The notes beneath the pieces are model-generated. The model saw only the letters and a list, made by a program, of their open reading frames with translations. It did not search any database and was not told the origin of the DNA. From Pseudanabaenaceae cyanobacterium (GTDB taxonomy: Bacteria > Cyanobacteriota > Cyanobacteriia > Pseudanabaenales > Pseudanabaenaceae): 38,182 nucleotides of DNA. Positions 1 through 38,182 of this stretch are shown one piece after another. Numbering within the stretch: the first letter of the stretch is position 1; each line of letters starts with the position of its first letter. Both the position numbers and the translations under genes were made by a program. The stretch covers positions 1 to 38,182 of the forward strand of contig JBIKNH010000012.1 in the NCBI GenBank assembly GCA_044358815.1, in the 5' to 3' direction.

Positions 1-117
1 CCAAAGACAGCAATAGCGGTGGCACAGTTGCTGAAGATTGGCGTAATGTTATGTTCTAGTTCCCAATTACGGAACTACTTCATTCATTGCTGCTATTGTC
101 CCAGCTAGTTCTGCAAA

Positions 118-309
118 GTGCTGTATCACCGTGGTATCAGCATCCATACAACACGGCGAGACTTCATTACACGGCTGTATAACAATGGAGTAGATATTAG
201 AACTTTGATAGCGACCACTGGTCATACTGACAGTAAATTTGCTTCTGGCATTTGCCTATGGAATTTGTCCCTCGAATTTACTCATTTGAGGTTTGTTTAC
301 CAGTGGTAA
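118..309 (+). pseudogene. C-terminal remnant of a tyrosine recombinase (phage-type integrase/XerC family); lacks upstream domains and the terminal catalytic Tyr region
   Basis: The translation HTTRRDFITRLYNNGVDIRTLIATTGHTD matches the tyrosine-recombinase box II pattern H-x-x-R-[HR]-x-F-[AI]-T-x-L-x-x-x-G-x-D-[IL]-R-x-[IL]-x-x-x-x-G-H. An in-frame stop at 106-108 leaves only about 63 codons. The sequence after GH diverges from the expected ...RYxH tail, so a frameshift or decay is likely. Confidence 0.5.
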
Positions 310-428
310 TTGGTTTAAGATCGATCTAATCTATCCCCTGTGAATCTATGTCTAGTGCGCTTCCCCATAGTCTGAGTTCCGTTAGTGCTAATTCCGTTAG
401 TGCTAATACAGAGCCATTGTCAGACCGT

Positions 429-1337
429 ATGGCGGTTGCAATCTTGGGACAAGGGGCTTGGGGAGCCGTTTTAGGGCAGCTAGTGAGCGGTAATGGTCAT
501 AGTTTGCAAAAATGGTCCCGCCATACTGACACAGATTTACGGACGGTCACCGCTAACTCTAGAGTGCTGATCTCTGCGGTGTCGATGCAGGGTGTACCAA
601 TGGTTGCTAAGCAGTTACAGAGTATTGGTTTGAATCCAGCAACGGTGATTGTTAGTGCCACGAAGGGTTTAGAGCCAACCACTGGCAGAACACCCTCGCA
701 AATTTGGCAGGACTGTTTCCCAGATAATCCTTTAGTGGTTTTGTCCGGACCAAATCTATCTAAAGAGATCGGGGCAGGCTTGCCAGCGGCGACGGTGGTG
801 GCGAGTCATGACGGTGCAGCCGCGAAATTAATCCAGAGTCTATTTGCCAGTAAAAATTTTCGTGTCTACACCAATAAAGATCCCATCGGTGTGGAGTTAG
901 GCGGCACGCTCAAAAATGTGATTGCCATTGCGGTGGGGGTCTGTGATGGTTTGAACTTAGGCACTAATGCTAAAGCGGCATTGATTACTCGGTCTGTTAC
1001 AGAGATTATTCGGGTGGGGATGTATTTCGGGGCACAGCCGGAAACTTTTTGGGGCTTATCAGGTTTGGGGGATTTACTCGCCACCTGTAGCAGTCCCCTA
1101 AGCCGTAATTATCAAGTAGGTTATGCTATGGCTCAAGGTAAATCTGTGGACGAAGCCCTAGCAGATATTGTTGGTACAGCAGAAGGGGTTAACACAGCCC
1201 AAGTTTTAAATAATTTAGCGGGACGCTATAGCATCAGTGTCCCAGTGTCTCGCTATGTGTATCGGCTACTACAGGGAGAGATCACGCCCCAAGAAGCGGT
1301 GGAGGGTTTGATGGAGCGGGATCTCAAAAGTGAGTAG
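429..1337 (+). CDS. gpsA: NAD(P)H-dependent glycerol-3-phosphate dehydrogenase
   Basis: N-terminal Rossmann motif MAVAILGQGAWG; the conserved GpsA core SGPNLSKEI and GVELGGTLKNVIAIAVGVCDGLNLGTNAKAALITR. The ORF is open from 348 (the extra 27 aa include a Ser/Val/Ala/Asn low-complexity duplication); the ATG at 429 aligns with canonical GpsA N-termini. Confidence 0.85.
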   Translation: MAVAILGQGAWGAVLGQLVSGNGHSLQKWSRHTDTDLRTVTANSRVLISAVSMQGVPMVAKQLQSIGLNPATVIVSATKGLEPTTGRTPSQIWQDCFPDNPLVVLSGPNLSKEIGAGLPAATVVASHDGAAAKLIQSLFASKNFRVYTNKDPIGVELGGTLKNVIAIAVGVCDGLNLGTNAKAALITRSVTEIIRVGMYFGAQPETFWGLSGLGDLLATCSSPLSRNYQVGYAMAQGKSVDEALADIVGTAEGVNTAQVLNNLAGRYSISVPVSRYVYRLLQGEITPQEAVEGLMERDLKSE

Positions 1338-1367
1338 AGGTGTGGGGGTGATCAGAGCCTAGAAAGC

Positions 1368-2231
1368 CTAGATCACATCGGCGAAGGTGCGTTCAGTTTT
1401 GCGGAAGTAATTTAAACCAGTCACAAACAATAAACCGACCACCATTAACGACAACGGAAAACCCACAGGATGTAAATTTACTTCGGTGTTCAGGATTGCC
1501 CAGCGGAAGCCGTCAATCACCCCTACCATTGGATTCAAGGAATAGAGCCAGCGCCATTGCTCCGGTACGATGCTACTACTAAAACCCACAGGGGAAATAT
1601 ACAAACCAAACTGCACAATAAACCCAATCACATAGGTAAAGTCCCGATATTTCACCGTTAGTGCCGACAGCCACAAACCACCACCCAGGGAGGCAATACA
1701 GGCAATTAGGGTAAATACAGGCAGAGCCAAAACTCGCCAAGTGGGGACATAGGCATACCAAGCCATTAGCCCCAATAAGATCATGATTGAAATCAAGAAA
1801 TCTACGAAACTGACGACAACGGCGCTAGTGGGTACGATCAAACGCGGAAAATAAACCTTAGAAATTAATCCGGCATTTCCCACTAGACTACCGCTAGCAG
1901 TGGTTAGGGAATTAGCGAACAGTTGCCAAGGCAGCATCCCCGCAAATACCAAAATGGGATAGGGCACACCGTCAGAGGGTAATTTCGCCAATCCACCAAA
2001 GATCACGGTAAATACCACCATCGTCAAGAAAGGACGTAATAACGCCCAAGCCATACCGATGGCGGTTTGTTTATACCGCACCAAAATATCCCGCCATGCC
2101 AGAAAGTAGAACAGTTCCCGATAGCGCCAGAGATCTTGCCAATACTGTCGCTCGGTTCTGCCAGCTTCAATGATGGTTTCTTGGATCGGTGGGGTATGGG
2201 TCTCCTGAGGGGAGGGATCACTTACAGTCAT
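1368..2231 (-). CDS. ABC-2 type (Wzm/KpsM/TagG-like) polysaccharide/O-antigen export permease
   Basis: Six predicted TM helices with typical ABC-2 permease sequence (WRDILVRYKQTAIGMAWALLRPFLTMVVFTVIFG ... ISKVYFPRLIVP). The ORF is open from 2366, but the ATG at 2231 (MTVSDPS...) fits family N-termini. No ATPase partner is adjacent. Confidence 0.75.
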   Translation of the reverse strand: MTVSDPSPQETHTPPIQETIIEAGRTERQYWQDLWRYRELFYFLAWRDILVRYKQTAIGMAWALLRPFLTMVVFTVIFGGLAKLPSDGVPYPILVFAGMLPWQLFANSLTTASGSLVGNAGLISKVYFPRLIVPTSAVVVSFVDFLISIMILLGLMAWYAYVPTWRVLALPVFTLIACIASLGGGLWLSALTVKYRDFTYVIGFIVQFGLYISPVGFSSSIVPEQWRWLYSLNPMVGVIDGFRWAILNTEVNLHPVGFPLSLMVVGLLFVTGLNYFRKTERTFADVI

Positions 2232-2626
2232 GGTGCGTTGCGGCTCCGATAGCTTGAGAATTTGATCATATTTGGGATGATTTAGGTTTGATTGTAAAGG
2301 GATTCCGATAACAACGGATAGAGCCAAACTATTGAATTGCCATTTGCCCGATTTGGTTAGCCCCAATTGTTTAGTCCCATTTGTTTAAGTGGCTTCATGC
2401 AACTGAATTTATGCAACTGATTTGTTTAACTCGATTGAGTTGGATCTGGGTTTCATCTGCAAAGTTGCATGAACAAATTGCATACACAACTTACATAAAC
2501 GGGTTCCATGTAGTCGCATCAAGGTGTCAAAGAATAATTTGGCAATAACTGCCTCACAATAACTGACTAAGAATCCGCTAAAATTACCTTGATCAACATA
2601 CAAGTTACATACAAGAGATTAATTGT

Positions 2627-3079
2627 GTGGCACATACCTTTTTGATGCAGCCCGGCAAATGGACTCTTGAGGGGAATTGGTTAGAACGTGATGCGCGACC
2701 AATTGCCATTAAAGGGCGCACCCTTGTGGCATGGTCAAAAGATAACTTTTGGTTCACAATGGTGTCTAAAATTGGCTTTAGCAGCGATAATCGCGATGAA
2801 CTAACCCTTGCTTACAAAGGCAGAATTGACCCCGATGAGCGCCACTTTACCTTTGTTTTAGACCATAGTGAACTAGGTAGGGTCGAAGGTGAAGGCTTAA
2901 TTTCCCCTGATGCCATTGTGCAGCGCTATTGGGTGCTGGGGGACAAAAGAATGCGCACTGGATTTCAGACTTTTTATCGCGCTGATGAAAACCACTATCA
3001 CTTGTCTGGCGGTCTCACTGCTGGACAGAATCTGGAAAATATGATCGATGCAGTCCTGATTCGTCATCCGGACTCCTAA
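2627..3079 (+). CDS. hypothetical protein (about 145-150 aa, soluble)
   Basis: Clean ORF with coding-like composition, divergent from the permease gene. Start is GTG at 2627 or ATG at 2645 (MQPGKW...). No motif recognised. Confidence 0.5.
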   Translation: MAHTFLMQPGKWTLEGNWLERDARPIAIKGRTLVAWSKDNFWFTMVSKIGFSSDNRDELTLAYKGRIDPDERHFTFVLDHSELGRVEGEGLISPDAIVQRYWVLGDKRMRTGFQTFYRADENHYHLSGGLTAGQNLENMIDAVLIRHPDS

Positions 3080-3340
3080 GGTTAACCTAGGTTGTGGTGT
3101 TCTGGAGCCAGCCCCACAGCCTCATATCCCACAAATAAACACAAATAAATATCTATTTTCAGTCATATCTGTTGCAGTTCGTATCAAAATCAACTGTCCA
3201 TGATCCCCCCCGTTGGCTAAGATCTGCGGCGGTTTGTTAAAGATCCGCCATTGAGGAGCACTTAAACCGTCACTGGATTTCTATTTCATCAATTCCCATT
3301 CCATCCACCAGATTGCAAGACTACAAGGACATTTAGACCC

Positions 3341-4213
3341 ATGATTACTGATCTTGATCGCGTGCAAATCCTTAGTGAAGCCCTACCGTACATGCAACAG
3401 TTTGCTGGACGTACCGTAGTGGTGAAGTATGGCGGTGCAGCCATGAAGGAAGAGCATCTCCGTCAAGATGTGATTCGCGATATTGTTACGATGTCGTTTA
3501 TGGGTTTGCGTCCAGTGGTGGTCCACGGTGGCGGTCCAGAAATCAACTCTTGGCTCGCTAAATTGAACATTGAGCCGCAGTTCATCAATGGTTTGCGGGT
3601 CACTGACGCTGCCACGATGGAAGTGGTGGAAATGGTCCTAGTAGGGCGGGTCAATAAACAAATTGTGGAAATGATCAACCTCGCTGGCGGTTCGGCGGTG
3701 GGGCTATGCGGTAAAGACGGTAACCTAGTCCGCGCTCGTTCCCAAGGTAATGATGCCATTGGTTTTGTGGGGGAAGTCAGCAGTATTAACATTAAATTGC
3801 TGACCACTTTACTCAATGCGGGGCATATTCCGGTGGTGTCCAGTGTGGCAACGGATGAGACGGGACAGGCTTACAATATCAACGCTGACACAGTGGCGGG
3901 GGAATTAGCTGCTGCCCTCGGTGCTGAAAAAATGATTTTACTCACTGACATTGCAGGAATTTTGCGGGACTACAAAGACGTTTCGACGCTGATCCGCAGT
4001 TTGACGATCTCCCAAGCCAGAGAATTAATCGAACAGGGCATTGTCAGCGGGGGGATGATTCCTAAAGTGCAGTGCTGTGTGCGATCCTTGGCTCAGGGGG
4101 TCAAAGCTGCCCATATTATTGATGGGCGGGTTTCCCATTCATTGCTGTTAGAAATTTTCACTAATGCTGGGGTGGGATCGATGATTGTTGGCTCTGAGTC
4201 AGCATTGCTTTAA
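3341..4213 (+). CDS. argB: acetylglutamate kinase
   Basis: Amino-acid kinase family hallmarks: VVKYGGAAM near the N-terminus, [11 protein letters not shown], and a C-terminal GGMIPKV-type motif. The length (290 aa) is typical. Confidence 0.9.
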
Positions 4214-4291
4214 CTGACTGTTGGATCATGGTTGAATGATGGCGGCTGGTGGCGGCAATGGTTCCAAATATCAACCTAGGTAACTACACTG

Positions 4292-5017
4292 ATGGCTAAT
4301 GATCAACTAGCCCCCACTGATGCGCCCCAGTCCACCGTTGCTGAGGATGTGACCCTGAAGGATACCGGATCTGCCAGTGACGCGGCTGGTGTGGCTCCTG
4401 AAGTCCCTGAACCAAACCCTAAGCCAAATAATTCTGAGTCTGATAAACCTAAGGAGTCGGACAAGGGGGCAGAATCTGGAAGTAAACACCCTGCTAAGGA
4501 AATTCGTGGGTTGAGCCTAGGCTTATCACGATTAGTCCCATCATTTGAGCTACCCAAATTACCAAAGTTACCCAATTTACCCAAGTTAAAACTTAAACTG
4601 CCCTCATGGCGTGCCAGCCTCGTGCCGCTTTTGCTGCTGTTTATGGCGGTGGGCTATGTGGTGGTGAGTCGGCAATTTATTCTCCTGATTTACAAAAAAC
4701 GTACTTTAGCCATGAGTGGGATCACTATTTCCTTGGTCCTGCCCCTGGCTAATGCCTGCGCTGAATATAGCTTGATGCGTTGGGGCTATCTGATCAGCGG
4801 TGTGTTGATCATTGGGGGTTTGATTGTGATTACCAAAAGCCCCACCGACTGGATTTTGATCGCTTTGGTGACTTGGTTTGGGCTATTGGGTATGGTCATC
4901 AGTGGCGAAATTCTCACCAGTCAAAAGATCAAAATTTGGTTGGTGGTGATGTTACAAACTTTGATTGCCCTGGCTGCTACGGGGTTAGGGTGGTTTCTGG
5001 TGTGGCTGATGAGTTGA
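4292..5017 (+). CDS. hypothetical membrane protein with an acidic/Pro-rich N-terminal region and an imperfect P-K-L-P repeat tract
   Basis: ORF of 241 aa. The N-terminal ~110 aa are low complexity (PEVPEPNPKPNNSESDKPKESDK; PKLPKLPNLPKLKLKLP), followed by 4-5 hydrophobic helices. Its 3' end overlaps the convergent rbgA by about 40 nt. Confidence 0.5.
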   Translation: MANDQLAPTDAPQSTVAEDVTLKDTGSASDAAGVAPEVPEPNPKPNNSESDKPKESDKGAESGSKHPAKEIRGLSLGLSRLVPSFELPKLPKLPNLPKLKLKLPSWRASLVPLLLLFMAVGYVVVSRQFILLIYKKRTLAMSGITISLVLPLANACAEYSLMRWGYLISGVLIIGGLIVITKSPTDWILIALVTWFGLLGMVISGEILTSQKIKIWLVVMLQTLIALAATGLGWFLVWLMS

Positions 5018-5879
5018 CGGGGGGGATTTCCACTGAAATCTGGCTTGGTGGTGCTTCTAAGGCAATGGCTCCCAGTCGTCCTTTACGAAAATCATGCAAA
5101 ATCTGTCGCGCTGCCTTTTCTTGATCCCCTTGGTAAGTCTTGGTTTGGGCTAGTTGATGAATGTAATCAATACCGGTGGGCGCTAGGCTGACATCCAGGT
5201 GATAGCGGTCTTGATAATTAATGCCTTTTTCGTTGAATAGATCTAACATCGCCGCTGCAATTAGGACCGAATCATAGGAAGCCTGACCAATATCGTCACA
5301 AATGGCTAATCGTAAAGCGGCTTCTTGGTCATTGAGTAGGGGCGGGATTACCCCAGGGGTGTCTAGCAGTTCAATTTTTTCGGAGATGCGGACCCAGCGC
5401 AATTGACGGGTCACTCCGGGACGGTTGGCACTGGCGACGACTCGTTTATTCAGCAACCGATTAATCAAGGCTGATTTGCCAACATTCGGAAAACCAATCA
5501 CCACCGCTCGCACCGGACGCGGCAACATCCCCCGACCTTTCCGCCGTTGATTAATGTGTTCCCCAGCGATTTGGGTTGCTTTCATCACTTCATTAATGCC
5601 TTTGCCGGATTGGGCATCGGTAAAATAAGCCGCTTGATCATTGGCTTGGAACCAGTTTTGCCACCGCGCCCGCCATGATTCGGGGATCATATCCACCCGA
5701 TTACAGATCACCAGATGGGCTTTGCCATTAGTCCAGGTGGGCATTTTGGGGTGTTGACTAGAAGCAATGATGCGGGCATCTCTGACCTCTAACACCACAT
5801 CAACTAGTTTCAGTTGCTCAAGCAGTTGTTTTTCTGCCTTAGCAATGTGACCCGGATACCACTGAATTAAGGGAGCCAT
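4977..5879 (-). CDS. rbgA: ribosome biogenesis GTPase A (YlqF/RbgA family, circularly permuted GTPase)
   Basis: WYPGHIAKA at the N-terminus is the YlqF signature. Circularly permuted G motifs: NRVD (G4) precedes GFPNVGKS (G1) and DTPG (G3). Confidence 0.85.
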   Translation of the reverse strand: MAPLIQWYPGHIAKAEKQLLEQLKLVDVVLEVRDARIIASSQHPKMPTWTNGKAHLVICNRVDMIPESWRARWQNWFQANDQAAYFTDAQSGKGINEVMKATQIAGEHINQRRKGRGMLPRPVRAVVIGFPNVGKSALINRLLNKRVVASANRPGVTRQLRWVRISEKIELLDTPGVIPPLLNDQEAALRLAICDDIGQASYDSVLIAAAMLDLFNEKGINYQDRYHLDVSLAPTGIDYIHQLAQTKTYQGDQEKAARQILHDFRKGRLGAIALEAPPSQISVEIPPVNSSATPETTLTP

Positions 5880-6372
5880 AGGAAAAGAGCCTTAGTTGAA
5901 GAGCCGTAGTTTTTGGTGAAGAGGCAGGGGGATAGCGAGGCTGAGATTAACCCGAATTATCGTCAATACCAGCAAAGTTAGTATATACTCTTATTGTGTT
6001 ATTAAGAAATATTAAGAAAACCAATTTATCATCGATTGCTGTCAATGGCTAAAGATTCCTGAAAAATTGAATTCAGTAATCAGAGAAAGTAACTTCTCTA
6101 AAGCCTTGATCTTCCTACCTAAATAAACTTTAGTCCTGTATTTTATTCATCAACTTTTAGCTTATTTCTAACAAACTTTGACAAACCTCAGTAAACCTTC
6201 CCGAATATCTAATACTGCATCTCATTCGTCTGCTTAATTGACAAATTGCGAACTAATCAAACTATTAACTACACCAATGATTAAGCTCATAATTAATTAG
6301 CGATATTAGGTAGTACTCCATCAGGTAAAACTGTTTAAATTAATTCTCAAATAATTCTCAAAAATTTGTAAA

Positions 6373-7263
6373 ATGACTATAAAAAATTCCATGCACCAAA
6401 ACAATTTTCAAAATCTCTTAGATTGGCTGAATCGGCAGATATTGCTCTCTTGGCAGCGTTTCCATGAGCAATGTACCAGGCTGATCATAGCCGTTGTTTT
6501 GGTTGCCTTAATTGGTTTGAGTCCTAGTTTGACCGCTCCTGCCTATGCCTACGATGCTCCTGAACTGCTACCCCCAGAATATTCCAATGTGATTGATTTG
6601 GGGCGTTTTTTGGCAGATGGTCAAGAGGCAGAATTAGACAAGCAATTGCAAGAGTTTGAAACTCGTACTGGTTGGAAATTACGGGTTCTAACCCAAGTGG
6701 ATCGCACCCCTGGACGAGCAGTAAAAGATTTTTGGGGTCTCAATGATCGCAGCATTATGTTAGTGGCAGATTCTCGCGGTAGGAATCTCCTAAATTTTAG
6801 TGTGGGTGATGAGGTTTATAACTTGTTGCCGCGCACTTTTTGGATTGAATTACAGTCTCGTTATGGCAATCAGTTTTATGTGCGAGATCAGGGACATGAT
6901 CAATCAATTTTAGCGGCTATCGATGCCATTGAAACTTGTTTAGAACAGGATGGTTGTCGAGTGGTGCCAGGGCTACCCCAAGAGCAATGGATTTTAACTT
7001 TGCTGACTTCATTGGTGGGCGGGTTTGTGTTTGGTTTTGCGGGACATCCTCGTAAAGAAGGGGAGATTTTTGCTTGGAAATGGGCTTTGGTATTTACACC
7101 GCTGTGGGGCATGTTGTTTATTTCCTTTGGTATTGGTCCGGTGATTAGTCGGACTGCGGAATGGTTGCCCATCGTGCGCAATGTTGCCGGATTTATTGGC
7201 GGTGCAGTGATTGCCTATCTGATTCCTTCCCCTAGTCGTCCCGAAACTTCTAAAGAATCTTAA
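6373..7263 (+). CDS. TPM-domain protein (TLP18.3/Psb32-like, photosystem II repair-associated family)
   Basis: N-terminal TM/signal region, then a TPM-domain-like segment (GRFLADGQEAELDKQLQEFETRTGWKLRVLTQ ... IMLVADSRGRNLLNF) and a C-terminal TM segment. This architecture is typical of cyanobacterial Psb32 homologues. Confidence 0.6.
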   Translation: MTIKNSMHQNNFQNLLDWLNRQILLSWQRFHEQCTRLIIAVVLVALIGLSPSLTAPAYAYDAPELLPPEYSNVIDLGRFLADGQEAELDKQLQEFETRTGWKLRVLTQVDRTPGRAVKDFWGLNDRSIMLVADSRGRNLLNFSVGDEVYNLLPRTFWIELQSRYGNQFYVRDQGHDQSILAAIDAIETCLEQDGCRVVPGLPQEQWILTLLTSLVGGFVFGFAGHPRKEGEIFAWKWALVFTPLWGMLFISFGIGPVISRTAEWLPIVRNVAGFIGGAVIAYLIPSPSRPETSKES

Positions 7264-7686
7264 ATTGAATTAAATTGAATTTGTGCTGTGGGTGCTGCGG
7301 TTTATCAAGCAGTCTCAGAAATAGAACCATAAAATTAGATATTGTATATATTGGTTCAAGACAGGTAAGGGAAGTAATTCTCTTGCCTATTTTTTTATAT
7401 TGATTGGGATTGATTAGGACTAATTTGGAATTGATTTTAATAGAAGTCTTACGGAAGATTTTAGAGACTGATCTCTAGACTTTCGACTGTTCTCACTTCG
7501 TAGTGATTTGCCATAGGTTTTGTTGCGAATTGCATAAAGGCATAAATCAGAAGGTGGTGCTAAATAGGACAGGGTGCTGAGTTCTTCCCGTAGCACTGTC
7601 TAGCCTTACTTCATCCTTTCCATCTTAGGACTACCCATTTTAGGACTACCAAATCGTGAACCTAATGAAGCTGAATTAGCGATATT

Positions 7687-8274
7687 TTAAGAATCGCGTG
7701 GTTTATCTGGGATGTTTATGCCATAGAGAAACATATGCAGAATTTCCAGAGGTGACATGGGTGGGCTATGGATCATAATATCGTCATTGCTGGGATGAAG
7801 ATGAAAGCGTATATCTCGCTGATCGTTGTTATGATCTGGCAGATTGAGATCGATTCTTAGAAAAGGAACTTTAGTTTCTCCTTCTCTTTGCGGGAACCTT
7901 ATTTCAAAGTCAAATCCTATAATTTGAGCAGGTTTACAAGTTTCATCTATAGTAATCGCAAAATCAAACCAGCAGCCATTATTTAGTTTGAAATGTGGGA
8001 CATGAAACTCTCGCTTTTGGTTTTTATCTCCACCCATAATTTCAGAATAGCCTTTTTGGGGAATTACAGATGATGGGCGTAACTTTAGCAGCTTGTTAAT
8101 TTGATCTAACCTATTAAGTACAATTCTTTCATCACTAGCCAATGTTAGACATTTCAGGATTTCTGCTCGTAAAATCTTGGCATTTTTTACGTTCAGTGAC
8201 GTATTGCTTAATGACCGCTCTTGAACATCAGCGCAAATTTTTTGCCAACTATTTTTGTCGCTCAAGCAAGTCAC
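7687..8274 (-). CDS. hypothetical protein (195 aa), third gene of the AT-rich operon
   Basis: Overlaps the preceding gene by 26 nt. Contains His/Asp-rich segments (FHVPHF, RIDLNLPDHNNDQRDIRFHLHPSNDD) that could coordinate metal. No recognised family. Low GC. Confidence 0.5.
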   Translation of the reverse strand: MTCLSDKNSWQKICADVQERSLSNTSLNVKNAKILRAEILKCLTLASDERIVLNRLDQINKLLKLRPSSVIPQKGYSEIMGGDKNQKREFHVPHFKLNNGCWFDFAITIDETCKPAQIIGFDFEIRFPQREGETKVPFLRIDLNLPDHNNDQRDIRFHLHPSNDDIMIHSPPMSPLEILHMFLYGINIPDKPRDS

Positions 8275-8845
8275 CTCGATTAAGTAAAATTAGCCATTCC
8301 CCATATTCTGGATCGGTTGGTAGTTGACGATTCTCAGCTAAAGCAATTACTTCGTCATTAGTTTTACCTGTCCATTCTTGTAGTGCAGCTAGGCGGCGAT
8401 CGCATTCTTCATCACTCAGTATTTCAGCATCTTTTTGTAAATAATATATTCTTGCACCCAACCAACTCAGAAAATTAGGAGCATTATGTATCATTAAATC
8501 ATTAGCTTGCTCAGAAATGACAAGTAATCCTCCTTTATTACCTTTATCTAATCGACTTCTCAAAGCATCAAATATTTTCCATTGGTTACTATCCCAATCA
8601 TCTAATTTCCATAGTAAAAAATATTCTTCTGATGCTTTACTAATTTGATTAATTAAATCTCTTGCTCCAGATTCACCAGAGATAGTAACTGTGATACATT
8701 CACTAAAAATTTCAATAGTATCTTGTAAGTCTGTAACTATCGATTCTATGTCACTAATATCAACAACAAGAACCATCCAGATATTTGCGTCTGGACGCGC
8801 TCTAATTCTTTGCAATAATTCATCTACAGAAAATAACTTAATCAT
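8249..8845 (-). CDS. hypothetical protein (198 aa), second gene of the AT-rich operon; possible small alpha/beta domain with acidic clusters (VVDISDIES, KLDDWD)
   Basis: Its start overlaps the upstream NTPase gene by 8 nt (ATG within 8838-8845), suggesting translational coupling. There are no TM segments and no recognised family. Low GC. Confidence 0.55.
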   Translation of the reverse strand: MIKLFSVDELLQRIRARPDANIWMVLVVDISDIESIVTDLQDTIEIFSECITVTISGESGARDLINQISKASEEYFLLWKLDDWDSNQWKIFDALRSRLDKGNKGGLLVISEQANDLMIHNAPNFLSWLGARIYYLQKDAEILSDEECDRRLAALQEWTGKTNDEVIALAENRQLPTDPEYGEWLILLNRGDLLERQK

Positions 8846-10043
8846 CTAAAACTCCAGTTACAATTTTATTCTCAATAACTGCAGCTATTGCAGGGTGAAC
8901 TATAAAACGTGGTTTAGGATAACGATATTCCAAGATGTGACCTGTGTGTAATAACTCCCAGTGCTCAGAATTGCTAGGAAAAAAAGAACTTCGGGCGAAT
9001 ATGCGAAGAATAGTCATCTCTGAAGCATTTAAGCCCATAAGTTTTAAACGAACAAAGGGTAAAATTGCTTGTTCAACATGCTGAGCTGTAATTCTATCAG
9101 CTCCATCTAAGTAAGCCTCCTCAATCGACATTTGAGAAATAGATATAAAATCTCGTAAAACCCCTCCTGAACATGATATTAACAGTGACCGTGCATCTGA
9201 AGTGAAAATGTTATCGGGATCTCTCACGCCCATAATATCAATAAAAAACTGTTTAGCTTCAACACTATCAAATACATCAAGATATGGTAGATATACTAAA
9301 AGCCCTTTAATGTTTTCTCTTAGCATTTGGGTTATTGCTACAGAACCCACGATAATTGAGCCAATTCCAGCAATTTCCCTAACCATTCTTGCATCATTTA
9401 AAGCGGATTCAAAAAATAGTTGTGGATCAGCTATTCTATCTAGTCCGTCAAAGAGGAAAACAATTTCTTTTGCAATTTTCTGTTTGACAGCTTCTTTCAA
9501 AGTAGATAAATCTTGCACAAGAGATTCTATGATTTTTTGTTTTTTGTTATTTAGCGATAGTATTCCTTGATAATCAAGAGAAATCTGCTCTTCCCACGGC
9601 TCTAAACTTTGCTCAGGCACATACACTACTGTTTCGCTATATCCATGAGCCACTTTTTCGATTCGTTTTTTACATTTTTCTAGTATGGTATTCTTCATAT
9701 CACCCAAGATATTTATTAACTCAAGTCCCGCAATAGCAATTAAAGCACCTGCCTGAAGATTAGAGATGTCAGTAAAAAGACTGACATCAACATAGATAGC
9801 TTGTATATCTTCCAGTTCATTTAACGCACTTTGAGTTAGCAAAAGTTGGGTGGTTTTACCTGCTCCAATACCACCCAAAAGAATCTTTATTGACGAAGGA
9901 TTTACCTCAATTCTTCTGGTAATCTCTCTAATAGGACTGTTTGGCAATTTAACATAAAATCCTCGCTCGACAGCACGCTGAGGATTGGAAGTACCTTCAA
10001 AAGCTGACATCAGCTTACGGAAAAACTTTAGGCGCTCAGACAT
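8838..10043 (-). CDS. P-loop NTPase, STAND/NACHT-like (Walker A GGIGAGKTT; Walker B VFLFDGLDR); first gene of a 3-gene AT-rich operon
   Basis: ORF of 401 aa. The GxGxGKTT P-loop follows FYVKLP...REITRRI, and the hhhhDGhD Walker B resembles the NACHT signature. The C-terminal ~120 aa look helical/winged-helix-like (MTILRIFARS). There are no repeat-type sensor domains. GC is markedly lower than the flanks. Confidence 0.7.
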   Translation of the reverse strand: MSERLKFFRKLMSAFEGTSNPQRAVERGFYVKLPNSPIREITRRIEVNPSSIKILLGGIGAGKTTQLLLTQSALNELEDIQAIYVDVSLFTDISNLQAGALIAIAGLELINILGDMKNTILEKCKKRIEKVAHGYSETVVYVPEQSLEPWEEQISLDYQGILSLNNKKQKIIESLVQDLSTLKEAVKQKIAKEIVFLFDGLDRIADPQLFFESALNDARMVREIAGIGSIIVGSVAITQMLRENIKGLLVYLPYLDVFDSVEAKQFFIDIMGVRDPDNIFTSDARSLLISCSGGVLRDFISISQMSIEEAYLDGADRITAQHVEQAILPFVRLKLMGLNASEMTILRIFARSSFFPSNSEHWELLHTGHILEYRYPKPRFIVHPAIAAVIENKIVTGVLDD

Positions 10044-10173
10044 GGCATTCTCAATCTAAATAAATGACGAGTTAGTACTTACATTCTAGCGGATGCGTTA
10101 GGATCTGCAAAGAAGCCAGATAAAGCCCTGCGCTAGAAATATGCTATTGCGATAAGATAATTGTTGCAAGCCA

Positions 10174-12519
10174 ATGATCGTCACTGCTTTAAATATGACC
10201 ACTGACACCGACAAGCGCCAGTTTTCCCCCGCACAACTTAAAGCCGAGGGACTCACCCCCGACGAATATCAAATGATTTGCGACCGCTTGGGACGGGAAC
10301 CCAATCGCGCTGAGTTGGGTATGTTCGGCGTGATGTGGTCGGAACATTGCTGTTACAAAAACTCCCGCCCCCTCCTAGGGCAATTTCCCACCAAAGGCGA
10401 GCGAATCTTAGTCGGACCTGGCGAAAACGCTGGCGTAGTCAAGATTACCGATGATCTTGCCATCAGTTTCAAAATTGAAAGCCATAACCGCCCCTCAGCA
10501 GTAGAACCCTATCAAGGAGCCGCAACTGGAGTCGGTGGCATTTTGCGCGATATTTTCACCATGGGAGCGCGACCCGTGGCGTTACTCAATGCTTTACGTT
10601 TTGGCGAACTGTCTGATCCTTGGGTCCGGAGCCGCGTGCGGGGCATCGTCGATGGCATCGCTGGTTATGGTAATTGCGTCGGCGTGCCCACCATCGGCGG
10701 TGAAGTTTACTTCGATAAATCCTACAATCGCAATCCTTTGGTTAATGCAATGGCAATCGGGATTATGGAAACTCCCGAAATCGTCAAAGCTGGAGCGGTT
10801 GGGGTCGGTAATCCAGTGGTTTATGTCGGTTCCACAACGGGGCGCGATGGCATGAAAGGCGCGAGTTTTGCCAGTGCTGAACTGTCTGCTAAATCTGAAC
10901 AGGATCGCCCAGCAGTGCAAGTGGGAGATCCATTTTTAGAGAAGTCATTAATCGAAGCCTGTTTAGAAGCTTTTAAATCAGGGGCAGTGGGAGCCGCCCA
11001 AGACATGGGAGCCGCTGGCTTGACATGTTCCACTTCCGAAATGGCAGCTAAAGGGAATGTGGGAATTATTTTAGATCTCGATAAAATCCCCGCACGGGAA
11101 ACGGGTATGGTTCCCTATGAATATTTGCTTTCTGAATCCCAAGAGCGGATGCTTTTCGTGGCTCATAAAGGACAAGAACAAGATCTGATTGCGATTTTTG
11201 AACGCTGGGGTTTACATGGCGTAGTGGCAGGAGAAGTCATTGCTGAGCCAATTGTACGGATTCTCTGGCATGGGGAAACTGCCGCCGAAATTCCCGCCAC
11301 AGCCTTGGCAGACAATACACCAATTTATCACCGCACCCTCGGACCAGTACCAGAATATGCGCAAAAAGCTTGGGCTTGGAACGAAGCCGAAACCTTAGGG
11401 AATCTTCAAGTATCCCCCCAAGATGCTTTCCTGACATTGCTAGATACTCCTTCCATTGCGTCTAAGGCGTGGGTCTATCGCCAATATGATCATCAAGTAC
11501 AGAACAATACGGTGGTATTTCCTGGGGGAGCCGATGCCGCAGTGATTCGGATTCGTAAACAAGATTTTGGCATTGGTAATTTAGAACCTAATCAGTTCGC
11601 TAATACCAGAGCTTTAGACAATTCCATTGGTGTAGCGGCAACCGTAGACTGTAATGCCCGTCTGGTTTATCTCGATCCCTACGAAGGTGCAAAACTGGCT
11701 GTAGCTGAAGCTGCTCGGAATCTTTCCTGTGTGGGTGCGGAACCTTTAGCCGTAACCGATAATCTCAATTTCGGCAGTCCCGAACATAGCATCGGTTATT
11801 GGCAACTGCACGAAGCCTGTCGCGGTATTGCCGACGCTTGCCGTGAATTAGCCACCCCAGTTACTGGCGGTAATGTTTCTCTCTATAACGAAACGATTCA
11901 GAGCGATGGCACCAGTAGCCCGATTTATCCTACCCCTGTGATTGGCATGGTGGGGTTAGTGCCTGACGTGACGAAGGTTTGCGGACAGGGTTTCAGAGGC
12001 GTAGGGGATGCCATTTACTTAATTGGTGGCGATGCAGTGAGTTTGGCTGGTTCCGAATACCTAGCGACAATTCTTGAAACCGTAGCTGGTAAACCTGTGG
12101 CAGTGGATTTGAATCTAGAGAAGACTGTCCAAGCCGCAAACCGTTATGGAGTAGCCCACGATTGGCTCAGATCTGCCCATGACTGCGCTGAAGGTGGTTT
12201 GACGGTGGCGGTGGCAGAGTCGGCAATCGCTGGTGGTCTCAGTGCTGTGATTGATTTAGCGAATCCTCAGGAACAACATCTCACCGTGCTGTTATTTGGC
12301 GAAGGTCCGAGTCGAATTGTGGTAAGCGTTGCGCCTGAAAACGTGGCAGCTTGGGAAGCTTATCTAACAAGTCAAGAAGTTCCAGTACAAAAAATTGGTG
12401 CGGTGGCAGCGGCAGATCAAGATTTCACCATTAAGGTGGCGGGTGAAACCTTGATTAATGCGCCATTACAGCAACTGATTGATACTTATAACCAGGCAAT
12501 TCCTCGCCGCATGGTTTAG
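10174..12519 (+). CDS. purL: phosphoribosylformylglycinamidine synthase subunit PurL
   Basis: Conserved small-PurL N-terminus ([40 protein letters not shown]) and paired AIRS/AIRS_C domains; 781 aa is close to the typical ~740 aa. The true start may be the ATG at 10195 (MTTDTDK). Confidence 0.9.
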
Positions 12520-12810
12520 AGGGTGTTTGGGAAGTCTGCATATTCGCTAAAAACAATAATTGATCCCCCCTAGCCCCTCTTCCAAAAGATGAGAGGATAA
12601 CAAGAGATTAGCTTTATTCCCCCTTCCCCTTAATGGGAGAGTGGGGTTGGGGGATGAGGATGATATTTGTTCCACATAACATCATAATTAAGGTGATTCC
12701 TGCTATAACAGGTTGGCATAGGCACAAATTCTGTGGAGCTAGTCAGTTTTATCCTGGCTACTTTCATAAAGTGTTTAGAATTGCTATGATTAGTTACTGG
12801 TCGTAATTTA

Positions 12811-12906
12811 ATTACCAGATTAATTACCAGATTAATTACCAGATTAATTACCAGATTAATTACCAGATTAATTACCAGATTAATTACCAGATTAATTACC
12901 AGATTT
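12811..12906. repeat. perfect tandem array of a 12-bp unit ATTACCAGATTA, about 8 copies
   Basis: Read directly from the sequence: attaccagatta repeated head-to-tail from 12811. The last unit ends ...gattt, 16 nt before the ATG at 12923. Confidence 0.9.
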
Positions 12907-12922
12907 TGCCAGCACCTCAGTT

Positions 12923-15900
12923 ATGGAAAAACGGCATCTTATATTATCCGATCATGTTTCTCCAGAAGACTGGGACAATACACCCAGTAATGTTCGGCAT
13001 CTGGTTAATACGCTATTAGCAAGTGCGGTTTTATCAGACAATGAAAGCTATCTGGCACGGTTCCTAGATGCGACCCTCATCGGTATTGCGATTCATCGGT
13101 CAAACGGACAGTTAGTTTACATCAACAGTGTGGGACAATCTCTTCTAGGCACAAATCACTATCCAGAAACTAGTCCGAATCTTTTACCAGAATTTTTTCA
13201 AATATATCGCGCTGGTACTAACGAACTTTATCCAATTGAAAATTTACCCAGTAATCGTGCTCTGCGGGGAGAAACGATTCAAGTTAGTGATTTGGAAGTA
13301 CATCGTCTTGATCGCGTCGTGCCTTTAGAAGTATCAGCGACACCTGTTTTTAATCCACAGGGACAGGTGGTTTATGTCATCGCTACTTTTCGGGATATTA
13401 GCGAACGTCATCAAGCTGATGCAGCATTACAAAAAAGCGAACTCAAAATCATTAATTTAACTAATGCAATACCAGGGGCAGTTTTCCAATTTCAACTCAC
13501 GCCAGCAGGTGAATTAACCATGCCATTTGTGAGTCAGGGGCTTCGGGAACTGGCGGAGGTTTCACCACAACAGGTGGTCTATGATATACAGGTTTTTGCG
13601 AATTTAATCTTACTCGAAGATTGGCAAGCTATCAAACAAACCCTTGCTATTTCAGCGGAGACATTGCAGCCTTGGCATTTGGAATTTCAGATTCAAACTG
13701 GAAACCAAGGGCTGAAGTGGATCTTAGGTCAAGCAATGCCCCGTCATGAACCAGATGGCATAATTATTTGGAATGGAATTTTGACGGACATTAGTGATCG
13801 TAAACGTAGGGAAGTTGAACATCAGGAAGCGGAATTAGCTTTACAGCAAAGCGAAGATCGTTTTAGGGAAATGGCAGCGAATATCTCTGGCGCAATTTTC
13901 CGGTATCAACTTCGTCCCGATGGTTCTAAAGCAATTTTGTATATGAGTCCTGGATGCTATAGGATTTGGGAAGTTCCAGCAGAAATACTTGAAAAAGATG
14001 CCACTGTGCTATGTCAGATGGTCGATCCCCAAGATCAACTGATGCTACAAGAGTCAATTATAGAATCAGCCCAAACTCTTCAACCTTGGTCTTCAGCATG
14101 GCGCATTATTACACCATCAGGTTGTCATAAATGGCTAGAGGCTTCGGGTCGTCCTGAAAAGCAACCTAATGGCGAAGTTATTTGGGATGTGTTGGTTTTG
14201 GATGTGAGTGACCGTAAGTTCGCAGAGGAGCGGATTAGGGAACAACAAACCCAACTGGATTTAGTTGTGGAATCATCCCAAATTGGTTTCTATATCCATG
14301 ATCTGCGAAGTGGAACTTCTGTAGTTTCTTCGATCTATAAAACTCAACTGGGCTACCCGCCGGATGCTATAGAACCCTCGGCTAATGATTGGCAGGATCG
14401 CTTACATCCTGAGGATCGGCAGAGGGTGATCGCTGCGTTTGAAGCATTTCAGAATAGGGAATCTGTCTATAATGAGGATTTTCGGTTACTCCATCGCAAT
14501 GGTAGCTATCGGTGGATTCACAGCAACGCTCAGCTAATTTGTGATGAAATGGGAATGCCGATCAAGATAGTTGGTACTCATATTGATATTACTGATCGCA
14601 AAAAAATTGAAGAAAATTTGCGCCAAGCGATGGCAACCAATCAAGCCTTAATCAATACCCTGCCGGACTTGATTGTGCGCATTAGTCGAGAGGGAATTTA
14701 TCTAGATGCTATACCATCGGAAAGTGTGAAACTAGTAGTACCCCGCGATCAAATGATTGGCAAACGAATTCTAGATGTGCTACCCATAGAATTTGCTAGA
14801 CAGCGGATGTATTATGTAGAAAAAGCTTTTGAGACTGGTGAATTACAGATTCATGAATACGAAATCTTGATCGATAATGAAATCTGTTACGAAGAGTCGC
14901 GGATTGTTGTTAGTGGTGATAATGAAGTTATGAGTTTGATTCGTGATATTAGTGATCGCAAAAGAGCAGAAATATCTTTACGGCAGAGTGAATCACGGTA
15001 TCGGCTGTTAGCGGAAAACATTAATGATCTAGTTTGTTTGCATGATCCTGATGGTCGTTATATCTATGTCAGTCCCTCTTGCCAAACCCTTTTAGGCTAT
15101 CACTATGATGAAATGCTTGGCAAAAATCCTGAGATTTACTGTCATCCTGATGATCGCGAACGTGTACACCATGAATCCCTTACCGCAGCGAGTGTAGGGA
15201 AAGCTATCCCAATTACCTATCGAGTGCGCCAGAAGTCTGGTGATTATATCTGGTTTGAGACTTTAACCACGCCAATTATGGATGATCAGGGGCAGATAGT
15301 ACAACTACAAACCACTTCCCGAGATGTTACAGAACGGATTCAGGTGCAAAATCAATTAGAACATGAGGCGCTCCATGATGCATTGACGGGACTTCCCAAT
15401 CGGAATCTCTTAATGGAACGGTTAGAACTATCGATTCACCGCGCCAAACGCATTGATGATTATCGGTTTGCGGTGCTGTTTCTTGACCTGGATCGGTTCA
15501 AGGTAATCAATGATAGTTTAGGACATTTGCAGGGTGATCAGTTACTGATTGCCGTTGCCCAAAAGCTTCAATTTATTCTGCGAGATATTGACCTTGTGGC
15601 GCGGTTAGGCGGTGATGAATTTGTGATTCTCTTAGATGAAATTAAAGATGTCCAGGACGCGATTCACGCCACCCAGAGAATTTTTGCGACATTACAAACA
15701 CCAATGACCATTCAAGGTCGGGAAGTTTATACCACCTGTAGCATTGGTATTGTTGTGGGTACAAACAAATATACCCAAGCCTCTGACTTACTGCGGGATG
15801 CTGATACGGCAATGTATCGCGCTAAAAACAGTGGTAAAGCCCGATACGAAATCTTTGATGCCCAAATGCATCAGGAAGCTCTGAGACGGATGCATTTAGA

Positions 15901-16681
15901 GAATGATCTACGGCGAGCGATTGATTGCGAAGAGTTTGTCCTCCATTATCAGCCAATTATTTGTTTGAACAGTGGTAGCCTGGTGGGGTTTGAGGCTTTG
16001 ATGCGTTGGCAACATCCCACCCAAGGTTTGAAATCCCCTGGGGACTTTATCCCAGTGGCTGAAGAAATTGGATTGATTACATCCCTCAGTGCTTGGGCAC
16101 TACGCACAGCTTGTCAGCAGTTGACTAACTGGCAAATTGCTTTCTCTAATCTGCCCATTCTCAAAATGAGTGTGAATCTCTCGGTACAAGATCTCCGACG
16201 ACCGGATCTAGTGGCAGAAATTGATCTGATCCTCGCCCAAACTAAATTAGATGCTTGTTGCCTCACTCTAGAAATTACTGAGAGTATGTTAATTGAAGAT
16301 ATTGAGTCGATCACCGGACTGCTCACAGAGTTAAAAAGACGCGGCATTCAATTGAGTCTTGATGATTTTGGTACGGGATATTCATCATTGAGTTATCTGC
16401 ATCAGTTGCCAATGGATAATTTGAAGATCGATCAGTCTTTTGTGAACCGAATGCAGGAAGGAAAAAAGAATTATCAGATTGTGGAAACCATTGCCACCCT
16501 CAGTAGACAATTGGAACTTGATGCCATTGCGGAGGGCATTGAAACTTCCCAACAACTAGAGAGACTCAAAGCCTTAGGATATAAGTTTGGGCAAGGGTAT
16601 TTGTTTTCTCAGCCCCTCAGTGGGGAGACCATAGAAACACTTCTAGGACATCGTGATTTAGAGCATTTTGTGACGGTATGA
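12923..16681 (+). CDS. multi-PAS sensor diguanylate cyclase/phosphodiesterase (PAS x ~6-7, GGDEF, EAL)
   Basis: GGDEF motif in RLGGDEFVILL preceded by LHDALTGLPNR; the EAL domain has EALMRW and the DDFGTGYSSLSYL motif. The repeated PAS-type blocks are each preceded by DISDRK- or DITDRK-like linkers. Confidence 0.85.
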   Translation: MEKRHLILSDHVSPEDWDNTPSNVRHLVNTLLASAVLSDNESYLARFLDATLIGIAIHRSNGQLVYINSVGQSLLGTNHYPETSPNLLPEFFQIYRAGTNELYPIENLPSNRALRGETIQVSDLEVHRLDRVVPLEVSATPVFNPQGQVVYVIATFRDISERHQADAALQKSELKIINLTNAIPGAVFQFQLTPAGELTMPFVSQGLRELAEVSPQQVVYDIQVFANLILLEDWQAIKQTLAISAETLQPWHLEFQIQTGNQGLKWILGQAMPRHEPDGIIIWNGILTDISDRKRREVEHQEAELALQQSEDRFREMAANISGAIFRYQLRPDGSKAILYMSPGCYRIWEVPAEILEKDATVLCQMVDPQDQLMLQESIIESAQTLQPWSSAWRIITPSGCHKWLEASGRPEKQPNGEVIWDVLVLDVSDRKFAEERIREQQTQLDLVVESSQIGFYIHDLRSGTSVVSSIYKTQLGYPPDAIEPSANDWQDRLHPEDRQRVIAAFEAFQNRESVYNEDFRLLHRNGSYRWIHSNAQLICDEMGMPIKIVGTHIDITDRKKIEENLRQAMATNQALINTLPDLIVRISREGIYLDAIPSESVKLVVPRDQMIGKRILDVLPIEFARQRMYYVEKAFETGELQIHEYEILIDNEICYEESRIVVSGDNEVMSLIRDISDRKRAEISLRQSESRYRLLAENINDLVCLHDPDGRYIYVSPSCQTLLGYHYDEMLGKNPEIYCHPDDRERVHHESLTAASVGKAIPITYRVRQKSGDYIWFETLTTPIMDDQGQIVQLQTTSRDVTERIQVQNQLEHEALHDALTGLPNRNLLMERLELSIHRAKRIDDYRFAVLFLDLDRFKVINDSLGHLQGDQLLIAVAQKLQFILRDIDLVARLGGDEFVILLDEIKDVQDAIHATQRIFATLQTPMTIQGREVYTTCSIGIVVGTNKYTQASDLLRDADTAMYRAKNSGKARYEIFDAQMHQEALRRMHLENDLRRAIDCEEFVLHYQPIICLNSGSLVGFEALMRWQHPTQGLKSPGDFIPVAEEIGLITSLSAWALRTACQQLTNWQIAFSNLPILKMSVNLSVQDLRRPDLVAEIDLILAQTKLDACCLTLEITESMLIEDIESITGLLTELKRRGIQLSLDDFGTGYSSLSYLHQLPMDNLKIDQSFVNRMQEGKKNYQIVETIATLSRQLELDAIAEGIETSQQLERLKALGYKFGQGYLFSQPLSGETIETLLGHRDLEHFVTV

Positions 16682-16701
16682 GTCTGATTGTGAGACTATA
16701 G

Positions 16702-16806
16702 ATAATTCAAATAGAAGATACAGCTTCAACTTCGTTCGGCTAGCTTACACCAACGGCTGAGCGAAGTTGCAGCCAACTCTACAAATTACTTCAAACAACT
16801 ATACAT
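16702..16806. repeat. copy A of a ~105-bp dispersed direct repeat (about 85% identical to 17031-17133)
   Basis: ataattcaaatagaagatacagcttcaacttcgttcggctagcttacaccaacggctgagcgaagttgcagccaactctacaaatta... aligns collinearly with the second copy. Confidence 0.8.
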
Positions 16807-17030
16807 GAAGATTTCTAGTCTTCAGTGGCATCAAAACATATTTTAGGTTAAAGTATAGGTTGGATTTTTTAGGTAAGACGAGGTGGGAAAGTACCGCAAA
16901 GATGCGTAGGAGTAATACTCAGAAATATTTAGCTAACACTAATTTTAAATTAGTAGTTAAAATTAATAGTTAAAGTTAATAATTGAAAGCGGTGGAATTA
17001 TCTAGGCTTAGAATCATCCTGAGGTCATGA

Positions 17031-17133
17031 ATAATTCAAATAAAAATATAGCTTCAACTTCCCTCAGCTAGCCTACACCAACGGCTGAGCCAAGTCAAAG
17101 CCAACTCTATAAATCATTTTAAACAACCATAAC
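17031..17133. repeat. copy B of the ~105-bp direct repeat
   Basis: ataattcaaataaaaatatagcttcaacttccctcagctagcctacaccaacggctgagccaagtcaaagccaactctataaatca...; lies about 250 bp upstream of the hybrid kinase start. Confidence 0.8.
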
Positions 17134-17378
17134 CTATATCACAAAGAATCCCTCAATACATTCATTACATCCATTAAAATTGTTTCCATATCATCTCCTT
17201 CCTTAATGATTTTCTTTGCCTGGTTGAATTTAGCCCTGCATTGCCTAAGATTTATTAAAGATAAAATGATTTTAATTTTACTATTTTGAAATCCTGCAAA
17301 TATCCCTCTGATAAACACATCAAATTATAAACACGTCGAAATTATTTAGCTAAATTATCAGTCTAAATCCCTAAAGCC

Positions 17379-20300
17379 ATGTTTAATCCTATTGCTGCAC
17401 TAACTGACTTAGACGTAAAACTAGCAATTATTCGGCATCCTTTGATGCTGCCCCCAGAAACCTTGGTTACTGATGCAATTGCGGCGATGAATCGTCATCG
17501 GGTGACTGGAATCTCAAATACTGGGACAGATCATTCTAGTTCTAGTCAACTGAAGCAACTCCATAACTCTCAACAGGATCTACAGGATCTACACCTTGAA
17601 ACCCACTTTAGCTGTGTCTTAGTGACCGAAGCATCTCGTTTAGTTGGGATTTTCAGTAGACGGGATATGGTGCGTTTAATTGCCCAGCAATATGCTCTGG
17701 AAAGATTACGTTTAGCAGATGTGATGATCCGTAAGGTCATCTCTCTACCGGAAATAGAATTTACGAATGTATTCGTAGCTACGGGATTATTACAGAAATA
17801 TCGGATTCGTAATTTACCCACCGTTGATGCTGACGGCAGAATTACGGGAATTATTACCCATGAGAGCCTCTGCCAAATTGCGCGACCTGTGGATTTGTTG
17901 CGGGTGCGTCAAGTGCAGGAGGTCATGACCAGTCCCGTAGTGTGGACCCGACCTGAGGCGACTATTTTAGAAGTTACCCGATTGATGCATCAACATCGCG
18001 TGAGTTCGGTGGTGATTGCACAGCCTGATTTAAGAACTGATTTAAGAACTGATTCAGGGACTGACTTAGAGAATAATCTAGAGACTGATTCTACAACTAC
18101 TGATCAGATAACTGACCAGATAACCAACCAGGTAAATAATAAACCAAATCATAGTTGTTCTTCTATTAAACCCATAGGAATTATTACGGAAAGAGATTTA
18201 GTCCAGTTTCATGCCCTTGGTTTAGCGGTGGAGGAGTATAACGCCGCCCAGATCATGAGTAGTCCAGTTTTTACGATCTTACCGGAAGAACATCTCTGGA
18301 ATGCCCAGCAGATTATGACACAACGGATGATCCGATCTGTAATTGTGGTGGATCAACAGCATAATCTCCAGGGTATTATTACCCATACCAGTTTATTGCG
18401 AGTATTAGATCCTACGGAACTTTATAAATTAGCCGAGGTTCTAGAAACCAGAGTTAATCAATTGGAATCGGAAAAAGTTAGAATTCTGGCACAGCGTACC
18501 GAAGATCTAGAACGAGAAGTTCAAGAACGGACCCATAAACTAGAGCTTACCCTAAAACGAGAAAAAATCATTAATCGGGTAGCCCAAAGGATTCGTAATT
18601 CCCTAGATCTCCATGAAATTTTAAATGCCTGCGTTATGGAAGTGCAGCGCTTTTTAGACTGTGATCGGGTGATTGTTTATCAGTGCGGGTGTGATCGTAG
18701 TGGTGTAGTGATTGCAGAGTCCGGCAACCCAAATTTTGACAGTCTTTTGGGAATTGATATTCCAGATAATTACTGTGAGAAGGAAACCATAGAGTTAATG
18801 AATGACGATGGAGCAGAGGCTGCCAATGGGCAAGTCATCGTGGATGATATTGATTCTGGCGCTTATCCACAGGAACAAATTGCATTCTTTAATCGGTATC
18901 AAGTTAAAGCCGGTCTGATGACACCGATCCGGCTAGATGGCAAGCTATGGGGGTTATTAGCAGCGCAGCAATGCCAATCTAGCCGTCAATGGTATTCCGA
19001 TGAAGCCGAGTTATTAAGTGCTTTGGCGGTGCAGTTGTCGATTGGGATTCGGCAATCCATCGCTTATACTGAAATGGAACAACAAGTCACCGAATCAAGA
19101 CTATGGCGCAAGCGCTACGAAGCCGCCGCCAGTAGCAGTGGGCAACTGATTTATGAATATGATCATCGTACAGGAAAAATCATTTGGGGAGCGGGTGTTC
19201 AGGAGACTTTAGGTTATAAACCGGAAGATGCTCCGTCGGATTTCCCATCTTATTGGCGTATCGTTCACCCTGACGATTTACCTCAGGTAGAAGCACTAGT
19301 GGAAGTATGTATTGACCTTAAAACTGTTTTTCATTACCAATATCGAGTATTACATCAGAGGGGAGAATATATTTGGGTTGAAGAACGGGGACAATGGCTG
19401 ACTGATCCCAATGGAGAAGCATATATCGTGGTGGGGATGGTGTCTGATATTACCCAACGGAAGTTAGTGGAGCAATCCCTGAAAACACAACGAGATTTTA
19501 GCCAGCTTATTGCGCAGATTACCAGCCGATTTGTGCATATCACATTGGCAGAACTAGACTCAGAAATCAATCGCAGTTTGCTGCTAATTGGTGGTGCAAT
19601 GGAGGCTGATACAAGCTTCCTTTACCGTTTAGATGATGCTAAAAGTACTCAGACCATGACCCACGAATGGACTAGAGATGGCTACTCTAGCAGGATGCAG
19701 CTAAATCAGCACCTACCCCTAGGAATCTGTCCTTGGTTCCAAAATTTAATTGCGGAACGCAAAACTTGCTATATACCGGACATAGACCATGCTCCCAACG
19801 ATGCAGCAGTAACAGTGGCACAGTGGCGCAGACTAGAACTAAAATCGATTCTGTTAGTTCCTTTATTACAACAAAATCAGGTGATTGGCTATATTGGCTG
19901 CGGTTCTTTGAGTACGCCGACATATTGGGAAGAGGAAGTGATTAACTTAGTCACGGTAATGGGACAGTCCATTGTGAATGCCCAAGAAAGACTGATTAAC
20001 CGTCAAGAACTAGAAACCCTCAATCATTCCCTAGAAGCAGAAATAGCCAGAAGAATTGATGAATTTCAACAGATTTATAGTCTACAGCAAGCCATTCTCA
20101 ATAGTTTTGATTATGCGATTATTTCAACGGATATCAACGGCATCATTCGGACATTCAATGCTGGCGCTGAAAACTTTTTAGGTTATAGCGCTAGTGAAGT
20201 GATTGGCAAAATGACTCCTGTAGTGTTTTACGATCCTCAAGAAGTCCAAGATCATGCCAACTACCTATCGGCAAAACTAGGGCGGTCTGTGAGTCCTGAT

Positions 20301-23300
20301 GTAACAGTTTTTACGATTGAGGGGGCAGAGGAATGTTCCGAAAAAGAATGGACTAACATTCGCAAAGATGGCACAAAATTTCCCATGCGTGCATCCATTT
20401 CTCCCCTTAAGGATATGGATGATCAGGTGATCGGCTTTGTCAGTATTGGTAGGGATATAACAGAAAAGAAACAAATTGCAGAGGCACTAGAAAAAAGTAA
20501 AAATCTGTTCCGGCAATTGTTTGACGCTAATGTAGTAGGCGTAATGTTTACGGACTTTAGCGGGGCAATTACCGATGCTAACGATTACTTTCTCAATTTA
20601 ATTGGTTATACCAGAGAAGAACTGATAAATGGGCAAATTAATTGGGAAGCTCTGACACCCCTAGCCCATCGCCACAAGGATATAGAAGCTATTAATCAGT
20701 TACAACTCCATCGTGCCGTTGTCCCTTGGGAGAAAGTCTACTACAATAAACAGGGTCACGAAGTACCAATTTTAATTGGGGTGGCACTCCTAGAAGATGA
20801 TGATGATCGTGGGAGTTGTATCTGTCTCATAATTGATATTACAGAACAAAAACGTTCAGAGCAACAACTCCGAGAAACCCAACAGTTTATTACGACGATT
20901 ATTAACACCATTCCTTTACCGATATTTTGGAAAGATCGACAGGGGAAGTTTTTGGGATGCAATCGTTTCTTAGTGGAACTCTTAGAGTTATCAAGTCCTA
21001 GTGAAATCATTGGTAAAACTGATGCAGAGCTTTCTCTAAATATAGAACAACTGGATGATCTCCACACGAATGATCAGATGGTGCTTAACTCAGGCACTAT
21101 GTTTTTAAGGATTCCTGAAATCCTGACACTACCGAATAACCAAAAGCGCTATATAGAAACCCATAAAGCACCACTGCGGAATTCCCACGGTGAGATTATT
21201 GGTTTAGTTGGTACATTTCAAGACATAACCCAGCGTAAAACCGACGAAGAACTATTACGGTTGAGTGAAGAGTCTTTCCGTAATGCCTTCGATAATACCA
21301 CCGTTGGCATGTGTCTTGTCTTAACCTCTGGTCATTTCCTGAGGGTTAATCAAGCATTTGCGAATTTAATAGGTTACGAACCATCACAAATGCAAAACAT
21401 GACATTCCGTGATATTACCCATCCGGATGACTTGGCTATGGATATAAAGTCAAGGGAGCAGGTTTTAAGTGGCGAAATTTCTAGCTATCATGTGGAAAAG
21501 CGTTATATTACTAAGTCTGGCAAACTAGTTTGGGGGCTATTGAGTTTATCCTTAGTCAGAGACTTAACGAATCAACCACTGTATTTTGTGACGCAAATCC
21601 AAGACATTACAGAACGGAAACAAGCCTTAGTCAAATTGCAGGCTAGCGAAAGCCGATTCCGCCAAATTTTTGAATCTAAGGTAGTGGGGATGGTATTAGC
21701 TGACTTCCAGGGCAATATCATTAATGCCAATGATCGTTTCTTAGAAATCCTAGGATATACCAGAAGAGAATTTGTTGAAAATGAGATTCGTTGGGATTTT
21801 ATTACGCCGCAGGAACATCAAGAAATGGATTTAACTTCCATGAGACACCTGCGAGAACACGGCATGATTACCCCTTGGGAAAAGGAATACTATCGCAAAG
21901 ACGGTACTAGAGTTCCTATTTTAATAGGAGCAGCACTGTTACCCAATAGCGAAGATCAAACGGTCTGCGTGGTCATCGACATTAGTGATCGTAAAGCCGT
22001 AGAACGAGCACTCCAGAACAGTGAGGAGCGATTCCGGCAGTTAGCTCAGGCTATTGATGCCGTCTTCTGGATTATGAGTTTAGATCGCAAGTCATGGGTC
22101 TATGTCAGTCCTGCTTACGAAAAAATCTGGGGTCGTAAATATATCAATCTCTATACTGGTACAGATCATTGGCTCGATACCGTCCACCCCGAGGATCGCG
22201 ACCGAGTGCGGGCGGCACTGCCCCAGCAAATTAGCGGCGATTTCAATCAGGAATATCGGATTATCCGTCCTGGGGGCGAGATTCGTTGGATTCATGATCG
22301 CGCCTTTCCGATGCAAGGTGAGAGTTCGCAAGTATATCTGATTGCTGGCATTGCTGAAGATATTACGGTGCGCAAGGTTTGGGAATCGCAATTACAATAT
22401 ACTAATGCCCAACTTGCCCGCGCCACCCGCCTCAAAGACGAATTTCTCGCCAGTATGAGCCATGAATTGCGCACTCCCTTAAATGCAATTCTCGGCATGG
22501 CGGAAGGTTTGCAGGAGCACGTCTTTGGCGAACTAAATGATAGACAAATGAAATCAATTCAAACCATTGAACGTAGTGGCACCCACCTACTGGCTTTAAT
22601 CAATGACATTCTTGATTTATCAAAAGTCGAATCTGGTCAAGTACAATTATCACTGACTTCTAATGCTGTGCCACTGCTAGTGCAAAGCGGTTTAACTTTC
22701 ATTCAACAACAAGCGCGTAAAAAACGGATTGAGATTACCACAAGAATACCGCCTCAATTACCTTATGTTGAAGTAGATCAATTACGAATTCATCAGGTTC
22801 TGATTAATCTCTTAAACAATGCAGTTAAATTCACCCCAGAAGGGGGCAAGATTACTGTTACAGTGGATTATCCCTGTCCTCCGTTACCACCACTGAGAAA
22901 TATCGATATTGAAGATCTGGCATCTCGCAAGGGAAATTTCATTCGCATTTCCATCATTGATACTGGAATCGGTATCGCTCCGGAGAATATTAATAAATTA
23001 TTTCAGCCATTTGTCCAGATTGACAGCGCCCTGAATCGGCAGTATGAAGGTACGGGGTTAGGATTAGCTCTGGTCAAACGTTTAGTAGAATTACACAATG
23101 GTCAAATTAATGTGAGTAGTGAAGTGGGACGAGGGAGTTGTTTCACATTTGATTTACCTGCTTCTCCAGATACCGCCGCCCCCAATGCTGCCATCGAGGA
23201 ATTACCAGTTCCCCCCCCTTCGGATATTACAGGCACACCCAAGGTTGTTTTGTTAGTGGAAGACAATGCCATGACCGTTAGTACGATATCGAGTTATCTC

Positions 23301-23615
23301 AAAGCCAAAGGTTACCAAATTATTTTGGCTAGTAACGGTTTAGAAGCCTTAGAAGTAGCCGAAAAAGATAGTCCAGATATTATTTTGATGGATATTCAGA
23401 TGCCCGGCATGGATGGTTTAGAAGCAATTCAACGAATTAGAGCCAACCCACTACTACAAAAAATGCCTATAATTGCACTGACAGCCCTAGCCATGAGTGG
23501 CGATCAAGATCGATGTTTAGCTGCCGGAGCCAACGAATATATGAGCAAACCTGTTAAAATGAAGGAATTAGTTAATGTTATAGAGAGGACTTTCGACAAT
23601 GCCTATGTCCACTAA
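17379..23615 (+). CDS. giant hybrid sensor histidine kinase (CBS pairs, GAF, multiple PAS/PAC, HisKA, HATPase_c, receiver)
   Basis: 2078 aa. The N-terminal CBS-like segments are interrupted by an acidic low-complexity insert (DLRTDLRTDSGTDLENNLETDSTTTDQITDQITNQ). GAF-like region (LLAAQQCQSSRQWYSDE). H-box SHELRTPLNAILGMAE. N/G boxes LNNAVKFTPEGGKI, DTGIGI, GTGLGLALVKRL. C-terminal receiver (VLLVEDN...DIQMPGMDGLE). Confidence 0.85.
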   Translation: MFNPIAALTDLDVKLAIIRHPLMLPPETLVTDAIAAMNRHRVTGISNTGTDHSSSSQLKQLHNSQQDLQDLHLETHFSCVLVTEASRLVGIFSRRDMVRLIAQQYALERLRLADVMIRKVISLPEIEFTNVFVATGLLQKYRIRNLPTVDADGRITGIITHESLCQIARPVDLLRVRQVQEVMTSPVVWTRPEATILEVTRLMHQHRVSSVVIAQPDLRTDLRTDSGTDLENNLETDSTTTDQITDQITNQVNNKPNHSCSSIKPIGIITERDLVQFHALGLAVEEYNAAQIMSSPVFTILPEEHLWNAQQIMTQRMIRSVIVVDQQHNLQGIITHTSLLRVLDPTELYKLAEVLETRVNQLESEKVRILAQRTEDLEREVQERTHKLELTLKREKIINRVAQRIRNSLDLHEILNACVMEVQRFLDCDRVIVYQCGCDRSGVVIAESGNPNFDSLLGIDIPDNYCEKETIELMNDDGAEAANGQVIVDDIDSGAYPQEQIAFFNRYQVKAGLMTPIRLDGKLWGLLAAQQCQSSRQWYSDEAELLSALAVQLSIGIRQSIAYTEMEQQVTESRLWRKRYEAAASSSGQLIYEYDHRTGKIIWGAGVQETLGYKPEDAPSDFPSYWRIVHPDDLPQVEALVEVCIDLKTVFHYQYRVLHQRGEYIWVEERGQWLTDPNGEAYIVVGMVSDITQRKLVEQSLKTQRDFSQLIAQITSRFVHITLAELDSEINRSLLLIGGAMEADTSFLYRLDDAKSTQTMTHEWTRDGYSSRMQLNQHLPLGICPWFQNLIAERKTCYIPDIDHAPNDAAVTVAQWRRLELKSILLVPLLQQNQVIGYIGCGSLSTPTYWEEEVINLVTVMGQSIVNAQERLINRQELETLNHSLEAEIARRIDEFQQIYSLQQAILNSFDYAIISTDINGIIRTFNAGAENFLGYSASEVIGKMTPVVFYDPQEVQDHANYLSAKLGRSVSPDVTVFTIEGAEECSEKEWTNIRKDGTKFPMRASISPLKDMDDQVIGFVSIGRDITEKKQIAEALEKSKNLFRQLFDANVVGVMFTDFSGAITDANDYFLNLIGYTREELINGQINWEALTPLAHRHKDIEAINQLQLHRAVVPWEKVYYNKQGHEVPILIGVALLEDDDDRGSCICLIIDITEQKRSEQQLRETQQFITTIINTIPLPIFWKDRQGKFLGCNRFLVELLELSSPSEIIGKTDAELSLNIEQLDDLHTNDQMVLNSGTMFLRIPEILTLPNNQKRYIETHKAPLRNSHGEIIGLVGTFQDITQRKTDEELLRLSEESFRNAFDNTTVGMCLVLTSGHFLRVNQAFANLIGYEPSQMQNMTFRDITHPDDLAMDIKSREQVLSGEISSYHVEKRYITKSGKLVWGLLSLSLVRDLTNQPLYFVTQIQDITERKQALVKLQASESRFRQIFESKVVGMVLADFQGNIINANDRFLEILGYTRREFVENEIRWDFITPQEHQEMDLTSMRHLREHGMITPWEKEYYRKDGTRVPILIGAALLPNSEDQTVCVVIDISDRKAVERALQNSEERFRQLAQAIDAVFWIMSLDRKSWVYVSPAYEKIWGRKYINLYTGTDHWLDTVHPEDRDRVRAALPQQISGDFNQEYRIIRPGGEIRWIHDRAFPMQGESSQVYLIAGIAEDITVRKVWESQLQYTNAQLARATRLKDEFLASMSHELRTPLNAILGMAEGLQEHVFGELNDRQMKSIQTIERSGTHLLALINDILDLSKVESGQVQLSLTSNAVPLLVQSGLTFIQQQARKKRIEITTRIPPQLPYVEVDQLRIHQVLINLLNNAVKFTPEGGKITVTVDYPCPPLPPLRNIDIEDLASRKGNFIRISIIDTGIGIAPENINKLFQPFVQIDSALNRQYEGTGLGLALVKRLVELHNGQINVSSEVGRGSCFTFDLPASPDTAAPNAAIEELPVPPPSDITGTPKVVLLVEDNAMTVSTISSYLKAKGYQIILASNGLEALEVAEKDSPDIILMDIQMPGMDGLEAIQRIRANPLLQKMPIIALTALAMSGDQDRCLAAGANEYMSKPVKMKELVNVIERTFDNAYVH

Positions 23616-24786
23616 AACTCCACCTAATTCTACTCCAACTGCTGACAGCAATACCGTTGTCATTTTGGTTGTTGATGACGAACCAGATAACTTTGATGTG
23701 ATTGAAGTTATCCTGAACAATCAGCCTTACCAACTACATTATGCTTCTAGTGGACAAGAAGCCTTAGATGTAATCGACATGTACCAGCCAGATTTGATCT
23801 TGTTGGATGTCATGATGCCAGAAATGGATGGGATTGAAACCTGTCGGTTAATCAAGGAGCAGTTACGATGGCGGAGTGTCCCTATCATTATTACCACTGC
23901 CTTAACTGCTAAAGAAGATTTAGCGAGATGTTTGGAAGCTGGAGCCGATGACTTTATCAGCAAGCCTTTAAACAGTTTAGAACTGAGGGCACGGATTAAG
24001 TCAATGTTGCGAATTAAGAGACAGTACGATACCATTCAGCGGTTTTCTGTTTTACAGCGAGATACGATCAATGTTTTGGGAGAGAACCTCAATAACTTAA
24101 CGGGGAGTTTAGCTGCTAAACTATCCCACGAACTGAATACGCCCCTCAATGGCATTATGGGTGTGATTGCTTTGCTGCGGCATAACATCGACCAGATGGA
24201 AATGTCAGAGATCAAAGAGACTTTGGGCTGGGCAGATGAATCAGCGCAACTTCTGTTTGCAATGACTAAAAGATTTCGCATCTATTTAGAATTAGAACTT
24301 CTAGTCAGTGAAGGCAAAAAGCTGACCCACCATTGCACTGAATTTAGCGGTGAAGCGTTGGTTATGGAATTAAAGCCTTATTTCGAGAAAGCGGAGCGAT
24401 TGGAAGACTTCGTTACGAACATTATAGGTGGTTATGTTGGGCTTTCGGAACATTACCTATCAATTTTGATTAGGGAACTAATCGATAATGCCATAAAATT
24501 CTCAGAACCAGGGACTAAAGTTGTTCTCAGTAGTCACATCAATCAAGACGTGATGGAAATTACCATCCACGATCAAGGTCGGGGTATGACGGAGGCACAG
24601 ATTGCCCGTGTTGGTGCTTTTATTCAGTTTGAGCGTCCCGCCCACGCCCAGGATGGTATGGGTATGGGGTTAAAAATTGCCCAACGGATTACTGAACTAG
24701 CTGGCGGAAAGTTCAGCATTCATAGTGTTTATCGGCAGGAAACCCTAGTAAAACTTACTATTCCTTTGGGTAAATTTATCCAGTAG
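23599..24786 (+). CDS. response-regulator receiver fused to a histidine-kinase core (REC-HisKA-HATPase)
   Basis: REC: VVILVVDDEPDNFDVIEVIL ... LDVMMPEMDGIE. H-box-like LSHELNTPLNGIMG. ATPase boxes IRELIDNAIKFSEPGTKV, HDQGRGMT, GMGMGLKIAQ. Overlaps the upstream kinase gene by 17 nt. Confidence 0.8.
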   Translation: MPMSTKTPPNSTPTADSNTVVILVVDDEPDNFDVIEVILNNQPYQLHYASSGQEALDVIDMYQPDLILLDVMMPEMDGIETCRLIKEQLRWRSVPIIITTALTAKEDLARCLEAGADDFISKPLNSLELRARIKSMLRIKRQYDTIQRFSVLQRDTINVLGENLNNLTGSLAAKLSHELNTPLNGIMGVIALLRHNIDQMEMSEIKETLGWADESAQLLFAMTKRFRIYLELELLVSEGKKLTHHCTEFSGEALVMELKPYFEKAERLEDFVTNIIGGYVGLSEHYLSILIRELIDNAIKFSEPGTKVVLSSHINQDVMEITIHDQGRGMTEAQIARVGAFIQFERPAHAQDGMGMGLKIAQRITELAGGKFSIHSVYRQETLVKLTIPLGKFIQ

Positions 24787-24838
24787 CGGTGGGGTGAAGC
24801 GGTACTCGTAAAAAGTACTTTTTACAAGTTGGTTACAC

Positions 24839-24932
24839 GAGCCATTTACACGAGCCATTTACACGAGCTATTTACACAAGTTATTTGTAAGGGTTATTTG
24901 TGAGAGTTATTTCTAAGAGGCATTTGCATAGT
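24839..24932. repeat. decaying tandem array of a 13-bp unit (CCATTTACACGAG x2, then CTATTTACACAAG, TTATTTGTAAGGG, TTATTTGTGAGAG, TTATTTCTAAGAG, GCATTTGCATAG)
   Basis: Read directly. The two 5' copies are perfect and the following copies diverge progressively. It lies between the receiver-kinase stop and folP. Confidence 0.8.
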
Positions 24933-25103
24933 ACCTGCCATCCGCACTACTCCACAAATCCGTATAAAATGTGAATCGCTACAATCTTTCACTATATCTT
25001 ATGGTGAAGCGGACACCCTTAACCAATCACGAAGTTAGCGCTGTACCGTTTCAACCATGAGTATCTGATAGCTCCGGCGATTGTCCTCCATCCAGACTTT
25101 GTT

Positions 25104-25961
25104 ATGTCATCATCTCTACCCCCTTGGCAATTACGTGGTCAAACCTTTGCGTGGGGCAAACGTACCTATGTCATGGGTATTATCAACGCCACCCCTGACA
25201 GTTTCAGTGACGGTGGGCAAAACCAAAACCCAAAACAAGCCATTAGAAAAGCCAAGGAAATTGCCCCCTATGTGGATTTAATTGATATTGGTGGGGAGTC
25301 AACCCGACCTGGAGCAACCCCTGTTAGTGCAGTGGAGGAAATCAACCGAGTTGTACCACTGATCAAGGCATTGCGGCGGGAATTACCCAATATGCCAATC
25401 TCCATTGATACCATGAAGTCCACTGTAGCCAGTGCTGCCCTTGATGCCGGAGCCGACATTATCAATGATGTGACCGCAGGACGATTTGACCCTGACATGT
25501 TGCCTCTAGCAGGGCGGCGGCGCGTTCCGGTGATTTTGATGCACATGCAGGGCAAACCCCAAACCATGCAACAAAATCCCCAATATGACAATGTTGTATC
25601 TGAAGTGAAAGACTTTTTGCGCCAAGCCATTGAGGTAGCTGTTGCCTGTGGTTTGCCACGCCACTATGTTGCCATTGATCCAGGGATTGGTTTCGGCAAA
25701 AATTTAGATCATAATCTGTCCCTATTACGGGATCTCGGCGAATTACGAAGCCTGAATGCCCCGATGCTGGTGGGACCCTCGCGGAAAAACTTTATTGGCA
25801 TCATCTGTGATCAGCCGGAACCTGAAACGAGAAAAATAGGTACTTTAGCGGCTTGCAGTGCGGCTATTGCTGGATCTGCGGATATTTTACGAGTCCATGA
25901 TCCTAAAATATTGCGGGATGTGCGGTTGGTTAGCGATGCTATTTTCCGCTCCCAGAGCTAA
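25104..25961 (+). CDS. folP: dihydropteroate synthase
   Basis: Pterin-binding DHPS motifs: MGIINATPDSFSDGG, DIGGESTRPGA, and a GIGFGK-like motif (DPGIGFGKN). Confidence 0.9.
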   Translation: MSSSLPPWQLRGQTFAWGKRTYVMGIINATPDSFSDGGQNQNPKQAIRKAKEIAPYVDLIDIGGESTRPGATPVSAVEEINRVVPLIKALRRELPNMPISIDTMKSTVASAALDAGADIINDVTAGRFDPDMLPLAGRRRVPVILMHMQGKPQTMQQNPQYDNVVSEVKDFLRQAIEVAVACGLPRHYVAIDPGIGFGKNLDHNLSLLRDLGELRSLNAPMLVGPSRKNFIGIICDQPEPETRKIGTLAACSAAIAGSADILRVHDPKILRDVRLVSDAIFRSQS

Positions 25962-26292
25962 TCTGAAGCGTTATATACCATCTAAAATAATTGATTATTT
26001 ATTAACTAAAGCCCTGTGATGCTCTGGCAATTAACCATTAATTGTCTTGAATGGGGCTAGGTTTTTCAATTACAATAACTTTCAACAACTTTAAATTTGA
26101 TCAATAAAGCTGAAATTGCTGACGGATGTTCAGGGGCGACAGGTGCAGATTTAGCATTTTGTCGCGAACCGATGGTGTTGAGTTGCCAAAAGTTCAAACC
26201 GCTCGAAATGTTGTCAGTTCAGATTTGCGATCTTTTTCAGTATTTTTCTTTTGTTTTTCTATCCCTATCTATGACGCTGAGGAATAACAGTC

Positions 26293-27375
26293 GTGGCTAA
26301 GCCCAAGCATTTGCTGATTGGTTCGACCCGTTCGGGCAGCGGTAAGTCTGCTAGTGTCCTTGGTCTAGCTTTTAATTTACAGGCTAAGGGCTATGCCGTT
26401 GGCTATGGTAAGCCTTTAGGAACTTTCATCTCACGCCATTTGCCGGACGCATCGGAACAGGAAGTGGATGTGGAGTTCATTACCAAAACCTTGAACTTGC
26501 CTGAAAATTTACGCCTGCCGACCCTAGTGCAGTTAGGGCGCGAAAGTATTGCTCAGCGACTCTGTGGCGCAGACACCCGCGATTATCAGGCAGAGTTGCG
26601 TAAATACAATGACTATGATCATGCAGATGTGGTCTTGGTTGAATCAACGGCTAATACTGCCGAAGGTGCAATTTTTGGGCTATCTCTAGAACAGATGTCT
26701 GACTGTCTTGAAGCCCCAATTTTATTAGTTTTGCGGTTTACCTCCTTACTGGTAGTGGATCATATTCTGGTGGCAAAGCAGCGGTTTGGTCATCGACTTT
26801 TGGGGGTGGTGATCAACGATGTGCCCACCGATGAATATGAGTTTGTCAGCGCTCTATTACGAGATTATCTCGAATCCCAAAAGATTCCCATTCTCGCCAT
26901 TACTCCGGAAAATCGCACTTTACGGAGCATTAATGTCAGTGAACTAATCGATCAGTTGGGGGCTACGGTGCTATGCCGTCCCGAAAACATTGACTTTAAT
27001 AAATTGATGATTGAAGAGCTAAAAATCGGGGCAATGGATGTGAACTCCGCCCAAAGTTTCTTCAGTAAATCTTTTAATAAGGTGGTGATCACTGGTAATG
27101 GTCGGATTGATTTACAATTGGCAGCCCTAGAAACTTCTACGAATTGCTTGATTTTAACTGGTCGTCCCACTGTCAGCGAACAGGTGTACCAGAAGGCAAT
27201 GGAACTTGGTGTACCGATTTTATCTGTGACCACTGACACCCTCAAAACCGTTGATATTATTGAATCTTGTCTAGATCAAGTACGGCTCCATGAGGGAATC
27301 AAAGTGGGTATTATTAAAGATTTGATGCAGTCCCATTTCCAACTGGAACGGTTAATTGATTTGATGGGTTTATAG
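26293..27375 (+). CDS. phosphotransacetylase N-terminal-like / DRTGG-domain family protein (AAA-like fold, no obvious P-loop lysine motif)
   Basis: The N-terminus HLLIGSTRSGSGKSASVLGLAFNLQAKGYAVGYGKP resembles the Pta N-terminal domain / CobB-CobQ-like nucleotide-binding fold; 360 aa; GTG start. Confidence 0.5.
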   Translation: MAKPKHLLIGSTRSGSGKSASVLGLAFNLQAKGYAVGYGKPLGTFISRHLPDASEQEVDVEFITKTLNLPENLRLPTLVQLGRESIAQRLCGADTRDYQAELRKYNDYDHADVVLVESTANTAEGAIFGLSLEQMSDCLEAPILLVLRFTSLLVVDHILVAKQRFGHRLLGVVINDVPTDEYEFVSALLRDYLESQKIPILAITPENRTLRSINVSELIDQLGATVLCRPENIDFNKLMIEELKIGAMDVNSAQSFFSKSFNKVVITGNGRIDLQLAALETSTNCLILTGRPTVSEQVYQKAMELGVPILSVTTDTLKTVDIIESCLDQVRLHEGIKVGIIKDLMQSHFQLERLIDLMGL

Positions 27376-27538
27376 AACATCTCTATTTATCTTGATCAGG
27401 TCCATCAGGTCCTCGATTTCTGTGGGAAGTCGGGGACTTTTGGTGAGTAAAATTTAGTTATGGTAGTTATGGATTTGGTTGTTCAAAATAGGTTGATTTA
27501 ACTCGCTAATTCCCGTCAATCACACCTGAGGTGCAAAC

Positions 27539-28582
27539 ATGAAATTTCATCAATTAGGACATACTGATCTACGGGTTTCGGAACTTTGCCTGGGTACTAT
27601 GACCTATGGACAGCAAAACACCGAAGCCGAAGCCCATGAGCAATTAGATTATGCTATAGCGCAGGGGATTAATTTCATTGATACGGCGGAAATGTATCCT
27701 GTGCCATCCCGTGCCGAAACCCAAGGTAAAACAGAAGCTTATATAGGTTCTTGGCTTAAGAAACAACCGAGGGATCAGCTTGTGATTGCGACCAAAATTA
27801 TTGGTTCAGGACGGAATTTCCCTTGGTTGCGGGACAGTCAAAAACCGGCGCTGAGTCCTGCTAATATTCGCCAAGCCGTAGATGATAGCCTGAAACGGTT
27901 GCAAACTGACTACATCGACTTATATCAAATCCATTGGCCAGATCGTTATGTGCCCTTGTTTGGTCAGCCCAATTATGATCCAGCTAATGAACGAGAATTT
28001 ATTCCATTACAGGAACAGTTGGTAACTTTCGGTGAGTTGGTGGCTGAGGGCAAGATTCGTTATTTAGGCGTTAGTAACGAAACCCCTTGGGGCGTGTGTA
28101 ATTTCCTCCAATTAGCGAAGTTGCATAACCTGCCCCTGATTATTTCAATTCAGAATGCCTATAATTTGCTCAATCGAGTTTTTGAATTTGGCTTATCGGA
28201 AGTGAGCTATCGGGAACAGATTGGTTTACTGGCTTACAGTCCCCTGGCTTTTGGATTGCTCACGGGCAAATATATCAATGATTCACCGCCTCCAGGCTCA
28301 CGGTTGGCACAGTTCCCGAATTTTGGGCAGCGTTACAATAAACCCAATGTGGAACTTGCAGTAATTGAATATTGCGCCTTAGCCCATCGTCATGCCATTA
28401 GTCCCACCCATCTAGCGCTGGGGTTTGTGCGTTCCCGCTGGTTTGTGAAAAGTACGATTATTGGTGCGACAACTTTGGAACAATTATCAGAAAACATTCG
28501 CAGTATTGAAACTGAGTTACCCGAAGAAATCTTTAAAGAGATTGAATCAATTCATAGTCGTTACAGTAATCCTGCGCCCTAG
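27539..28582 (+). CDS. NADP(H)-dependent aldo-keto reductase (Tas/AKR family)
   Basis: The N-terminus LGHTDLRVSELCLGTMTYG is typical of Tas-like AKRs. FIDTAEMYP; IHWPDR; 347 aa. Confidence 0.85.
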   Translation: MKFHQLGHTDLRVSELCLGTMTYGQQNTEAEAHEQLDYAIAQGINFIDTAEMYPVPSRAETQGKTEAYIGSWLKKQPRDQLVIATKIIGSGRNFPWLRDSQKPALSPANIRQAVDDSLKRLQTDYIDLYQIHWPDRYVPLFGQPNYDPANEREFIPLQEQLVTFGELVAEGKIRYLGVSNETPWGVCNFLQLAKLHNLPLIISIQNAYNLLNRVFEFGLSEVSYREQIGLLAYSPLAFGLLTGKYINDSPPPGSRLAQFPNFGQRYNKPNVELAVIEYCALAHRHAISPTHLALGFVRSRWFVKSTIIGATTLEQLSENIRSIETELPEEIFKEIESIHSRYSNPAP

Positions 28583-28607
28583 TTTCCACAATTTGACTAA
28601 TTACGAT

Positions 28608-28645
28608 AAATCCCCCCTTTGTTTAAGATAACGTACGGGGGGATT
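28608..28645. terminator. bidirectional hairpin between the convergent AKR and ridA genes
   Basis: aaatcccccc (28608-28617) pairs with ggggggatt (28637-28645), giving a 9-bp G/C-rich stem around a ~19-nt loop. Confidence 0.5.
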
Positions 28646-28708
28646 AGACATCTCAAATGCAGGGGAGGCAATGAGTCGAGGCAGTGCAAAACACTAATCT
28701 AGAAATGA

Positions 28709-29119
28709 CTAATCTAGAGCCGCAGTGCATTCAATTTCCACCAAAGCATCAAGGGGCAACCGCGCTACTTGAATTGTAGAACGGGCAGGGGCAGGATCGA
28801 GAAAATACTTGCTGTAAACCCCATTCATGGTAGGGAAATCAGCCATATTTGCTAAAAATACCGTAGTTTTAACCACATGGCTCAAATCAGCCCCAGCCGC
28901 TGCTAAAACCGCTTTAATATTTTGGATCACTTGTTCGGTTTGGGCTTCAACGGTATTAGCTTCAATTTTGCCAGAGGTGGGGTTGATTGCCACTTGACCC
29001 GCCAAGAAAATTAATTTACTCATGGCAGGCACAGCAATGGCTTGATTATACGGACCCACTGGGGTAGGGGCATCGGCGGCACGGATTACTTCTTTGTTAG
29101 ACATTTTGTTAGACACCAT
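28709..29119 (-). CDS. ridA: RidA family reactive enamine/imine deaminase (YjgF/TdcF)
   Basis: APTPVGPYNQAIAV, KTTVFL, and the C-terminal PARSTIQVARLPLDALVEIECTAAL pattern. Two in-frame ATGs (29119 and 29104) are created by a 12-bp tandem duplication (MVSNKMSNK). Confidence 0.85.
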   Translation of the reverse strand: MVSNKMSNKEVIRAADAPTPVGPYNQAIAVPAMSKLIFLAGQVAINPTSGKIEANTVEAQTEQVIQNIKAVLAAAGADLSHVVKTTVFLANMADFPTMNGVYSKYFLDPAPARSTIQVARLPLDALVEIECTAALD

Positions 29120-29395
29120 CAGGGCGAATAATATAACTGGATTAGTGACCGGATTGATGAGCCAGATTGATTGATTTGGTTAGGAGATAATTGGCGAAAT
29201 CCCAGACAACAGTTTAGAGGTTGAGTTAAATTTATTACAACACCATTTATTACAACGGCATTTATCACAGCACCTGATCAACTTAAGCTCCAACCACCCA
29301 AATCTTGACGGTTTCGGCTCAAGCTGCCAATGCAAAGGTTAAACTCAGTAGCCGAAAAGTGATTAAGCAATGAGAGAAATCGCAAAAATGATTTA

Positions 29396-30829
29396 TTGGA
29401 ACTAATCATGGGTATTTTAAACCGCATTTTTCGTGCCCCATCAGCAACTACGCCCCCAAATACGCCCCCAAATACGCCGCCTAGTCAGACGACAATCAAT
29501 GTGCCATCACAAACTGTAGAGCGAACCCCCACTCCATCCGTTGGGTCATATAGAGACACACCGGAACCCATTTCCCCCAAACAACCTAGTACTGAAGGTG
29601 GTCTGGTTGCCCCATCAGCGGCACAATCTGCTATCAGTAATCGCGGCTTGAAAACTAACTACATCGATCAAGCTGTGAGTCAGGCACAGGGGGCGGGACG
29701 TTATCTCTGGAAATGCTGTGTGTGGGGTTTCTTTTTGGTGGGTGTACCCGTGGGGATCGTTGCAGTGGCTAATTTACCCGTCCCTGTATGGCGGCAAACC
29801 GTTGCTCAGTATGCTCCTTTTTTACTAATTCCTACCTATGTCTCATTTGAAAATCGCTTCAAAAGTGCTTATGCTGCCCTCGAAAAAGCTCGGCAGTTAA
29901 TCGAAACTCCCACCAGTCCGACGGATTTTGATTTAGGCGAACAAAACCTCAGCCAAGCTAAACAAGATCTTGATGCCATTCCCATGACATTTAGCCGAGA
30001 TTGGGAGCAATATGGTTATAGTTATCACTGGTGGTATGGCTCATATTTTTCACCCTATGCACTACAAAATGCCCGTGTGCGGGTAGGTAATTTAGAAGCA
30101 AGGTTATCTCAAGAGCGGATGGCTCAAAAGCTCTTACAGGAATCAGAAACCGCTATCAGTCAGGCTAAAAACCAATATCAACAGGCAACAATTCCGGCTC
30201 AAAAGCAAGCGGCACAGATAACTTGGCGTAGTACCATTGCTCAGATGACCCAAATTCCACCTCAAACCTTAGCGGGTCGCACTGCTGCGCAAAAACAAAC
30301 CATAGCCAACCAGGAATTTACCCAAATAGTGGGAGTTCAGGGAAATCGGAATACGGCGGCTATGTTCACAGCGGGAGCCGAGGAATTTGCCAAACGCGCC
30401 AGTGCTGCTGTCACAAAGCCTCCCCATCCCGTGGCACGGTGGGCACAGGCAGAACAGCTATGGATCGAGGCAGTTCGACAACTGGAATCCATTGATCCGA
30501 AAACTCTACATGACAGTCCCGAGACTTACATAGAACTTCAAAAACTAATAGCAACTTACAGGGGTAATTTAGCTGAAGTGCGGCGACGTTTGCAGGAAGA
30601 AAGAACTTCAGTGGAAAAGTTTAATCAGGCTCAACAGGAGTTAAACCAACTGCAAGTGGAACTATCCCCAGATTTACCACTGACCATTGACCGTCGTCAG
30701 GCAGTGGCGCGATTATTAACAATTCGCAGCTATTTGGATCAAGTTTCCAGCGGAACCACCGTCAGTAATAAGTCGGCTCAGATTAAAGCTACTGTGAATG
30801 AAAGGCTCAAGCAATTAAAAGTTTTCTAG
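29396..30829 (+). CDS. hypothetical membrane-anchored protein with a Pro/Thr-rich N-terminus and a long Gln-rich coiled-coil-like C-terminal region
   Basis: 477-aa ORF. TTPPNTPPNTPPSQTT repeat; one TM segment (WKCCVWGFFLVGVPVGIVAVANL). The remainder is Q/A/E-rich and helical-looking. Confidence 0.5.
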   Translation: MELIMGILNRIFRAPSATTPPNTPPNTPPSQTTINVPSQTVERTPTPSVGSYRDTPEPISPKQPSTEGGLVAPSAAQSAISNRGLKTNYIDQAVSQAQGAGRYLWKCCVWGFFLVGVPVGIVAVANLPVPVWRQTVAQYAPFLLIPTYVSFENRFKSAYAALEKARQLIETPTSPTDFDLGEQNLSQAKQDLDAIPMTFSRDWEQYGYSYHWWYGSYFSPYALQNARVRVGNLEARLSQERMAQKLLQESETAISQAKNQYQQATIPAQKQAAQITWRSTIAQMTQIPPQTLAGRTAAQKQTIANQEFTQIVGVQGNRNTAAMFTAGAEEFAKRASAAVTKPPHPVARWAQAEQLWIEAVRQLESIDPKTLHDSPETYIELQKLIATYRGNLAEVRRRLQEERTSVEKFNQAQQELNQLQVELSPDLPLTIDRRQAVARLLTIRSYLDQVSSGTTVSNKSAQIKATVNERLKQLKVF

Positions 30830-31115
30830 AGACTATTCTAGAGAGAGTATTTTTGGGAAAATTCTGCTTAAATTCTCCGGTCAAGTTTCTCTTGGTGAAA
30901 TCCACCACCAGGTTACAAGTAATTTACAGGTAATTCACAAGCAAGTTATCAAACCATCTAAGTTTAGCGAAACCGACTATTGCGCGATAAGAGCCACTAC
31001 TCCCAAGGTCAGATTGATCCGTCCTATTCCCCCAACAGGATCACGATTGATCGCGGCTTTTTGCTACGATTAAGCCAGCATCAATCTATTCACTCAAATC
31101 TAGTTTTCAGCCACC

Positions 31116-31439
31116 ATGTACGAAACCGTAAAAATTATTTGGGCAGTTGTCGGCGTTTGCCTGATGGTATTAGTTTTGCTCCACAGTCCCAAAGGTGATG
31201 GACTAGCCGGTTTTAGTGGTCAAGCGCAATTATTCTCTAGCACCAAAAGCGCCGAAAATACCCTAAATCGCGTCACTTGGTTTCTGGTTGCCGCATTTCT
31301 GACCTTAACGATTTTGCTGGGTATTCGCTTCACTGCACCGGAATCTAATCTCGTCAAACCTGCCCCAGCCCCTCAGACCCAAACCCCAACTAACCAATCA
31401 GGGCAATCTATTCCCCTGAGTTTGCCCGCTGGACAATAG
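31116..31439 (+). CDS. secG: preprotein translocase subunit SecG (with a Pro/Gln-rich C-terminal extension)
   Basis: Two TM helices around the conserved HSPKGDGLAGFSGQAQLF...NRVTWFLVAAF core typical of SecG. The 107 aa exceed the usual ~75 aa. Confidence 0.7.
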   Translation: MYETVKIIWAVVGVCLMVLVLLHSPKGDGLAGFSGQAQLFSSTKSAENTLNRVTWFLVAAFLTLTILLGIRFTAPESNLVKPAPAPQTQTPTNQSGQSIPLSLPAGQ

Positions 31440-31865
31440 CATCATCATAGAGGTTACGATCAATCAGCCTTTTCTTGGTTAGTTGAGCAGTAACATCGGA
31501 GATAGTATCAAGGCGATGCACGGACCAATAGTCAATCTAAAGTTAGCCTGATGAGATTAGTCTGGTTGGTCCATCGACCTGGTTGCCAAAACTGATTGCT
31601 AAAAGTGGTTACCAAAAGTGGTTGCAAATCTAGTCAAGGAAACCAAATAAAACTATCTGTTCTGATGCGTTACCTTTATGCATCATTGGCTCCCTCACAT
31701 GAACCCCATTGACCAGACTAAATTGATAAGTTTGGGGGACGTGGCTTCAATCAAGGGACTATCGAAACCGCCGACCAGAAAAAAGATTTCCGTCTGTAGG
31801 ATTACATCATAGGCTAGTCAACCTTTGCGCCCCTAGTTGTTGTTTTATGACTTTTGTATAACTTT

Positions 31866-31889
31866 TTGTGATTTATATTTATCTCACAA
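31866..31889. promoter_or_regulatory. perfect palindrome TTGTGA-N12-TCACAA about 55 bp upstream of the adaptor gene
   Basis: ttgtgatttatatttatctcacaa read directly. The arm sequence resembles CRP/FNR-family half-sites, but the 12-bp spacer is non-canonical. Confidence 0.25.
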
Positions 31890-31944
31890 AATAACTAACC
31901 TTAAAAAGGAACAAGATTCGATACATTATAACGCAGTATAACTC

Positions 31945-33420
31945 ATGGAAATTCCATTTTTAGGCAATAGTTTGGGCAGTAATTTGAGTAAGCAGGTTGA
32001 GGTTCCTAAACCGATAACTAATACTGATGCACCGGAAATCAAGCCGTCCCCAGTCCCTAGCAGTAATAGGGGGGGCAGTAATCCTTCTGGTAAATCTCCT
32101 AAAGGTGACTTATCGCCAAATCGCAAGCCCAAGATTTTTACCATTGTATTAATATCTGTTTTGGCTGTGGGGGGGATCGCCATAGCGTTTCGGTTCATAA
32201 ATCGTGGCGCAGGTGACAAACTCAATCTAGAGAGTGATACCATTGCCGTCGTTACAGAACAGGTGCCGGTAAAAATTCGTTCTAGTGGTACCATTGTGCC
32301 GATTCAGTCGGTGAACCTTAGCCCGAAACAGTCCGGTAAGTTAATGGAATTGTATGTGGAACAGGGGGTACGAGTTAAGAGAGGACAAATGATTGCTCGG
32401 ATGGACAACAGCAATTTAATTCCACAATTTAACCAAGCCCGCGCCAATGTAGCAGCCTTGGAAGCGAATTTAATTAAACTGCGCAATGGCAACCGTCCTG
32501 AAGAAATTGCCGCTGCTGAAGCCCGTTTAGCCGCTGCCCAAGGTAGATTACAAGCTTCTCAATCTCGTCAAGCTTTAGCCCAGGTGCGTCGGGAGAGATT
32601 TACTCAGTTACAAAACGAAGGGGCAATATCACGGGATCGTCTCGATGAGTCGGTGACCGATGATCGCAATACCCAAGCTGATGTTGTGGCAGCCCAGGCT
32701 AGTGTGGCTGAGGCAGTGCGGAATTTAGAACAGTTGCGAAATGGTCCGCGAGTGGAAGATATTGCGGCGGCTGAGGCACAGTTAGCTCAGGGGATTGCTC
32801 AAGTTGAGAATATCCAAGTGCTTCTGGAAGATACGATTATTCGTGCTCCTTTCGATGGCATTATCACCCAGAAATACAGCAACCCTGGGGCGTTTGTGAC
32901 TCCGACCACTTCAGCCTCTGCCAATAATTCCGCTACTTCTACATCCATTGTGGCAATTGCTAGCGGCTTAGAAGTTTTAGCGAAAGTTCCGGAAACAGAT
33001 ATTCAACAAATTCGACCTAATCAAGAAGTAGAAGTTATAGCGGATGCCTTTCCAGGTAAGACTTTTCGGGGTAAAGTGCGTCTGATTGCTCCCGAAGCCA
33101 TTGTGGAACAGAATGTAACTTCTTTCCAAGTGCGGGTTACTTTAGAAACTGGTGCAGACGTGCTCCAGTCAGGGATGAATATCGATCTGCGCTTTGTGGG
33201 CAAAGTCATTGACAACGCTTTGCTAGTACCAACGGTGGCAATTACAACCCAAGAGGGCAAAACTGGACTGTTAATCCCCGATAGCAACGGTAAACCAGTA
33301 TTTCGTCCTGTGGTGATTGGCACAACCATTGATAATCGTACCCAAGTTCTCAGTGGGGTAGAGTCCGGTGAGCGAGTCTTTATCAAGTCACCAGACCCTA
33401 AACAAGGCGGACGGCGTTAG
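31945..33420 (+). CDS. efflux/secretion periplasmic adaptor subunit (HlyD/DevB-like membrane fusion protein)
   Basis: N-terminal TM anchor; beta-barrel/lipoyl-like segments (VKIRSSGTIVPIQSVNLSPKQSGKLMELYVEQGVRVKRGQMIARMD); long coiled-coil hairpin; C-terminal membrane-proximal domain. Confidence 0.75.
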   Translation: MEIPFLGNSLGSNLSKQVEVPKPITNTDAPEIKPSPVPSSNRGGSNPSGKSPKGDLSPNRKPKIFTIVLISVLAVGGIAIAFRFINRGAGDKLNLESDTIAVVTEQVPVKIRSSGTIVPIQSVNLSPKQSGKLMELYVEQGVRVKRGQMIARMDNSNLIPQFNQARANVAALEANLIKLRNGNRPEEIAAAEARLAAAQGRLQASQSRQALAQVRRERFTQLQNEGAISRDRLDESVTDDRNTQADVVAAQASVAEAVRNLEQLRNGPRVEDIAAAEAQLAQGIAQVENIQVLLEDTIIRAPFDGIITQKYSNPGAFVTPTTSASANNSATSTSIVAIASGLEVLAKVPETDIQQIRPNQEVEVIADAFPGKTFRGKVRLIAPEAIVEQNVTSFQVRVTLETGADVLQSGMNIDLRFVGKVIDNALLVPTVAITTQEGKTGLLIPDSNGKPVFRPVVIGTTIDNRTQVLSGVESGERVFIKSPDPKQGGRR

Positions 33421-33516
33421 ACAGGCTATCAAGTGCGGTAAGTACAATACTTGAAACTAAGAGCGCAACTAGTTTCGATAACCCGCTTTTCAGAACCTAC
33501 TTTTCAGAACTGACGG

Positions 33517-33990
33517 CTAAGAACCATGCTCTTCGAGAAAAGGTGAGGTATTACTGTTAAACAGGTCAATGGCTTGACGGCAGAAATCACGAATTTCCGT
33601 TACTGCTTCCGGTAAAGGAGTGGTATCTCCGGTAAATTCCCAATTGTCAATGGTAGAAAAGCGCCATCTTTGCCCCCGATAATCGTGACCGCTGGCTTCG
33701 ATGCCAATGGCACGGCGTTTGTTTTCTACGGGATCTTGATACAAACGAATCTGACACAAAATACTACGGACTTTCAACATGCGACTTACCCCCGGGAAGT
33801 GAAAGCCCACATCGATGGAGTCAGGATCAAGCCAGTCCATGACATCGGGATGGTTCAACCAAGGCTTGAGGTCAGCCCGAGCCGCAGGATATTTCCCTTT
33901 GAACAGATTCACTGTCGCCGCAATTTTATTGGTGAGGATGAAATCTTTAGCTTGTTCGGCAGCATTCATAAACCTTTTTCTTACTCCCAA
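33517..33990 (-). CDS. hypothetical protein (about 150 aa)
   Basis: ORF with coding-like composition, convergent with the adaptor gene. No recognised motif; the start is uncertain (33990 or 33969). Confidence 0.45.
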   Translation of the reverse strand: MGVRKRFMNAAEQAKDFILTNKIAATVNLFKGKYPAARADLKPWLNHPDVMDWLDPDSIDVGFHFPGVSRMLKVRSILCQIRLYQDPVENKRRAIGIEASGHDYRGQRWRFSTIDNWEFTGDTTPLPEAVTEIRDFCRQAIDLFNSNTSPFLEEHGS

Positions 33991-34789
33991 GGAAATAGAT
34001 TAATAAAATTACATTGACTTACCGTAAAATTTTGTAAAATTTTTGTATATGTCTAGAATTGGGCTGAGAAGCATGACAAGGGGATCACAGTCCTATGGAA
34101 AATGGTCTTTAGCAGGTCTTTAATAGGTTTTCAACGAGGTCTTTAATGGTGATTATTTAATGGCAATTTATTCTATATTGACCAGATAATAGACCGTAAT
34201 CTAAACCATAATCTGGCATTAACTAGGCATTATTCAGGTCAATTATGAGTCAGCGCCGTTTCTTAAATAATTTCTTAACTAAAATTTCTTAACTAAAGGT
34301 TAACTAGTTGATTACCTTAGCAGTGTGACCAAAGCGAGACAGCAAAGCAGATTACAAATTAATAATTATGGTTGTGCTATGGTTGCCGATGCCTTGATGA
34401 AGCTGAGACATAGAGAATTAAGAGCCAACCAATAACCCACAATAACCCAGCAACAAAATAACGCAGTAACAATAAGGGCATAACCTGTTAATTGATCATT
34501 ACAATACGCGGGGTTAATCGATAGATCTATTACAGTAGGTCTATTACAGTGAAACTATCCCTGTAGCCTGTGCCGAAGCTTTCTGTAACTTTTCGTCATG
34601 TTTCGCAATTGATTGACATAATCCGGAATCTAAGTTAGCCAACAATTGCCCATTAACTCTTACCCATAAGCTGTTTAGAATCTACTGTCCGATTTGGCGA
34701 ATATTAAGCCGATCATCATCAAATTGCGATATTTTATAACCCTATTTTTGAACTTTTAACACTTTTCAGAATTTCCCAATTTACTGAGG

Positions 34790-36874
34790 ATGAAGATCAT
34801 GGTTTTTTCTTTTGCACCCCTGCGCCGCGCTCTATGGGGAATTGGTCTGACTATGGCTGTGGTTGGGACTTCTGGGGTGAGCATATCTCAGGAATCTATA
34901 GCAAAAACTGTAGTTAATCCTGCCAAAAAAACAACTAATTCAATAGTTTCTCCTGGTACAGTTTCGCCTAATTCACCCATCCCTAAAGCCGAAGTTTCTA
35001 CGCCAGAGCGCACTATTCAGCTTCAACAATCGGGAGAAATCCCCTTTTTACTATGGCTTTTTGGCGGCACAATTTTGATGTTTGTGTTTTTGCCTCAGTT
35101 AGGCTGGATTATGGGTCTCATTGTAGTCAATGAGAGAGAAGTTGGCATTGTAATTAAGAAGTTCTCATTTAAACAAGGTTTAGCTGCTGGTCATCTGATC
35201 GCCCTCAATGGAGAAGCAGGTTATCAAGCGGATGTTTTGGCTCCTGGGTGGCATTTTGGCTATTTCCCTTGGCAGTATAATGTGAAACGGGAACCAGTAA
35301 TTATCGTGCCCCAAGGGGAAATTGGTCTGGTGGTAGCTAATGATGGGCGTTCTATTCCAGCGGAACGCATTCTTGGCAAAACAGTTCCTTGTGATAACTT
35401 TCAAGATGCTCGTAAGTTTCTGCTCAATGGTGGCGAAAAAGGGCGACAGTTGGGCATTTTGACCGCTGGGACTTATCGAGTCAATAGTGCTCTATTTTCC
35501 GTGATCACTTCGACTAATGCCACTCAATTCGGTATGAAGCCTAGTGAATTACGAATTTATAAAGTTGATCCCGAAAAAGTTGGAATTGTGACCACCCTAG
35601 ATGGGGTTCCTATTTCTGAAGGAGAAATTGCCGGACCGATTATTCCTGATCATGACAACTTCCAAAATGCCCAATCTTTCATCAGTCAAGGGGGACGCAG
35701 AGGCTTACAGGAGCAAGTAGTTCTATCCGGCTCATGGAACTTAAATCCTTGGTTTGCCCAAGTGGAACAAGTACCTATGTCTACAGTTCCCATTGGTTAT
35801 GTAGGGGTAGTGATTTCCTTTGTGGGGGCATCTAACACCGATGTAAGCGGAGAATCTTTCACTCACGGTCACCTAGTAAGTGTGGGTAATAAGGGAGTTT
35901 GGGTTGAGCCGCTATATCCAGGGAAACATCCTCTCAATACTCACATTATGAAAGTGGAACTAGTACCAACCACTAATATAGTTTTGAACTTTTCTGACCG
36001 CACGGAAGAACATGGTTATGATGCGAAGTTGCGCTCTCTAAATGTTCGTTCCATTGATGGTTTTGCATTTCGGTTAGAAGTGGCGCAGATTATTCATGTG
36101 GGGGCATTGGACGCGCCGAAAGTGATTTCACGAGTCGGTTCAATGCAGAATTTAGTAGACCATGTGATGCGTCCTATTGTCGGCAACTATTTCCGGAACT
36201 CTGCCCAAGCCTATACGGTGTTAGATTTTCTGATTGCTCGCAGTGAGCGACAAGTAGAAGCAGCGGACTATATTCGCACTGCTTTACGCGCCTATGATGT
36301 GCAAGCGGTGGATACATTAATCGGGCAAATCGAACCACCAGAAGAGTTAATGCAAACTTTGATTGACCGCAAGATTGCCCAGGAACAGGAAAAGACCTAC
36401 GAGGTACAGCGTCTTGCCCAAACTCAGCGTCAGGAACTAGTTCGGGAAACATCTTTGGCTGACATTCAGCAACAGGTCGTTAAAGCAGAACAGGGTGTTA
36501 AAATTGCAGAATTAGAATCTAATGCCCGAATTAATGCTGCGAATGGTGAAGCGGAAGCCGTTCGTTTAATGGGACAGGCAAAAGCAGAAGCCTATCGTTC
36601 TGGGGTGCAAGCCTTAGGGCCACAGGCTTATACAGCATTACAGTTGATGCAAGTCATTGGCGATCATAATGTGCGGGTGGTTTCTGATGTGTCGGTCAGT
36701 GGCGGTGGTCACGGCAATGGTTTAATGGATGCGTTATTGGGCATGGTAATGGTGGAACAGAAACAACGAGGTTCCGTTACTGCCGCTTTGGGCGCGATGA
36801 CTCAGCCGCCTCGTCCCGAGGATCGTCCGCCATCTCCTCCTAGTGCTCCTAGTGCGAAGGCTCCAAAAGCCTAA
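34790..36874 (+). CDS. flotillin-like SPFH/band-7 family membrane protein
   Basis: N-terminal signal/TM segments, an SPFH-like block beginning NEREVGIVIKKF, then a long Ala/Glu/Gln-rich coiled-coil 'flotillin' region (QEQEKTYEVQRLAQTQRQELVRE ... AEAVRLMGQAKAEAYRSG) and a Pro-rich tail. Confidence 0.7.
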   Translation: MKIMVFSFAPLRRALWGIGLTMAVVGTSGVSISQESIAKTVVNPAKKTTNSIVSPGTVSPNSPIPKAEVSTPERTIQLQQSGEIPFLLWLFGGTILMFVFLPQLGWIMGLIVVNEREVGIVIKKFSFKQGLAAGHLIALNGEAGYQADVLAPGWHFGYFPWQYNVKREPVIIVPQGEIGLVVANDGRSIPAERILGKTVPCDNFQDARKFLLNGGEKGRQLGILTAGTYRVNSALFSVITSTNATQFGMKPSELRIYKVDPEKVGIVTTLDGVPISEGEIAGPIIPDHDNFQNAQSFISQGGRRGLQEQVVLSGSWNLNPWFAQVEQVPMSTVPIGYVGVVISFVGASNTDVSGESFTHGHLVSVGNKGVWVEPLYPGKHPLNTHIMKVELVPTTNIVLNFSDRTEEHGYDAKLRSLNVRSIDGFAFRLEVAQIIHVGALDAPKVISRVGSMQNLVDHVMRPIVGNYFRNSAQAYTVLDFLIARSERQVEAADYIRTALRAYDVQAVDTLIGQIEPPEELMQTLIDRKIAQEQEKTYEVQRLAQTQRQELVRETSLADIQQQVVKAEQGVKIAELESNARINAANGEAEAVRLMGQAKAEAYRSGVQALGPQAYTALQLMQVIGDHNVRVVSDVSVSGGGHGNGLMDALLGMVMVEQKQRGSVTAALGAMTQPPRPEDRPPSPPSAPSAKAPKA

Positions 36875-36935
36875 ATATAGAACAAATTAAAATAGAACAA
36901 ATTAAATTAGAAATAACGAAAGAGAATTTACCGGT

Positions 36936-36980
36936 AGAAAGAGTGAAGTTAAATTCTTTCTACCAGTAGAATTTACTGGA
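36936..36980. terminator. bidirectional hairpin between the convergent flotillin-like and PPOX genes
   Basis: ggtagaaaga (36943-36952) pairs with tctttctacc (36964-36973), a perfect 10-bp stem with an 11-nt loop and an imperfect extension of the stem on both sides. Confidence 0.5.
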
Positions 36981-38182
36981 TTATGTCTGCTCACCTAAGC
37001 TCTCAGCAACCGCTAACCCATTTTTGATGCAATCCCCCAAAGCCACGCCACCAATGAAATTGCCGCAGACCTTCAACCCCTGATAACGGGACAAATCCGC
37101 AGTAATGGTAGCCAATCGCTGACTATGACCCAAACTATATTGGGGAATTGCTTTTTGCCACAGGTGCAATGCGACCACTTTCGGCTGGGGTGCATCTGGT
37201 TTGAGTAAAGTCTGGCGCAAATCCTGATCCACAGCGGCAACAATTTCTGATTCTGCCATCGTGCCAATTGCCGGATCCGTTGTGCCACCAATGAAGTTCA
37301 ATAATAAATTCCATCCTTCAGGAGCGCGATTTGGGAAGAGCGTCGATGCCCAAATTGTGCCTAAAGTGCGAACTCCCTGACCACGAGGAATTAAATTCCC
37401 AAATCCATTCAGAGCAACCTTGAAGTGATTTTTTGGATAGGCAAGAACCACGCAAGCCACCGGAGGATAGGGAATCTCGCTGAGGGCTTGACTGGCTTGG
37501 GGTGCAAGATTCTCTAATAATTTGGCTGTAACGTAAGCTGGCGTGGTGAGAACTAAATTCCGACTGTAGAGAGTCTTTGCGCCATCAGTTGTATGAAAAG
37601 TTGTGGCATAGCCGCCCTCAGCCAAGGGTTGAATCTGCTCTAATTGCCATTGTAAATGAATTTGATGCCCTGATTCTTGCAGTTTATGGGCAATCGCTTC
37701 CGGTAACATCTGAATCCCTTTAGGAAAGGAACCGAGTTGACCAGGTTTCACTTTGGGTAAATTGGGATTCTTGGCTGGAGCGGCAGTTTTTTTAGCTTGT
37801 TTACGGAACAGAATCGCCCCAGCTAATAAACCACCATAGTTCTTTTCGAGATTTACAATCCGCCCAAATGCTGACTGGGCACTGAGTTGACTGGGATCGC
37901 CAGCATAGACCCCTGATACAAATGGTGATACAAGACGCTCCAATGCCTCGGAACCTAGTTGACGACGGAAAAACTGCGCCACCGACTCTTCTCCCGCCAT
38001 TGCAGGTTTAGCAAATCCCATTGCACCTAAAGCAAGGCGAATTTTACCACCCCAACTCAGAAGTTTAGTAGCAATGGCACTGGGGGGACTCATGGGAATC
38101 GCTTGTAATTGCCGATTCCAATATACAAAACGCGGTAATTTCCGATCGGCGAGGAGCAATTGAGAACCCAAACCGACTTCTG
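36981..38182 (-). CDS. hemY: protoporphyrinogen oxidase (HemY/PPOX family), C-terminal ~400 aa; N-terminus lies beyond the window end
   Basis: FFRRQLGSEALERLVSPFVSGVYAGDPSQLSAQSAFGRIVNLEKNYGG and the C-terminal KVCGNFIGGVALGDCIKNG match conserved PPOX blocks. The ORF remains open at the window edge. Confidence 0.75.
   Translation of the reverse strand, partial: EVGLGSQLLLADRKLPRFVYWNRQLQAIPMSPPSAIATKLLSWGGKIRLALGAMGFAKPAMAGEESVAQFFRRQLGSEALERLVSPFVSGVYAGDPSQLSAQSAFGRIVNLEKNYGGLLAGAILFRKQAKKTAAPAKNPNLPKVKPGQLGSFPKGIQMLPEAIAHKLQESGHQIHLQWQLEQIQPLAEGGYATTFHTTDGAKTLYSRNLVLTTPAYVTAKLLENLAPQASQALSEIPYPPVACVVLAYPKNHFKVALNGFGNLIPRGQGVRTLGTIWASTLFPNRAPEGWNLLLNFIGGTTDPAIGTMAESEIVAAVDQDLRQTLLKPDAPQPKVVALHLWQKAIPQYSLGHSQRLATITADLSRYQGLKVCGNFIGGVALGDCIKNGLAVAESLGEQT

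Follow-up and report, generated by a model that had tools for sequence, protein, structure and literature searches.

Short tandem duplications arise, expand and vanish between near-identical strains of a Pseudanabaena-related cyanobacterium

Results

In the 38,182-nucleotide stretch of Pseudanabaenaceae DNA analysed here, which we call the window, short segments are duplicated head to tail in genes and in spacers, and the process that makes them is active: duplications arise, expand and vanish between strains. What distinguishes the window is quantity, its spacers carrying about seven times as many duplications of 9-17 bp as those of other cyanobacteria. We think it likely that the pattern comes from a mutational process of an ordinary kind that is unusually productive in this Pseudanabaena-related cyanobacterium and is made up of short tandem duplication, slippage and selection. 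No new kind of element or system is revealed by the window.

Excess over chance

An exact scan of the window found 17 head-to-tail duplications with at least two copies and units of 9-15 bp, and Tandem Repeats Finder (TRF) reported 52 rows. In 200 dinucleotide shuffles, the mean number of exact duplications in this size range was 0.175 and the maximum 2. Structured shuffles, which keep codons inside genes and composition inside spacers, predict about 0.33 duplications in coding DNA and 0.03 in non-coding DNA, where 12 were observed. The window-wide pattern of 9-15-bp duplications described by a first-pass annotation of the sequence is thereby borne out, at a density far above the composition-based expectation that it had proposed as a check. 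Loci with a period of at least 9 bp occupy 16% of the non-coding and 1.1% of the coding DNA, and the commonest unit length in non-coding DNA is 10 bp. The unit sequences are unique and local, with no shared motif and no dispersed copies; a dispersed-repeat scan of the window gave no MITE-like family able to account for the pattern, an Rfam search of it returned no family, and PADLOC and Pfam gave nothing useful on its hypothetical genes. The triplet AAA ends four of the eight units that have unambiguous boundaries (post-hoc P=8e-5); it does not recur among the units of Pseudanabaena biceps, and we regard it as a curiosity.

Outside open reading frames (ORFs) the window carries 2.01 duplications per kb, whereas the figure for 42 loci from other cyanobacteria is 0.278 (Poisson P=2e-7); within ORFs the two values are 0.155 and 0.044 per kb. 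The comparison is one of a single 38-kb window with loci picked for other purposes. This background comes partly from a genome contig search with the 2078-aa kinase, which yielded paralogues only (at most 58% identity in the best segment), and partly from a metagenome contig search with folP, which yielded distant orthologues only (at most 57%); neither of these searches of genome and metagenome contigs recovered a sister genome, and both sets were reused as background. Look-ups of purL and GGDEF gave no additional strain, and those of P0032 and P0006 gave no match. Alleles of the duplications recur across independent ENA, JGI, NCBI and Logan assemblies, and assembly artefacts are therefore ruled out as their source.

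Coding duplications and the reading frame

The units of all five exact coding duplications are multiples of three (9, 9, 12, 12 and 15 bp), compared with those of 4 of the 12 non-coding ones (Fisher P=0.02); TRF gives 11 of 12 and 7 of 29. The proposed contrast between multiples of three inside genes and free lengths outside thus holds in both data sets. It also appears in the 42 background loci (29 of 33 in ORFs, 12 of 33 elsewhere), and the frame rule is general among cyanobacterial loci rather than peculiar to this genome. Selection would sort the duplications: spacers may tolerate any length, with slow decay, while the survivors in genes would be only in-frame events in tolerant disordered segments, namely N- and C-terminal tails and inter-domain linkers.

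The coding cases are located in low-complexity protein segments specific to the lineage, and all but the ridA case lie on the forward strand. The N-terminal extension of gpsA (377-407; exact scan) contains an exact in-frame 15-bp duplication, giving SVSANSVSAN. In the sister Pseudanabaena sp. ELA607 only one LSANS stands at this place (324 versus 329 aa), and a second sister carries an independent 18-bp duplication at the matching position; the extension is taken as coding because the sisters have no internal Met. The hybrid kinase holds an exact 9-bp duplication (2.3 copies, QDLQDL) at 17573-17593 (exact scan), adjoining a 14-aa insert specific to the lineage. Further along, the linker between its CBS domains (18025-18135, about 38 aa; TRF) is made of two adjacent in-frame 12-bp arrays, DLRTDLRT at 18025-18073 and DQITDQIT at 18099-18135 (11/12 identical), and none of the seven homologues of the kinase's N-terminal part has this insert. 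These inserts and the single copy in ELA607 bear out the lineage specificity of coding instances on which the first-pass annotation depended, and agree with its claim that the process builds low-complexity linkers in sensor proteins. More generally, repeated in-frame duplication has built protein linkers and N-terminal extensions here.

Four other coding loci complete the set. An in-frame LPK tract with 9- and 18-bp periods lies at 4551-4588 (TRF) in the hypothetical protein encoded at 4292-5017, and a 12-bp in-frame duplication of 2.8 copies (PPNTPPNT) at 29445-29478, a locus also cited as 29455. An exact in-frame 9-bp duplication (PSAPSA, 36837-36855; exact scan) lies in the tail at the C-terminus of the SPFH/Band-7 protein. 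At the start of ridA, on the reverse strand (29092-29115), a 12-bp duplication (11/12) yields MVSNKMSNK; gene callers differ over the start (131 or 136 aa), and an alternative start created by the duplication is plausible.

Duplications in spacers

The 5' part of the window has an imperfect 14-bp repeat (2353-2387, 2.5 copies, 85%; TRF) upstream of the ABC-2 permease gene, an imperfect 13-bp array (2460-2500, 3.1 copies, 78%; TRF) and an exact 10-bp duplication with no microhomology (3130-3149; exact scan). A 14-bp duplication (12/14) adjoins the ylqF start (5885-5911), and its one-copy allele segregates, being found in L002/L195, L196 and L202. Exact duplications follow at 6000-6019 (TATTAAGAAA twice, 10 bp), at 6341-6366 upstream of the TPM-domain gene (11 bp; TRF and exact scan) and at 7260-7281, where a 10-bp unit overlaps the stop codon of the gene at 6391-7263 (exact scan) and is polymorphic, with one copy in L002/L195. 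Beyond a 15-bp duplication at 7620-7650 (14/15; TRF), a perfect 12-bp array of 8.2 copies (12808-12905) stops 17 nt short of the PAS-GGDEF-EAL start codon (ATG).

A 13-bp repeat (16947-16981, 2.7 copies, 90%; TRF) is followed by a 13-bp array of about seven copies (24824-24919; TRF and exact scan) between the RR-HK gene and folP; copy identity in this array declines from 5' to 3', and its copy number is the same in all strains compared. Two exact 9-bp duplications (exact scan) lie close together at 27395-27412 and 27455-27472, the former polymorphic and single-copy in L092. A 15-bp array of three copies (29230-29274) varies in copy number, its length exceeding that in the window by 17 nt in L087, 34 nt in L089 and 15 nt in L092. 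An 11-bp repeat (30913-30941, 2.6 copies, 83%; TRF) precedes 31522-31538, where strain alignment identified a 17-bp unit present once in the window and duplicated in other strains, and a 13-bp array (31579-31625, 3.6 copies, 79%; TRF).

The last spacers hold an exact 10-bp duplication (34024-34043; exact scan), an 11-bp array (34104-34146, 3.8 copies, 75%; TRF), an exact 14-bp duplication at 34269-34297 within an older imperfect repeat (34259-34297; TRF and exact scan) and a 14-bp duplication (34522-34550, 13/14; TRF). At 34430-34472 (TRF and strain comparison) a recent exact 10-bp duplication is nested inside an older 16-bp one (87%), so that duplications of differing age are visible in one spacer; the 10-bp copy is not in L087, L089, L090 or L091 and occurs only in strains near-identical to the window. 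A 15-bp repeat of 2.7 copies (36872-36912; TRF and exact scan) stands directly 3' of the Band-7 stop codon.

Many of these loci had been listed in the first-pass annotation, which described correctly those in gpsA, in the kinase (17573, 18025, 18099), at 29445 and 4551, at the ridA start, at 7260, 34269 and 36877, and the arrays at 12808 and 24824. For four others the repeat was real and its dimensions needed revision: the duplication placed at 7641 (ttaggactacc) is the 15-bp unit at 7620-7650; that at 2398-2425 is a 10-nt repeat plus a 4-nt spacer, which makes a 14-bp period (12/14); the array at 31586-31630 has a unit of 13 bp and not 12; and the duplication at 34516-34541 has the 14-bp unit given above. 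Exact cases at 3130, 6000, 6341, 27395, 27455, 34024, 34430 and 36837 were missing from that list.

Variation among strains and relatives

Strains that are 96-99.6% identical differ at nine loci (5885, 7260, 12808, 27395, 29230, 29455, 31522, 33506 and 34430), and these, together with the frame filter, bear out the earlier proposal that duplication is active and that selection filters its products. All between-strain indels of at least 9 bp are of the tandem-duplication type but one, which lies in a low-coverage contig. Copy number changes at 29230 and at the promoter-proximal array 12808, which has two copies between identical flanks in L195 (JGI) and L196 (GCA_046307535.1) and eight in the window. 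Seven other strains carry two tandem copies of the unit at 31522 (17/17 identical in six, 15/17 in L096), so one copy has probably been lost in the lineage of the window; the alignments make reversion to single copy probable at 5885 as well. With one-, two- and eight-copy alleles among near-identical strains, the window offers a natural snapshot of the birth of tandem repeats, and the variable loci are good candidate strain markers.

The sizes of between-strain indels are bimodal (1-5 and 9-19 bp), with none of 5-8 bp seen, and exact duplications with 7-8-bp units are likewise missing from the window's non-coding DNA. Both gaps rest on small numbers, and plain slippage does not predict them.

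The sister species L204 has five exact duplications of its own (14, 11, 13, 11 and 16 bp) at other non-coding sites, and P. biceps has 10- and 12-mer repeats; among Pseudanabaena lineages these two count as dense in duplications, L186 and L188 as sparse. The TATTAAGAAA repeat at 6000 is nearly unchanged in L204, which is about 20% divergent, and sits in a conserved island of about 50 nt (block 5975-6020), the rest of the spacer being unalignable with L204. It is the only repeat seen to be conserved across species in a conserved non-coding block; other spacers are unalignable or their repeat is missing in the sister species. This conservation means that the duplication is not a recent neutral event; it is old and conserved, and probably functional. 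Not all duplications, then, are neutral by-products.

Discussion

Chance matches arising from AT-rich, biased composition have hardly any claim on these data. Periods 4-8 in the window do stand at the chance level, save for a slight excess at period 6, and a few one-mismatch cases of 9-10 bp in genes, such as those at 3618, 14939, 20121 and 27696, are within expectation; for units of at least 9 bp, however, the shuffles refute a chance origin. Nor are the repeats members of the cyanobacterial short tandemly repeated repetitive (STRR) families, a relation that had been raised for checking and to which we assign next to no probability. Mazel et al. in 1990 are said to have described STRRs as heptamer arrays, and the families STRR1-3 share unit sequences among many loci. 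The window resembles them in having short tandem repeats concentrated in cyanobacterial spacers and variable enough for strain fingerprinting, as in filamentous species. Its units, unlike the 7-bp families with long arrays, are 9-17 bp long, unrecurring and mostly in two copies, and exact period-7 repeats number 2 versus 2.1 expected, with two copies each; the same scan finds many heptamer arrays in Anabaena and Microcoleus loci (L024, L025). For the window, STRR membership is refuted by these heptamer counts and by the lack of recurrent units.

The direct repeats might be functional sites under selection, either iteron-like or response-regulator operator half-sites spaced about one helical turn apart, and not by-products of mutation: the 6000 repeat, the prevalence of 10-bp units in spacers and the position of arrays 12808 and 24824 just upstream of genes all suit such a role. 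We nevertheless find it quite unlikely as a general account, as identity spans each base of the unit, in coding DNA too, many loci are present or absent among near-identical strains, the sister species has different duplications at other sites, and the unit sequences have no common motif. Still harder to sustain, and in our judgement very unlikely, is an origin in target-site duplication by insertion and excision of transposable elements, or in staggered nicks 9-17 bp apart that are filled and rejoined. IS4/IS1-type elements make target duplications of comparable size, and the range of 9-17 bp with its mode at 10, the lack of a 5-8-bp class and the majority of events without microhomology would fit. 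Yet the strain alignments contain no insertion-sequence polymorphism in about 34 kb across up to ten strains, the window has no transposase gene, lengths of 9-17 bp are too spread for a single element, the microhomology profile equals that of unrelated genomes, and arrays and copy-number shifts require slippage anyway.

The reading that we favour, short tandem duplication followed by slippage and selection, would begin with segments of 9-17 bp copied head to tail in DNA replication or repair. The founding step could be a replication-associated misalignment, as for tandem duplications generally, involving flaps or slippage in lagging-strand synthesis and sometimes assisted by a few bases of microhomology; slippage at this step, as first proposed, is inferred. 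Once two copies exist, slipped-strand mispairing would readily add more (from 2 to 8 at 12808) or restore a single one. The sevenfold excess would then mean that duplications form faster, or are removed less efficiently, in the clade. Microhomology is absent from eight of the 13 events with two copies and averages 0.62 nt, versus 0.74 nt by chance, and simple 3'-end re-annealing is therefore not evident for most. The same profile is seen in 95 background duplications (none in 45-60%, at least 3 bp in 23-27%), and we rejected the notion that scarce microhomology signals an unusual, non-slippage mechanism.

Most events in the window are arm-free and so strictly non-microhomology duplications, unlike microhomology-mediated tandem duplications (MTDs), whose arms of typically 3-4 bp or more flank the single-copy segment. 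Microhomology reaches 3 bp at 17573, and 29455 is one clear microhomology-mediated case, with 6-bp arms and a single-copy allele observed in L092 (TACGCC-CCCAAA-TACGCC); the occurrence of two or eight copies at one locus is a further likeness to MTDs. Short insertions in plastid and human DNA are said to copy mostly adjacent sequence, a result credited to Messer and Arndt (2007) and to the literature on non-coding chloroplast DNA; non-coding DNA accumulates them as it does here, but sizes of 1-6 bp dominate those spectra whereas those in the window begin at 9 bp. In bacterial contingency loci, phase-variable simple-sequence repeats shift the frame or promoter spacing as their number changes. 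The 12-bp array upstream of a c-di-GMP signalling gene is similarly placed, but the in-gene repeats of the window, all multiples of three, give no translational on/off switching.

The window fits the published model in which a tandem duplication becomes a tandem repeat, a process linked to Okazaki-fragment maturation (Wei et al. 2026, bioRxiv 10.64898/2026.02.28.708716), and the kind of mutation is already described; no cyanobacteria were included in that study. As in the tandem duplication/MTD model (Haber and Louis; Wei et al. 2026), one copy becomes two and then reverts or expands, with polymorphism within the species, and the microhomology profile of the window equals that of the reference genomes in the preprint, with 50% of perfect duplications devoid of microhomology arms. 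A departure from those model cases is the density per non-coding kb, about seven times that of other cyanobacterial loci.

A bolder and rather improbable proposal would make the Pseudanabaena clade (the window species, the L204 species and perhaps also P. biceps) a 'tandem-duplication mutator' occurring in nature, in which a heritable peculiarity of lagging-strand flaps, or staggered nicking and fill-in, would produce duplications of 9-17 bp (about one helical turn) with no microhomology at several-fold the usual rate, some arrays, such as the 12-bp one (two or eight copies) that precedes the GGDEF-EAL gene by 17 nt, acting as copy-number switches for signalling genes. If the sevenfold excess is genome-wide, the clade would be convenient for studying the rate and size spectrum of bacterial tandem duplications.

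Tandem duplications exceed chance and concentrate in non-coding DNA

An exact scan of the window for units of 9-15 bp yielded 17 head-to-tail duplications, compared with a mean of 0.175 and a maximum of 2 in 200 dinucleotide-preserving shuffles; their density is thus not that expected from base composition. Periods 4-8 lie at or near the chance level in the shuffle comparison, with a small excess at period 6 alone, and TRF returned 52 rows. Nearly all of the repeats listed in the first-pass annotation are present, although a few unit lengths and coordinates had been misread: the repeat at 7620-7650 is a 15-mer, that at 31579 a 13-mer and that at 34522 a 14-mer, and the one at 2398 has a 14-bp period.

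The gene calls attached to identical public contigs leave 16.6% of the window as non-coding, and 12 of the 17 exact duplications fall in this sixth, against 0.03 expected from shuffles that preserve codons in genes and composition in spacers. TRF loci of period at least 9 cover 16% of non-coding DNA and 1.1% of coding DNA. The exact coding units (15, 9, 12, 12 and 9 bp) are multiples of three in all five cases, compared with four of 12 non-coding units (Fisher P=0.02), and at the TRF level the proportions are 11/12 and 7/29, in agreement with the earlier claim that duplications are in frame within genes and free in length outside them. Since the same rule holds in a background of 42 other cyanobacterial loci (multiples of three in 29/33 ORF versus 12/33 non-ORF units, P=1.5e-5), the pattern is of a general kind, not peculiar to the window; only its quantity is exceptional. 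Exact duplications occur at 0.445 per kb in the window versus 0.065 (over 1.56 Mb) and 0.029 (over 0.70 Mb) in unrelated loci. Normalised to the 42 background loci (865 kb, crude ORF mask), the density is 2.01 versus 0.278 per kb in non-ORF DNA (P=2e-7) and 0.155 versus 0.044 per kb in ORFs (P=0.015). This excess, at the level of the clade, may be worth pursuing.

Lineage-specific and conserved duplications

The window holds ordinary cyanobacterial chromosomal genes (gpsA, ABC-2 permease, argB, ylqF, purL, a PAS-GGDEF-EAL protein, a 2078-aa hybrid histidine kinase, folP, ridA, secG, and HlyD-type, SPFH/Band-7 and protoporphyrinogen oxidase proteins), and near-identical contigs are present in independent ENA, JGI, NCBI and Logan assemblies. 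Among named organisms, Pseudanabaena is closest: several of its species share 74-78% identity with the window in the Band-7 protein, and GpsA is 88% identical to that of the MAG Pseudanabaena sp. ELA607. The gpsA duplication is truly coding, because the N-terminal extension opens with MSSAL, conserved in three species, and the sisters have no internal Met. Opposite the window's SVSANSVSAN, ELA607 has a single LSANS, and at this site a second sister species has independently duplicated 18 bp (PNSANS-TNSANS). When we aligned the kinase N-terminus with seven homologues, the QDLQDL repeat was found to adjoin a 14-aa insert, and the DLRT.../DQIT... repeats to form an insert of ~38 aa between CBS domains that is absent from all seven. 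The gpsA repeat and the ~38-aa insert are therefore lineage-specific, and the latter upholds the proposal that duplications build linkers in sensor proteins.

Five exact duplications (14, 11, 13, 11 and 16 bp) are peculiar to the syntenic sister species L204, whose genes are ~80% identical to those of the window; all lie in non-coding DNA, at sites different from those in the window. In Pseudanabaena biceps PCC 7429 we found several 10- and 12-mers, one of which forms a 12-bp x5.5 array, and such repeats are scarce or absent in two further Pseudanabaena-like loci. One direct repeat, TATTAAGAAA x2 at 6000, is kept in L204 within a conserved block of ~50 nt (5975-6020) that is almost identical there, in a divergent spacer between ylqF and a TPM-domain gene that is otherwise unalignable. 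Its preservation argues that the repeat is old and probably functional, and the block may be an operator or promoter element.

Duplications are polymorphic among close strains

Few indels separate the window from strains 96-99.6% identical to it, and their sizes are bimodal (1-5 and 9-19 bp, none between). Those of at least 9 bp are of the tandem-duplication type at nine loci, namely 5885 (14 bp), 7260 (10 bp), 12808, 27395 (9 bp), 29230 (15-bp array), 29455 (12 bp, in frame), 31522 (17 bp), 33506 (15 bp) and 34430 (10 bp), as anticipated if the process is active; the lone exception, a 10-bp gap, lies in a contig covered at 2.4x. At 34430, only the sub-lineage of the window has the 10-bp copy, which sits inside an older 16-bp duplication. 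At 31522, seven strains carry the 17-bp duplication, its copies already diverged in one, and the single copy of the window is probably a loss. Strain L092 has the single-copy state at 29455, with 6-bp arms, and this locus reads as a textbook microhomology-mediated duplication.

At 12808, the 12-bp unit TTAATTACCAGA is present in eight copies in the window and in two in strains L195 and L196 (GCA_046307535.1), with identical flanks. The perfect x8 array ends 17 nt upstream of the PAS-GGDEF-EAL start codon (12888-12925), so that the 5' region of this gene is 72 nt shorter in the two-copy strains. A copy-number-variable array directly upstream of a c-di-GMP signalling gene may merit further study.

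Origin of the duplications

Microhomology at two-copy events averages 0.62 nt, compared with 0.74 expected by chance, and is absent in 8 of 13. We do not regard its scantness as a notable feature of the window, since 95 background duplications share the profile by the same measure. Among perfect duplications in reference genomes, 50-60% lack arms, matching the window (Wei et al., bioRxiv 10.64898/2026.02.28.708716); the same preprint argues that such duplications form across all domains of life, act as seeds of tandem repeats, readily revert, and become more frequent when Okazaki-fragment flap processing (Rad27) is lost. From this account and the shared profile, we infer that replication-associated misalignment is the most likely founding step; slipped-strand expansion and contraction, which are directly visible here, then act on the duplicated units.

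That the duplications are instead transposon footprints is unlikely, given the broad range of unit lengths, the lack of insertion polymorphism across the strain alignments and the absence of an encoded transposase in the window. Nor do the repeats belong to the known cyanobacterial STRR families, as the window has no heptamer arrays; the comparison loci from Microcoleus and Anabaena azotica, in sharp contrast to the Pseudanabaena-type units of 9-17 bp, are packed with classic ones (TTTTGAC, CAACTGT, ATTTTAG and others). We conclude that the window offers a dense and well-resolved example of a mutational process already known, rather than a new element; the first-pass observation is confirmed and its interpretation essentially right.

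Some details rest on small numbers: exact duplications with units of 7-8 bp are absent from the non-coding DNA and indels of 5-8 bp from the strain comparison, and 10 bp is the most frequent non-coding unit. Of the eight duplications whose boundaries are unambiguous, four (3130, 6000, 6341 and 36877) have units that end in AAA on the + strand (post-hoc P about 8e-5, again on small numbers), a tendency that did not recur in the P. biceps duplications.

Other features of the window

The + strand is G-rich across the entire window, and just one copy of the cyanobacterial HIP1 palindrome GCGATCGC is present in the 38 kb. A low-GC island on the - strand at 7687-10043 (0.36 versus 0.44) encodes three hypothetical proteins of 401, 198 and 192 aa, with a weak ATPase_2 match as the sole family signal and no PADLOC match. 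L204 lacks the island, and arginine decarboxylase follows the TPM gene there. Among strains 96% identical overall, the island is highly divergent (33/192 and 21/198 aa differences) and unalignable at 8936-9691; these traits suggest a variable accessory island.

The spacer between the GGDEF-EAL and kinase genes contains two copies of an element of ~115 nt (16691-16805 and 17020-17133; 83% identical, 328 nt apart), for which an Rfam search gave no match. Each copy can form a long + strand stem-loop (z = -5.3 and -4.5 versus shuffles); possible identities for the element are a small RNA, a terminator and a miniature mobile element.

Follow-up and report, generated by a model that had tools for sequence, protein, structure and literature searches.

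Beside purL, the window (the whole stretch of 38,182 nucleotides of Pseudanabaenaceae DNA that was analysed) carries three AT-rich genes, here called A, B and C, which raise the question of whether an anti-phage island has recently been inserted between two conserved genes, as the first-pass annotation proposed, or whether the trio has another origin and another role. Our preferred reading, to which we give a probability of roughly one half, is that A-B-C may form an autonomous, horizontally exchanged conflict module (immune or abortive-infection-like) centred on an NTPase and new as a system. In this window the module would be an old resident of a polymorphic, purL-linked locus, and not a fresh insertion.

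A compact cassette divergent from purL

All three genes lie on the minus strand: gene A (8838..10043, 401 aa), gene B (8249..8845, 198 aa) and gene C (7687..8274, 195 aa from a GTG start, or 192 aa from an alternative TTG start, which is the NCBI call). The stop of A and the start of B overlap by 8 nt, within the common sequence ATGATTAA, B and C overlap by 26 nt, so that C starts inside the last codons of B, and purL (10174..12519, plus strand) diverges from gene A across 130 bp, exactly as had been described from the open reading frames and their coordinates. The overlaps also bear out a compact three-gene operon that is probably co-translated, and they suggest that translation of A, B and C is probably coupled in fixed proportion. 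The divergent spacer (10044..10173) contains a promoter-like site for the cassette: a consensus scan, overall not above shuffle expectation, places a sigma-70-like site (TTTGCA-17-TAGAAT) at 10111..10083 on the minus strand. Among purL-linked loci this spacer is conserved at about the level of purL itself (62-75% between the window and locus L008, 96-100% between L010 and L021). The first-pass annotation had treated the whole of 7264-10173 as an operon island, which holds for the three genes from 7687 upwards but not for 7264..7686, a convergent 3' non-coding spacer of 423 bp between C and the TPM gene that lies outside the operon; it carries a hairpin terminator at 7363-7388, no ORF of at least 60 aa and no Rfam match.

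The sharp drop in GC relative to purL is real, with 26.7% in the 60-nt sample at 8701-8760 and 55% in a purL sample 400 bp beyond the edge. As a whole the cassette has a GC content of 36.2%, compared with 50.3% for purL, 44.8% for the TPM gene and 43.9% for the window; A, B and C are the three lowest-GC ORFs of the 23 in the window (0.34-0.38 vs 0.427-0.503), about 4.5 standard deviations under the flank mean. The window's own neighbour genes are housekeeping genes, and no transposase, integrase, tRNA, terminal inverted repeat, target-site duplication or meaningful flanking repeats were found in the window.

Distribution, synteny and exchange

The order, strand and overlaps of A-B-C are kept in about 50 species-level cyanobacterial loci, with carriers that include bloom-forming Pseudanabaena, Dolichospermum, Nodularia and Planktothrix, and also in every distant C-family context examined, in genomes of 56-74% GC. 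The high-GC carriers are probably Myxococcota; at one distant high-GC locus the neighbours cluster with a Byssovorax MAG. Divergent purL-A-B-C is present in seven further species-level and metagenome assemblies, whose purL genes share 76-78% identity with the one in the window; this makes eight genomes in total, from at least two genus-level groups. On the other side, relatives of the TPM gene keep the GTPase-TPM pair and have neither purL nor the cassette downstream of it. Since this leaves no empty TPM-purL site, and since purL never lies downstream of the TPM gene in these relatives, comparing the TPM-purL interval cannot show insertion. The TPM side is a synteny breakpoint, and likeness to other purL-linked loci drops to background directly after the stop codon of C. 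A private, recent island between the TPM gene and purL therefore has to be abandoned, given purL-A-B-C in seven other genomes and no empty site in relatives. Conserved synteny beside purL, combined with housekeeping-like codon usage, had been named in advance as what would speak against the island reading altogether; the synteny was found, in the same seven genomes, whereas the codon usage is not housekeeping-like.

Low GC had likewise been taken as a sign of recent acquisition, a view that fails because it is a constant trait of the family: in each of 49 loci out of 49 the cassette has a lower GC content than its flanks, and so it does in the four high-GC loci tested (hosts of 63-74% GC), while its GC3 lies 10-18 points under the flanks in most loci. 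This may serve as a warning that low GC alone is no indicator of recent insertion.

Horizontal exchange of the cassette, in contrast to its recent arrival, stood up well. Between the window and L008 the dS of purL is 2.07, that of B 0.38 and that of C 0.31, the dS of B and C being 5-7 times under that of purL between genera and the reverse being seen within Pseudanabaena. Discordant alleles (A 64%, B 62% and C 67% identical) lie beside purL genes that are 97% identical, intragenic breakpoints are visible and alleles are mosaic, and between loci homology starts and stops at the cassette's own gene boundaries. Decayed or deleted copies sit between unchanged flanks (L057 compared with L031, L063 with L064), and remnants consist of C alone (L053, L057) or of A with a C fragment (L061, L066). 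Mosaic alleles, repeated decay and a GC below that of the host everywhere also agree with the accessory, conflict-type evolution that had been suggested for the trio. By their omega values (0.06-0.40 across the three genes, 0.19-0.40 for A alone), A, B and C are all under purifying selection, which points to functional genes. In the window itself, the B-C half may recently have been replaced through recombination with a Pseudanabaena-type allele.

These data also bear on a different explanation, in which the trio serves a resident cellular function, for example as an AAA+ loader or remodeller that is associated with DNA or the chromosome and includes a dead partner subunit, vertically inherited, its purL linkage and low GC being incidental. 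There are fixed sites in Nostocales and Oscillatoriales, and such a lineage-stable chromosomal position suits resident genes better than mobile islands; the purL linkage in eight genomes of at least two genus-level groups, the purifying selection on all three genes and the missing mobile-element hallmarks in the window fit as well, as do the initiator- or clamp-loader-like hints in A (Cdc6_lid) and the dead AAA+ nature predicted for B, reminiscent of the clamp-loader delta' or some ORC subunits. Against this stand the three different cassette sites within Pseudanabaena alone, the losses and decay in close relatives with unchanged flanks (L031 vs L057, L063 vs L064), cassette genes that are far more or far less similar than the adjacent purL, the GC3 deficit of 10-18 points in most loci, a scattering over cyanobacteria and high-GC phyla, and one copy that adjoins an integrase. 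We regard a resident function as distinctly unlikely.

As to the gene neighbourhood, some 3-5 of 128 non-redundant neighbours within three genes are defence-like (a raw count), namely a DpdE/ZorD-type helicase, a DrmMI/type IIG enzyme, a PD-DExK protein and an RT_UG19-like protein, and most of the others are ordinary (kinases, HEAT proteins, PAS/GAF proteins). Neither integrases nor transposases are among the top neighbour families; a single distant cassette copy has an integrase at a distance of about 2.5 kb. Scanning IMG/VR with B and C found no phage carriage, and tblastn of A and C found no plasmid carriage in PLSDB. The mostly ordinary neighbours, the lineage-stable position and the lack of phage or plasmid copies in these scans were counted against a conflict reading. 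Counted for it were the conserved trio as a unit of inheritance, purifying selection, allele discordance, hypervariability of an insert in A, decay, low GC and the one integrase-adjacent copy.

One may also consider that A-B-C is cargo or machinery of a mobile element inserted beside purL, for example an AAA+ regulator, of the TnsC or IstB kind, of a transposon or integrative element. The predicted fold of B does resemble TnsC, among many AAA+ proteins, and an AT-rich, horizontally exchanged cassette with one distant copy about 2.5 kb from an integrase would suit such an element; yet the window lacks a transposase, integrase, tRNA, terminal inverted repeat or target-site duplication, the top neighbour families contain no integrase or transposase, homology ends at the cassette's gene boundaries, and no viral or plasmid copies were found. 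We consider this explanation highly improbable.

The three proteins

Judged from its motifs, A is a divergent AAA+/STAND-like P-loop NTPase. Its layout (197 homologues) comprises a conserved N-terminal helix region, the NTPase core, a lid-like SGGVLRD and a conserved C-terminal ILEYRYP...VHP. The Walker A motif or P-loop, GGIGAGKTT (aa 57-65, 9849..9875, minus strand), has G57, G58, G60, G62, K63, T64 and T65 invariant in 45 sequences; in the Walker B motif, FLFDGLDR (aa 196-203, 9435..9458, minus), D199 hardly varies and L201, D202 and R203 do not vary at all, and high-GC homologues keep the pattern hhhDGLDR. SGGVLRD (aa 292-298, 9150..9170, minus), with S, G, G, V, R and D invariant across phyla, is a probable lid or sensor-2-like motif, its Arg possibly in the sensor-2 role; distant homologues give weak Cdc6_lid and AAA_lid_2 matches in this region, and there are weak clamp-loader lid alignments. 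A thus has the features by which AAA+ proteins are recognised (Walker A, Walker B and a lid with a sensor-2-type Arg), and GGIGAGKTT, FLFDGLDR and SGGVLRD are invariant across phyla.

A more specific placement as STAND/NACHT-like, which had been offered for A, goes too far. NACHT scores 13.1 bits against window A (cut-off 26.7) and nSTAND_NTPase5 13.2 (cut-off 34), and at E<=0.01 NACHT is touched by three of 45 A-family members and NB-ARC by one of 45. The steady weak matches are rather to ATPase_2 (37/45), KAP (20/45), AAA_22 (17/45) and also AAA_16; window A falls below the Pfam gathering thresholds for ATPase_2 (PF01637, 19.7 vs 33.2 bits) and KAP (PF07693, 13.3 vs 20), and the best A-family member reaches E=1e-6 against the ATPase_2/KAP group, so that the likeness of window A is sub-threshold and at superfamily level, if consistent in direction. 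The usual STAND architecture is a nucleotide-binding, helical and winged-helix arrangement with fused C-terminal repeat or sensor domains. A, with its 401 aa, has no STAND-type repeat region, and its variable element is internal (aa 106-195). KAP NTPases have transmembrane helices inserted in the P-loop domain; the insert of A, judged by inspection of the sequences, is charged and helical, with no hydrophobic span. Distant A members also give Cdc6_lid and ORC-CDC6-like matches.

That insert (aa 106-195, 9459..9728, minus), between Walker A and Walker B, is hypervariable. Its column entropy is 1.75-2.85 bits, vs 0.4-0.7 for the N-terminal region, and its indels reach 67 aa; its nucleotide identity is 31-48% between genomes whose purL genes are 75-100% identical; and its omega is 0.21-0.53, vs 0.08-0.14 for the N-terminus of A. 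We propose that it is a specificity determinant. Diversification of the insert by a DGR was considered and rejected, there being no direct repeat of 9459-9728 in the window, no reverse transcriptase among the window genes scanned, and indels of up to 67 aa.

B, as modelled, is a pseudo-AAA+ protein: its AAA+ domain is degenerate, and its C-terminal helices are conserved. Structure comparison of the prediction finds a five-stranded alpha/beta AAA+ core from which the P-loop is missing, the top fold matches including Cdc6/Orc1, the RFC small subunit and the DnaX complex, with TnsC among many other AAA+ proteins. The first-pass annotation had called both B and C motif-less, which still holds for C, without any fold or family match, but not for B, given its AAA+ fold. 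The most conserved stretch of the module is the C-terminal motif of B, LPTDPEYGEWLILLNRGDLL (aa 175-194, 8264..8323, minus), which overlaps the start of gene C; L175, P176, E180, E183, W184, L185, I186, L187, L188, R190, G191 and L193 are invariant, and the motif is retained in homologues from 63-74% GC genomes and missing from short-B variants. Model confidence is low here (pLDDT 51-58), which would be compatible with folding on a partner. A single A-B fusion, in one draft assembly, supports contact between A and B. B was also considered as a paralogue of A, for which hhalign found no relation. Where B homologues are labelled "ABC transporter permease" at NCBI, this is apparently an annotation error that has been propagated.

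C is modelled as an alpha+beta protein with a fold that matches nothing known, and we propose that it is the effector. Its family comprises at least 290 clusters at 50% identity. A conserved polar core with R...HxH (FLRIDLNLPDHNNDQRDIRFHLHPSNDD...PPMSPLEIL, aa 138-179, 7738..7863, minus) has R140, H158 and H160 invariant over 68 sequences (24-50% identity), and D142, N144, N150, R156, P175 and E177 are conserved in at least 90% of the same set. The signature reads RxDxN…HxN…RxHxHP. Within the cyanobacterial subfamily H94, D104, E124, R126, H148 and D165 are further invariants, with D164 and H169 conserved in at least 90%.

Known systems and a possible mechanism

No match of A, B, C or distant homologues in Pfam, NCBIfam, PADLOC or PHROGs reached a cut-off, C in particular having no family there, and profile searches against PDB sequences were without significant result for each of the three. 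In PADLOC-DB v2 (the 2023 release) A and C had no match and B a chance-level one to CARF (E=0.023); distant homologues gave just P-loop noise to PifA, PtuA and PDC-S20 (E>0.002). The lack of a match to Septu, Gabija, PARIS, Lamassu, Hachiman or AVAST noted earlier extends, in this release, to RADAR, Zorya and the PDC candidates, no component scoring above chance. A literature search by locus tag and topic found no description of the trio. The lack of homology to validated defence proteins in PADLOC, for close and distant members alike, was also counted against a conflict reading.

Several known systems nevertheless bear comparison. Each Avs protein is one chain of about 1000-2000 aa that carries its effector and its repeat or sensor domains in fused form. 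When the insert is deleted from A, the best match of the remaining core among PDB sequences is the nucleotide-binding domain of SeAvs7 (E=0.016). Avs/AVAST proteins (SeAvs7, PDB 9N00) share with A a P-loop NTPase core and, behind it, a lid-like region and a C-terminal one that is helical or, in A putatively, winged-helix-like, and diversifying evolution and horizontal transfer occur in both; A, however, has 401 aa, no fused effector or repeats, and a variable element inside the NTPase domain, the putative effector (C) and the dead AAA+ subunit (B) are separate genes, and PADLOC gives no Avs match. RADAR (RdrA ATPase and RdrB adenosine deaminase) differs in that A is half the size of RdrA, no RdrB-like deaminase is present, no deaminase fold was found in C and none of PADLOC's models for RADAR matches. 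Clamp loaders and ORC/Cdc6 initiators are AAA+ assemblies in which active subunits stand beside inactive ones, and in the initiators the initiator-specific motif sits between Walker A and Walker B. They resemble A-B-C in the fold matches of B, in the weak Cdc6_lid, ORC-CDC6-like and clamp-loader lid likeness of A and, for the initiators, in the position of the A insert; unlike them, A-B-C has no significant sequence membership and no replication context, is patchy and horizontally exchanged, and includes C, which has no counterpart there. The MoxR-vWA ternary/iSTAND systems, whose reported enrichment (Kaur et al., eLife 2020, PMC7159879) is in cyanobacteria, myxobacteria and actinobacteria, likewise combine three components, including an active AAA+ and a dead NTPase-fold protein (an inactive STAND as third component), with a similar spread, whereas the dead subunit of A-B-C is a bare AAA+ core of 150-200 aa. 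Identity with these systems was rejected, as A, B, C and distant homologues show no match to MoxR, vWA or effector-associated domains.

For the preferred conflict module we envisage the following course. A, B and C would be made in fixed proportion from one transcript whose genes, as the overlaps suggest, are translationally coupled, and active A and catalytically dead B might assemble as a hetero-oligomeric switch, similar to a clamp loader or ORC. The insert of A, hypervariable and subject to allele swapping, could be the surface that recognises an invader-derived cue, upon which a nucleotide-dependent rearrangement would free or activate C. A putative pocket of C, made of its conserved Arg/His/His/Asp/Asn, may, from the types of these residues, act on a phosphate-containing or metal-dependent substrate, most plausibly nucleic acid or a nucleotide, with the presumable outcome that the invader or the infected cell is stopped. 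A bolder version, which we think doubtful, would have A-B-C represent a new class of prokaryotic immunity or recognition, in which a mixed ring or spiral, built from an active AAA+ sensor and a paralogue-like, dead AAA+ subunit, gates a new-fold effector, specificity comes from a recombining, cassette-like insert inside the NTPase domain, and balancing selection holds divergent alleles at a fixed locus. If true, it would formally resemble polymorphic loci of immunity or allorecognition such as fungal het/NLR genes, with a preference for filamentous or social bacteria (cyanobacteria, Myxococcota).

Alternatively, the trio might be a selfish addiction module, a three-part analogue of toxin-antitoxin systems in which toxin C is held in check by B and/or A, and which persists and spreads because cells are harmed by losing it, without having a role dedicated to phage defence. 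Uma2, DUF29 and zeta-toxin-like kinase genes are common in cyanobacterial regions rich in toxin-antitoxin systems, and the cassette often adjoins just such genes; its compact overlapping genes, horizontal exchange, allele replacement, low GC and patchy occurrence with decayed copies would also be in line with addiction, and the polar core of C fits an enzyme-type toxin. The remnants, however, which retain C by itself (L053, L057) or a piece of C along with A (L061, L066), misfit a simple decay in which the toxin must go first, and a 400-aa NTPase with a hypervariable insert would be unusual in such a module and fits sensing better. We consider pure addiction unlikely, while noting that it overlaps the preferred reading, many toxin-antitoxin systems acting in defence.

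Should A-B-C indeed serve in defence or conflict, this would add a fairly widespread family without a name (the at least 290 clusters of C) with two oddities, a dead AAA+ partner subunit and an effector whose fold and signature match nothing solved. Cyanobacterial immunity is poorly charted, and with bloom-forming species among its carriers the module could then matter for phage-host dynamics and for phage-based control of blooms. The purL-linked locus, for its part, is a clean natural case of alleles being swapped gene by gene, and of recombination within genes, next to a housekeeping gene that hardly varies.

The cassette and its surroundings

Beside purL lie three minus-strand ORFs, A (8838-10043, 401 aa), B (8249-8845, 198 aa) and C (7687-8274, 195 aa, GTG start), which overlap as the first-pass annotation had described: the octamer ATGATTAA is common to the A stop and the B start (8 nt), and the GTG start of C falls inside the last codons of B (26 nt, or 17 nt with the TTG start used by NCBI). 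Between A and the divergent purL (10174-12519) lies a 130-bp spacer, which carries a sigma-70-like site on the cassette strand, such sites being no more frequent here than in shuffled sequence. On the other side, C faces the convergent, Psb32-like TPM gene across a 423-bp non-coding spacer (7264-7686) that has a hairpin terminator and no match in Rfam. A tandem 15-nt duplication (CCATCTTAGGACTAC / CCATTTTAGGACTAC, 7620-7649), some 40 nt past the C stop codon, is where likeness to other purL-linked loci stops.

The composition figures of the annotation were also accurate (26.7% GC at 8701-8760, 55% in purL, sampled 400 bp beyond the edge). GC is 36.2% for the cassette, 50.3% for purL and 44.8% for the TPM gene, and A, B and C have the lowest GC among the 23 window ORFs. 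The remaining window genes are ordinary housekeeping genes (gpsA, an argB-type kinase, a YlqF-type GTPase, the TPM gene, purL and folP) and signalling genes; genes for tRNAs, integrases and transposases are absent from the window, as are flanking repeats. The signalling genes form a large cluster just downstream of purL, in which a 1252-aa PAS-GGDEF-EAL protein (12923-16681) precedes a 2078-aa hybrid histidine kinase (CBS, GAF, multiple PAS, HisKA, HATPase and receiver domains; within 17379-24786), the gene of the latter overlapping a downstream receiver-histidine kinase gene (23599-24786) by 17 nt. The 493-bp region between the divergent GTPase and TPM genes (5880-6372) is more AT-rich than the cassette (GC 0.29-0.31), with a strongly negative GC skew (-0.28 to -0.39), and 5800-6372 has no match in Rfam. 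A 241-aa ORF without a Pfam match (4292-5017) has a convergent 41-nt overlap with the 3' end of the YlqF-type GTPase gene (4977-5879).

It had been proposed that the cassette was inserted between the TPM gene and purL, with low GC as a sign of acquisition, and neither point was borne out. Loci holding a relative of the TPM gene (61-79% identity) retain the GTPase gene upstream of it, the next 7 kb downstream contain neither purL nor the cassette in any of them, and the sampled loci contain no empty TPM-purL site. The cassette accompanies purL, and it is in the 7264-7686 spacer that synteny breaks. As for composition, cassette GC is below that of the flanks in 49/49 loci (mean difference 7.4 points; GC3 is lower too), including by 4-9 points in all four tested loci of 63-74% GC. 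Low GC is intrinsic to the A-B-C family, and the low GC in the window is therefore uninformative on recent arrival. Conserved synteny beside purL with housekeeping-like codon usage had been named as speaking against an island; the synteny is present, but the codon usage is not housekeeping-like.

Predicted folds of the three products

When A, B, C and their distant homologues were compared with Pfam, NCBIfam, PHROGs and PADLOC v2 (the 2023 release, later-named systems being outside its reach), nothing scored above cut-off. In A, the Walker A (GGIGAGKTT, aa 57-65), Walker B (FLFDGLDR, 196-203) and SGGVLRD (292-298) motifs are invariant. Weak Pfam matches among 45 A-family members were to ATPase_2 (37/45), KAP (20/45), AAA_22 (17/45) and AAA_16 (7/45), with NACHT touched by only three, and distant members have sub-threshold Cdc6_lid and ORC-CDC6-like matches across the SGGVLRD region. 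With the variable insert removed, the core profile of A had its best match among PDB sequences in the nucleotide-binding domain of SeAvs7 (9N00, E=0.016), followed by clamp-loader lids (E ~0.6). Given these motifs, the consistency of the weak Pfam matches and the profile matches, A is a divergent AAA+/STAND-like NTPase; the annotation's "STAND/NACHT-like NTPase" is too specific, and NACHT membership is rejected. A hypervariable region (aa 106-195, indels up to 67 aa) lies between Walker A and Walker B, with omega of 0.21-0.53 as against 0.08-0.14 in the N-terminus.

B, which had been described as lacking motifs, is modelled as a degenerate AAA+ domain followed by helices. A 40-sequence alignment contains no P-loop, and profile comparison detected no relation between A and B. 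No stretch of the module is more conserved than the C-terminal motif of B, LPxDPEYxEWLxLLxRGDL. In the 151-153-aa B proteins of a 56% GC subgroup (L101:210-671 and L103:1437-1892), the C-terminal helices with this motif are missing, so the motif is not a universal requirement. In many Pseudanabaena, Tumidithrix and Lusitaniella genomes, the NCBI name for B homologues (proteins P0129, P0131, P0133, P0142, P0164 and others) is "ABC transporter permease". Since B has an AAA+ fold, matches no ABC or permease model in any scan and has no obvious hydrophobic segment on inspection of the sequence, this label looks like a propagated misannotation.

The model of C is confident (pLDDT 82, pTM 0.81) and predicts three N-terminal helices, an antiparallel sheet and a C-terminal helix. 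An exhaustive HMMER search places C in a family of 290 clusters at 50% identity, almost all of which stand alone at ~170-240 aa. Across 68 members (24-50% identity) R140, H158 and H160 are invariant, and conservation is at least 90% at D142, N144, N150, R156, P175 and E177. A signature this rich in His, Arg, Asp and Asn is suggestive of a site that binds metal or phosphate. The sole long member among the 150 best C-family clusters comes from a distant locus of 74% GC (L073:5693-6832, 379 aa) and has a C-terminal extension of ~190 aa with no Pfam match at E<=0.01.

Co-inheritance and exchange of alleles

A scan with the C profile, one genome per species, yielded 61 loci, all cyanobacterial (including Pseudanabaena, Nostocales, Oscillatoriales, Snowella, Crocosphaera, Chamaesiphon, Acaryochloris and Pleurocapsa), of which about 50 keep the A-B-C order with genes abutting or overlapping. 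A more distant sample comprised ten C clusters (24-36% identity to the window C), with contigs of 56-74% GC retrieved for seven. In all seven, C belongs to a cassette of ~400, 150-200 and 213-239 aa (379 aa in L073); A was found at E 1e-55 to 1e-85. B was found at E 1e-13 to 1e-35 with one exception, L101, whose B-sized ORF has no match to the B profile. The neighbours in one distant locus cluster with proteins of a Byssovorax (Myxococcota) MAG. From these comparisons, A-B-C is an evolutionary unit. Another locus, on a 63% GC contig, has the sole recombinase seen near any copy, a 421-aa integrase-like gene (L072:1477-2742, weak Phage_integrase match) ~2.5 kb upstream of the cassette. In Limnofasciculus baicalensis BBK-W-15, A and B share one uninterrupted 610-codon frame (L028:6179-8008) in which the C-terminus of A runs directly into the N-terminus of B. 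A natural fusion and a frameshift error in the draft assembly are the two candidate explanations; as a fusion, seen in a single draft assembly, it would be a Rosetta-stone hint of physical association.

The divergent purL-ABC arrangement occurs in the window and seven other genomes, other Pseudanabaena carry the cassette at two other sites, and the sites are fixed within each of Nostocales, Oscillatoriales, Snowella and Calothrix. Position differs between lineages but is stable within them, and A, B and C are under purifying selection (omega 0.06-0.40); one may thus consider a resident AAA+ cellular function, which we regard as unlikely. Several loci are decaying, with C split or B lost. The flanking gene order is identical in L031 and L057 (Nodularia) and in L063 and L064 (Snowella/Merismopediaceae), and L057 and L064 retain only a C fragment; these are clean cases of in-place deletion, with which L053 is also listed.

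The alleles do not track the host. Among purL-linked Pseudanabaena loci purL is 90-97% identical, and allele classes are discordant, with A at 60-86%, B at 62-96% and C at 64-92%. Between the window and L008, one of the homologous loci, DNA identity is 75-80% in purL and 31-45% in the middle of A, jumps at the A/B boundary to 85-96% over B and C, and is at background directly after the C stop codon; other locus pairs have breakpoints near A codon 100 and within C. The dS values for the same pair (purL 2.07, B 0.38, C 0.31) indicate recent import of B-C, while those of L010 and L021 (purL 0.39, cassette genes 0.66-1.11) indicate replacement by old alleles. Synonymous divergence therefore shows exchange in both directions.

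A putative immune module

A conflict-type module is favoured because the traits, taken together, are those of conflict systems. The operon is indivisible, exchange is both horizontal and within genes, the NTPase carries a hypervariable element that can be swapped, AT-richness persists, the cassette has been lost repeatedly, and its distribution is scattered across phyla. We give a probability of about 0.5 to A-B-C being a new NTPase-centred immune or abortive-infection-like module, in which A and the dead-AAA+ B would form the switch, the insert of A would be the source of specificity and C would be the effector. The structure of the genes, the folds and motifs, the joint inheritance and the pattern of evolution are established here; the formation of a complex, a sensing role, the chemistry of C and an effect on phages are inferred. 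Of the horizontally acquired anti-phage module first proposed, horizontal exchange is upheld by dS and mosaic alleles, but no component matches a validated defence protein, which, like the mostly ordinary neighbouring genes and the stable positions, counts against an immune role. So does the lack of phage or plasmid copies in the viral and plasmid collections searched, and that the cassette is mobile-element machinery seems very improbable. An addiction or toxin-antitoxin-like module, which partly overlaps the immune reading, is a possible though distinctly weaker candidate.

Uma2-family (putative restriction-endonuclease-fold) genes directly adjoin the cassette in several loci (L006:6947-7549, L007, L011, L015, L017 and L069:8869-9483), and in P. 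biceps one sits between purL and A. Also recurrent near the cassette (L003-L005, L012, L022) are DUF29 genes and a zeta-toxin/AAA_33-like kinase. Since all these families are abundant in cyanobacteria, the adjacency may be due to chance.

A-B-C is a well-defined, widespread and testable candidate of putative function with two unusual components. No description of it was found in the literature, a very recent naming being beyond the reach of these searches and of the 2023 PADLOC release, and it matched no known system in any membership test that could be run. In its working it would most resemble Avs/STAND sensors, but it has none of the sensor and effector domains that are fused in them. A and B both have affinity to the RdrA-type ATPases of RADAR, but the deaminase is missing. 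The iSTAND ternary systems (PMC7159879) are alike in pairing active and inactive NTPase-fold proteins and in their spread over cyanobacteria and myxobacteria, whereas A-B-C has no MoxR or vWA component. Clamp loaders and ORC follow the same logic, in that active AAA+ subunits are combined with dead ones.

Follow-up and report, generated by a model that had tools for sequence, protein, structure and literature searches.

The locus carries three overlapping genes on the minus strand, here called A, B and C (Table 1), within a window that comprises the whole stretch of DNA analysed (38,182 nucleotides from a Pseudanabaenaceae cyanobacterium). Gene A has an ATG start, encodes 401 aa and has 197 homologs at E<=1e-3, all of which share the sequence MSxRLKFFR at the N-terminus, and it is therefore a real gene rather than a chance open reading frame. 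Gene B lies downstream of gene A on the same strand with an overlap of 8 nt (ATGATTAA), and gene C, also on the same strand, overlaps gene B by 26 nt. The region upstream of gene A is 130 bp long, divergent and shared with purL; promoter and terminator scans gave no signal above the shuffled background, and the window contained no match to Rfam and no tRNA.

Table 1. Features of the A-B-C locus, with positions in the window.
Feature	Position	Strand	Remark
Gene A, Orc/Cdc6-STAND-type P-loop ATPase with nucleotide-binding domain, lid and winged helix	8838..10043	-	
A residues 1-50, conserved N-terminal helices ahead of strand 1	9894..10043	-	Sequence comparison and model
A residues 55-66, Walker A/P-loop LLGGIGAGKTTQ	9846-9881	-	
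A residues 116-190, hypervariable insert between helix alpha2 and the Walker B strand	9474..9698	-	Identity and length variation
A residues 194-203, Walker B IVFLFDGLDR	9435-9464	-	
Sensor-2-like motif SGGVLRD in the lid of A	9150..9170	-	S292, G293, G294, R297 and D298 invariant across phyla
A residues 314-396, winged-helix domain	8856..9104	-	
Gene B, 198-aa acidic soluble protein	8249..8845	-	
Invariant C-terminal motif of B, LPxDPEYxEWLxLL	8261-8323	-	
Gene C, 195-aa alpha+beta protein, candidate output/effector	7687..8274	-	
Universal core of C, FLR(I/F)DLN..P.H.N....R.H.H	7792-7863	-	
Promoter-like hexamers upstream of A	10083..10111	-	Consensus match only; site count not above shuffled expectation

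Gene A encodes an intact, compact P-loop ATPase of the Orc/Cdc6-STAND assemblage, in which a nucleotide-binding domain is combined with a lid and a winged helix. The initial annotation had described a P-loop NTPase with the motifs LLGGIGAGKTT and IVFLFDGLDR at a spacing of about 135 aa and a winged-helix or helical region at the C-terminus, all of which is borne out, with K63 and D199 located 136 residues apart and the C-terminal ~145 aa accounted for by the lid and the winged helix. Its description of a compact protein with no sensor repeats agrees with this architecture, and no repeat domains were identified by Pfam in the A protein or in the members of its family. The relatives among the matches listed are 360-479 aa long, and none of those listed can thus contain a fused TPR, WD or LRR sensor.

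The nucleotide-binding motifs are strongly conserved. G57, I59, G60, G62, K63, T64 and T65 in Walker A as well as D199, L201, D202 and R203 in Walker B show no variation across cyanobacteria, Myxococcota and Acidobacteria. R9 is also invariant across phyla; it lies in the N-terminal helices, a segment with a mean pairwise identity of 74%. Position 200 is G or S across phyla, giving the Walker B pattern D-G/S-L-D-R, and the catalytic glutamate is consequently absent after the Walker B aspartate. The strand at residues 228-234 ends with V-G-S; across phyla, residue 234 is either S or P. Most cyanobacterial members have an arginine at position 242, which is not conserved across phyla, and in some distant members the arginine is displaced by one position. 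The SGGVLRD motif in the lid resembles the GDAR sensor-2 motif of the AAA+ proteins Cdc6/Orc1, and a near-invariant H383-P384 pair is located immediately past the wing hairpin.

The initial annotation had also suggested that a subdomain might be inserted between the Walker motifs, and it is present at residues 116-190. The mean pairwise identity of the insert is only 19% and its length varies from 57 to 148 aa, as compared to identities of 53-78% in the flanking core. Two helices (residues 100-113, within the segment ALIAIAGLELINILG at residues 100-114, and residues 119-133) come after strand 2 (residues 80-86), and the hypervariable hairpin and helix extend to residue 190; the insert itself is modelled as a helix, a low-confidence beta-hairpin and a long helix, with pLDDT values of 55-62 at residues 140-170. 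Its modelled position fits that of the helix-extension-helix or initiator-specific insert of Orc/Cdc6-type proteins, a clade for which a helix-extension-helix insert past strand 2 is a characteristic feature (PMC12839542). The label "sensor-less" that had been attached to the protein is doubtful, since specificity would most plausibly reside in the hypervariable insert within the ATPase, which is also a better candidate for a sensor than the partner proteins.

Genes B and C represent, whatever their function, two conserved protein families without annotation. Protein B is strongly acidic (36 D+E versus 21 K+R), with an N-terminus that, as read by eye, alternates between hydrophobic-strand and helix-like patterns, and neither a transmembrane segment nor a DNA-binding antitoxin domain was predicted in it. 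It is the most conserved of the partners, with 85-92% identity among its closest relatives, which where named belong largely to Pseudanabaena. Records at NCBI misname the B protein "ABC transporter permease". Protein C is rich in His, contains an invariant polar cluster along successive beta-strands and has a charged beta-sheet face, and it has no known structural relative. From the conservation patterns alone, we infer a putative adaptor role for B and a putative effector role for C.

Searches of A, B and C against Pfam, NCBIfam, PADLOC and PHROG yielded nothing above cutoff. Neither A nor C had any PADLOC match, and B had no match beyond sub-threshold ones in Pfam, NCBIfam, PADLOC or the PDB, its only PADLOC hit being to CARF3 at an E-value of 0.023. 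Nothing meaningful was obtained when the three proteins were searched against PDB sequences with phmmer and profile hmmsearch, in which matches to S100 and armadillo proteins were low-complexity noise. Comparisons with hhalign gave no support for B as either a degenerate ATPase domain copied from A or a BrxB-like inactive P-loop protein, although with single-sequence templates this is a weak negative.

The A-B-C triad was recovered in all 13 informative loci. Overlapping A, B and C genes were identified in Pseudanabaena, Nostoc, Lusitaniella, Symploca, Synechococcales, Polyangiaceae, "Deltaproteobacteria", Bryobacteraceae and Acidobacteria, and on a metagenomic contig of unknown origin (L018). 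These genes are best explained as a single conserved, translationally coupled module, for which no prior description was found in the literature. The functional tie to the two downstream reading frames that the initial annotation had proposed thus holds, but the "unusual split arrangement" is overstated, since there are known NTPases in this assemblage whose partners are encoded by separate genes, such as BrxC with BrxB and pairs of active and inactive STAND proteins (PMC12839542, PMC8195603).

The triad is a horizontally mobile three-gene cassette of cyanobacteria, myxobacteria and acidobacteria. Its neighbours differ in every genus examined and the neighbourhoods are unrelated, although variable location is weak evidence for mobility because poor synteny is common in cyanobacteria anyway. 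The GC content of the cassette is lower than that of both flanks in 10 of 11 loci (in the window 0.362, as compared to 0.450 and 0.465). Two of the loci, L001 and L002, are 95% identical in DNA sequence from A through B to ~50 nt into C, after which no identity remains, and their C proteins are 58% identical. Between the window and L001, the identity is 53% for A, 90% for B and 77% for C. The sequence comparisons indicate that alleles of A and C have been exchanged around a conserved B.

The flanks of the cassette in the window consist of housekeeping or signalling genes, which code for a YlqF-type GTPase, a TPM-domain protein, PurL and a 1252-aa protein in which GGDEF and EAL motifs were read from the translation. 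Among the ten immediate neighbours inspected for a defence island, nine had no PADLOC match, and the matches scattered among 78 neighbours were few and more distal. The cassette neighbourhoods are not defence islands, and this lack of enrichment, the nature of the flanking genes and the wide distribution of the cassette within Pseudanabaena would suit a lineage-specific housekeeping or regulatory ATPase complex, such as a MalT-like transcriptional or signalling switch unrelated to conflict. We consider such a complex unlikely, as the cassette shows a patchy spread across phyla (no more than 294 clusters at 50% identity out of 1.84 billion representatives), occupies a different locus in every genus examined, and combines a GC content below that of its flanks with a hypervariable insert in A and swapped alleles.

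Small, tightly overlapping and AT-rich genes in an isolated islet, an acidic B, a His-rich C protein with a charged beta-sheet face and C alleles that are replaced between strains are features that could also be expected of a three-part toxin-antitoxin or addiction module, with C as the toxin, B as its neutraliser and A as an ATP-dependent regulator or chaperone. This is less likely again, given that there is no similarity to known toxin or antitoxin families, that B is devoid of a DNA-binding antitoxin domain, and that B rather than C is the most conserved protein, while antitoxins usually evolve fast; it also overlaps with the main explanation given below rather than excluding it.

Lower still in probability is a module for DNA transactions that belongs to a mobile or replicating element. 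In such a module A, like TnsC, MuB or Orc1, would be bound to DNA as an ATP-dependent platform on which targets are selected, replication is initiated or partition takes place, and B and C would be accessory factors. The top structural neighbours of A, which are Orc1/Cdc6, TnsC and MuB, all bind to or polymerise on DNA, A has, besides its winged helix, an insert at the initiator-specific motif position, and the cassette is compositionally foreign. However, no transposase, integrase, replicase, Cas12k or TniQ gene adjoins the cassette in more than 12 contexts, no convincing flanking repeats or insertion scars were found, and the cassette was not recovered from collections of plasmids, phages and viral contigs, in which a plasmid tblastn search and a viral-contig scan gave no matches. 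Of the Walker B glutamate and the arginine finger that are typical of such ATPases, the A protein also lacks the former, and has no counterpart of the latter that is conserved across phyla.

The explanation that we favour, albeit tentatively and with less than even confidence, is that A-B-C is an uncharacterised biological-conflict or defence-type module, directed against phages or mobile elements and possibly abortive, that operates through an ATP switch. It is preferred over a housekeeping role because it better fits the evolutionary pattern of the cassette. The fold and motifs of A, the weak Pfam consensus across its family, the strict co-occurrence of the three genes, their differing neighbours, the low GC content, the hypervariable insert and the allele replacement all point in this direction, and an enrichment for conflict systems centred on NTPases has been reported for the taxa in which the cassette occurs (PMC7159879). 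This explanation is weakened by the lack of a recognisable effector domain, of matches to the PADLOC, PHROG, Pfam (above cutoff) and NCBIfam models, by the non-defence neighbourhoods and by the failure to find the cassette on plasmids, phages and viral contigs. In such a module, A would be a slow-hydrolysing ATP switch, in which binding of a ligand (foreign DNA or protein) by the variable insert or the winged helix would change the nucleotide state. The A protein might then multimerise, as do Orc/Cdc6, TnsC and STAND proteins, and recruit or release C via the adaptor B, with the conserved Asp/Arg/His face of C providing a catalytic or ligand-binding output.

More speculatively, and with a correspondingly smaller probability, A-B-C could be an immune system with three components that has not been described before in filamentous or social bacteria, with a variable sensor inserted in the ATPase domain of A, B as the conserved hub, and C as an effector in which both the fold and the His/Asp/Arg active site would be new, the alleles of A and C being shuffled between strains as in other arms-race loci. 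Should the cassette prove to be a conflict system, the Orc/Cdc6-STAND immune switches would gain a compact sensor-in-ATPase design, along with a new effector fold. It would also imply that such a switch can be reduced to ~400 residues with its output delegated to separate proteins, which bears on how large NLR-like receptors came to be assembled. With three small soluble proteins encoded in ~2.4 kb, the cassette should be easy to test.

We compared the A protein to the ATPase families and systems that it most resembles. None of the Pfam models for NACHT, KAP and ATPase_2 reached its gathering cutoff (26.7, 20 and 33.2 bits, respectively) with the window protein. The NACHT model (PF05729) scored 13.1 bits, over the Walker B region at residues 171-208 only. 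Across the family, at E<0.1, NACHT matched 14 of 37 members (best E 0.0037) and ATPase_2 35 of 37, and the weak Pfam consensus is ATPase_2, AAA_22 and KAP rather than NACHT. The NACHT Walker B motif has the form hhhhDGhDE, and the DGLD of A, with no glutamate after the aspartate, does resemble this motif, as had been noted; R203, which is invariant, stands in place of the last acidic residue, and a short motif match is not diagnostic alone. Membership in the NACHT family is not upheld by the scores, and no NACHT structures were among the top structural matches. The initial reading of A as a minimal STAND NTPase of the NACHT clade, whose effector and sensor would be supplied by the two genes downstream, is the least probable of those considered here.

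The KAP-family Walker B motif is DDLDR. The KAP model (PF07693) scored 13.3 bits, and KAP proteins typically have transmembrane helices in their insert, whereas none are predicted in A, where the maximum 19-residue hydropathy (1.71, in the core helix alpha2) gives no convincing transmembrane segment. ATPase_2 (PF01637, "archaeal ATPase"; 2qen, 2fna) scored 19.7 bits, and a match to it has been precomputed for some A homologs; this family has no established function and its description does not include B or C partners. BrxC of BREX (PDB 9zll; PMC12839542) is ~1200 aa long and showed no similarity to A beyond the P-loop in hhalign, in which B and C were also unlike BrxB/DUF1788 and BrxA/DUF1819 (probabilities <1%), and the PglX methyltransferase and PglZ were not near the cassette in any locus. 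RdrA of RADAR (PDB 8fnt, 8fnu), of ~800-900 aa and paired with an adenosine deaminase, is likewise unlike A. TnsC and MuB retain a catalytic Walker B as well as an arginine finger, and Tn7-like and Mu elements would be expected to have adjacent TnsB/MuA, TniQ and element ends, none of which are associated with the cassette.

The STAND proteins in the sense of Leipe et al. (2004) have in common with A the core of nucleotide-binding, helical and winged-helix domains. Where STAND proteins have a sensor-1 arginine at the end of strand 4 (hhhToR), A has S or P at position 234, and in place of the GxP motif in the helical domain it has SGGVLRD, with an invariant arginine and no proline. The STAND winged-helix histidine contacts the ADP beta-phosphate, and A has its H383-P384 past the wing hairpin. 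In comparison with CED-4/Apaf-1, plant NLRs, Avs, MalT and NACHT proteins, A has neither a C-terminal repeat sensor nor a fused effector, and all STAND Pfam models were below cutoff. The STAND resemblance put forward initially holds for the domains of the core, and not for the sensor-1 arginine and the GxP motif; as a broad placement it came close, since a passage in PMC8195603, citing Leipe 2004, regards STAND itself as part of the Cdc6/Orc clade. Archaeal and eukaryotic Orc1/Cdc6 (for example PDB 2qby, 1fnn, 2v1u) is closest to A in structure, at an identity of only 13-15% and with no sequence-level match of A to any solved structure, and the two share the sensor-2 arginine in the lid (the invariant R297) and the C-terminal winged helix. 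The Orc1/Cdc6 Walker B is hhhhDE, with a catalytic glutamate, as compared to D-G/S-L-D-R in A. The A protein lacks an arginine finger conserved across phyla, has a long and hypervariable insert and an extra His-Pro helix past the wing, and is a bacterial protein encoded with two obligate small partners and no replication-origin role. Gene A encodes a compact ATP-binding switch, the nearest structural relatives of which are the Orc1/Cdc6 DNA-replication initiators, not the NACHT immune receptors.

Gene A, the P-loop ATPase of the cassette, is a real ORF with an ATG start, and 136 residues separate K63 from D199. In a search that covered 5.8 billion clustered proteins, 197 relatives of A were recovered. 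Among the 120 matches listed, the relatives were 360-479 aa long and contained no repeat domains, and all that were named to organism were cyanobacterial (Pseudanabaena, Snowella, Tumidithrix). The only domain fusion among the matches listed is seen in P0092, a homolog of 473 aa with a C-terminal extension of ~70 residues that matches Pfam IF2_N (E = 4.7e-8).

Coordinates of the cassette genes, of features within gene A and of other features in the window
Feature	Position	Strand	Remarks
A	8838-10043	(-)	401 aa
B	8249-8845	(-)	198 aa
C	7687-8274	(-)	195 aa
A, N-terminal helices	residues 1-47		AlphaFold model
A, nucleotide-binding domain, five strands	residues 52-57 (1), 80-86 (2), 193-199 (Walker B), 228-234 (4), 249-252 (5)		AlphaFold model
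A, P-loop (Walker A)	residues 55-66	(-)	LLGGIGAGKTTQ
A, stretch	residues 100-114	(-)	ALIAIAGLELINILG
A, insert	residues 116-190		AlphaFold model; helix, low-confidence beta-hairpin, long helix
A, Walker B	residues 194-203	(-)	IVFLFDGLDR
A, helical lid	residues 257-313		AlphaFold model
A, winged helix	residues 314-396		AlphaFold model
ORF, 241 aa	4292-5017	(+)	Pro/Lys/Ser-rich N-terminal half with repeated LPKLP motifs, hydrophobic C-terminal half; no Pfam match; overlaps 3' end of convergent YlqF-type GTPase gene
Intergenic region downstream of C, 423 bp	7264-7686		no Rfam match
Terminator-like hairpin	7363-7388	(+)	after TPM-domain gene
Tandem 15-nt duplication	7620-7649		CCATCTTAGGACTAC / CCATTTTAGGACTAC; in the intergenic region
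Hybrid histidine kinase, 2078 aa	17379-23615	(+)	CBS, GAF, multiple PAS, HisKA/HATPase, receiver domain
Receiver + histidine kinase gene	23599-24786	(+)	overlaps hybrid histidine kinase gene

No curated model matched A of the window above threshold. The best Pfam match was to ATPase_2 (E = 8e-4, 19.7 bits as compared to a cutoff of 33.2 bits), with further sub-threshold matches to AAA_22, KAP_NTPase, nSTAND5 and NACHT, the last of these (E = 0.086) confined to the Walker B region. When 37 members of the A family were scanned one by one, ATPase_2 was matched by 35, AAA_22 by 29, KAP by 26, NACHT by 14 (best E = 0.0037) and AAA_16 by 13. The AlphaFold model of A, built from an alignment of 37 sequences, was confident (pLDDT 86.5, pTM 0.82), and two structure searches agreed on its closest relatives. 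Orc1/Cdc6 occupied ranks 1-9 in Foldseek (E = 7e-10 to 6e-7), and the rest of the top 50, which held no STAND chains, consisted of RuvBL, TnsC, RuvB, an RFC clamp-loader subunit and further ORC/Cdc6/MCM-loading chains. It is improbable that the cassette as a whole is a DNA-transaction module.

A cross-phylum alignment that took in orthologs from Myxococcota, Acidobacteria and 'Deltaproteobacteria' (27-31% identity) revealed the invariant residues of A (R9, G57, I59, G60, G62, K63, T64, T65, D86, D199, L201, D202, R203, D217, R274, S292, G293, G294, R297, D298, Y311). H383-P384 is near-invariant, and conservation of R242, at the arginine-finger position, breaks down across phyla. Walker B lacks the catalytic Glu, since position 200 is G or S, and the STAND sensor-1 Arg is absent, since strand 4 ends in S or P at position 234. 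The lid motif SGGVLRD contains an invariant Arg and no Pro, and is therefore a sensor 2 of the Cdc6 type, not the GxP motif of STAND. Based on its fold, structural neighbours and invariant residues, A is thus a mosaic, in which fold and sensor 2 are Orc/Cdc6-like and Walker B is STAND-like, as possibly is the His after the wing. Published classifications place STAND within the Cdc6/Orc clade (PMC8195603, citing Leipe 2004), and count a helix-extension-helix insert after strand 2 among the hallmarks of the Orc/Cdc6-STAND assemblage (PMC12839542). Given the mosaic features and these classifications, we file A not as a NACHT but as a divergent member of this assemblage whose nearest relatives are ATPase_2 and Orc1/Cdc6. 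The initial annotation had proposed a NACHT-style split STAND, which holds only in part; a true NACHT mini-STAND is even less probable than a DNA-transaction module.

The inserted subdomain suspected between Walker A and B is present in the model, where it separates helix alpha2 from the Walker B strand. Across the family, the insert is 57-148 aa long with a mean pairwise identity of 19%, as compared to 53-78% for the flanking core, and is the most plausible candidate for a specificity determinant. Since this hypervariable candidate specificity element is embedded in an otherwise conserved switch, the earlier description of A as sensor-less is probably wrong.

The three genes share a strand, and start and stop codons overlap between neighbours. 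Wherever sequence suffices, B and C follow A: in the cyanobacteria Pseudanabaena (L001-L003), Nostoc (L004), Lusitaniella (L005/L006), Symploca (L008) and Synechococcales (L009), in Polyangiaceae (L010), two 'Deltaproteobacteria' MAGs (L012, L014), Bryobacteraceae (L015, with B and C short and divergent) and Acidobacteria (L017), and on a metagenomic contig (L018); loci without them stop at a contig edge. In the Acidobacteria MAG, A is frameshifted and split into two overlapping frames of 311 aa and 161 aa (L017, 143-1374), a sign of either pseudogenisation or a frameshift in the assembly, with B and C intact downstream.

B is acidic and soluble, with a pattern, read by eye, of alternating hydrophobic strands and helix-like segments and an invariant C-terminal motif, LPxDPEYxEWLxLL. 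Its orthologs are named 'ABC transporter permease' in NCBI/RefSeq, which is unsupported because B has no transmembrane segment (maximum 19-residue hydropathy 1.43), and JGI labels include 'DUF1192' and 'secretin'; given these properties of B, the names look like propagated annotation errors. The model of C was confident (pLDDT 86.4, pTM 0.83), with invariant polar residues that alternate on neighbouring strands (D104; E124, R126; R140, D142; R156, H158, H160), further invariant residues H148 and N150, and a universal core in remote members of RFDLN...H.N...R.H.H. C belongs to a small family of 294 clusters at 50% identity out of 1.84 billion representatives, and nearly all members among the matches listed are standalone proteins of 170-230 aa. 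With 379 aa, P0409 (L018, 5001-6140) is the most obvious outlier on the long side among the 150 representatives listed; no domain is assigned to its extra ~200 C-terminal residues, which may stem from fusion with a neighbouring gene. Neither B nor C matched Pfam, NCBIfam, PADLOC, PHROG or PDB sequences, and one of the two families apparently has a new fold.

The cassette forms a low-GC patch (0.36) amid housekeeping or signalling genes at 0.45-0.50. It is flanked by genes for a YlqF-type GTPase, a TPM-domain protein and PurL (Pfam) and for a 1252-aa protein with GGDEF and EAL motifs, as read from the translation; the large signalling locus at 17379-24786 (+) is unrelated. Cassette GC was below both flanks in 10 of 11 loci, and the neighbours were different genes in every genus. 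A housekeeping regulator is unlikely, if the highest-ranked of the alternatives to a conflict module. The DNA of the Pseudanabaena loci L001 and L002 is 95% identical across A and B and up to ~50 nt into C, beyond which no similarity remains; their C proteins are 58% identical, with all core motifs kept. A is identical between the two genomes, the genes downstream differ, and the transition (L001 and L002, 7830-8450) marks a recombination breakpoint at the start of C. Between the window and L001, B is 90%, C 77% and A only 53% identical, and among the closest relatives (largely Pseudanabaena where named) identity levels off at 45-57% for A and 85-92% for B. The divergence within C, the identities to L001 and these plateaus demonstrate that A and C alleles are swapped around a conserved B.

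The data show that the cassette is an obligate gene triad with a foreign composition and modular exchange of alleles, built around an intact P-loop switch of the Orc/Cdc6-STAND type that carries a hypervariable insert. We infer that A may be an ATP switch, slow-hydrolysing because the Walker B Glu is missing; a ligand bound by its insert or winged helix would make A change state and multimerise, with B as a putative hub or adaptor and C as the putative output. We tentatively favour a conflict module, a reading somewhat short of even odds; the pattern is similar to that of conflict systems centred on an NTPase, which have been described in cyanobacteria and myxobacteria (PMC7159879, PMC8195603). 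A defence role has substantial evidence against it. None of the components matched a known defence family, nine of the ten immediate neighbours have no PADLOC match, and plasmids, phages and viral contigs yielded no copy of the cassette. A TA-like addiction module is also unlikely, ranking below a housekeeping regulator and above a DNA-transaction module. Only a few distal neighbours have PADLOC matches, among them a Cas12f/TnpB-like protein, an AriA-type ATPase and Csx1. In Lusitaniella (L005/L006, ~8700-12100), a gene for a 1109-aa NACHT/NNH2/HEAT-repeat STAND protein, a PIN-domain gene and a DnaJ-domain gene lie ~2 kb from the cassette; of all the contexts, this one alone resembles a neighbourhood of conflict genes.

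No published description of the triad was found in the literature, and we rate the cassette, whose function is a proposal, as a module of three uncharacterised genes in which an ATP switch of a known class is joined by two unannotated partner families, and as a good, cheap candidate for experiments. By fold, the known proteins nearest to A are Orc1/Cdc6 and ATPase_2, and by logic STAND; by architecture, the known systems nearest to the cassette are BrxC-BrxB and RADAR. In hhalign, no homology was seen between B and BrxB or between C and BrxA, and none beyond the P-loop between A and BrxC. The pattern of the cassette also resembles RADAR, in which the defence ATPase RdrA works with a separate partner, RdrB. 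It likewise resembles BrxC, a defence ATPase that works with BrxB as its separate partner (PMC12839542).

What the first reader, a model, noticed from the sequence alone, without database searches (positions are those of the whole stretch)
12811..12906. Perfect 12-bp x8 tandem array (ATTACCAGATTA) ending 16 nt before the start codon of the 1252-aa PAS-GGDEF-EAL gene
A perfectly homogeneous short tandem array sits where the -35/-10 elements and 5'UTR of a c-di-GMP turnover gene should be. Perfect copies imply recent expansion or ongoing slippage. Changes in copy number would alter promoter-to-ATG spacing or the number of binding sites, which is a classic phase or rheostat mechanism for adjusting expression. 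The 12-bp period (slightly longer than one helical turn of B-DNA) places successive copies on nearly the same face of the helix, which is compatible with cooperative binding of a regulator. The two-component proteins encoded immediately downstream are candidates for that regulator.
Basis: seen in the sequence. Interest (0 to 1): 0.55.

Follow-up and report, generated by a model that had tools for sequence, protein, structure and literature searches.

The report
Variable 12-base repeat before signalling gene
A perfect 12-base repeat just upstream of a cyanobacterial c-di-GMP signalling gene is real and has 8, 5 or 2 copies in otherwise almost identical environmental strains, so it is a fast-mutating repeat of a familiar kind, probably in the mRNA leader, with no shown effect on the gene.

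Summary
Window 12808-12905 is a 100% perfect 12-nt array (TTAATTACCAGA, 8.2 copies) that ends 17 nt before the ATG (12923) of a 1252-aa PAS-GGDEF-EAL gene. The window comes from an uncultured Pseudanabaenaceae cyanobacterium.

- **Copy number varies.** Four other assemblies of the same locus carry 5, 2, 2 and 2 copies, and the rest of the 403-nt intergenic region is identical. The 5-copy contig differs from the window by 2 SNPs in about 26 kb, and the array is the only indel.
- **The unit comes from the leader.** The 67%-identical orthologue has one copy (AATTACCAGATTTTGTCAG) at the same distance from the homologous ATG, in five assemblies. The likely path is 1, then 2, then 5 or 8 copies.
- **Probable position.** Orthologues share a -10-like TATACAAT 31-42 nt upstream of the ATG. 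The window's counterpart (TGcTATGAT, 12782-12790) lies upstream of the array, so the array is probably in the 5'UTR. This is inferred, not shown.
- **Regulator idea.** No neighbouring protein has a DNA-binding domain. A 12-bp period rotates each copy by about 51 degrees. Predicted start-codon accessibility does not change with copy number.

Verdict: a hypermutable VNTR made by slippage, in a genome rich in short tandem duplications. Any rheostat function is untested. It is a new member of a known kind.

The parts
12808..12905 (+). Perfect 12-nt tandem array, TTAATTACCAGA x 8.2. It is a variable-number repeat with 8 copies here and 5 or 2 copies in other assemblies.
   Evidence: TRF, exact-match search, allele comparison.
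12893..12912 (+). Conserved leader block AATTACCAGATTTTGCCAG (last repeat unit plus the 3' flank). It is the template from which the repeat unit was duplicated. It matches 18 of 19 nt in the 67%-identical orthologue, at the same distance from the ATG.
   Evidence: L001 keeps ATTTTGTCAG in a different frame relative to the ATG, so the conservation is at the nucleotide level rather than in a coding frame.
12782..12790 (+). Candidate extended -10 element TGcTATGAT. A -35-like TTCATA lies at 12763-12768. It is the presumed counterpart of the TATACAAT conserved in orthologues. The TSS is inferred at about 12797.
   Evidence: Promoter scan. TATACAAT/TATAAAAT lies 31-42 nt upstream of the ATG in L021, L026, L027 and L001, preceded by a shared ATTGC. 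This is inferred; no TSS data exist.
12797..12801 (+). CTGGT, complementary to the ACCAG of the repeat units. In predicted RNA folds it closes a 5'-terminal stem around the array.
   Evidence: ViennaRNA folds. Prediction only; z = -2.1.
12923..16681 (+). 1252-aa PAS-GGDEF-EAL gene (c-di-GMP synthesis/hydrolysis), the gene immediately downstream of the array.
   Evidence: An identical protein is found in ENA, JGI and NCBI MAGs named Pseudanabaenaceae cyanobacterium.
10174..12519 (+). purL (FGAM synthase II), the upstream neighbour. It is not the ancestral neighbour, because orthologues of the PAS-GGDEF-EAL gene follow ureG.

Best explanation
The array is a hypermutable variable-number tandem repeat (VNTR). 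It most probably lies in the 5' untranslated leader of the PAS-GGDEF-EAL mRNA. It arose when 12 nt of a conserved leader sequence (AATTACCAGAT...) were tandemly duplicated, giving the 2-copy state seen in three more diverged strains. It then expanded by replication slippage to 5 and 8 copies in one very young sub-lineage. This genome makes short tandem duplications at a high rate in intergenic DNA, and this is the one locus in the window where a duplication became a multi-copy, self-propagating array. The palindromic TTAATTA core lets neighbouring units form weak hairpins, which favours misalignment. The direct consequence is a leader of about 54, 90 or 126 nt that carries 2, 5 or 8 copies of the conserved leader motif. 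Shown: the array, its whole-unit polymorphism between near-identical strains, the single-copy homologue in the orthologue, and the absence of any nearby DNA-binding protein. Inferred: the position of the TSS, and hence the 5'UTR location, and slippage as the mechanism. Unknown: whether copy number changes expression. My estimate is that the variation is neutral or only mildly tuning, not an evolved switch.
For: - **Array:** 8.2 perfect copies.
- **Alleles:** 8 (window), 5 (L005, ENA ERZ27272100), 2 (L009, NCBI GCA_046318355.1), 2 (L010, JGI 3300081717) and 2 (L011, NCBI GCA_046307535.1). All differences are whole units (36 or 72 nt). All 331 other intergenic columns are invariant.
- **Youth of the change:** the window and the ERZ27272100 contig differ by 2 SNPs and no other indel over window 9887-35961. 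The array therefore changed at least once in the time that about 8e-5 substitutions per site accumulated.
- **Assembly support:** all three allele lengths (26, 62 and 98 nt) are shorter than the 141-nt final k-mer shown in the contig name, so they should be spanned by single k-mers (inference).
- **Origin of the unit:** orthologue P0004 (67% aa identity) has one copy...CCAATTACCAGATTTTGTCAG..., at the same offset from the ATG in 5 assemblies.
- **Promoter position:** a -10-like TATACAAT/TATAAAAT lies 31-42 nt upstream of the ATG in four orthologous loci. The window has TGcTATGAT at 12782-12790, upstream of the array.
- **Genome-wide process:** the window holds 17 perfect tandem duplications of period 9-20 against 0.145 expected. 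Three of the four other inter-strain indels lie in tandem repeats, and two are clean gains or losses of one unit: 17 nt at 31521 and 10 nt at 34430.
- **Hairpins:** the single-stranded DNA array folds at -5.9 kcal/mol, z = -6.45.
- **Coding and RNA families:** the array is not coding (TAA in the gene frame) and matches no Rfam family.
Against: - No reads were available. Within-population heterogeneity and assembler behaviour at the repeat could not be checked, and the window's own assembler and k-mer size are unknown.
- The TSS is not mapped. A weak -10-like CAGATT in each unit, conserved in the closest orthologue, cannot be excluded as promoter material.
- The three alleles differ by exactly 3 units (2, 5, 8), which simple one-unit slippage does not predict.
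- The duplicated block is a conserved leader motif, which leaves room for a functional effect of multiplying it.
- Only five alleles exist in the public data searched.
Confidence: 0.6

Rival explanations
1. Adaptive rheostat or contingency locus. Copy number of the leader repeat heritably and reversibly tunes expression of the c-di-GMP enzyme. It could act through mRNA stability (AU-rich RNase E targets or a 5' stem), through leader length, or by multiplying a conserved leader motif bound by a trans-acting protein, an sRNA or a standby ribosome. The result would be population heterogeneity in c-di-GMP-controlled behaviour.
For: The array is hypervariable between near-clonal strains. It sits directly before a signalling gene. 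The unit is a copy of a leader block that is 18/19 conserved at 67% protein identity, which argues that the block itself is functional. Precedents exist: AGAT repeats in the Moraxella uspA2 5'UTR, with expression depending on copy number, and TAACTGA repeats just upstream of start codons in Beggiatoaceae and cyanobacteria (PMC4679880), and promoter tandem-repeat copy-number variation in M. tuberculosis (PMC12817950).
Against: There are no expression data. The predicted opening energy of the start region is flat, at 10.3-11.2 kcal/mol for 0-16 copies. Expansion is confined to one very young sub-lineage, while three strains keep 2 copies and the sister lineage keeps 1. That pattern fits a recent accident as well as it fits selection. 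The genome is full of similar small duplications with no obvious role.
Confidence: 0.25
2. Array of binding sites on DNA for a transcription factor. Cooperative binding to the 12-bp repeats would control the promoter, with the downstream two-component proteins as the regulator.
For: Direct repeats with an AT-rich core (TTAATTA) superficially resemble response-regulator direct-repeat sites. The array lies next to two-component genes.
Against: Neither two-component protein, nor any other ORF in the window, has a DNA-binding domain. A 12-bp period rotates successive sites by about 51 degrees, whereas direct-repeat sites of OmpR/PhoB-type regulators have a 10-11 bp period (my own knowledge). Copy number is not conserved: 2, 5 and 8 here, and 1 in the orthologue. 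The unit occurs nowhere else in the window, and two tandem units occur in none of the 185,579 GTDB representative genomes, so there is no sign of a regulon. The array lies downstream of the likely -10.
Confidence: 0.05
3. Assembly artefact. The copy numbers 8, 5 and 2 are produced by short-read assemblers mishandling one true array length.
For: All sources are short-read metagenome assemblies or MAGs. Tandem repeats are known trouble spots for assemblers. A Logan (k = 31) contig of the same strain breaks in this intergenic region, at window 12544.
Against: The 26, 62 and 98 nt arrays are all shorter than k = 141. A collapsed longer repeat would give a contig break or an array of at least about k (reasoning about de Bruijn graph assembly, not a test). 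Three independent pipelines and samples (NCBI x2, JGI) agree on 2 copies. Those 2-copy strains also form the more diverged group, so copy number tracks phylogeny. Other arrays, for example the 13-nt repeats at 24833-24919, have identical length in 9 assemblies.
Confidence: 0.1

Closest known systems
AGAT tetranucleotide repeat in the 5'UTR of Moraxella catarrhalis uspA2 (Attia & Hansen 2006, as summarised in PMC4679880)
   Same: A short unit is repeated head to tail between the transcription start and the start codon. Copy number depends on the strain (6-23 there; 2, 5 and 8 here). Slippage is the presumed source of variation.
   Different: The unit is 12 nt rather than 4. The organism is a free-living cyanobacterium rather than a mucosal pathogen, and the gene is a cytoplasmic signalling enzyme rather than a surface protein. 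The effect on expression was measured there and is unmeasured here. The 5'UTR placement here is inferred.
TAACTGA heptamer direct repeats upstream of start codons in Beggiatoaceae, Cyanobacteria and Bacteroidetes (PMC4679880), and the cyanobacterial STRR heptamer repeats (Mazel et al. 1990, from my own knowledge)
   Same: These are perfect short direct repeats in intergenic DNA that end a few nucleotides before a start codon. They occur in cyanobacteria, reach arrays of up to tens of copies, and have been proposed to act post-transcriptionally.
   Different: Those are families in which one heptamer recurs at many loci in a genome. Here the 12-mer is locus-specific. There is no other copy in the window, no 2-unit match in GTDB representative genomes, and only one unrelated locus (two near-identical contigs) in JGI metagenomes. 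The unit derives from the gene's own leader.
Promoter tandem repeat (PTR/VNTR) copy-number variation in Mycobacterium tuberculosis (PMC12817950)
   Same: Whole-unit copy-number variation occurs immediately upstream of genes (12-29 bp from the start codon there). It varies between very closely related strains and is interpreted as phase-variable expression.
   Different: The units there are 54-58 bp and each contains a promoter, so copies add promoters. Here the unit is 12 nt, contains no recognisable promoter, and lies downstream of the likely -10.
Classical promoter-spacer contingency loci (for example TA repeats between -35 and -10 of Haemophilus influenzae hifA/B, and TAAA repeats upstream of Neisseria nadA; from my own knowledge)
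   Same: A hypermutable simple repeat lies in the control region of a gene, and copy number changes by slippage.
   Different: The array is not between the -35 and -10 hexamers. The unit is longer. No on/off phenotype is known.

Membership tests
Hypermutable VNTR / simple-sequence contingency-type locus | Head-to-tail copies of a short unit with very high identity | tested here: met
   8.2 copies, 100% matches, no indels.
Hypermutable VNTR / simple-sequence contingency-type locus | Copy number differs in whole units between closely related strains while the flanks stay identical | tested here: met
   8, 5, 2, 2 and 2 copies, with gaps of 36 and 72 nt. The 331 other intergenic columns are invariant. 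The 5-copy contig differs by 2 SNPs in about 26 kb.
Hypermutable VNTR / simple-sequence contingency-type locus | High-frequency, reversible change within a clonal population | not testable with these tools
   This needs reads or long-read population data. Only consensus contigs are available.
Hypermutable VNTR / simple-sequence contingency-type locus | Copy number changes the expression or function of the adjacent gene | not testable with these tools
   The only proxy is the predicted opening energy of the start region, which is flat at 10.3-11.2 kcal/mol for 0-16 copies.
Promoter-spacer phase variation (repeat between -35 and -10) | The repeat tract lies between the two promoter hexamers, so that copy number alters their spacing | tested here: not met
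   The scan finds no hexamer pair in or flanking the array. The candidate promoter at 12763-12790 lies wholly upstream. The conserved -10 of the orthologues aligns upstream of the repeat unit.
Iterated transcription-factor binding sites (response-regulator direct repeats, iteron-like) | Period close to the helical repeat (10-11 bp), so that the sites share one face | tested here: not met
   The period is 12 bp. That gives a 51-degree rotation per unit and about 360 degrees over the array (arithmetic).
Iterated transcription-factor binding sites (response-regulator direct repeats, iteron-like) | A cognate DNA-binding protein encoded nearby, and a site number conserved among relatives | tested here: not met
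   No DNA-binding Pfam domain was found in any window ORF. Copy number is 1, 2, 5 or 8 among relatives.
Dispersed heptamer repeat families (TAACTGA, STRR) | A 7-nt unit, the same at many loci in a genome | tested here: not met
   The unit is 12 nt. There are no further copies in the window, and two tandem units match nothing in GTDB representative genomes.
Known cis-regulatory RNA (riboswitch or leader families in Rfam) | Match to an Rfam covariance model | tested here: not met
   Only two chance-level hits (E = 0.28 and 0.72, far below the gathering scores) in 12300-13200.

The most novel reading that the evidence does not exclude
The 12-nt unit is a functional leader motif (AAUUACCAGAU, conserved with the orthologue). 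A trans-acting factor recognises it: an RNA-binding protein, an sRNA or a standby ribosome. Slippage-driven multiplication of that motif would then act as a heritable, reversible dial on a bifunctional c-di-GMP enzyme. A free-living filamentous cyanobacterial population would gain bet-hedging diversity in c-di-GMP-controlled behaviour such as motility or aggregation. That would be a contingency locus outside the host-pathogen setting.
Probability: 0.15. Interest if true: 0.7.

Novelty: new member of a known kind. Interest (0 to 1): 0.4.

Why it matters
Repeat-driven variation in gene control regions is well documented in host-associated pathogens and, recently, in M. tuberculosis. It is little documented in free-living phototrophs. 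Here public metagenomes already show natural alleles (2, 5 and 8 copies) in near-clonal Pseudanabaenaceae strains, directly before a c-di-GMP turnover gene. The single-copy ancestral state is preserved in a sister lineage. This gives a ready-made allelic series for testing whether leader repeats tune signalling-gene expression in cyanobacteria. If there is no effect, the locus is still a useful high-resolution strain marker (VNTR) for this lineage. It also illustrates how a genome with frequent small tandem duplications seeds unstable arrays.

Tried and rejected
- **Exact 2-unit pattern in GTDB representative genomes:** 0 hits.
- **Exact 2-unit pattern in JGI metagenome contigs:** two contigs of one unrelated organism, with 2 copies in the opposite orientation abutting a start codon. 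I judged this coincidental.
- **3'-flank pattern in IMG/VR:** 0 hits.
- **Protein-guided loci from GTDB genomes (L001-L004):** 41-60% identical, no array, different neighbours. They were too distant for copy-number comparison but useful for the leader and promoter comparison.
- **Search with the N-terminal 200 aa for further fragments or alleles:** only one 59%-identical protein, so no more alleles.
- **Exact look-up of the 296-aa TPM-domain protein (6373-7263):** not on record.
- **Coding hypothesis (tetrapeptide repeat or N-terminal extension):** rejected. The gene frame has a TAA in every unit, the other two frames are closed just upstream and have no start codon, and no ORF of at least 60 aa covers the array. 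The 33-aa N-terminal extension annotated for orthologue P0004 is likely a gene-caller artefact running through the leader.
- **Rfam:** nothing.
- **RNA-structure switch hypothesis:** start-site opening energy does not depend on copy number, and the leader fold is only z = -2.1.
- **Selective conservation of the intergenic region:** 0 SNPs in 331 nt, but local SNP density predicts only about 2, so this is not informative.
- **GC-rich inverted repeat at 12563-12655 as a structured element:** fold z = -0.37, not significant.

Full report
**1. Observation**

Tandem Repeats Finder reports one outstanding array in the window: 12808-12905, period 12, 8.2 copies, 100% matches, no indels, score 196. 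Eight exact in-register copies of TTAATTACCAGA are found. The rest of the 38 kb has only three matches with 1-2 mismatches, which is the chance level.

The ORF 12923-16681 (1252 aa) carries several PAS domains plus GGDEF and EAL, and the GGDEF, EALxR and DDFGTG motifs are intact. Orthologues start at the homologous MEK..., which supports ATG 12923 as the start.

Seventeen nucleotides separate the array from the ATG. In the gene's frame each unit reads TAA-TTA-CCA-GAT. The other two frames are closed just upstream and contain no start codon. The array is therefore non-coding.

**2. Source and context**

The identical protein occurs in ENA, JGI and NCBI metagenome assemblies, named 'MAG: Pseudanabaenaceae cyanobacterium'. 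The nearest GTDB representative genomes are Pseudanabaena-like, at 52-60% protein identity.

- Upstream lies purL (10174-12519).
- Downstream lie a 2078-aa CBS-GAF-PAS hybrid histidine kinase and a 395-aa REC-histidine kinase.
- The other ORFs are housekeeping genes.
- No ORF in the window has a recognisable DNA-binding domain.

**3. The key result: copy number is polymorphic**

Exact-protein look-ups retrieved four other assemblies of the same locus.

| Assembly | Source | Identity to window (regions flanking the array) | Copies |
|---|---|---|---|
| window | not disclosed | - | 8 |
| L005 / L012 | ENA ERZ27272100, k141_1599970 | 2 SNPs over 9887-35961 | 5 |
| L011 | NCBI GCA_046307535.1 | 99.1-99.7% | 2 |
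| L009 | NCBI GCA_046318355.1 | 96.8-99.5% | 2 |
| L010 | JGI 3300081717 | 96.5-98.9% | 2 |

In a five-way alignment of the 403-nt intergenic region, every column outside the array is invariant, and the gaps are exactly 36 and 72 nt. The ERZ27272100 contig has 0 SNPs and 0 indels over window 15104-35961. Over 9887-15103 it has 2 SNPs plus the 36-nt array gap. The array therefore changed at least once while about 8e-5 substitutions per site accumulated. The copy numbers also track relatedness, since the three 2-copy strains are the more diverged ones.

The allele lengths (26, 62 and 98 nt) are all below k = 141, so each should be spanned by single k-mers. A collapsed longer array would give a contig break or an array of at least about k. 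This is reasoning rather than a read-level test, so I keep assembly artefact as a 10% rival.

As a control, the imperfect 13-nt arrays at 24833-24919 have the same length in nine assemblies.

**4. Origin of the unit**

The closest orthologue outside this lineage is P0004, at 67% identity. In it the gene follows ureG, as it does in three other Pseudanabaena-type loci. Its leader reads ...CCAATTACCAGATTTTGTCAGTGTCGTGGTTATGG. The window reads ...TTAATTACCAGATTTTGCCAGCACCTCAGTTATGG.

The block AATTACCAGATTTTGYCAG is 18/19 identical and sits at the same distance from the ATG. The 7 nt at positions -10 to -4 before the ATG match at only 1 of 7. L001 keeps ATTTTGTCAG one nucleotide further from the ATG, in another frame, so the conservation is at the nucleotide level.

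All five assemblies of the P0004 lineage have exactly one copy. The repeat unit is therefore a duplicated piece of a conserved leader. The likely history is 1 copy, then 2, then 5 or 8.

**5. Where the array sits relative to the promoter**

Four orthologous loci share a -10-like TATACAAT or TATAAAAT 31-42 nt upstream of the ATG. In two of them it is preceded by ATTGC.

The window has ATTGC-TATGAT, an extended -10 (TGcTATGAT) at 12782-12790. The consensus scan pairs it with TTCATA at 12763. No promoter-like pair lies inside the array.

I infer a TSS near 12797 and a 5'UTR of about 54, 90 or 126 nt for 2, 5 or 8 copies. This is an inference from comparison, not a mapped TSS. A weak -10-like CAGATT present in every unit cannot be ruled out.

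**6. Mechanism of variation**

The window contains 17 perfect tandem duplications of period 9-20, against 0.145 expected from shuffles. Most are intergenic. Three of the four other indels between strains lie in tandem repeats, and two are clean single-unit events: a 17-nt unit at 31521 and a 10-nt unit at 34430.

Small tandem duplication is therefore a general mutational habit of this genome. This locus is the only one in the window that grew beyond three copies.

Each unit has a palindromic TTAATTA core. As single-stranded DNA the array forms weak hairpins between neighbouring units (-5.9 kcal/mol, z = -6.45), which is consistent with slipped-strand misalignment. The observed steps of exactly three units (2, 5, 8) are unexplained.

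**7. Functional consequences**

I folded the leader with 0-16 copies. The array pairs with itself and with a 5' CUGGU. The start-codon region keeps the same local hairpin, and its opening energy stays at 10.3-11.2 kcal/mol. The whole-leader fold is only marginally better than shuffles (z = -2.1). No Rfam family matches.

There is thus no computational sign of a copy-number-dependent switch. However, leader length, AU-rich RNase targets and multiplication of a conserved motif could still matter.

The DNA-operator idea is weak for four reasons:
- A 12-bp period rotates sites by about 51 degrees per copy.
- Copy number is unconstrained.
- The unit occurs nowhere else: not in the window, and not as two tandem units in any GTDB representative genome.
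- The adjacent two-component proteins lack DNA-binding outputs.

**8. Comparison with known systems**

- The nearest functional analogue is the AGAT repeat in the uspA2 5'UTR of Moraxella.
- The nearest in cyanobacteria are the TAACTGA/STRR heptamer repeats that end just before start codons (PMC4679880).
- Promoter tandem-repeat copy-number variation in M. tuberculosis is a recent parallel, with much larger units that each carry a promoter (PMC12817950).

This locus meets the structural and population criteria of a VNTR or contingency-type repeat. It does not meet the criteria for promoter-spacer repeats, helically phased binding-site arrays or dispersed heptamer families. Reversibility and an effect on expression remain untested.

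**9. Verdict**

The array is real and genuinely hypervariable. It derives from the gene's own conserved leader and is probably transcribed as part of the 5'UTR. It is best explained as a slippage-driven VNTR in a duplication-prone genome (confidence about 0.6). An adaptive rheostat on a c-di-GMP gene is the interesting minority reading (about 0.25 in the broad form, about 0.15 for the specific motif-titration version). It is a new member of a known kind and of moderate interest.

Noticed in passing
whole window (e.g. 3130-3149, 6000-6019, 6341-6362, 27395-27412, 27455-27472, 34024-34043, 34269-34297, 34430-34449, 36877-36906): The window holds 17 perfect tandem duplications of period 9-20 nt, against 0.145 expected from shuffles. 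Most are intergenic. One (6341-6362, TAATTCTCAAA x2) ends 11 nt before the ATG at 6373. The genome appears unusually prone to short tandem duplications.
   Followed up: partly
window 31521, 34430-34439, 29250 versus L013 (JGI 3300081717): Other indels between strains about 1.6% apart also lie in tandem repeats. L013 has a 17-nt unit GGACCAATAGTCAATCT duplicated, the 10-nt unit CAATAACCCA is present twice in the window and once in L013, and there is a 17-nt change inside the 15-nt repeats at 29230-29274.
   Followed up: partly
window 24824-24919: Two adjacent imperfect 13-nt arrays (TTACACGAGCCAT x about 4, AGTTATTTGTAAG x about 3) lie in the 318-nt spacer upstream of folP. Their length is identical in nine assemblies, unlike the 12-nt array. 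Their function is unknown.
   Followed up: partly
window 12563-12655: A GC-rich imperfect inverted repeat (ATCCCCCCTAGCCCCTCTTCCA / TGGGAGAGTGGGGTTGGGGGAT) lies downstream of purL. It occurs once in the window, and its fold is no better than shuffles. A Logan k = 31 contig of the same strain ends at 12544, just before it, which hints that it may be a dispersed element elsewhere in the genome.
   Followed up: partly
L021, L026, L027, L001 versus window 10174-12923: The synteny differs. In Pseudanabaena-type relatives the orthologous PAS-GGDEF-EAL gene follows the urease accessory genes (ureF-ureE divergent, then ureG) with a 65-170 nt spacer. In the window's lineage it follows purL with a 403-nt spacer, yet it keeps a homologous -10 and leader.
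   Followed up: partly
L021 3001-3060 (protein P0004); also P0003 and P0013: Gene callers extend some orthologues 9-20 residues upstream through the leader (for example MALVIQLTKNQLPDFVSVVV-MEKQHL). The homologous start is the internal MEK/MKQ methionine, so these N-terminal extensions are probably annotation artefacts.
   Followed up: partly
L007 3113-3136 and L008 1830-1853: The same 24-mer (two units) occurs in an unrelated, GC-richer organism from microbial-mat and JGI metagenomes. It is in reverse orientation and is separated by 2 nt from the start codon of a small gene. This is probably coincidence.
   Followed up: no
window 18025-18135: Two in-frame 12-nt repeats (CTGATTTAAGAA x4, ACTGACCAGATA x3) lie in the domain-free N-terminal 290 residues of the 2078-aa hybrid kinase ORF. 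The four assemblies that cover this stretch (L005, L009/L014, L010, L012) show no length variation.
   Followed up: no
window 12808-12905, alleles in L005, L009, L010 and L011: The three observed alleles differ by exactly three units (2, 5, 8 copies, in 36-nt steps). One-unit slippage does not predict this. With three alleles it may be chance.
   Followed up: no
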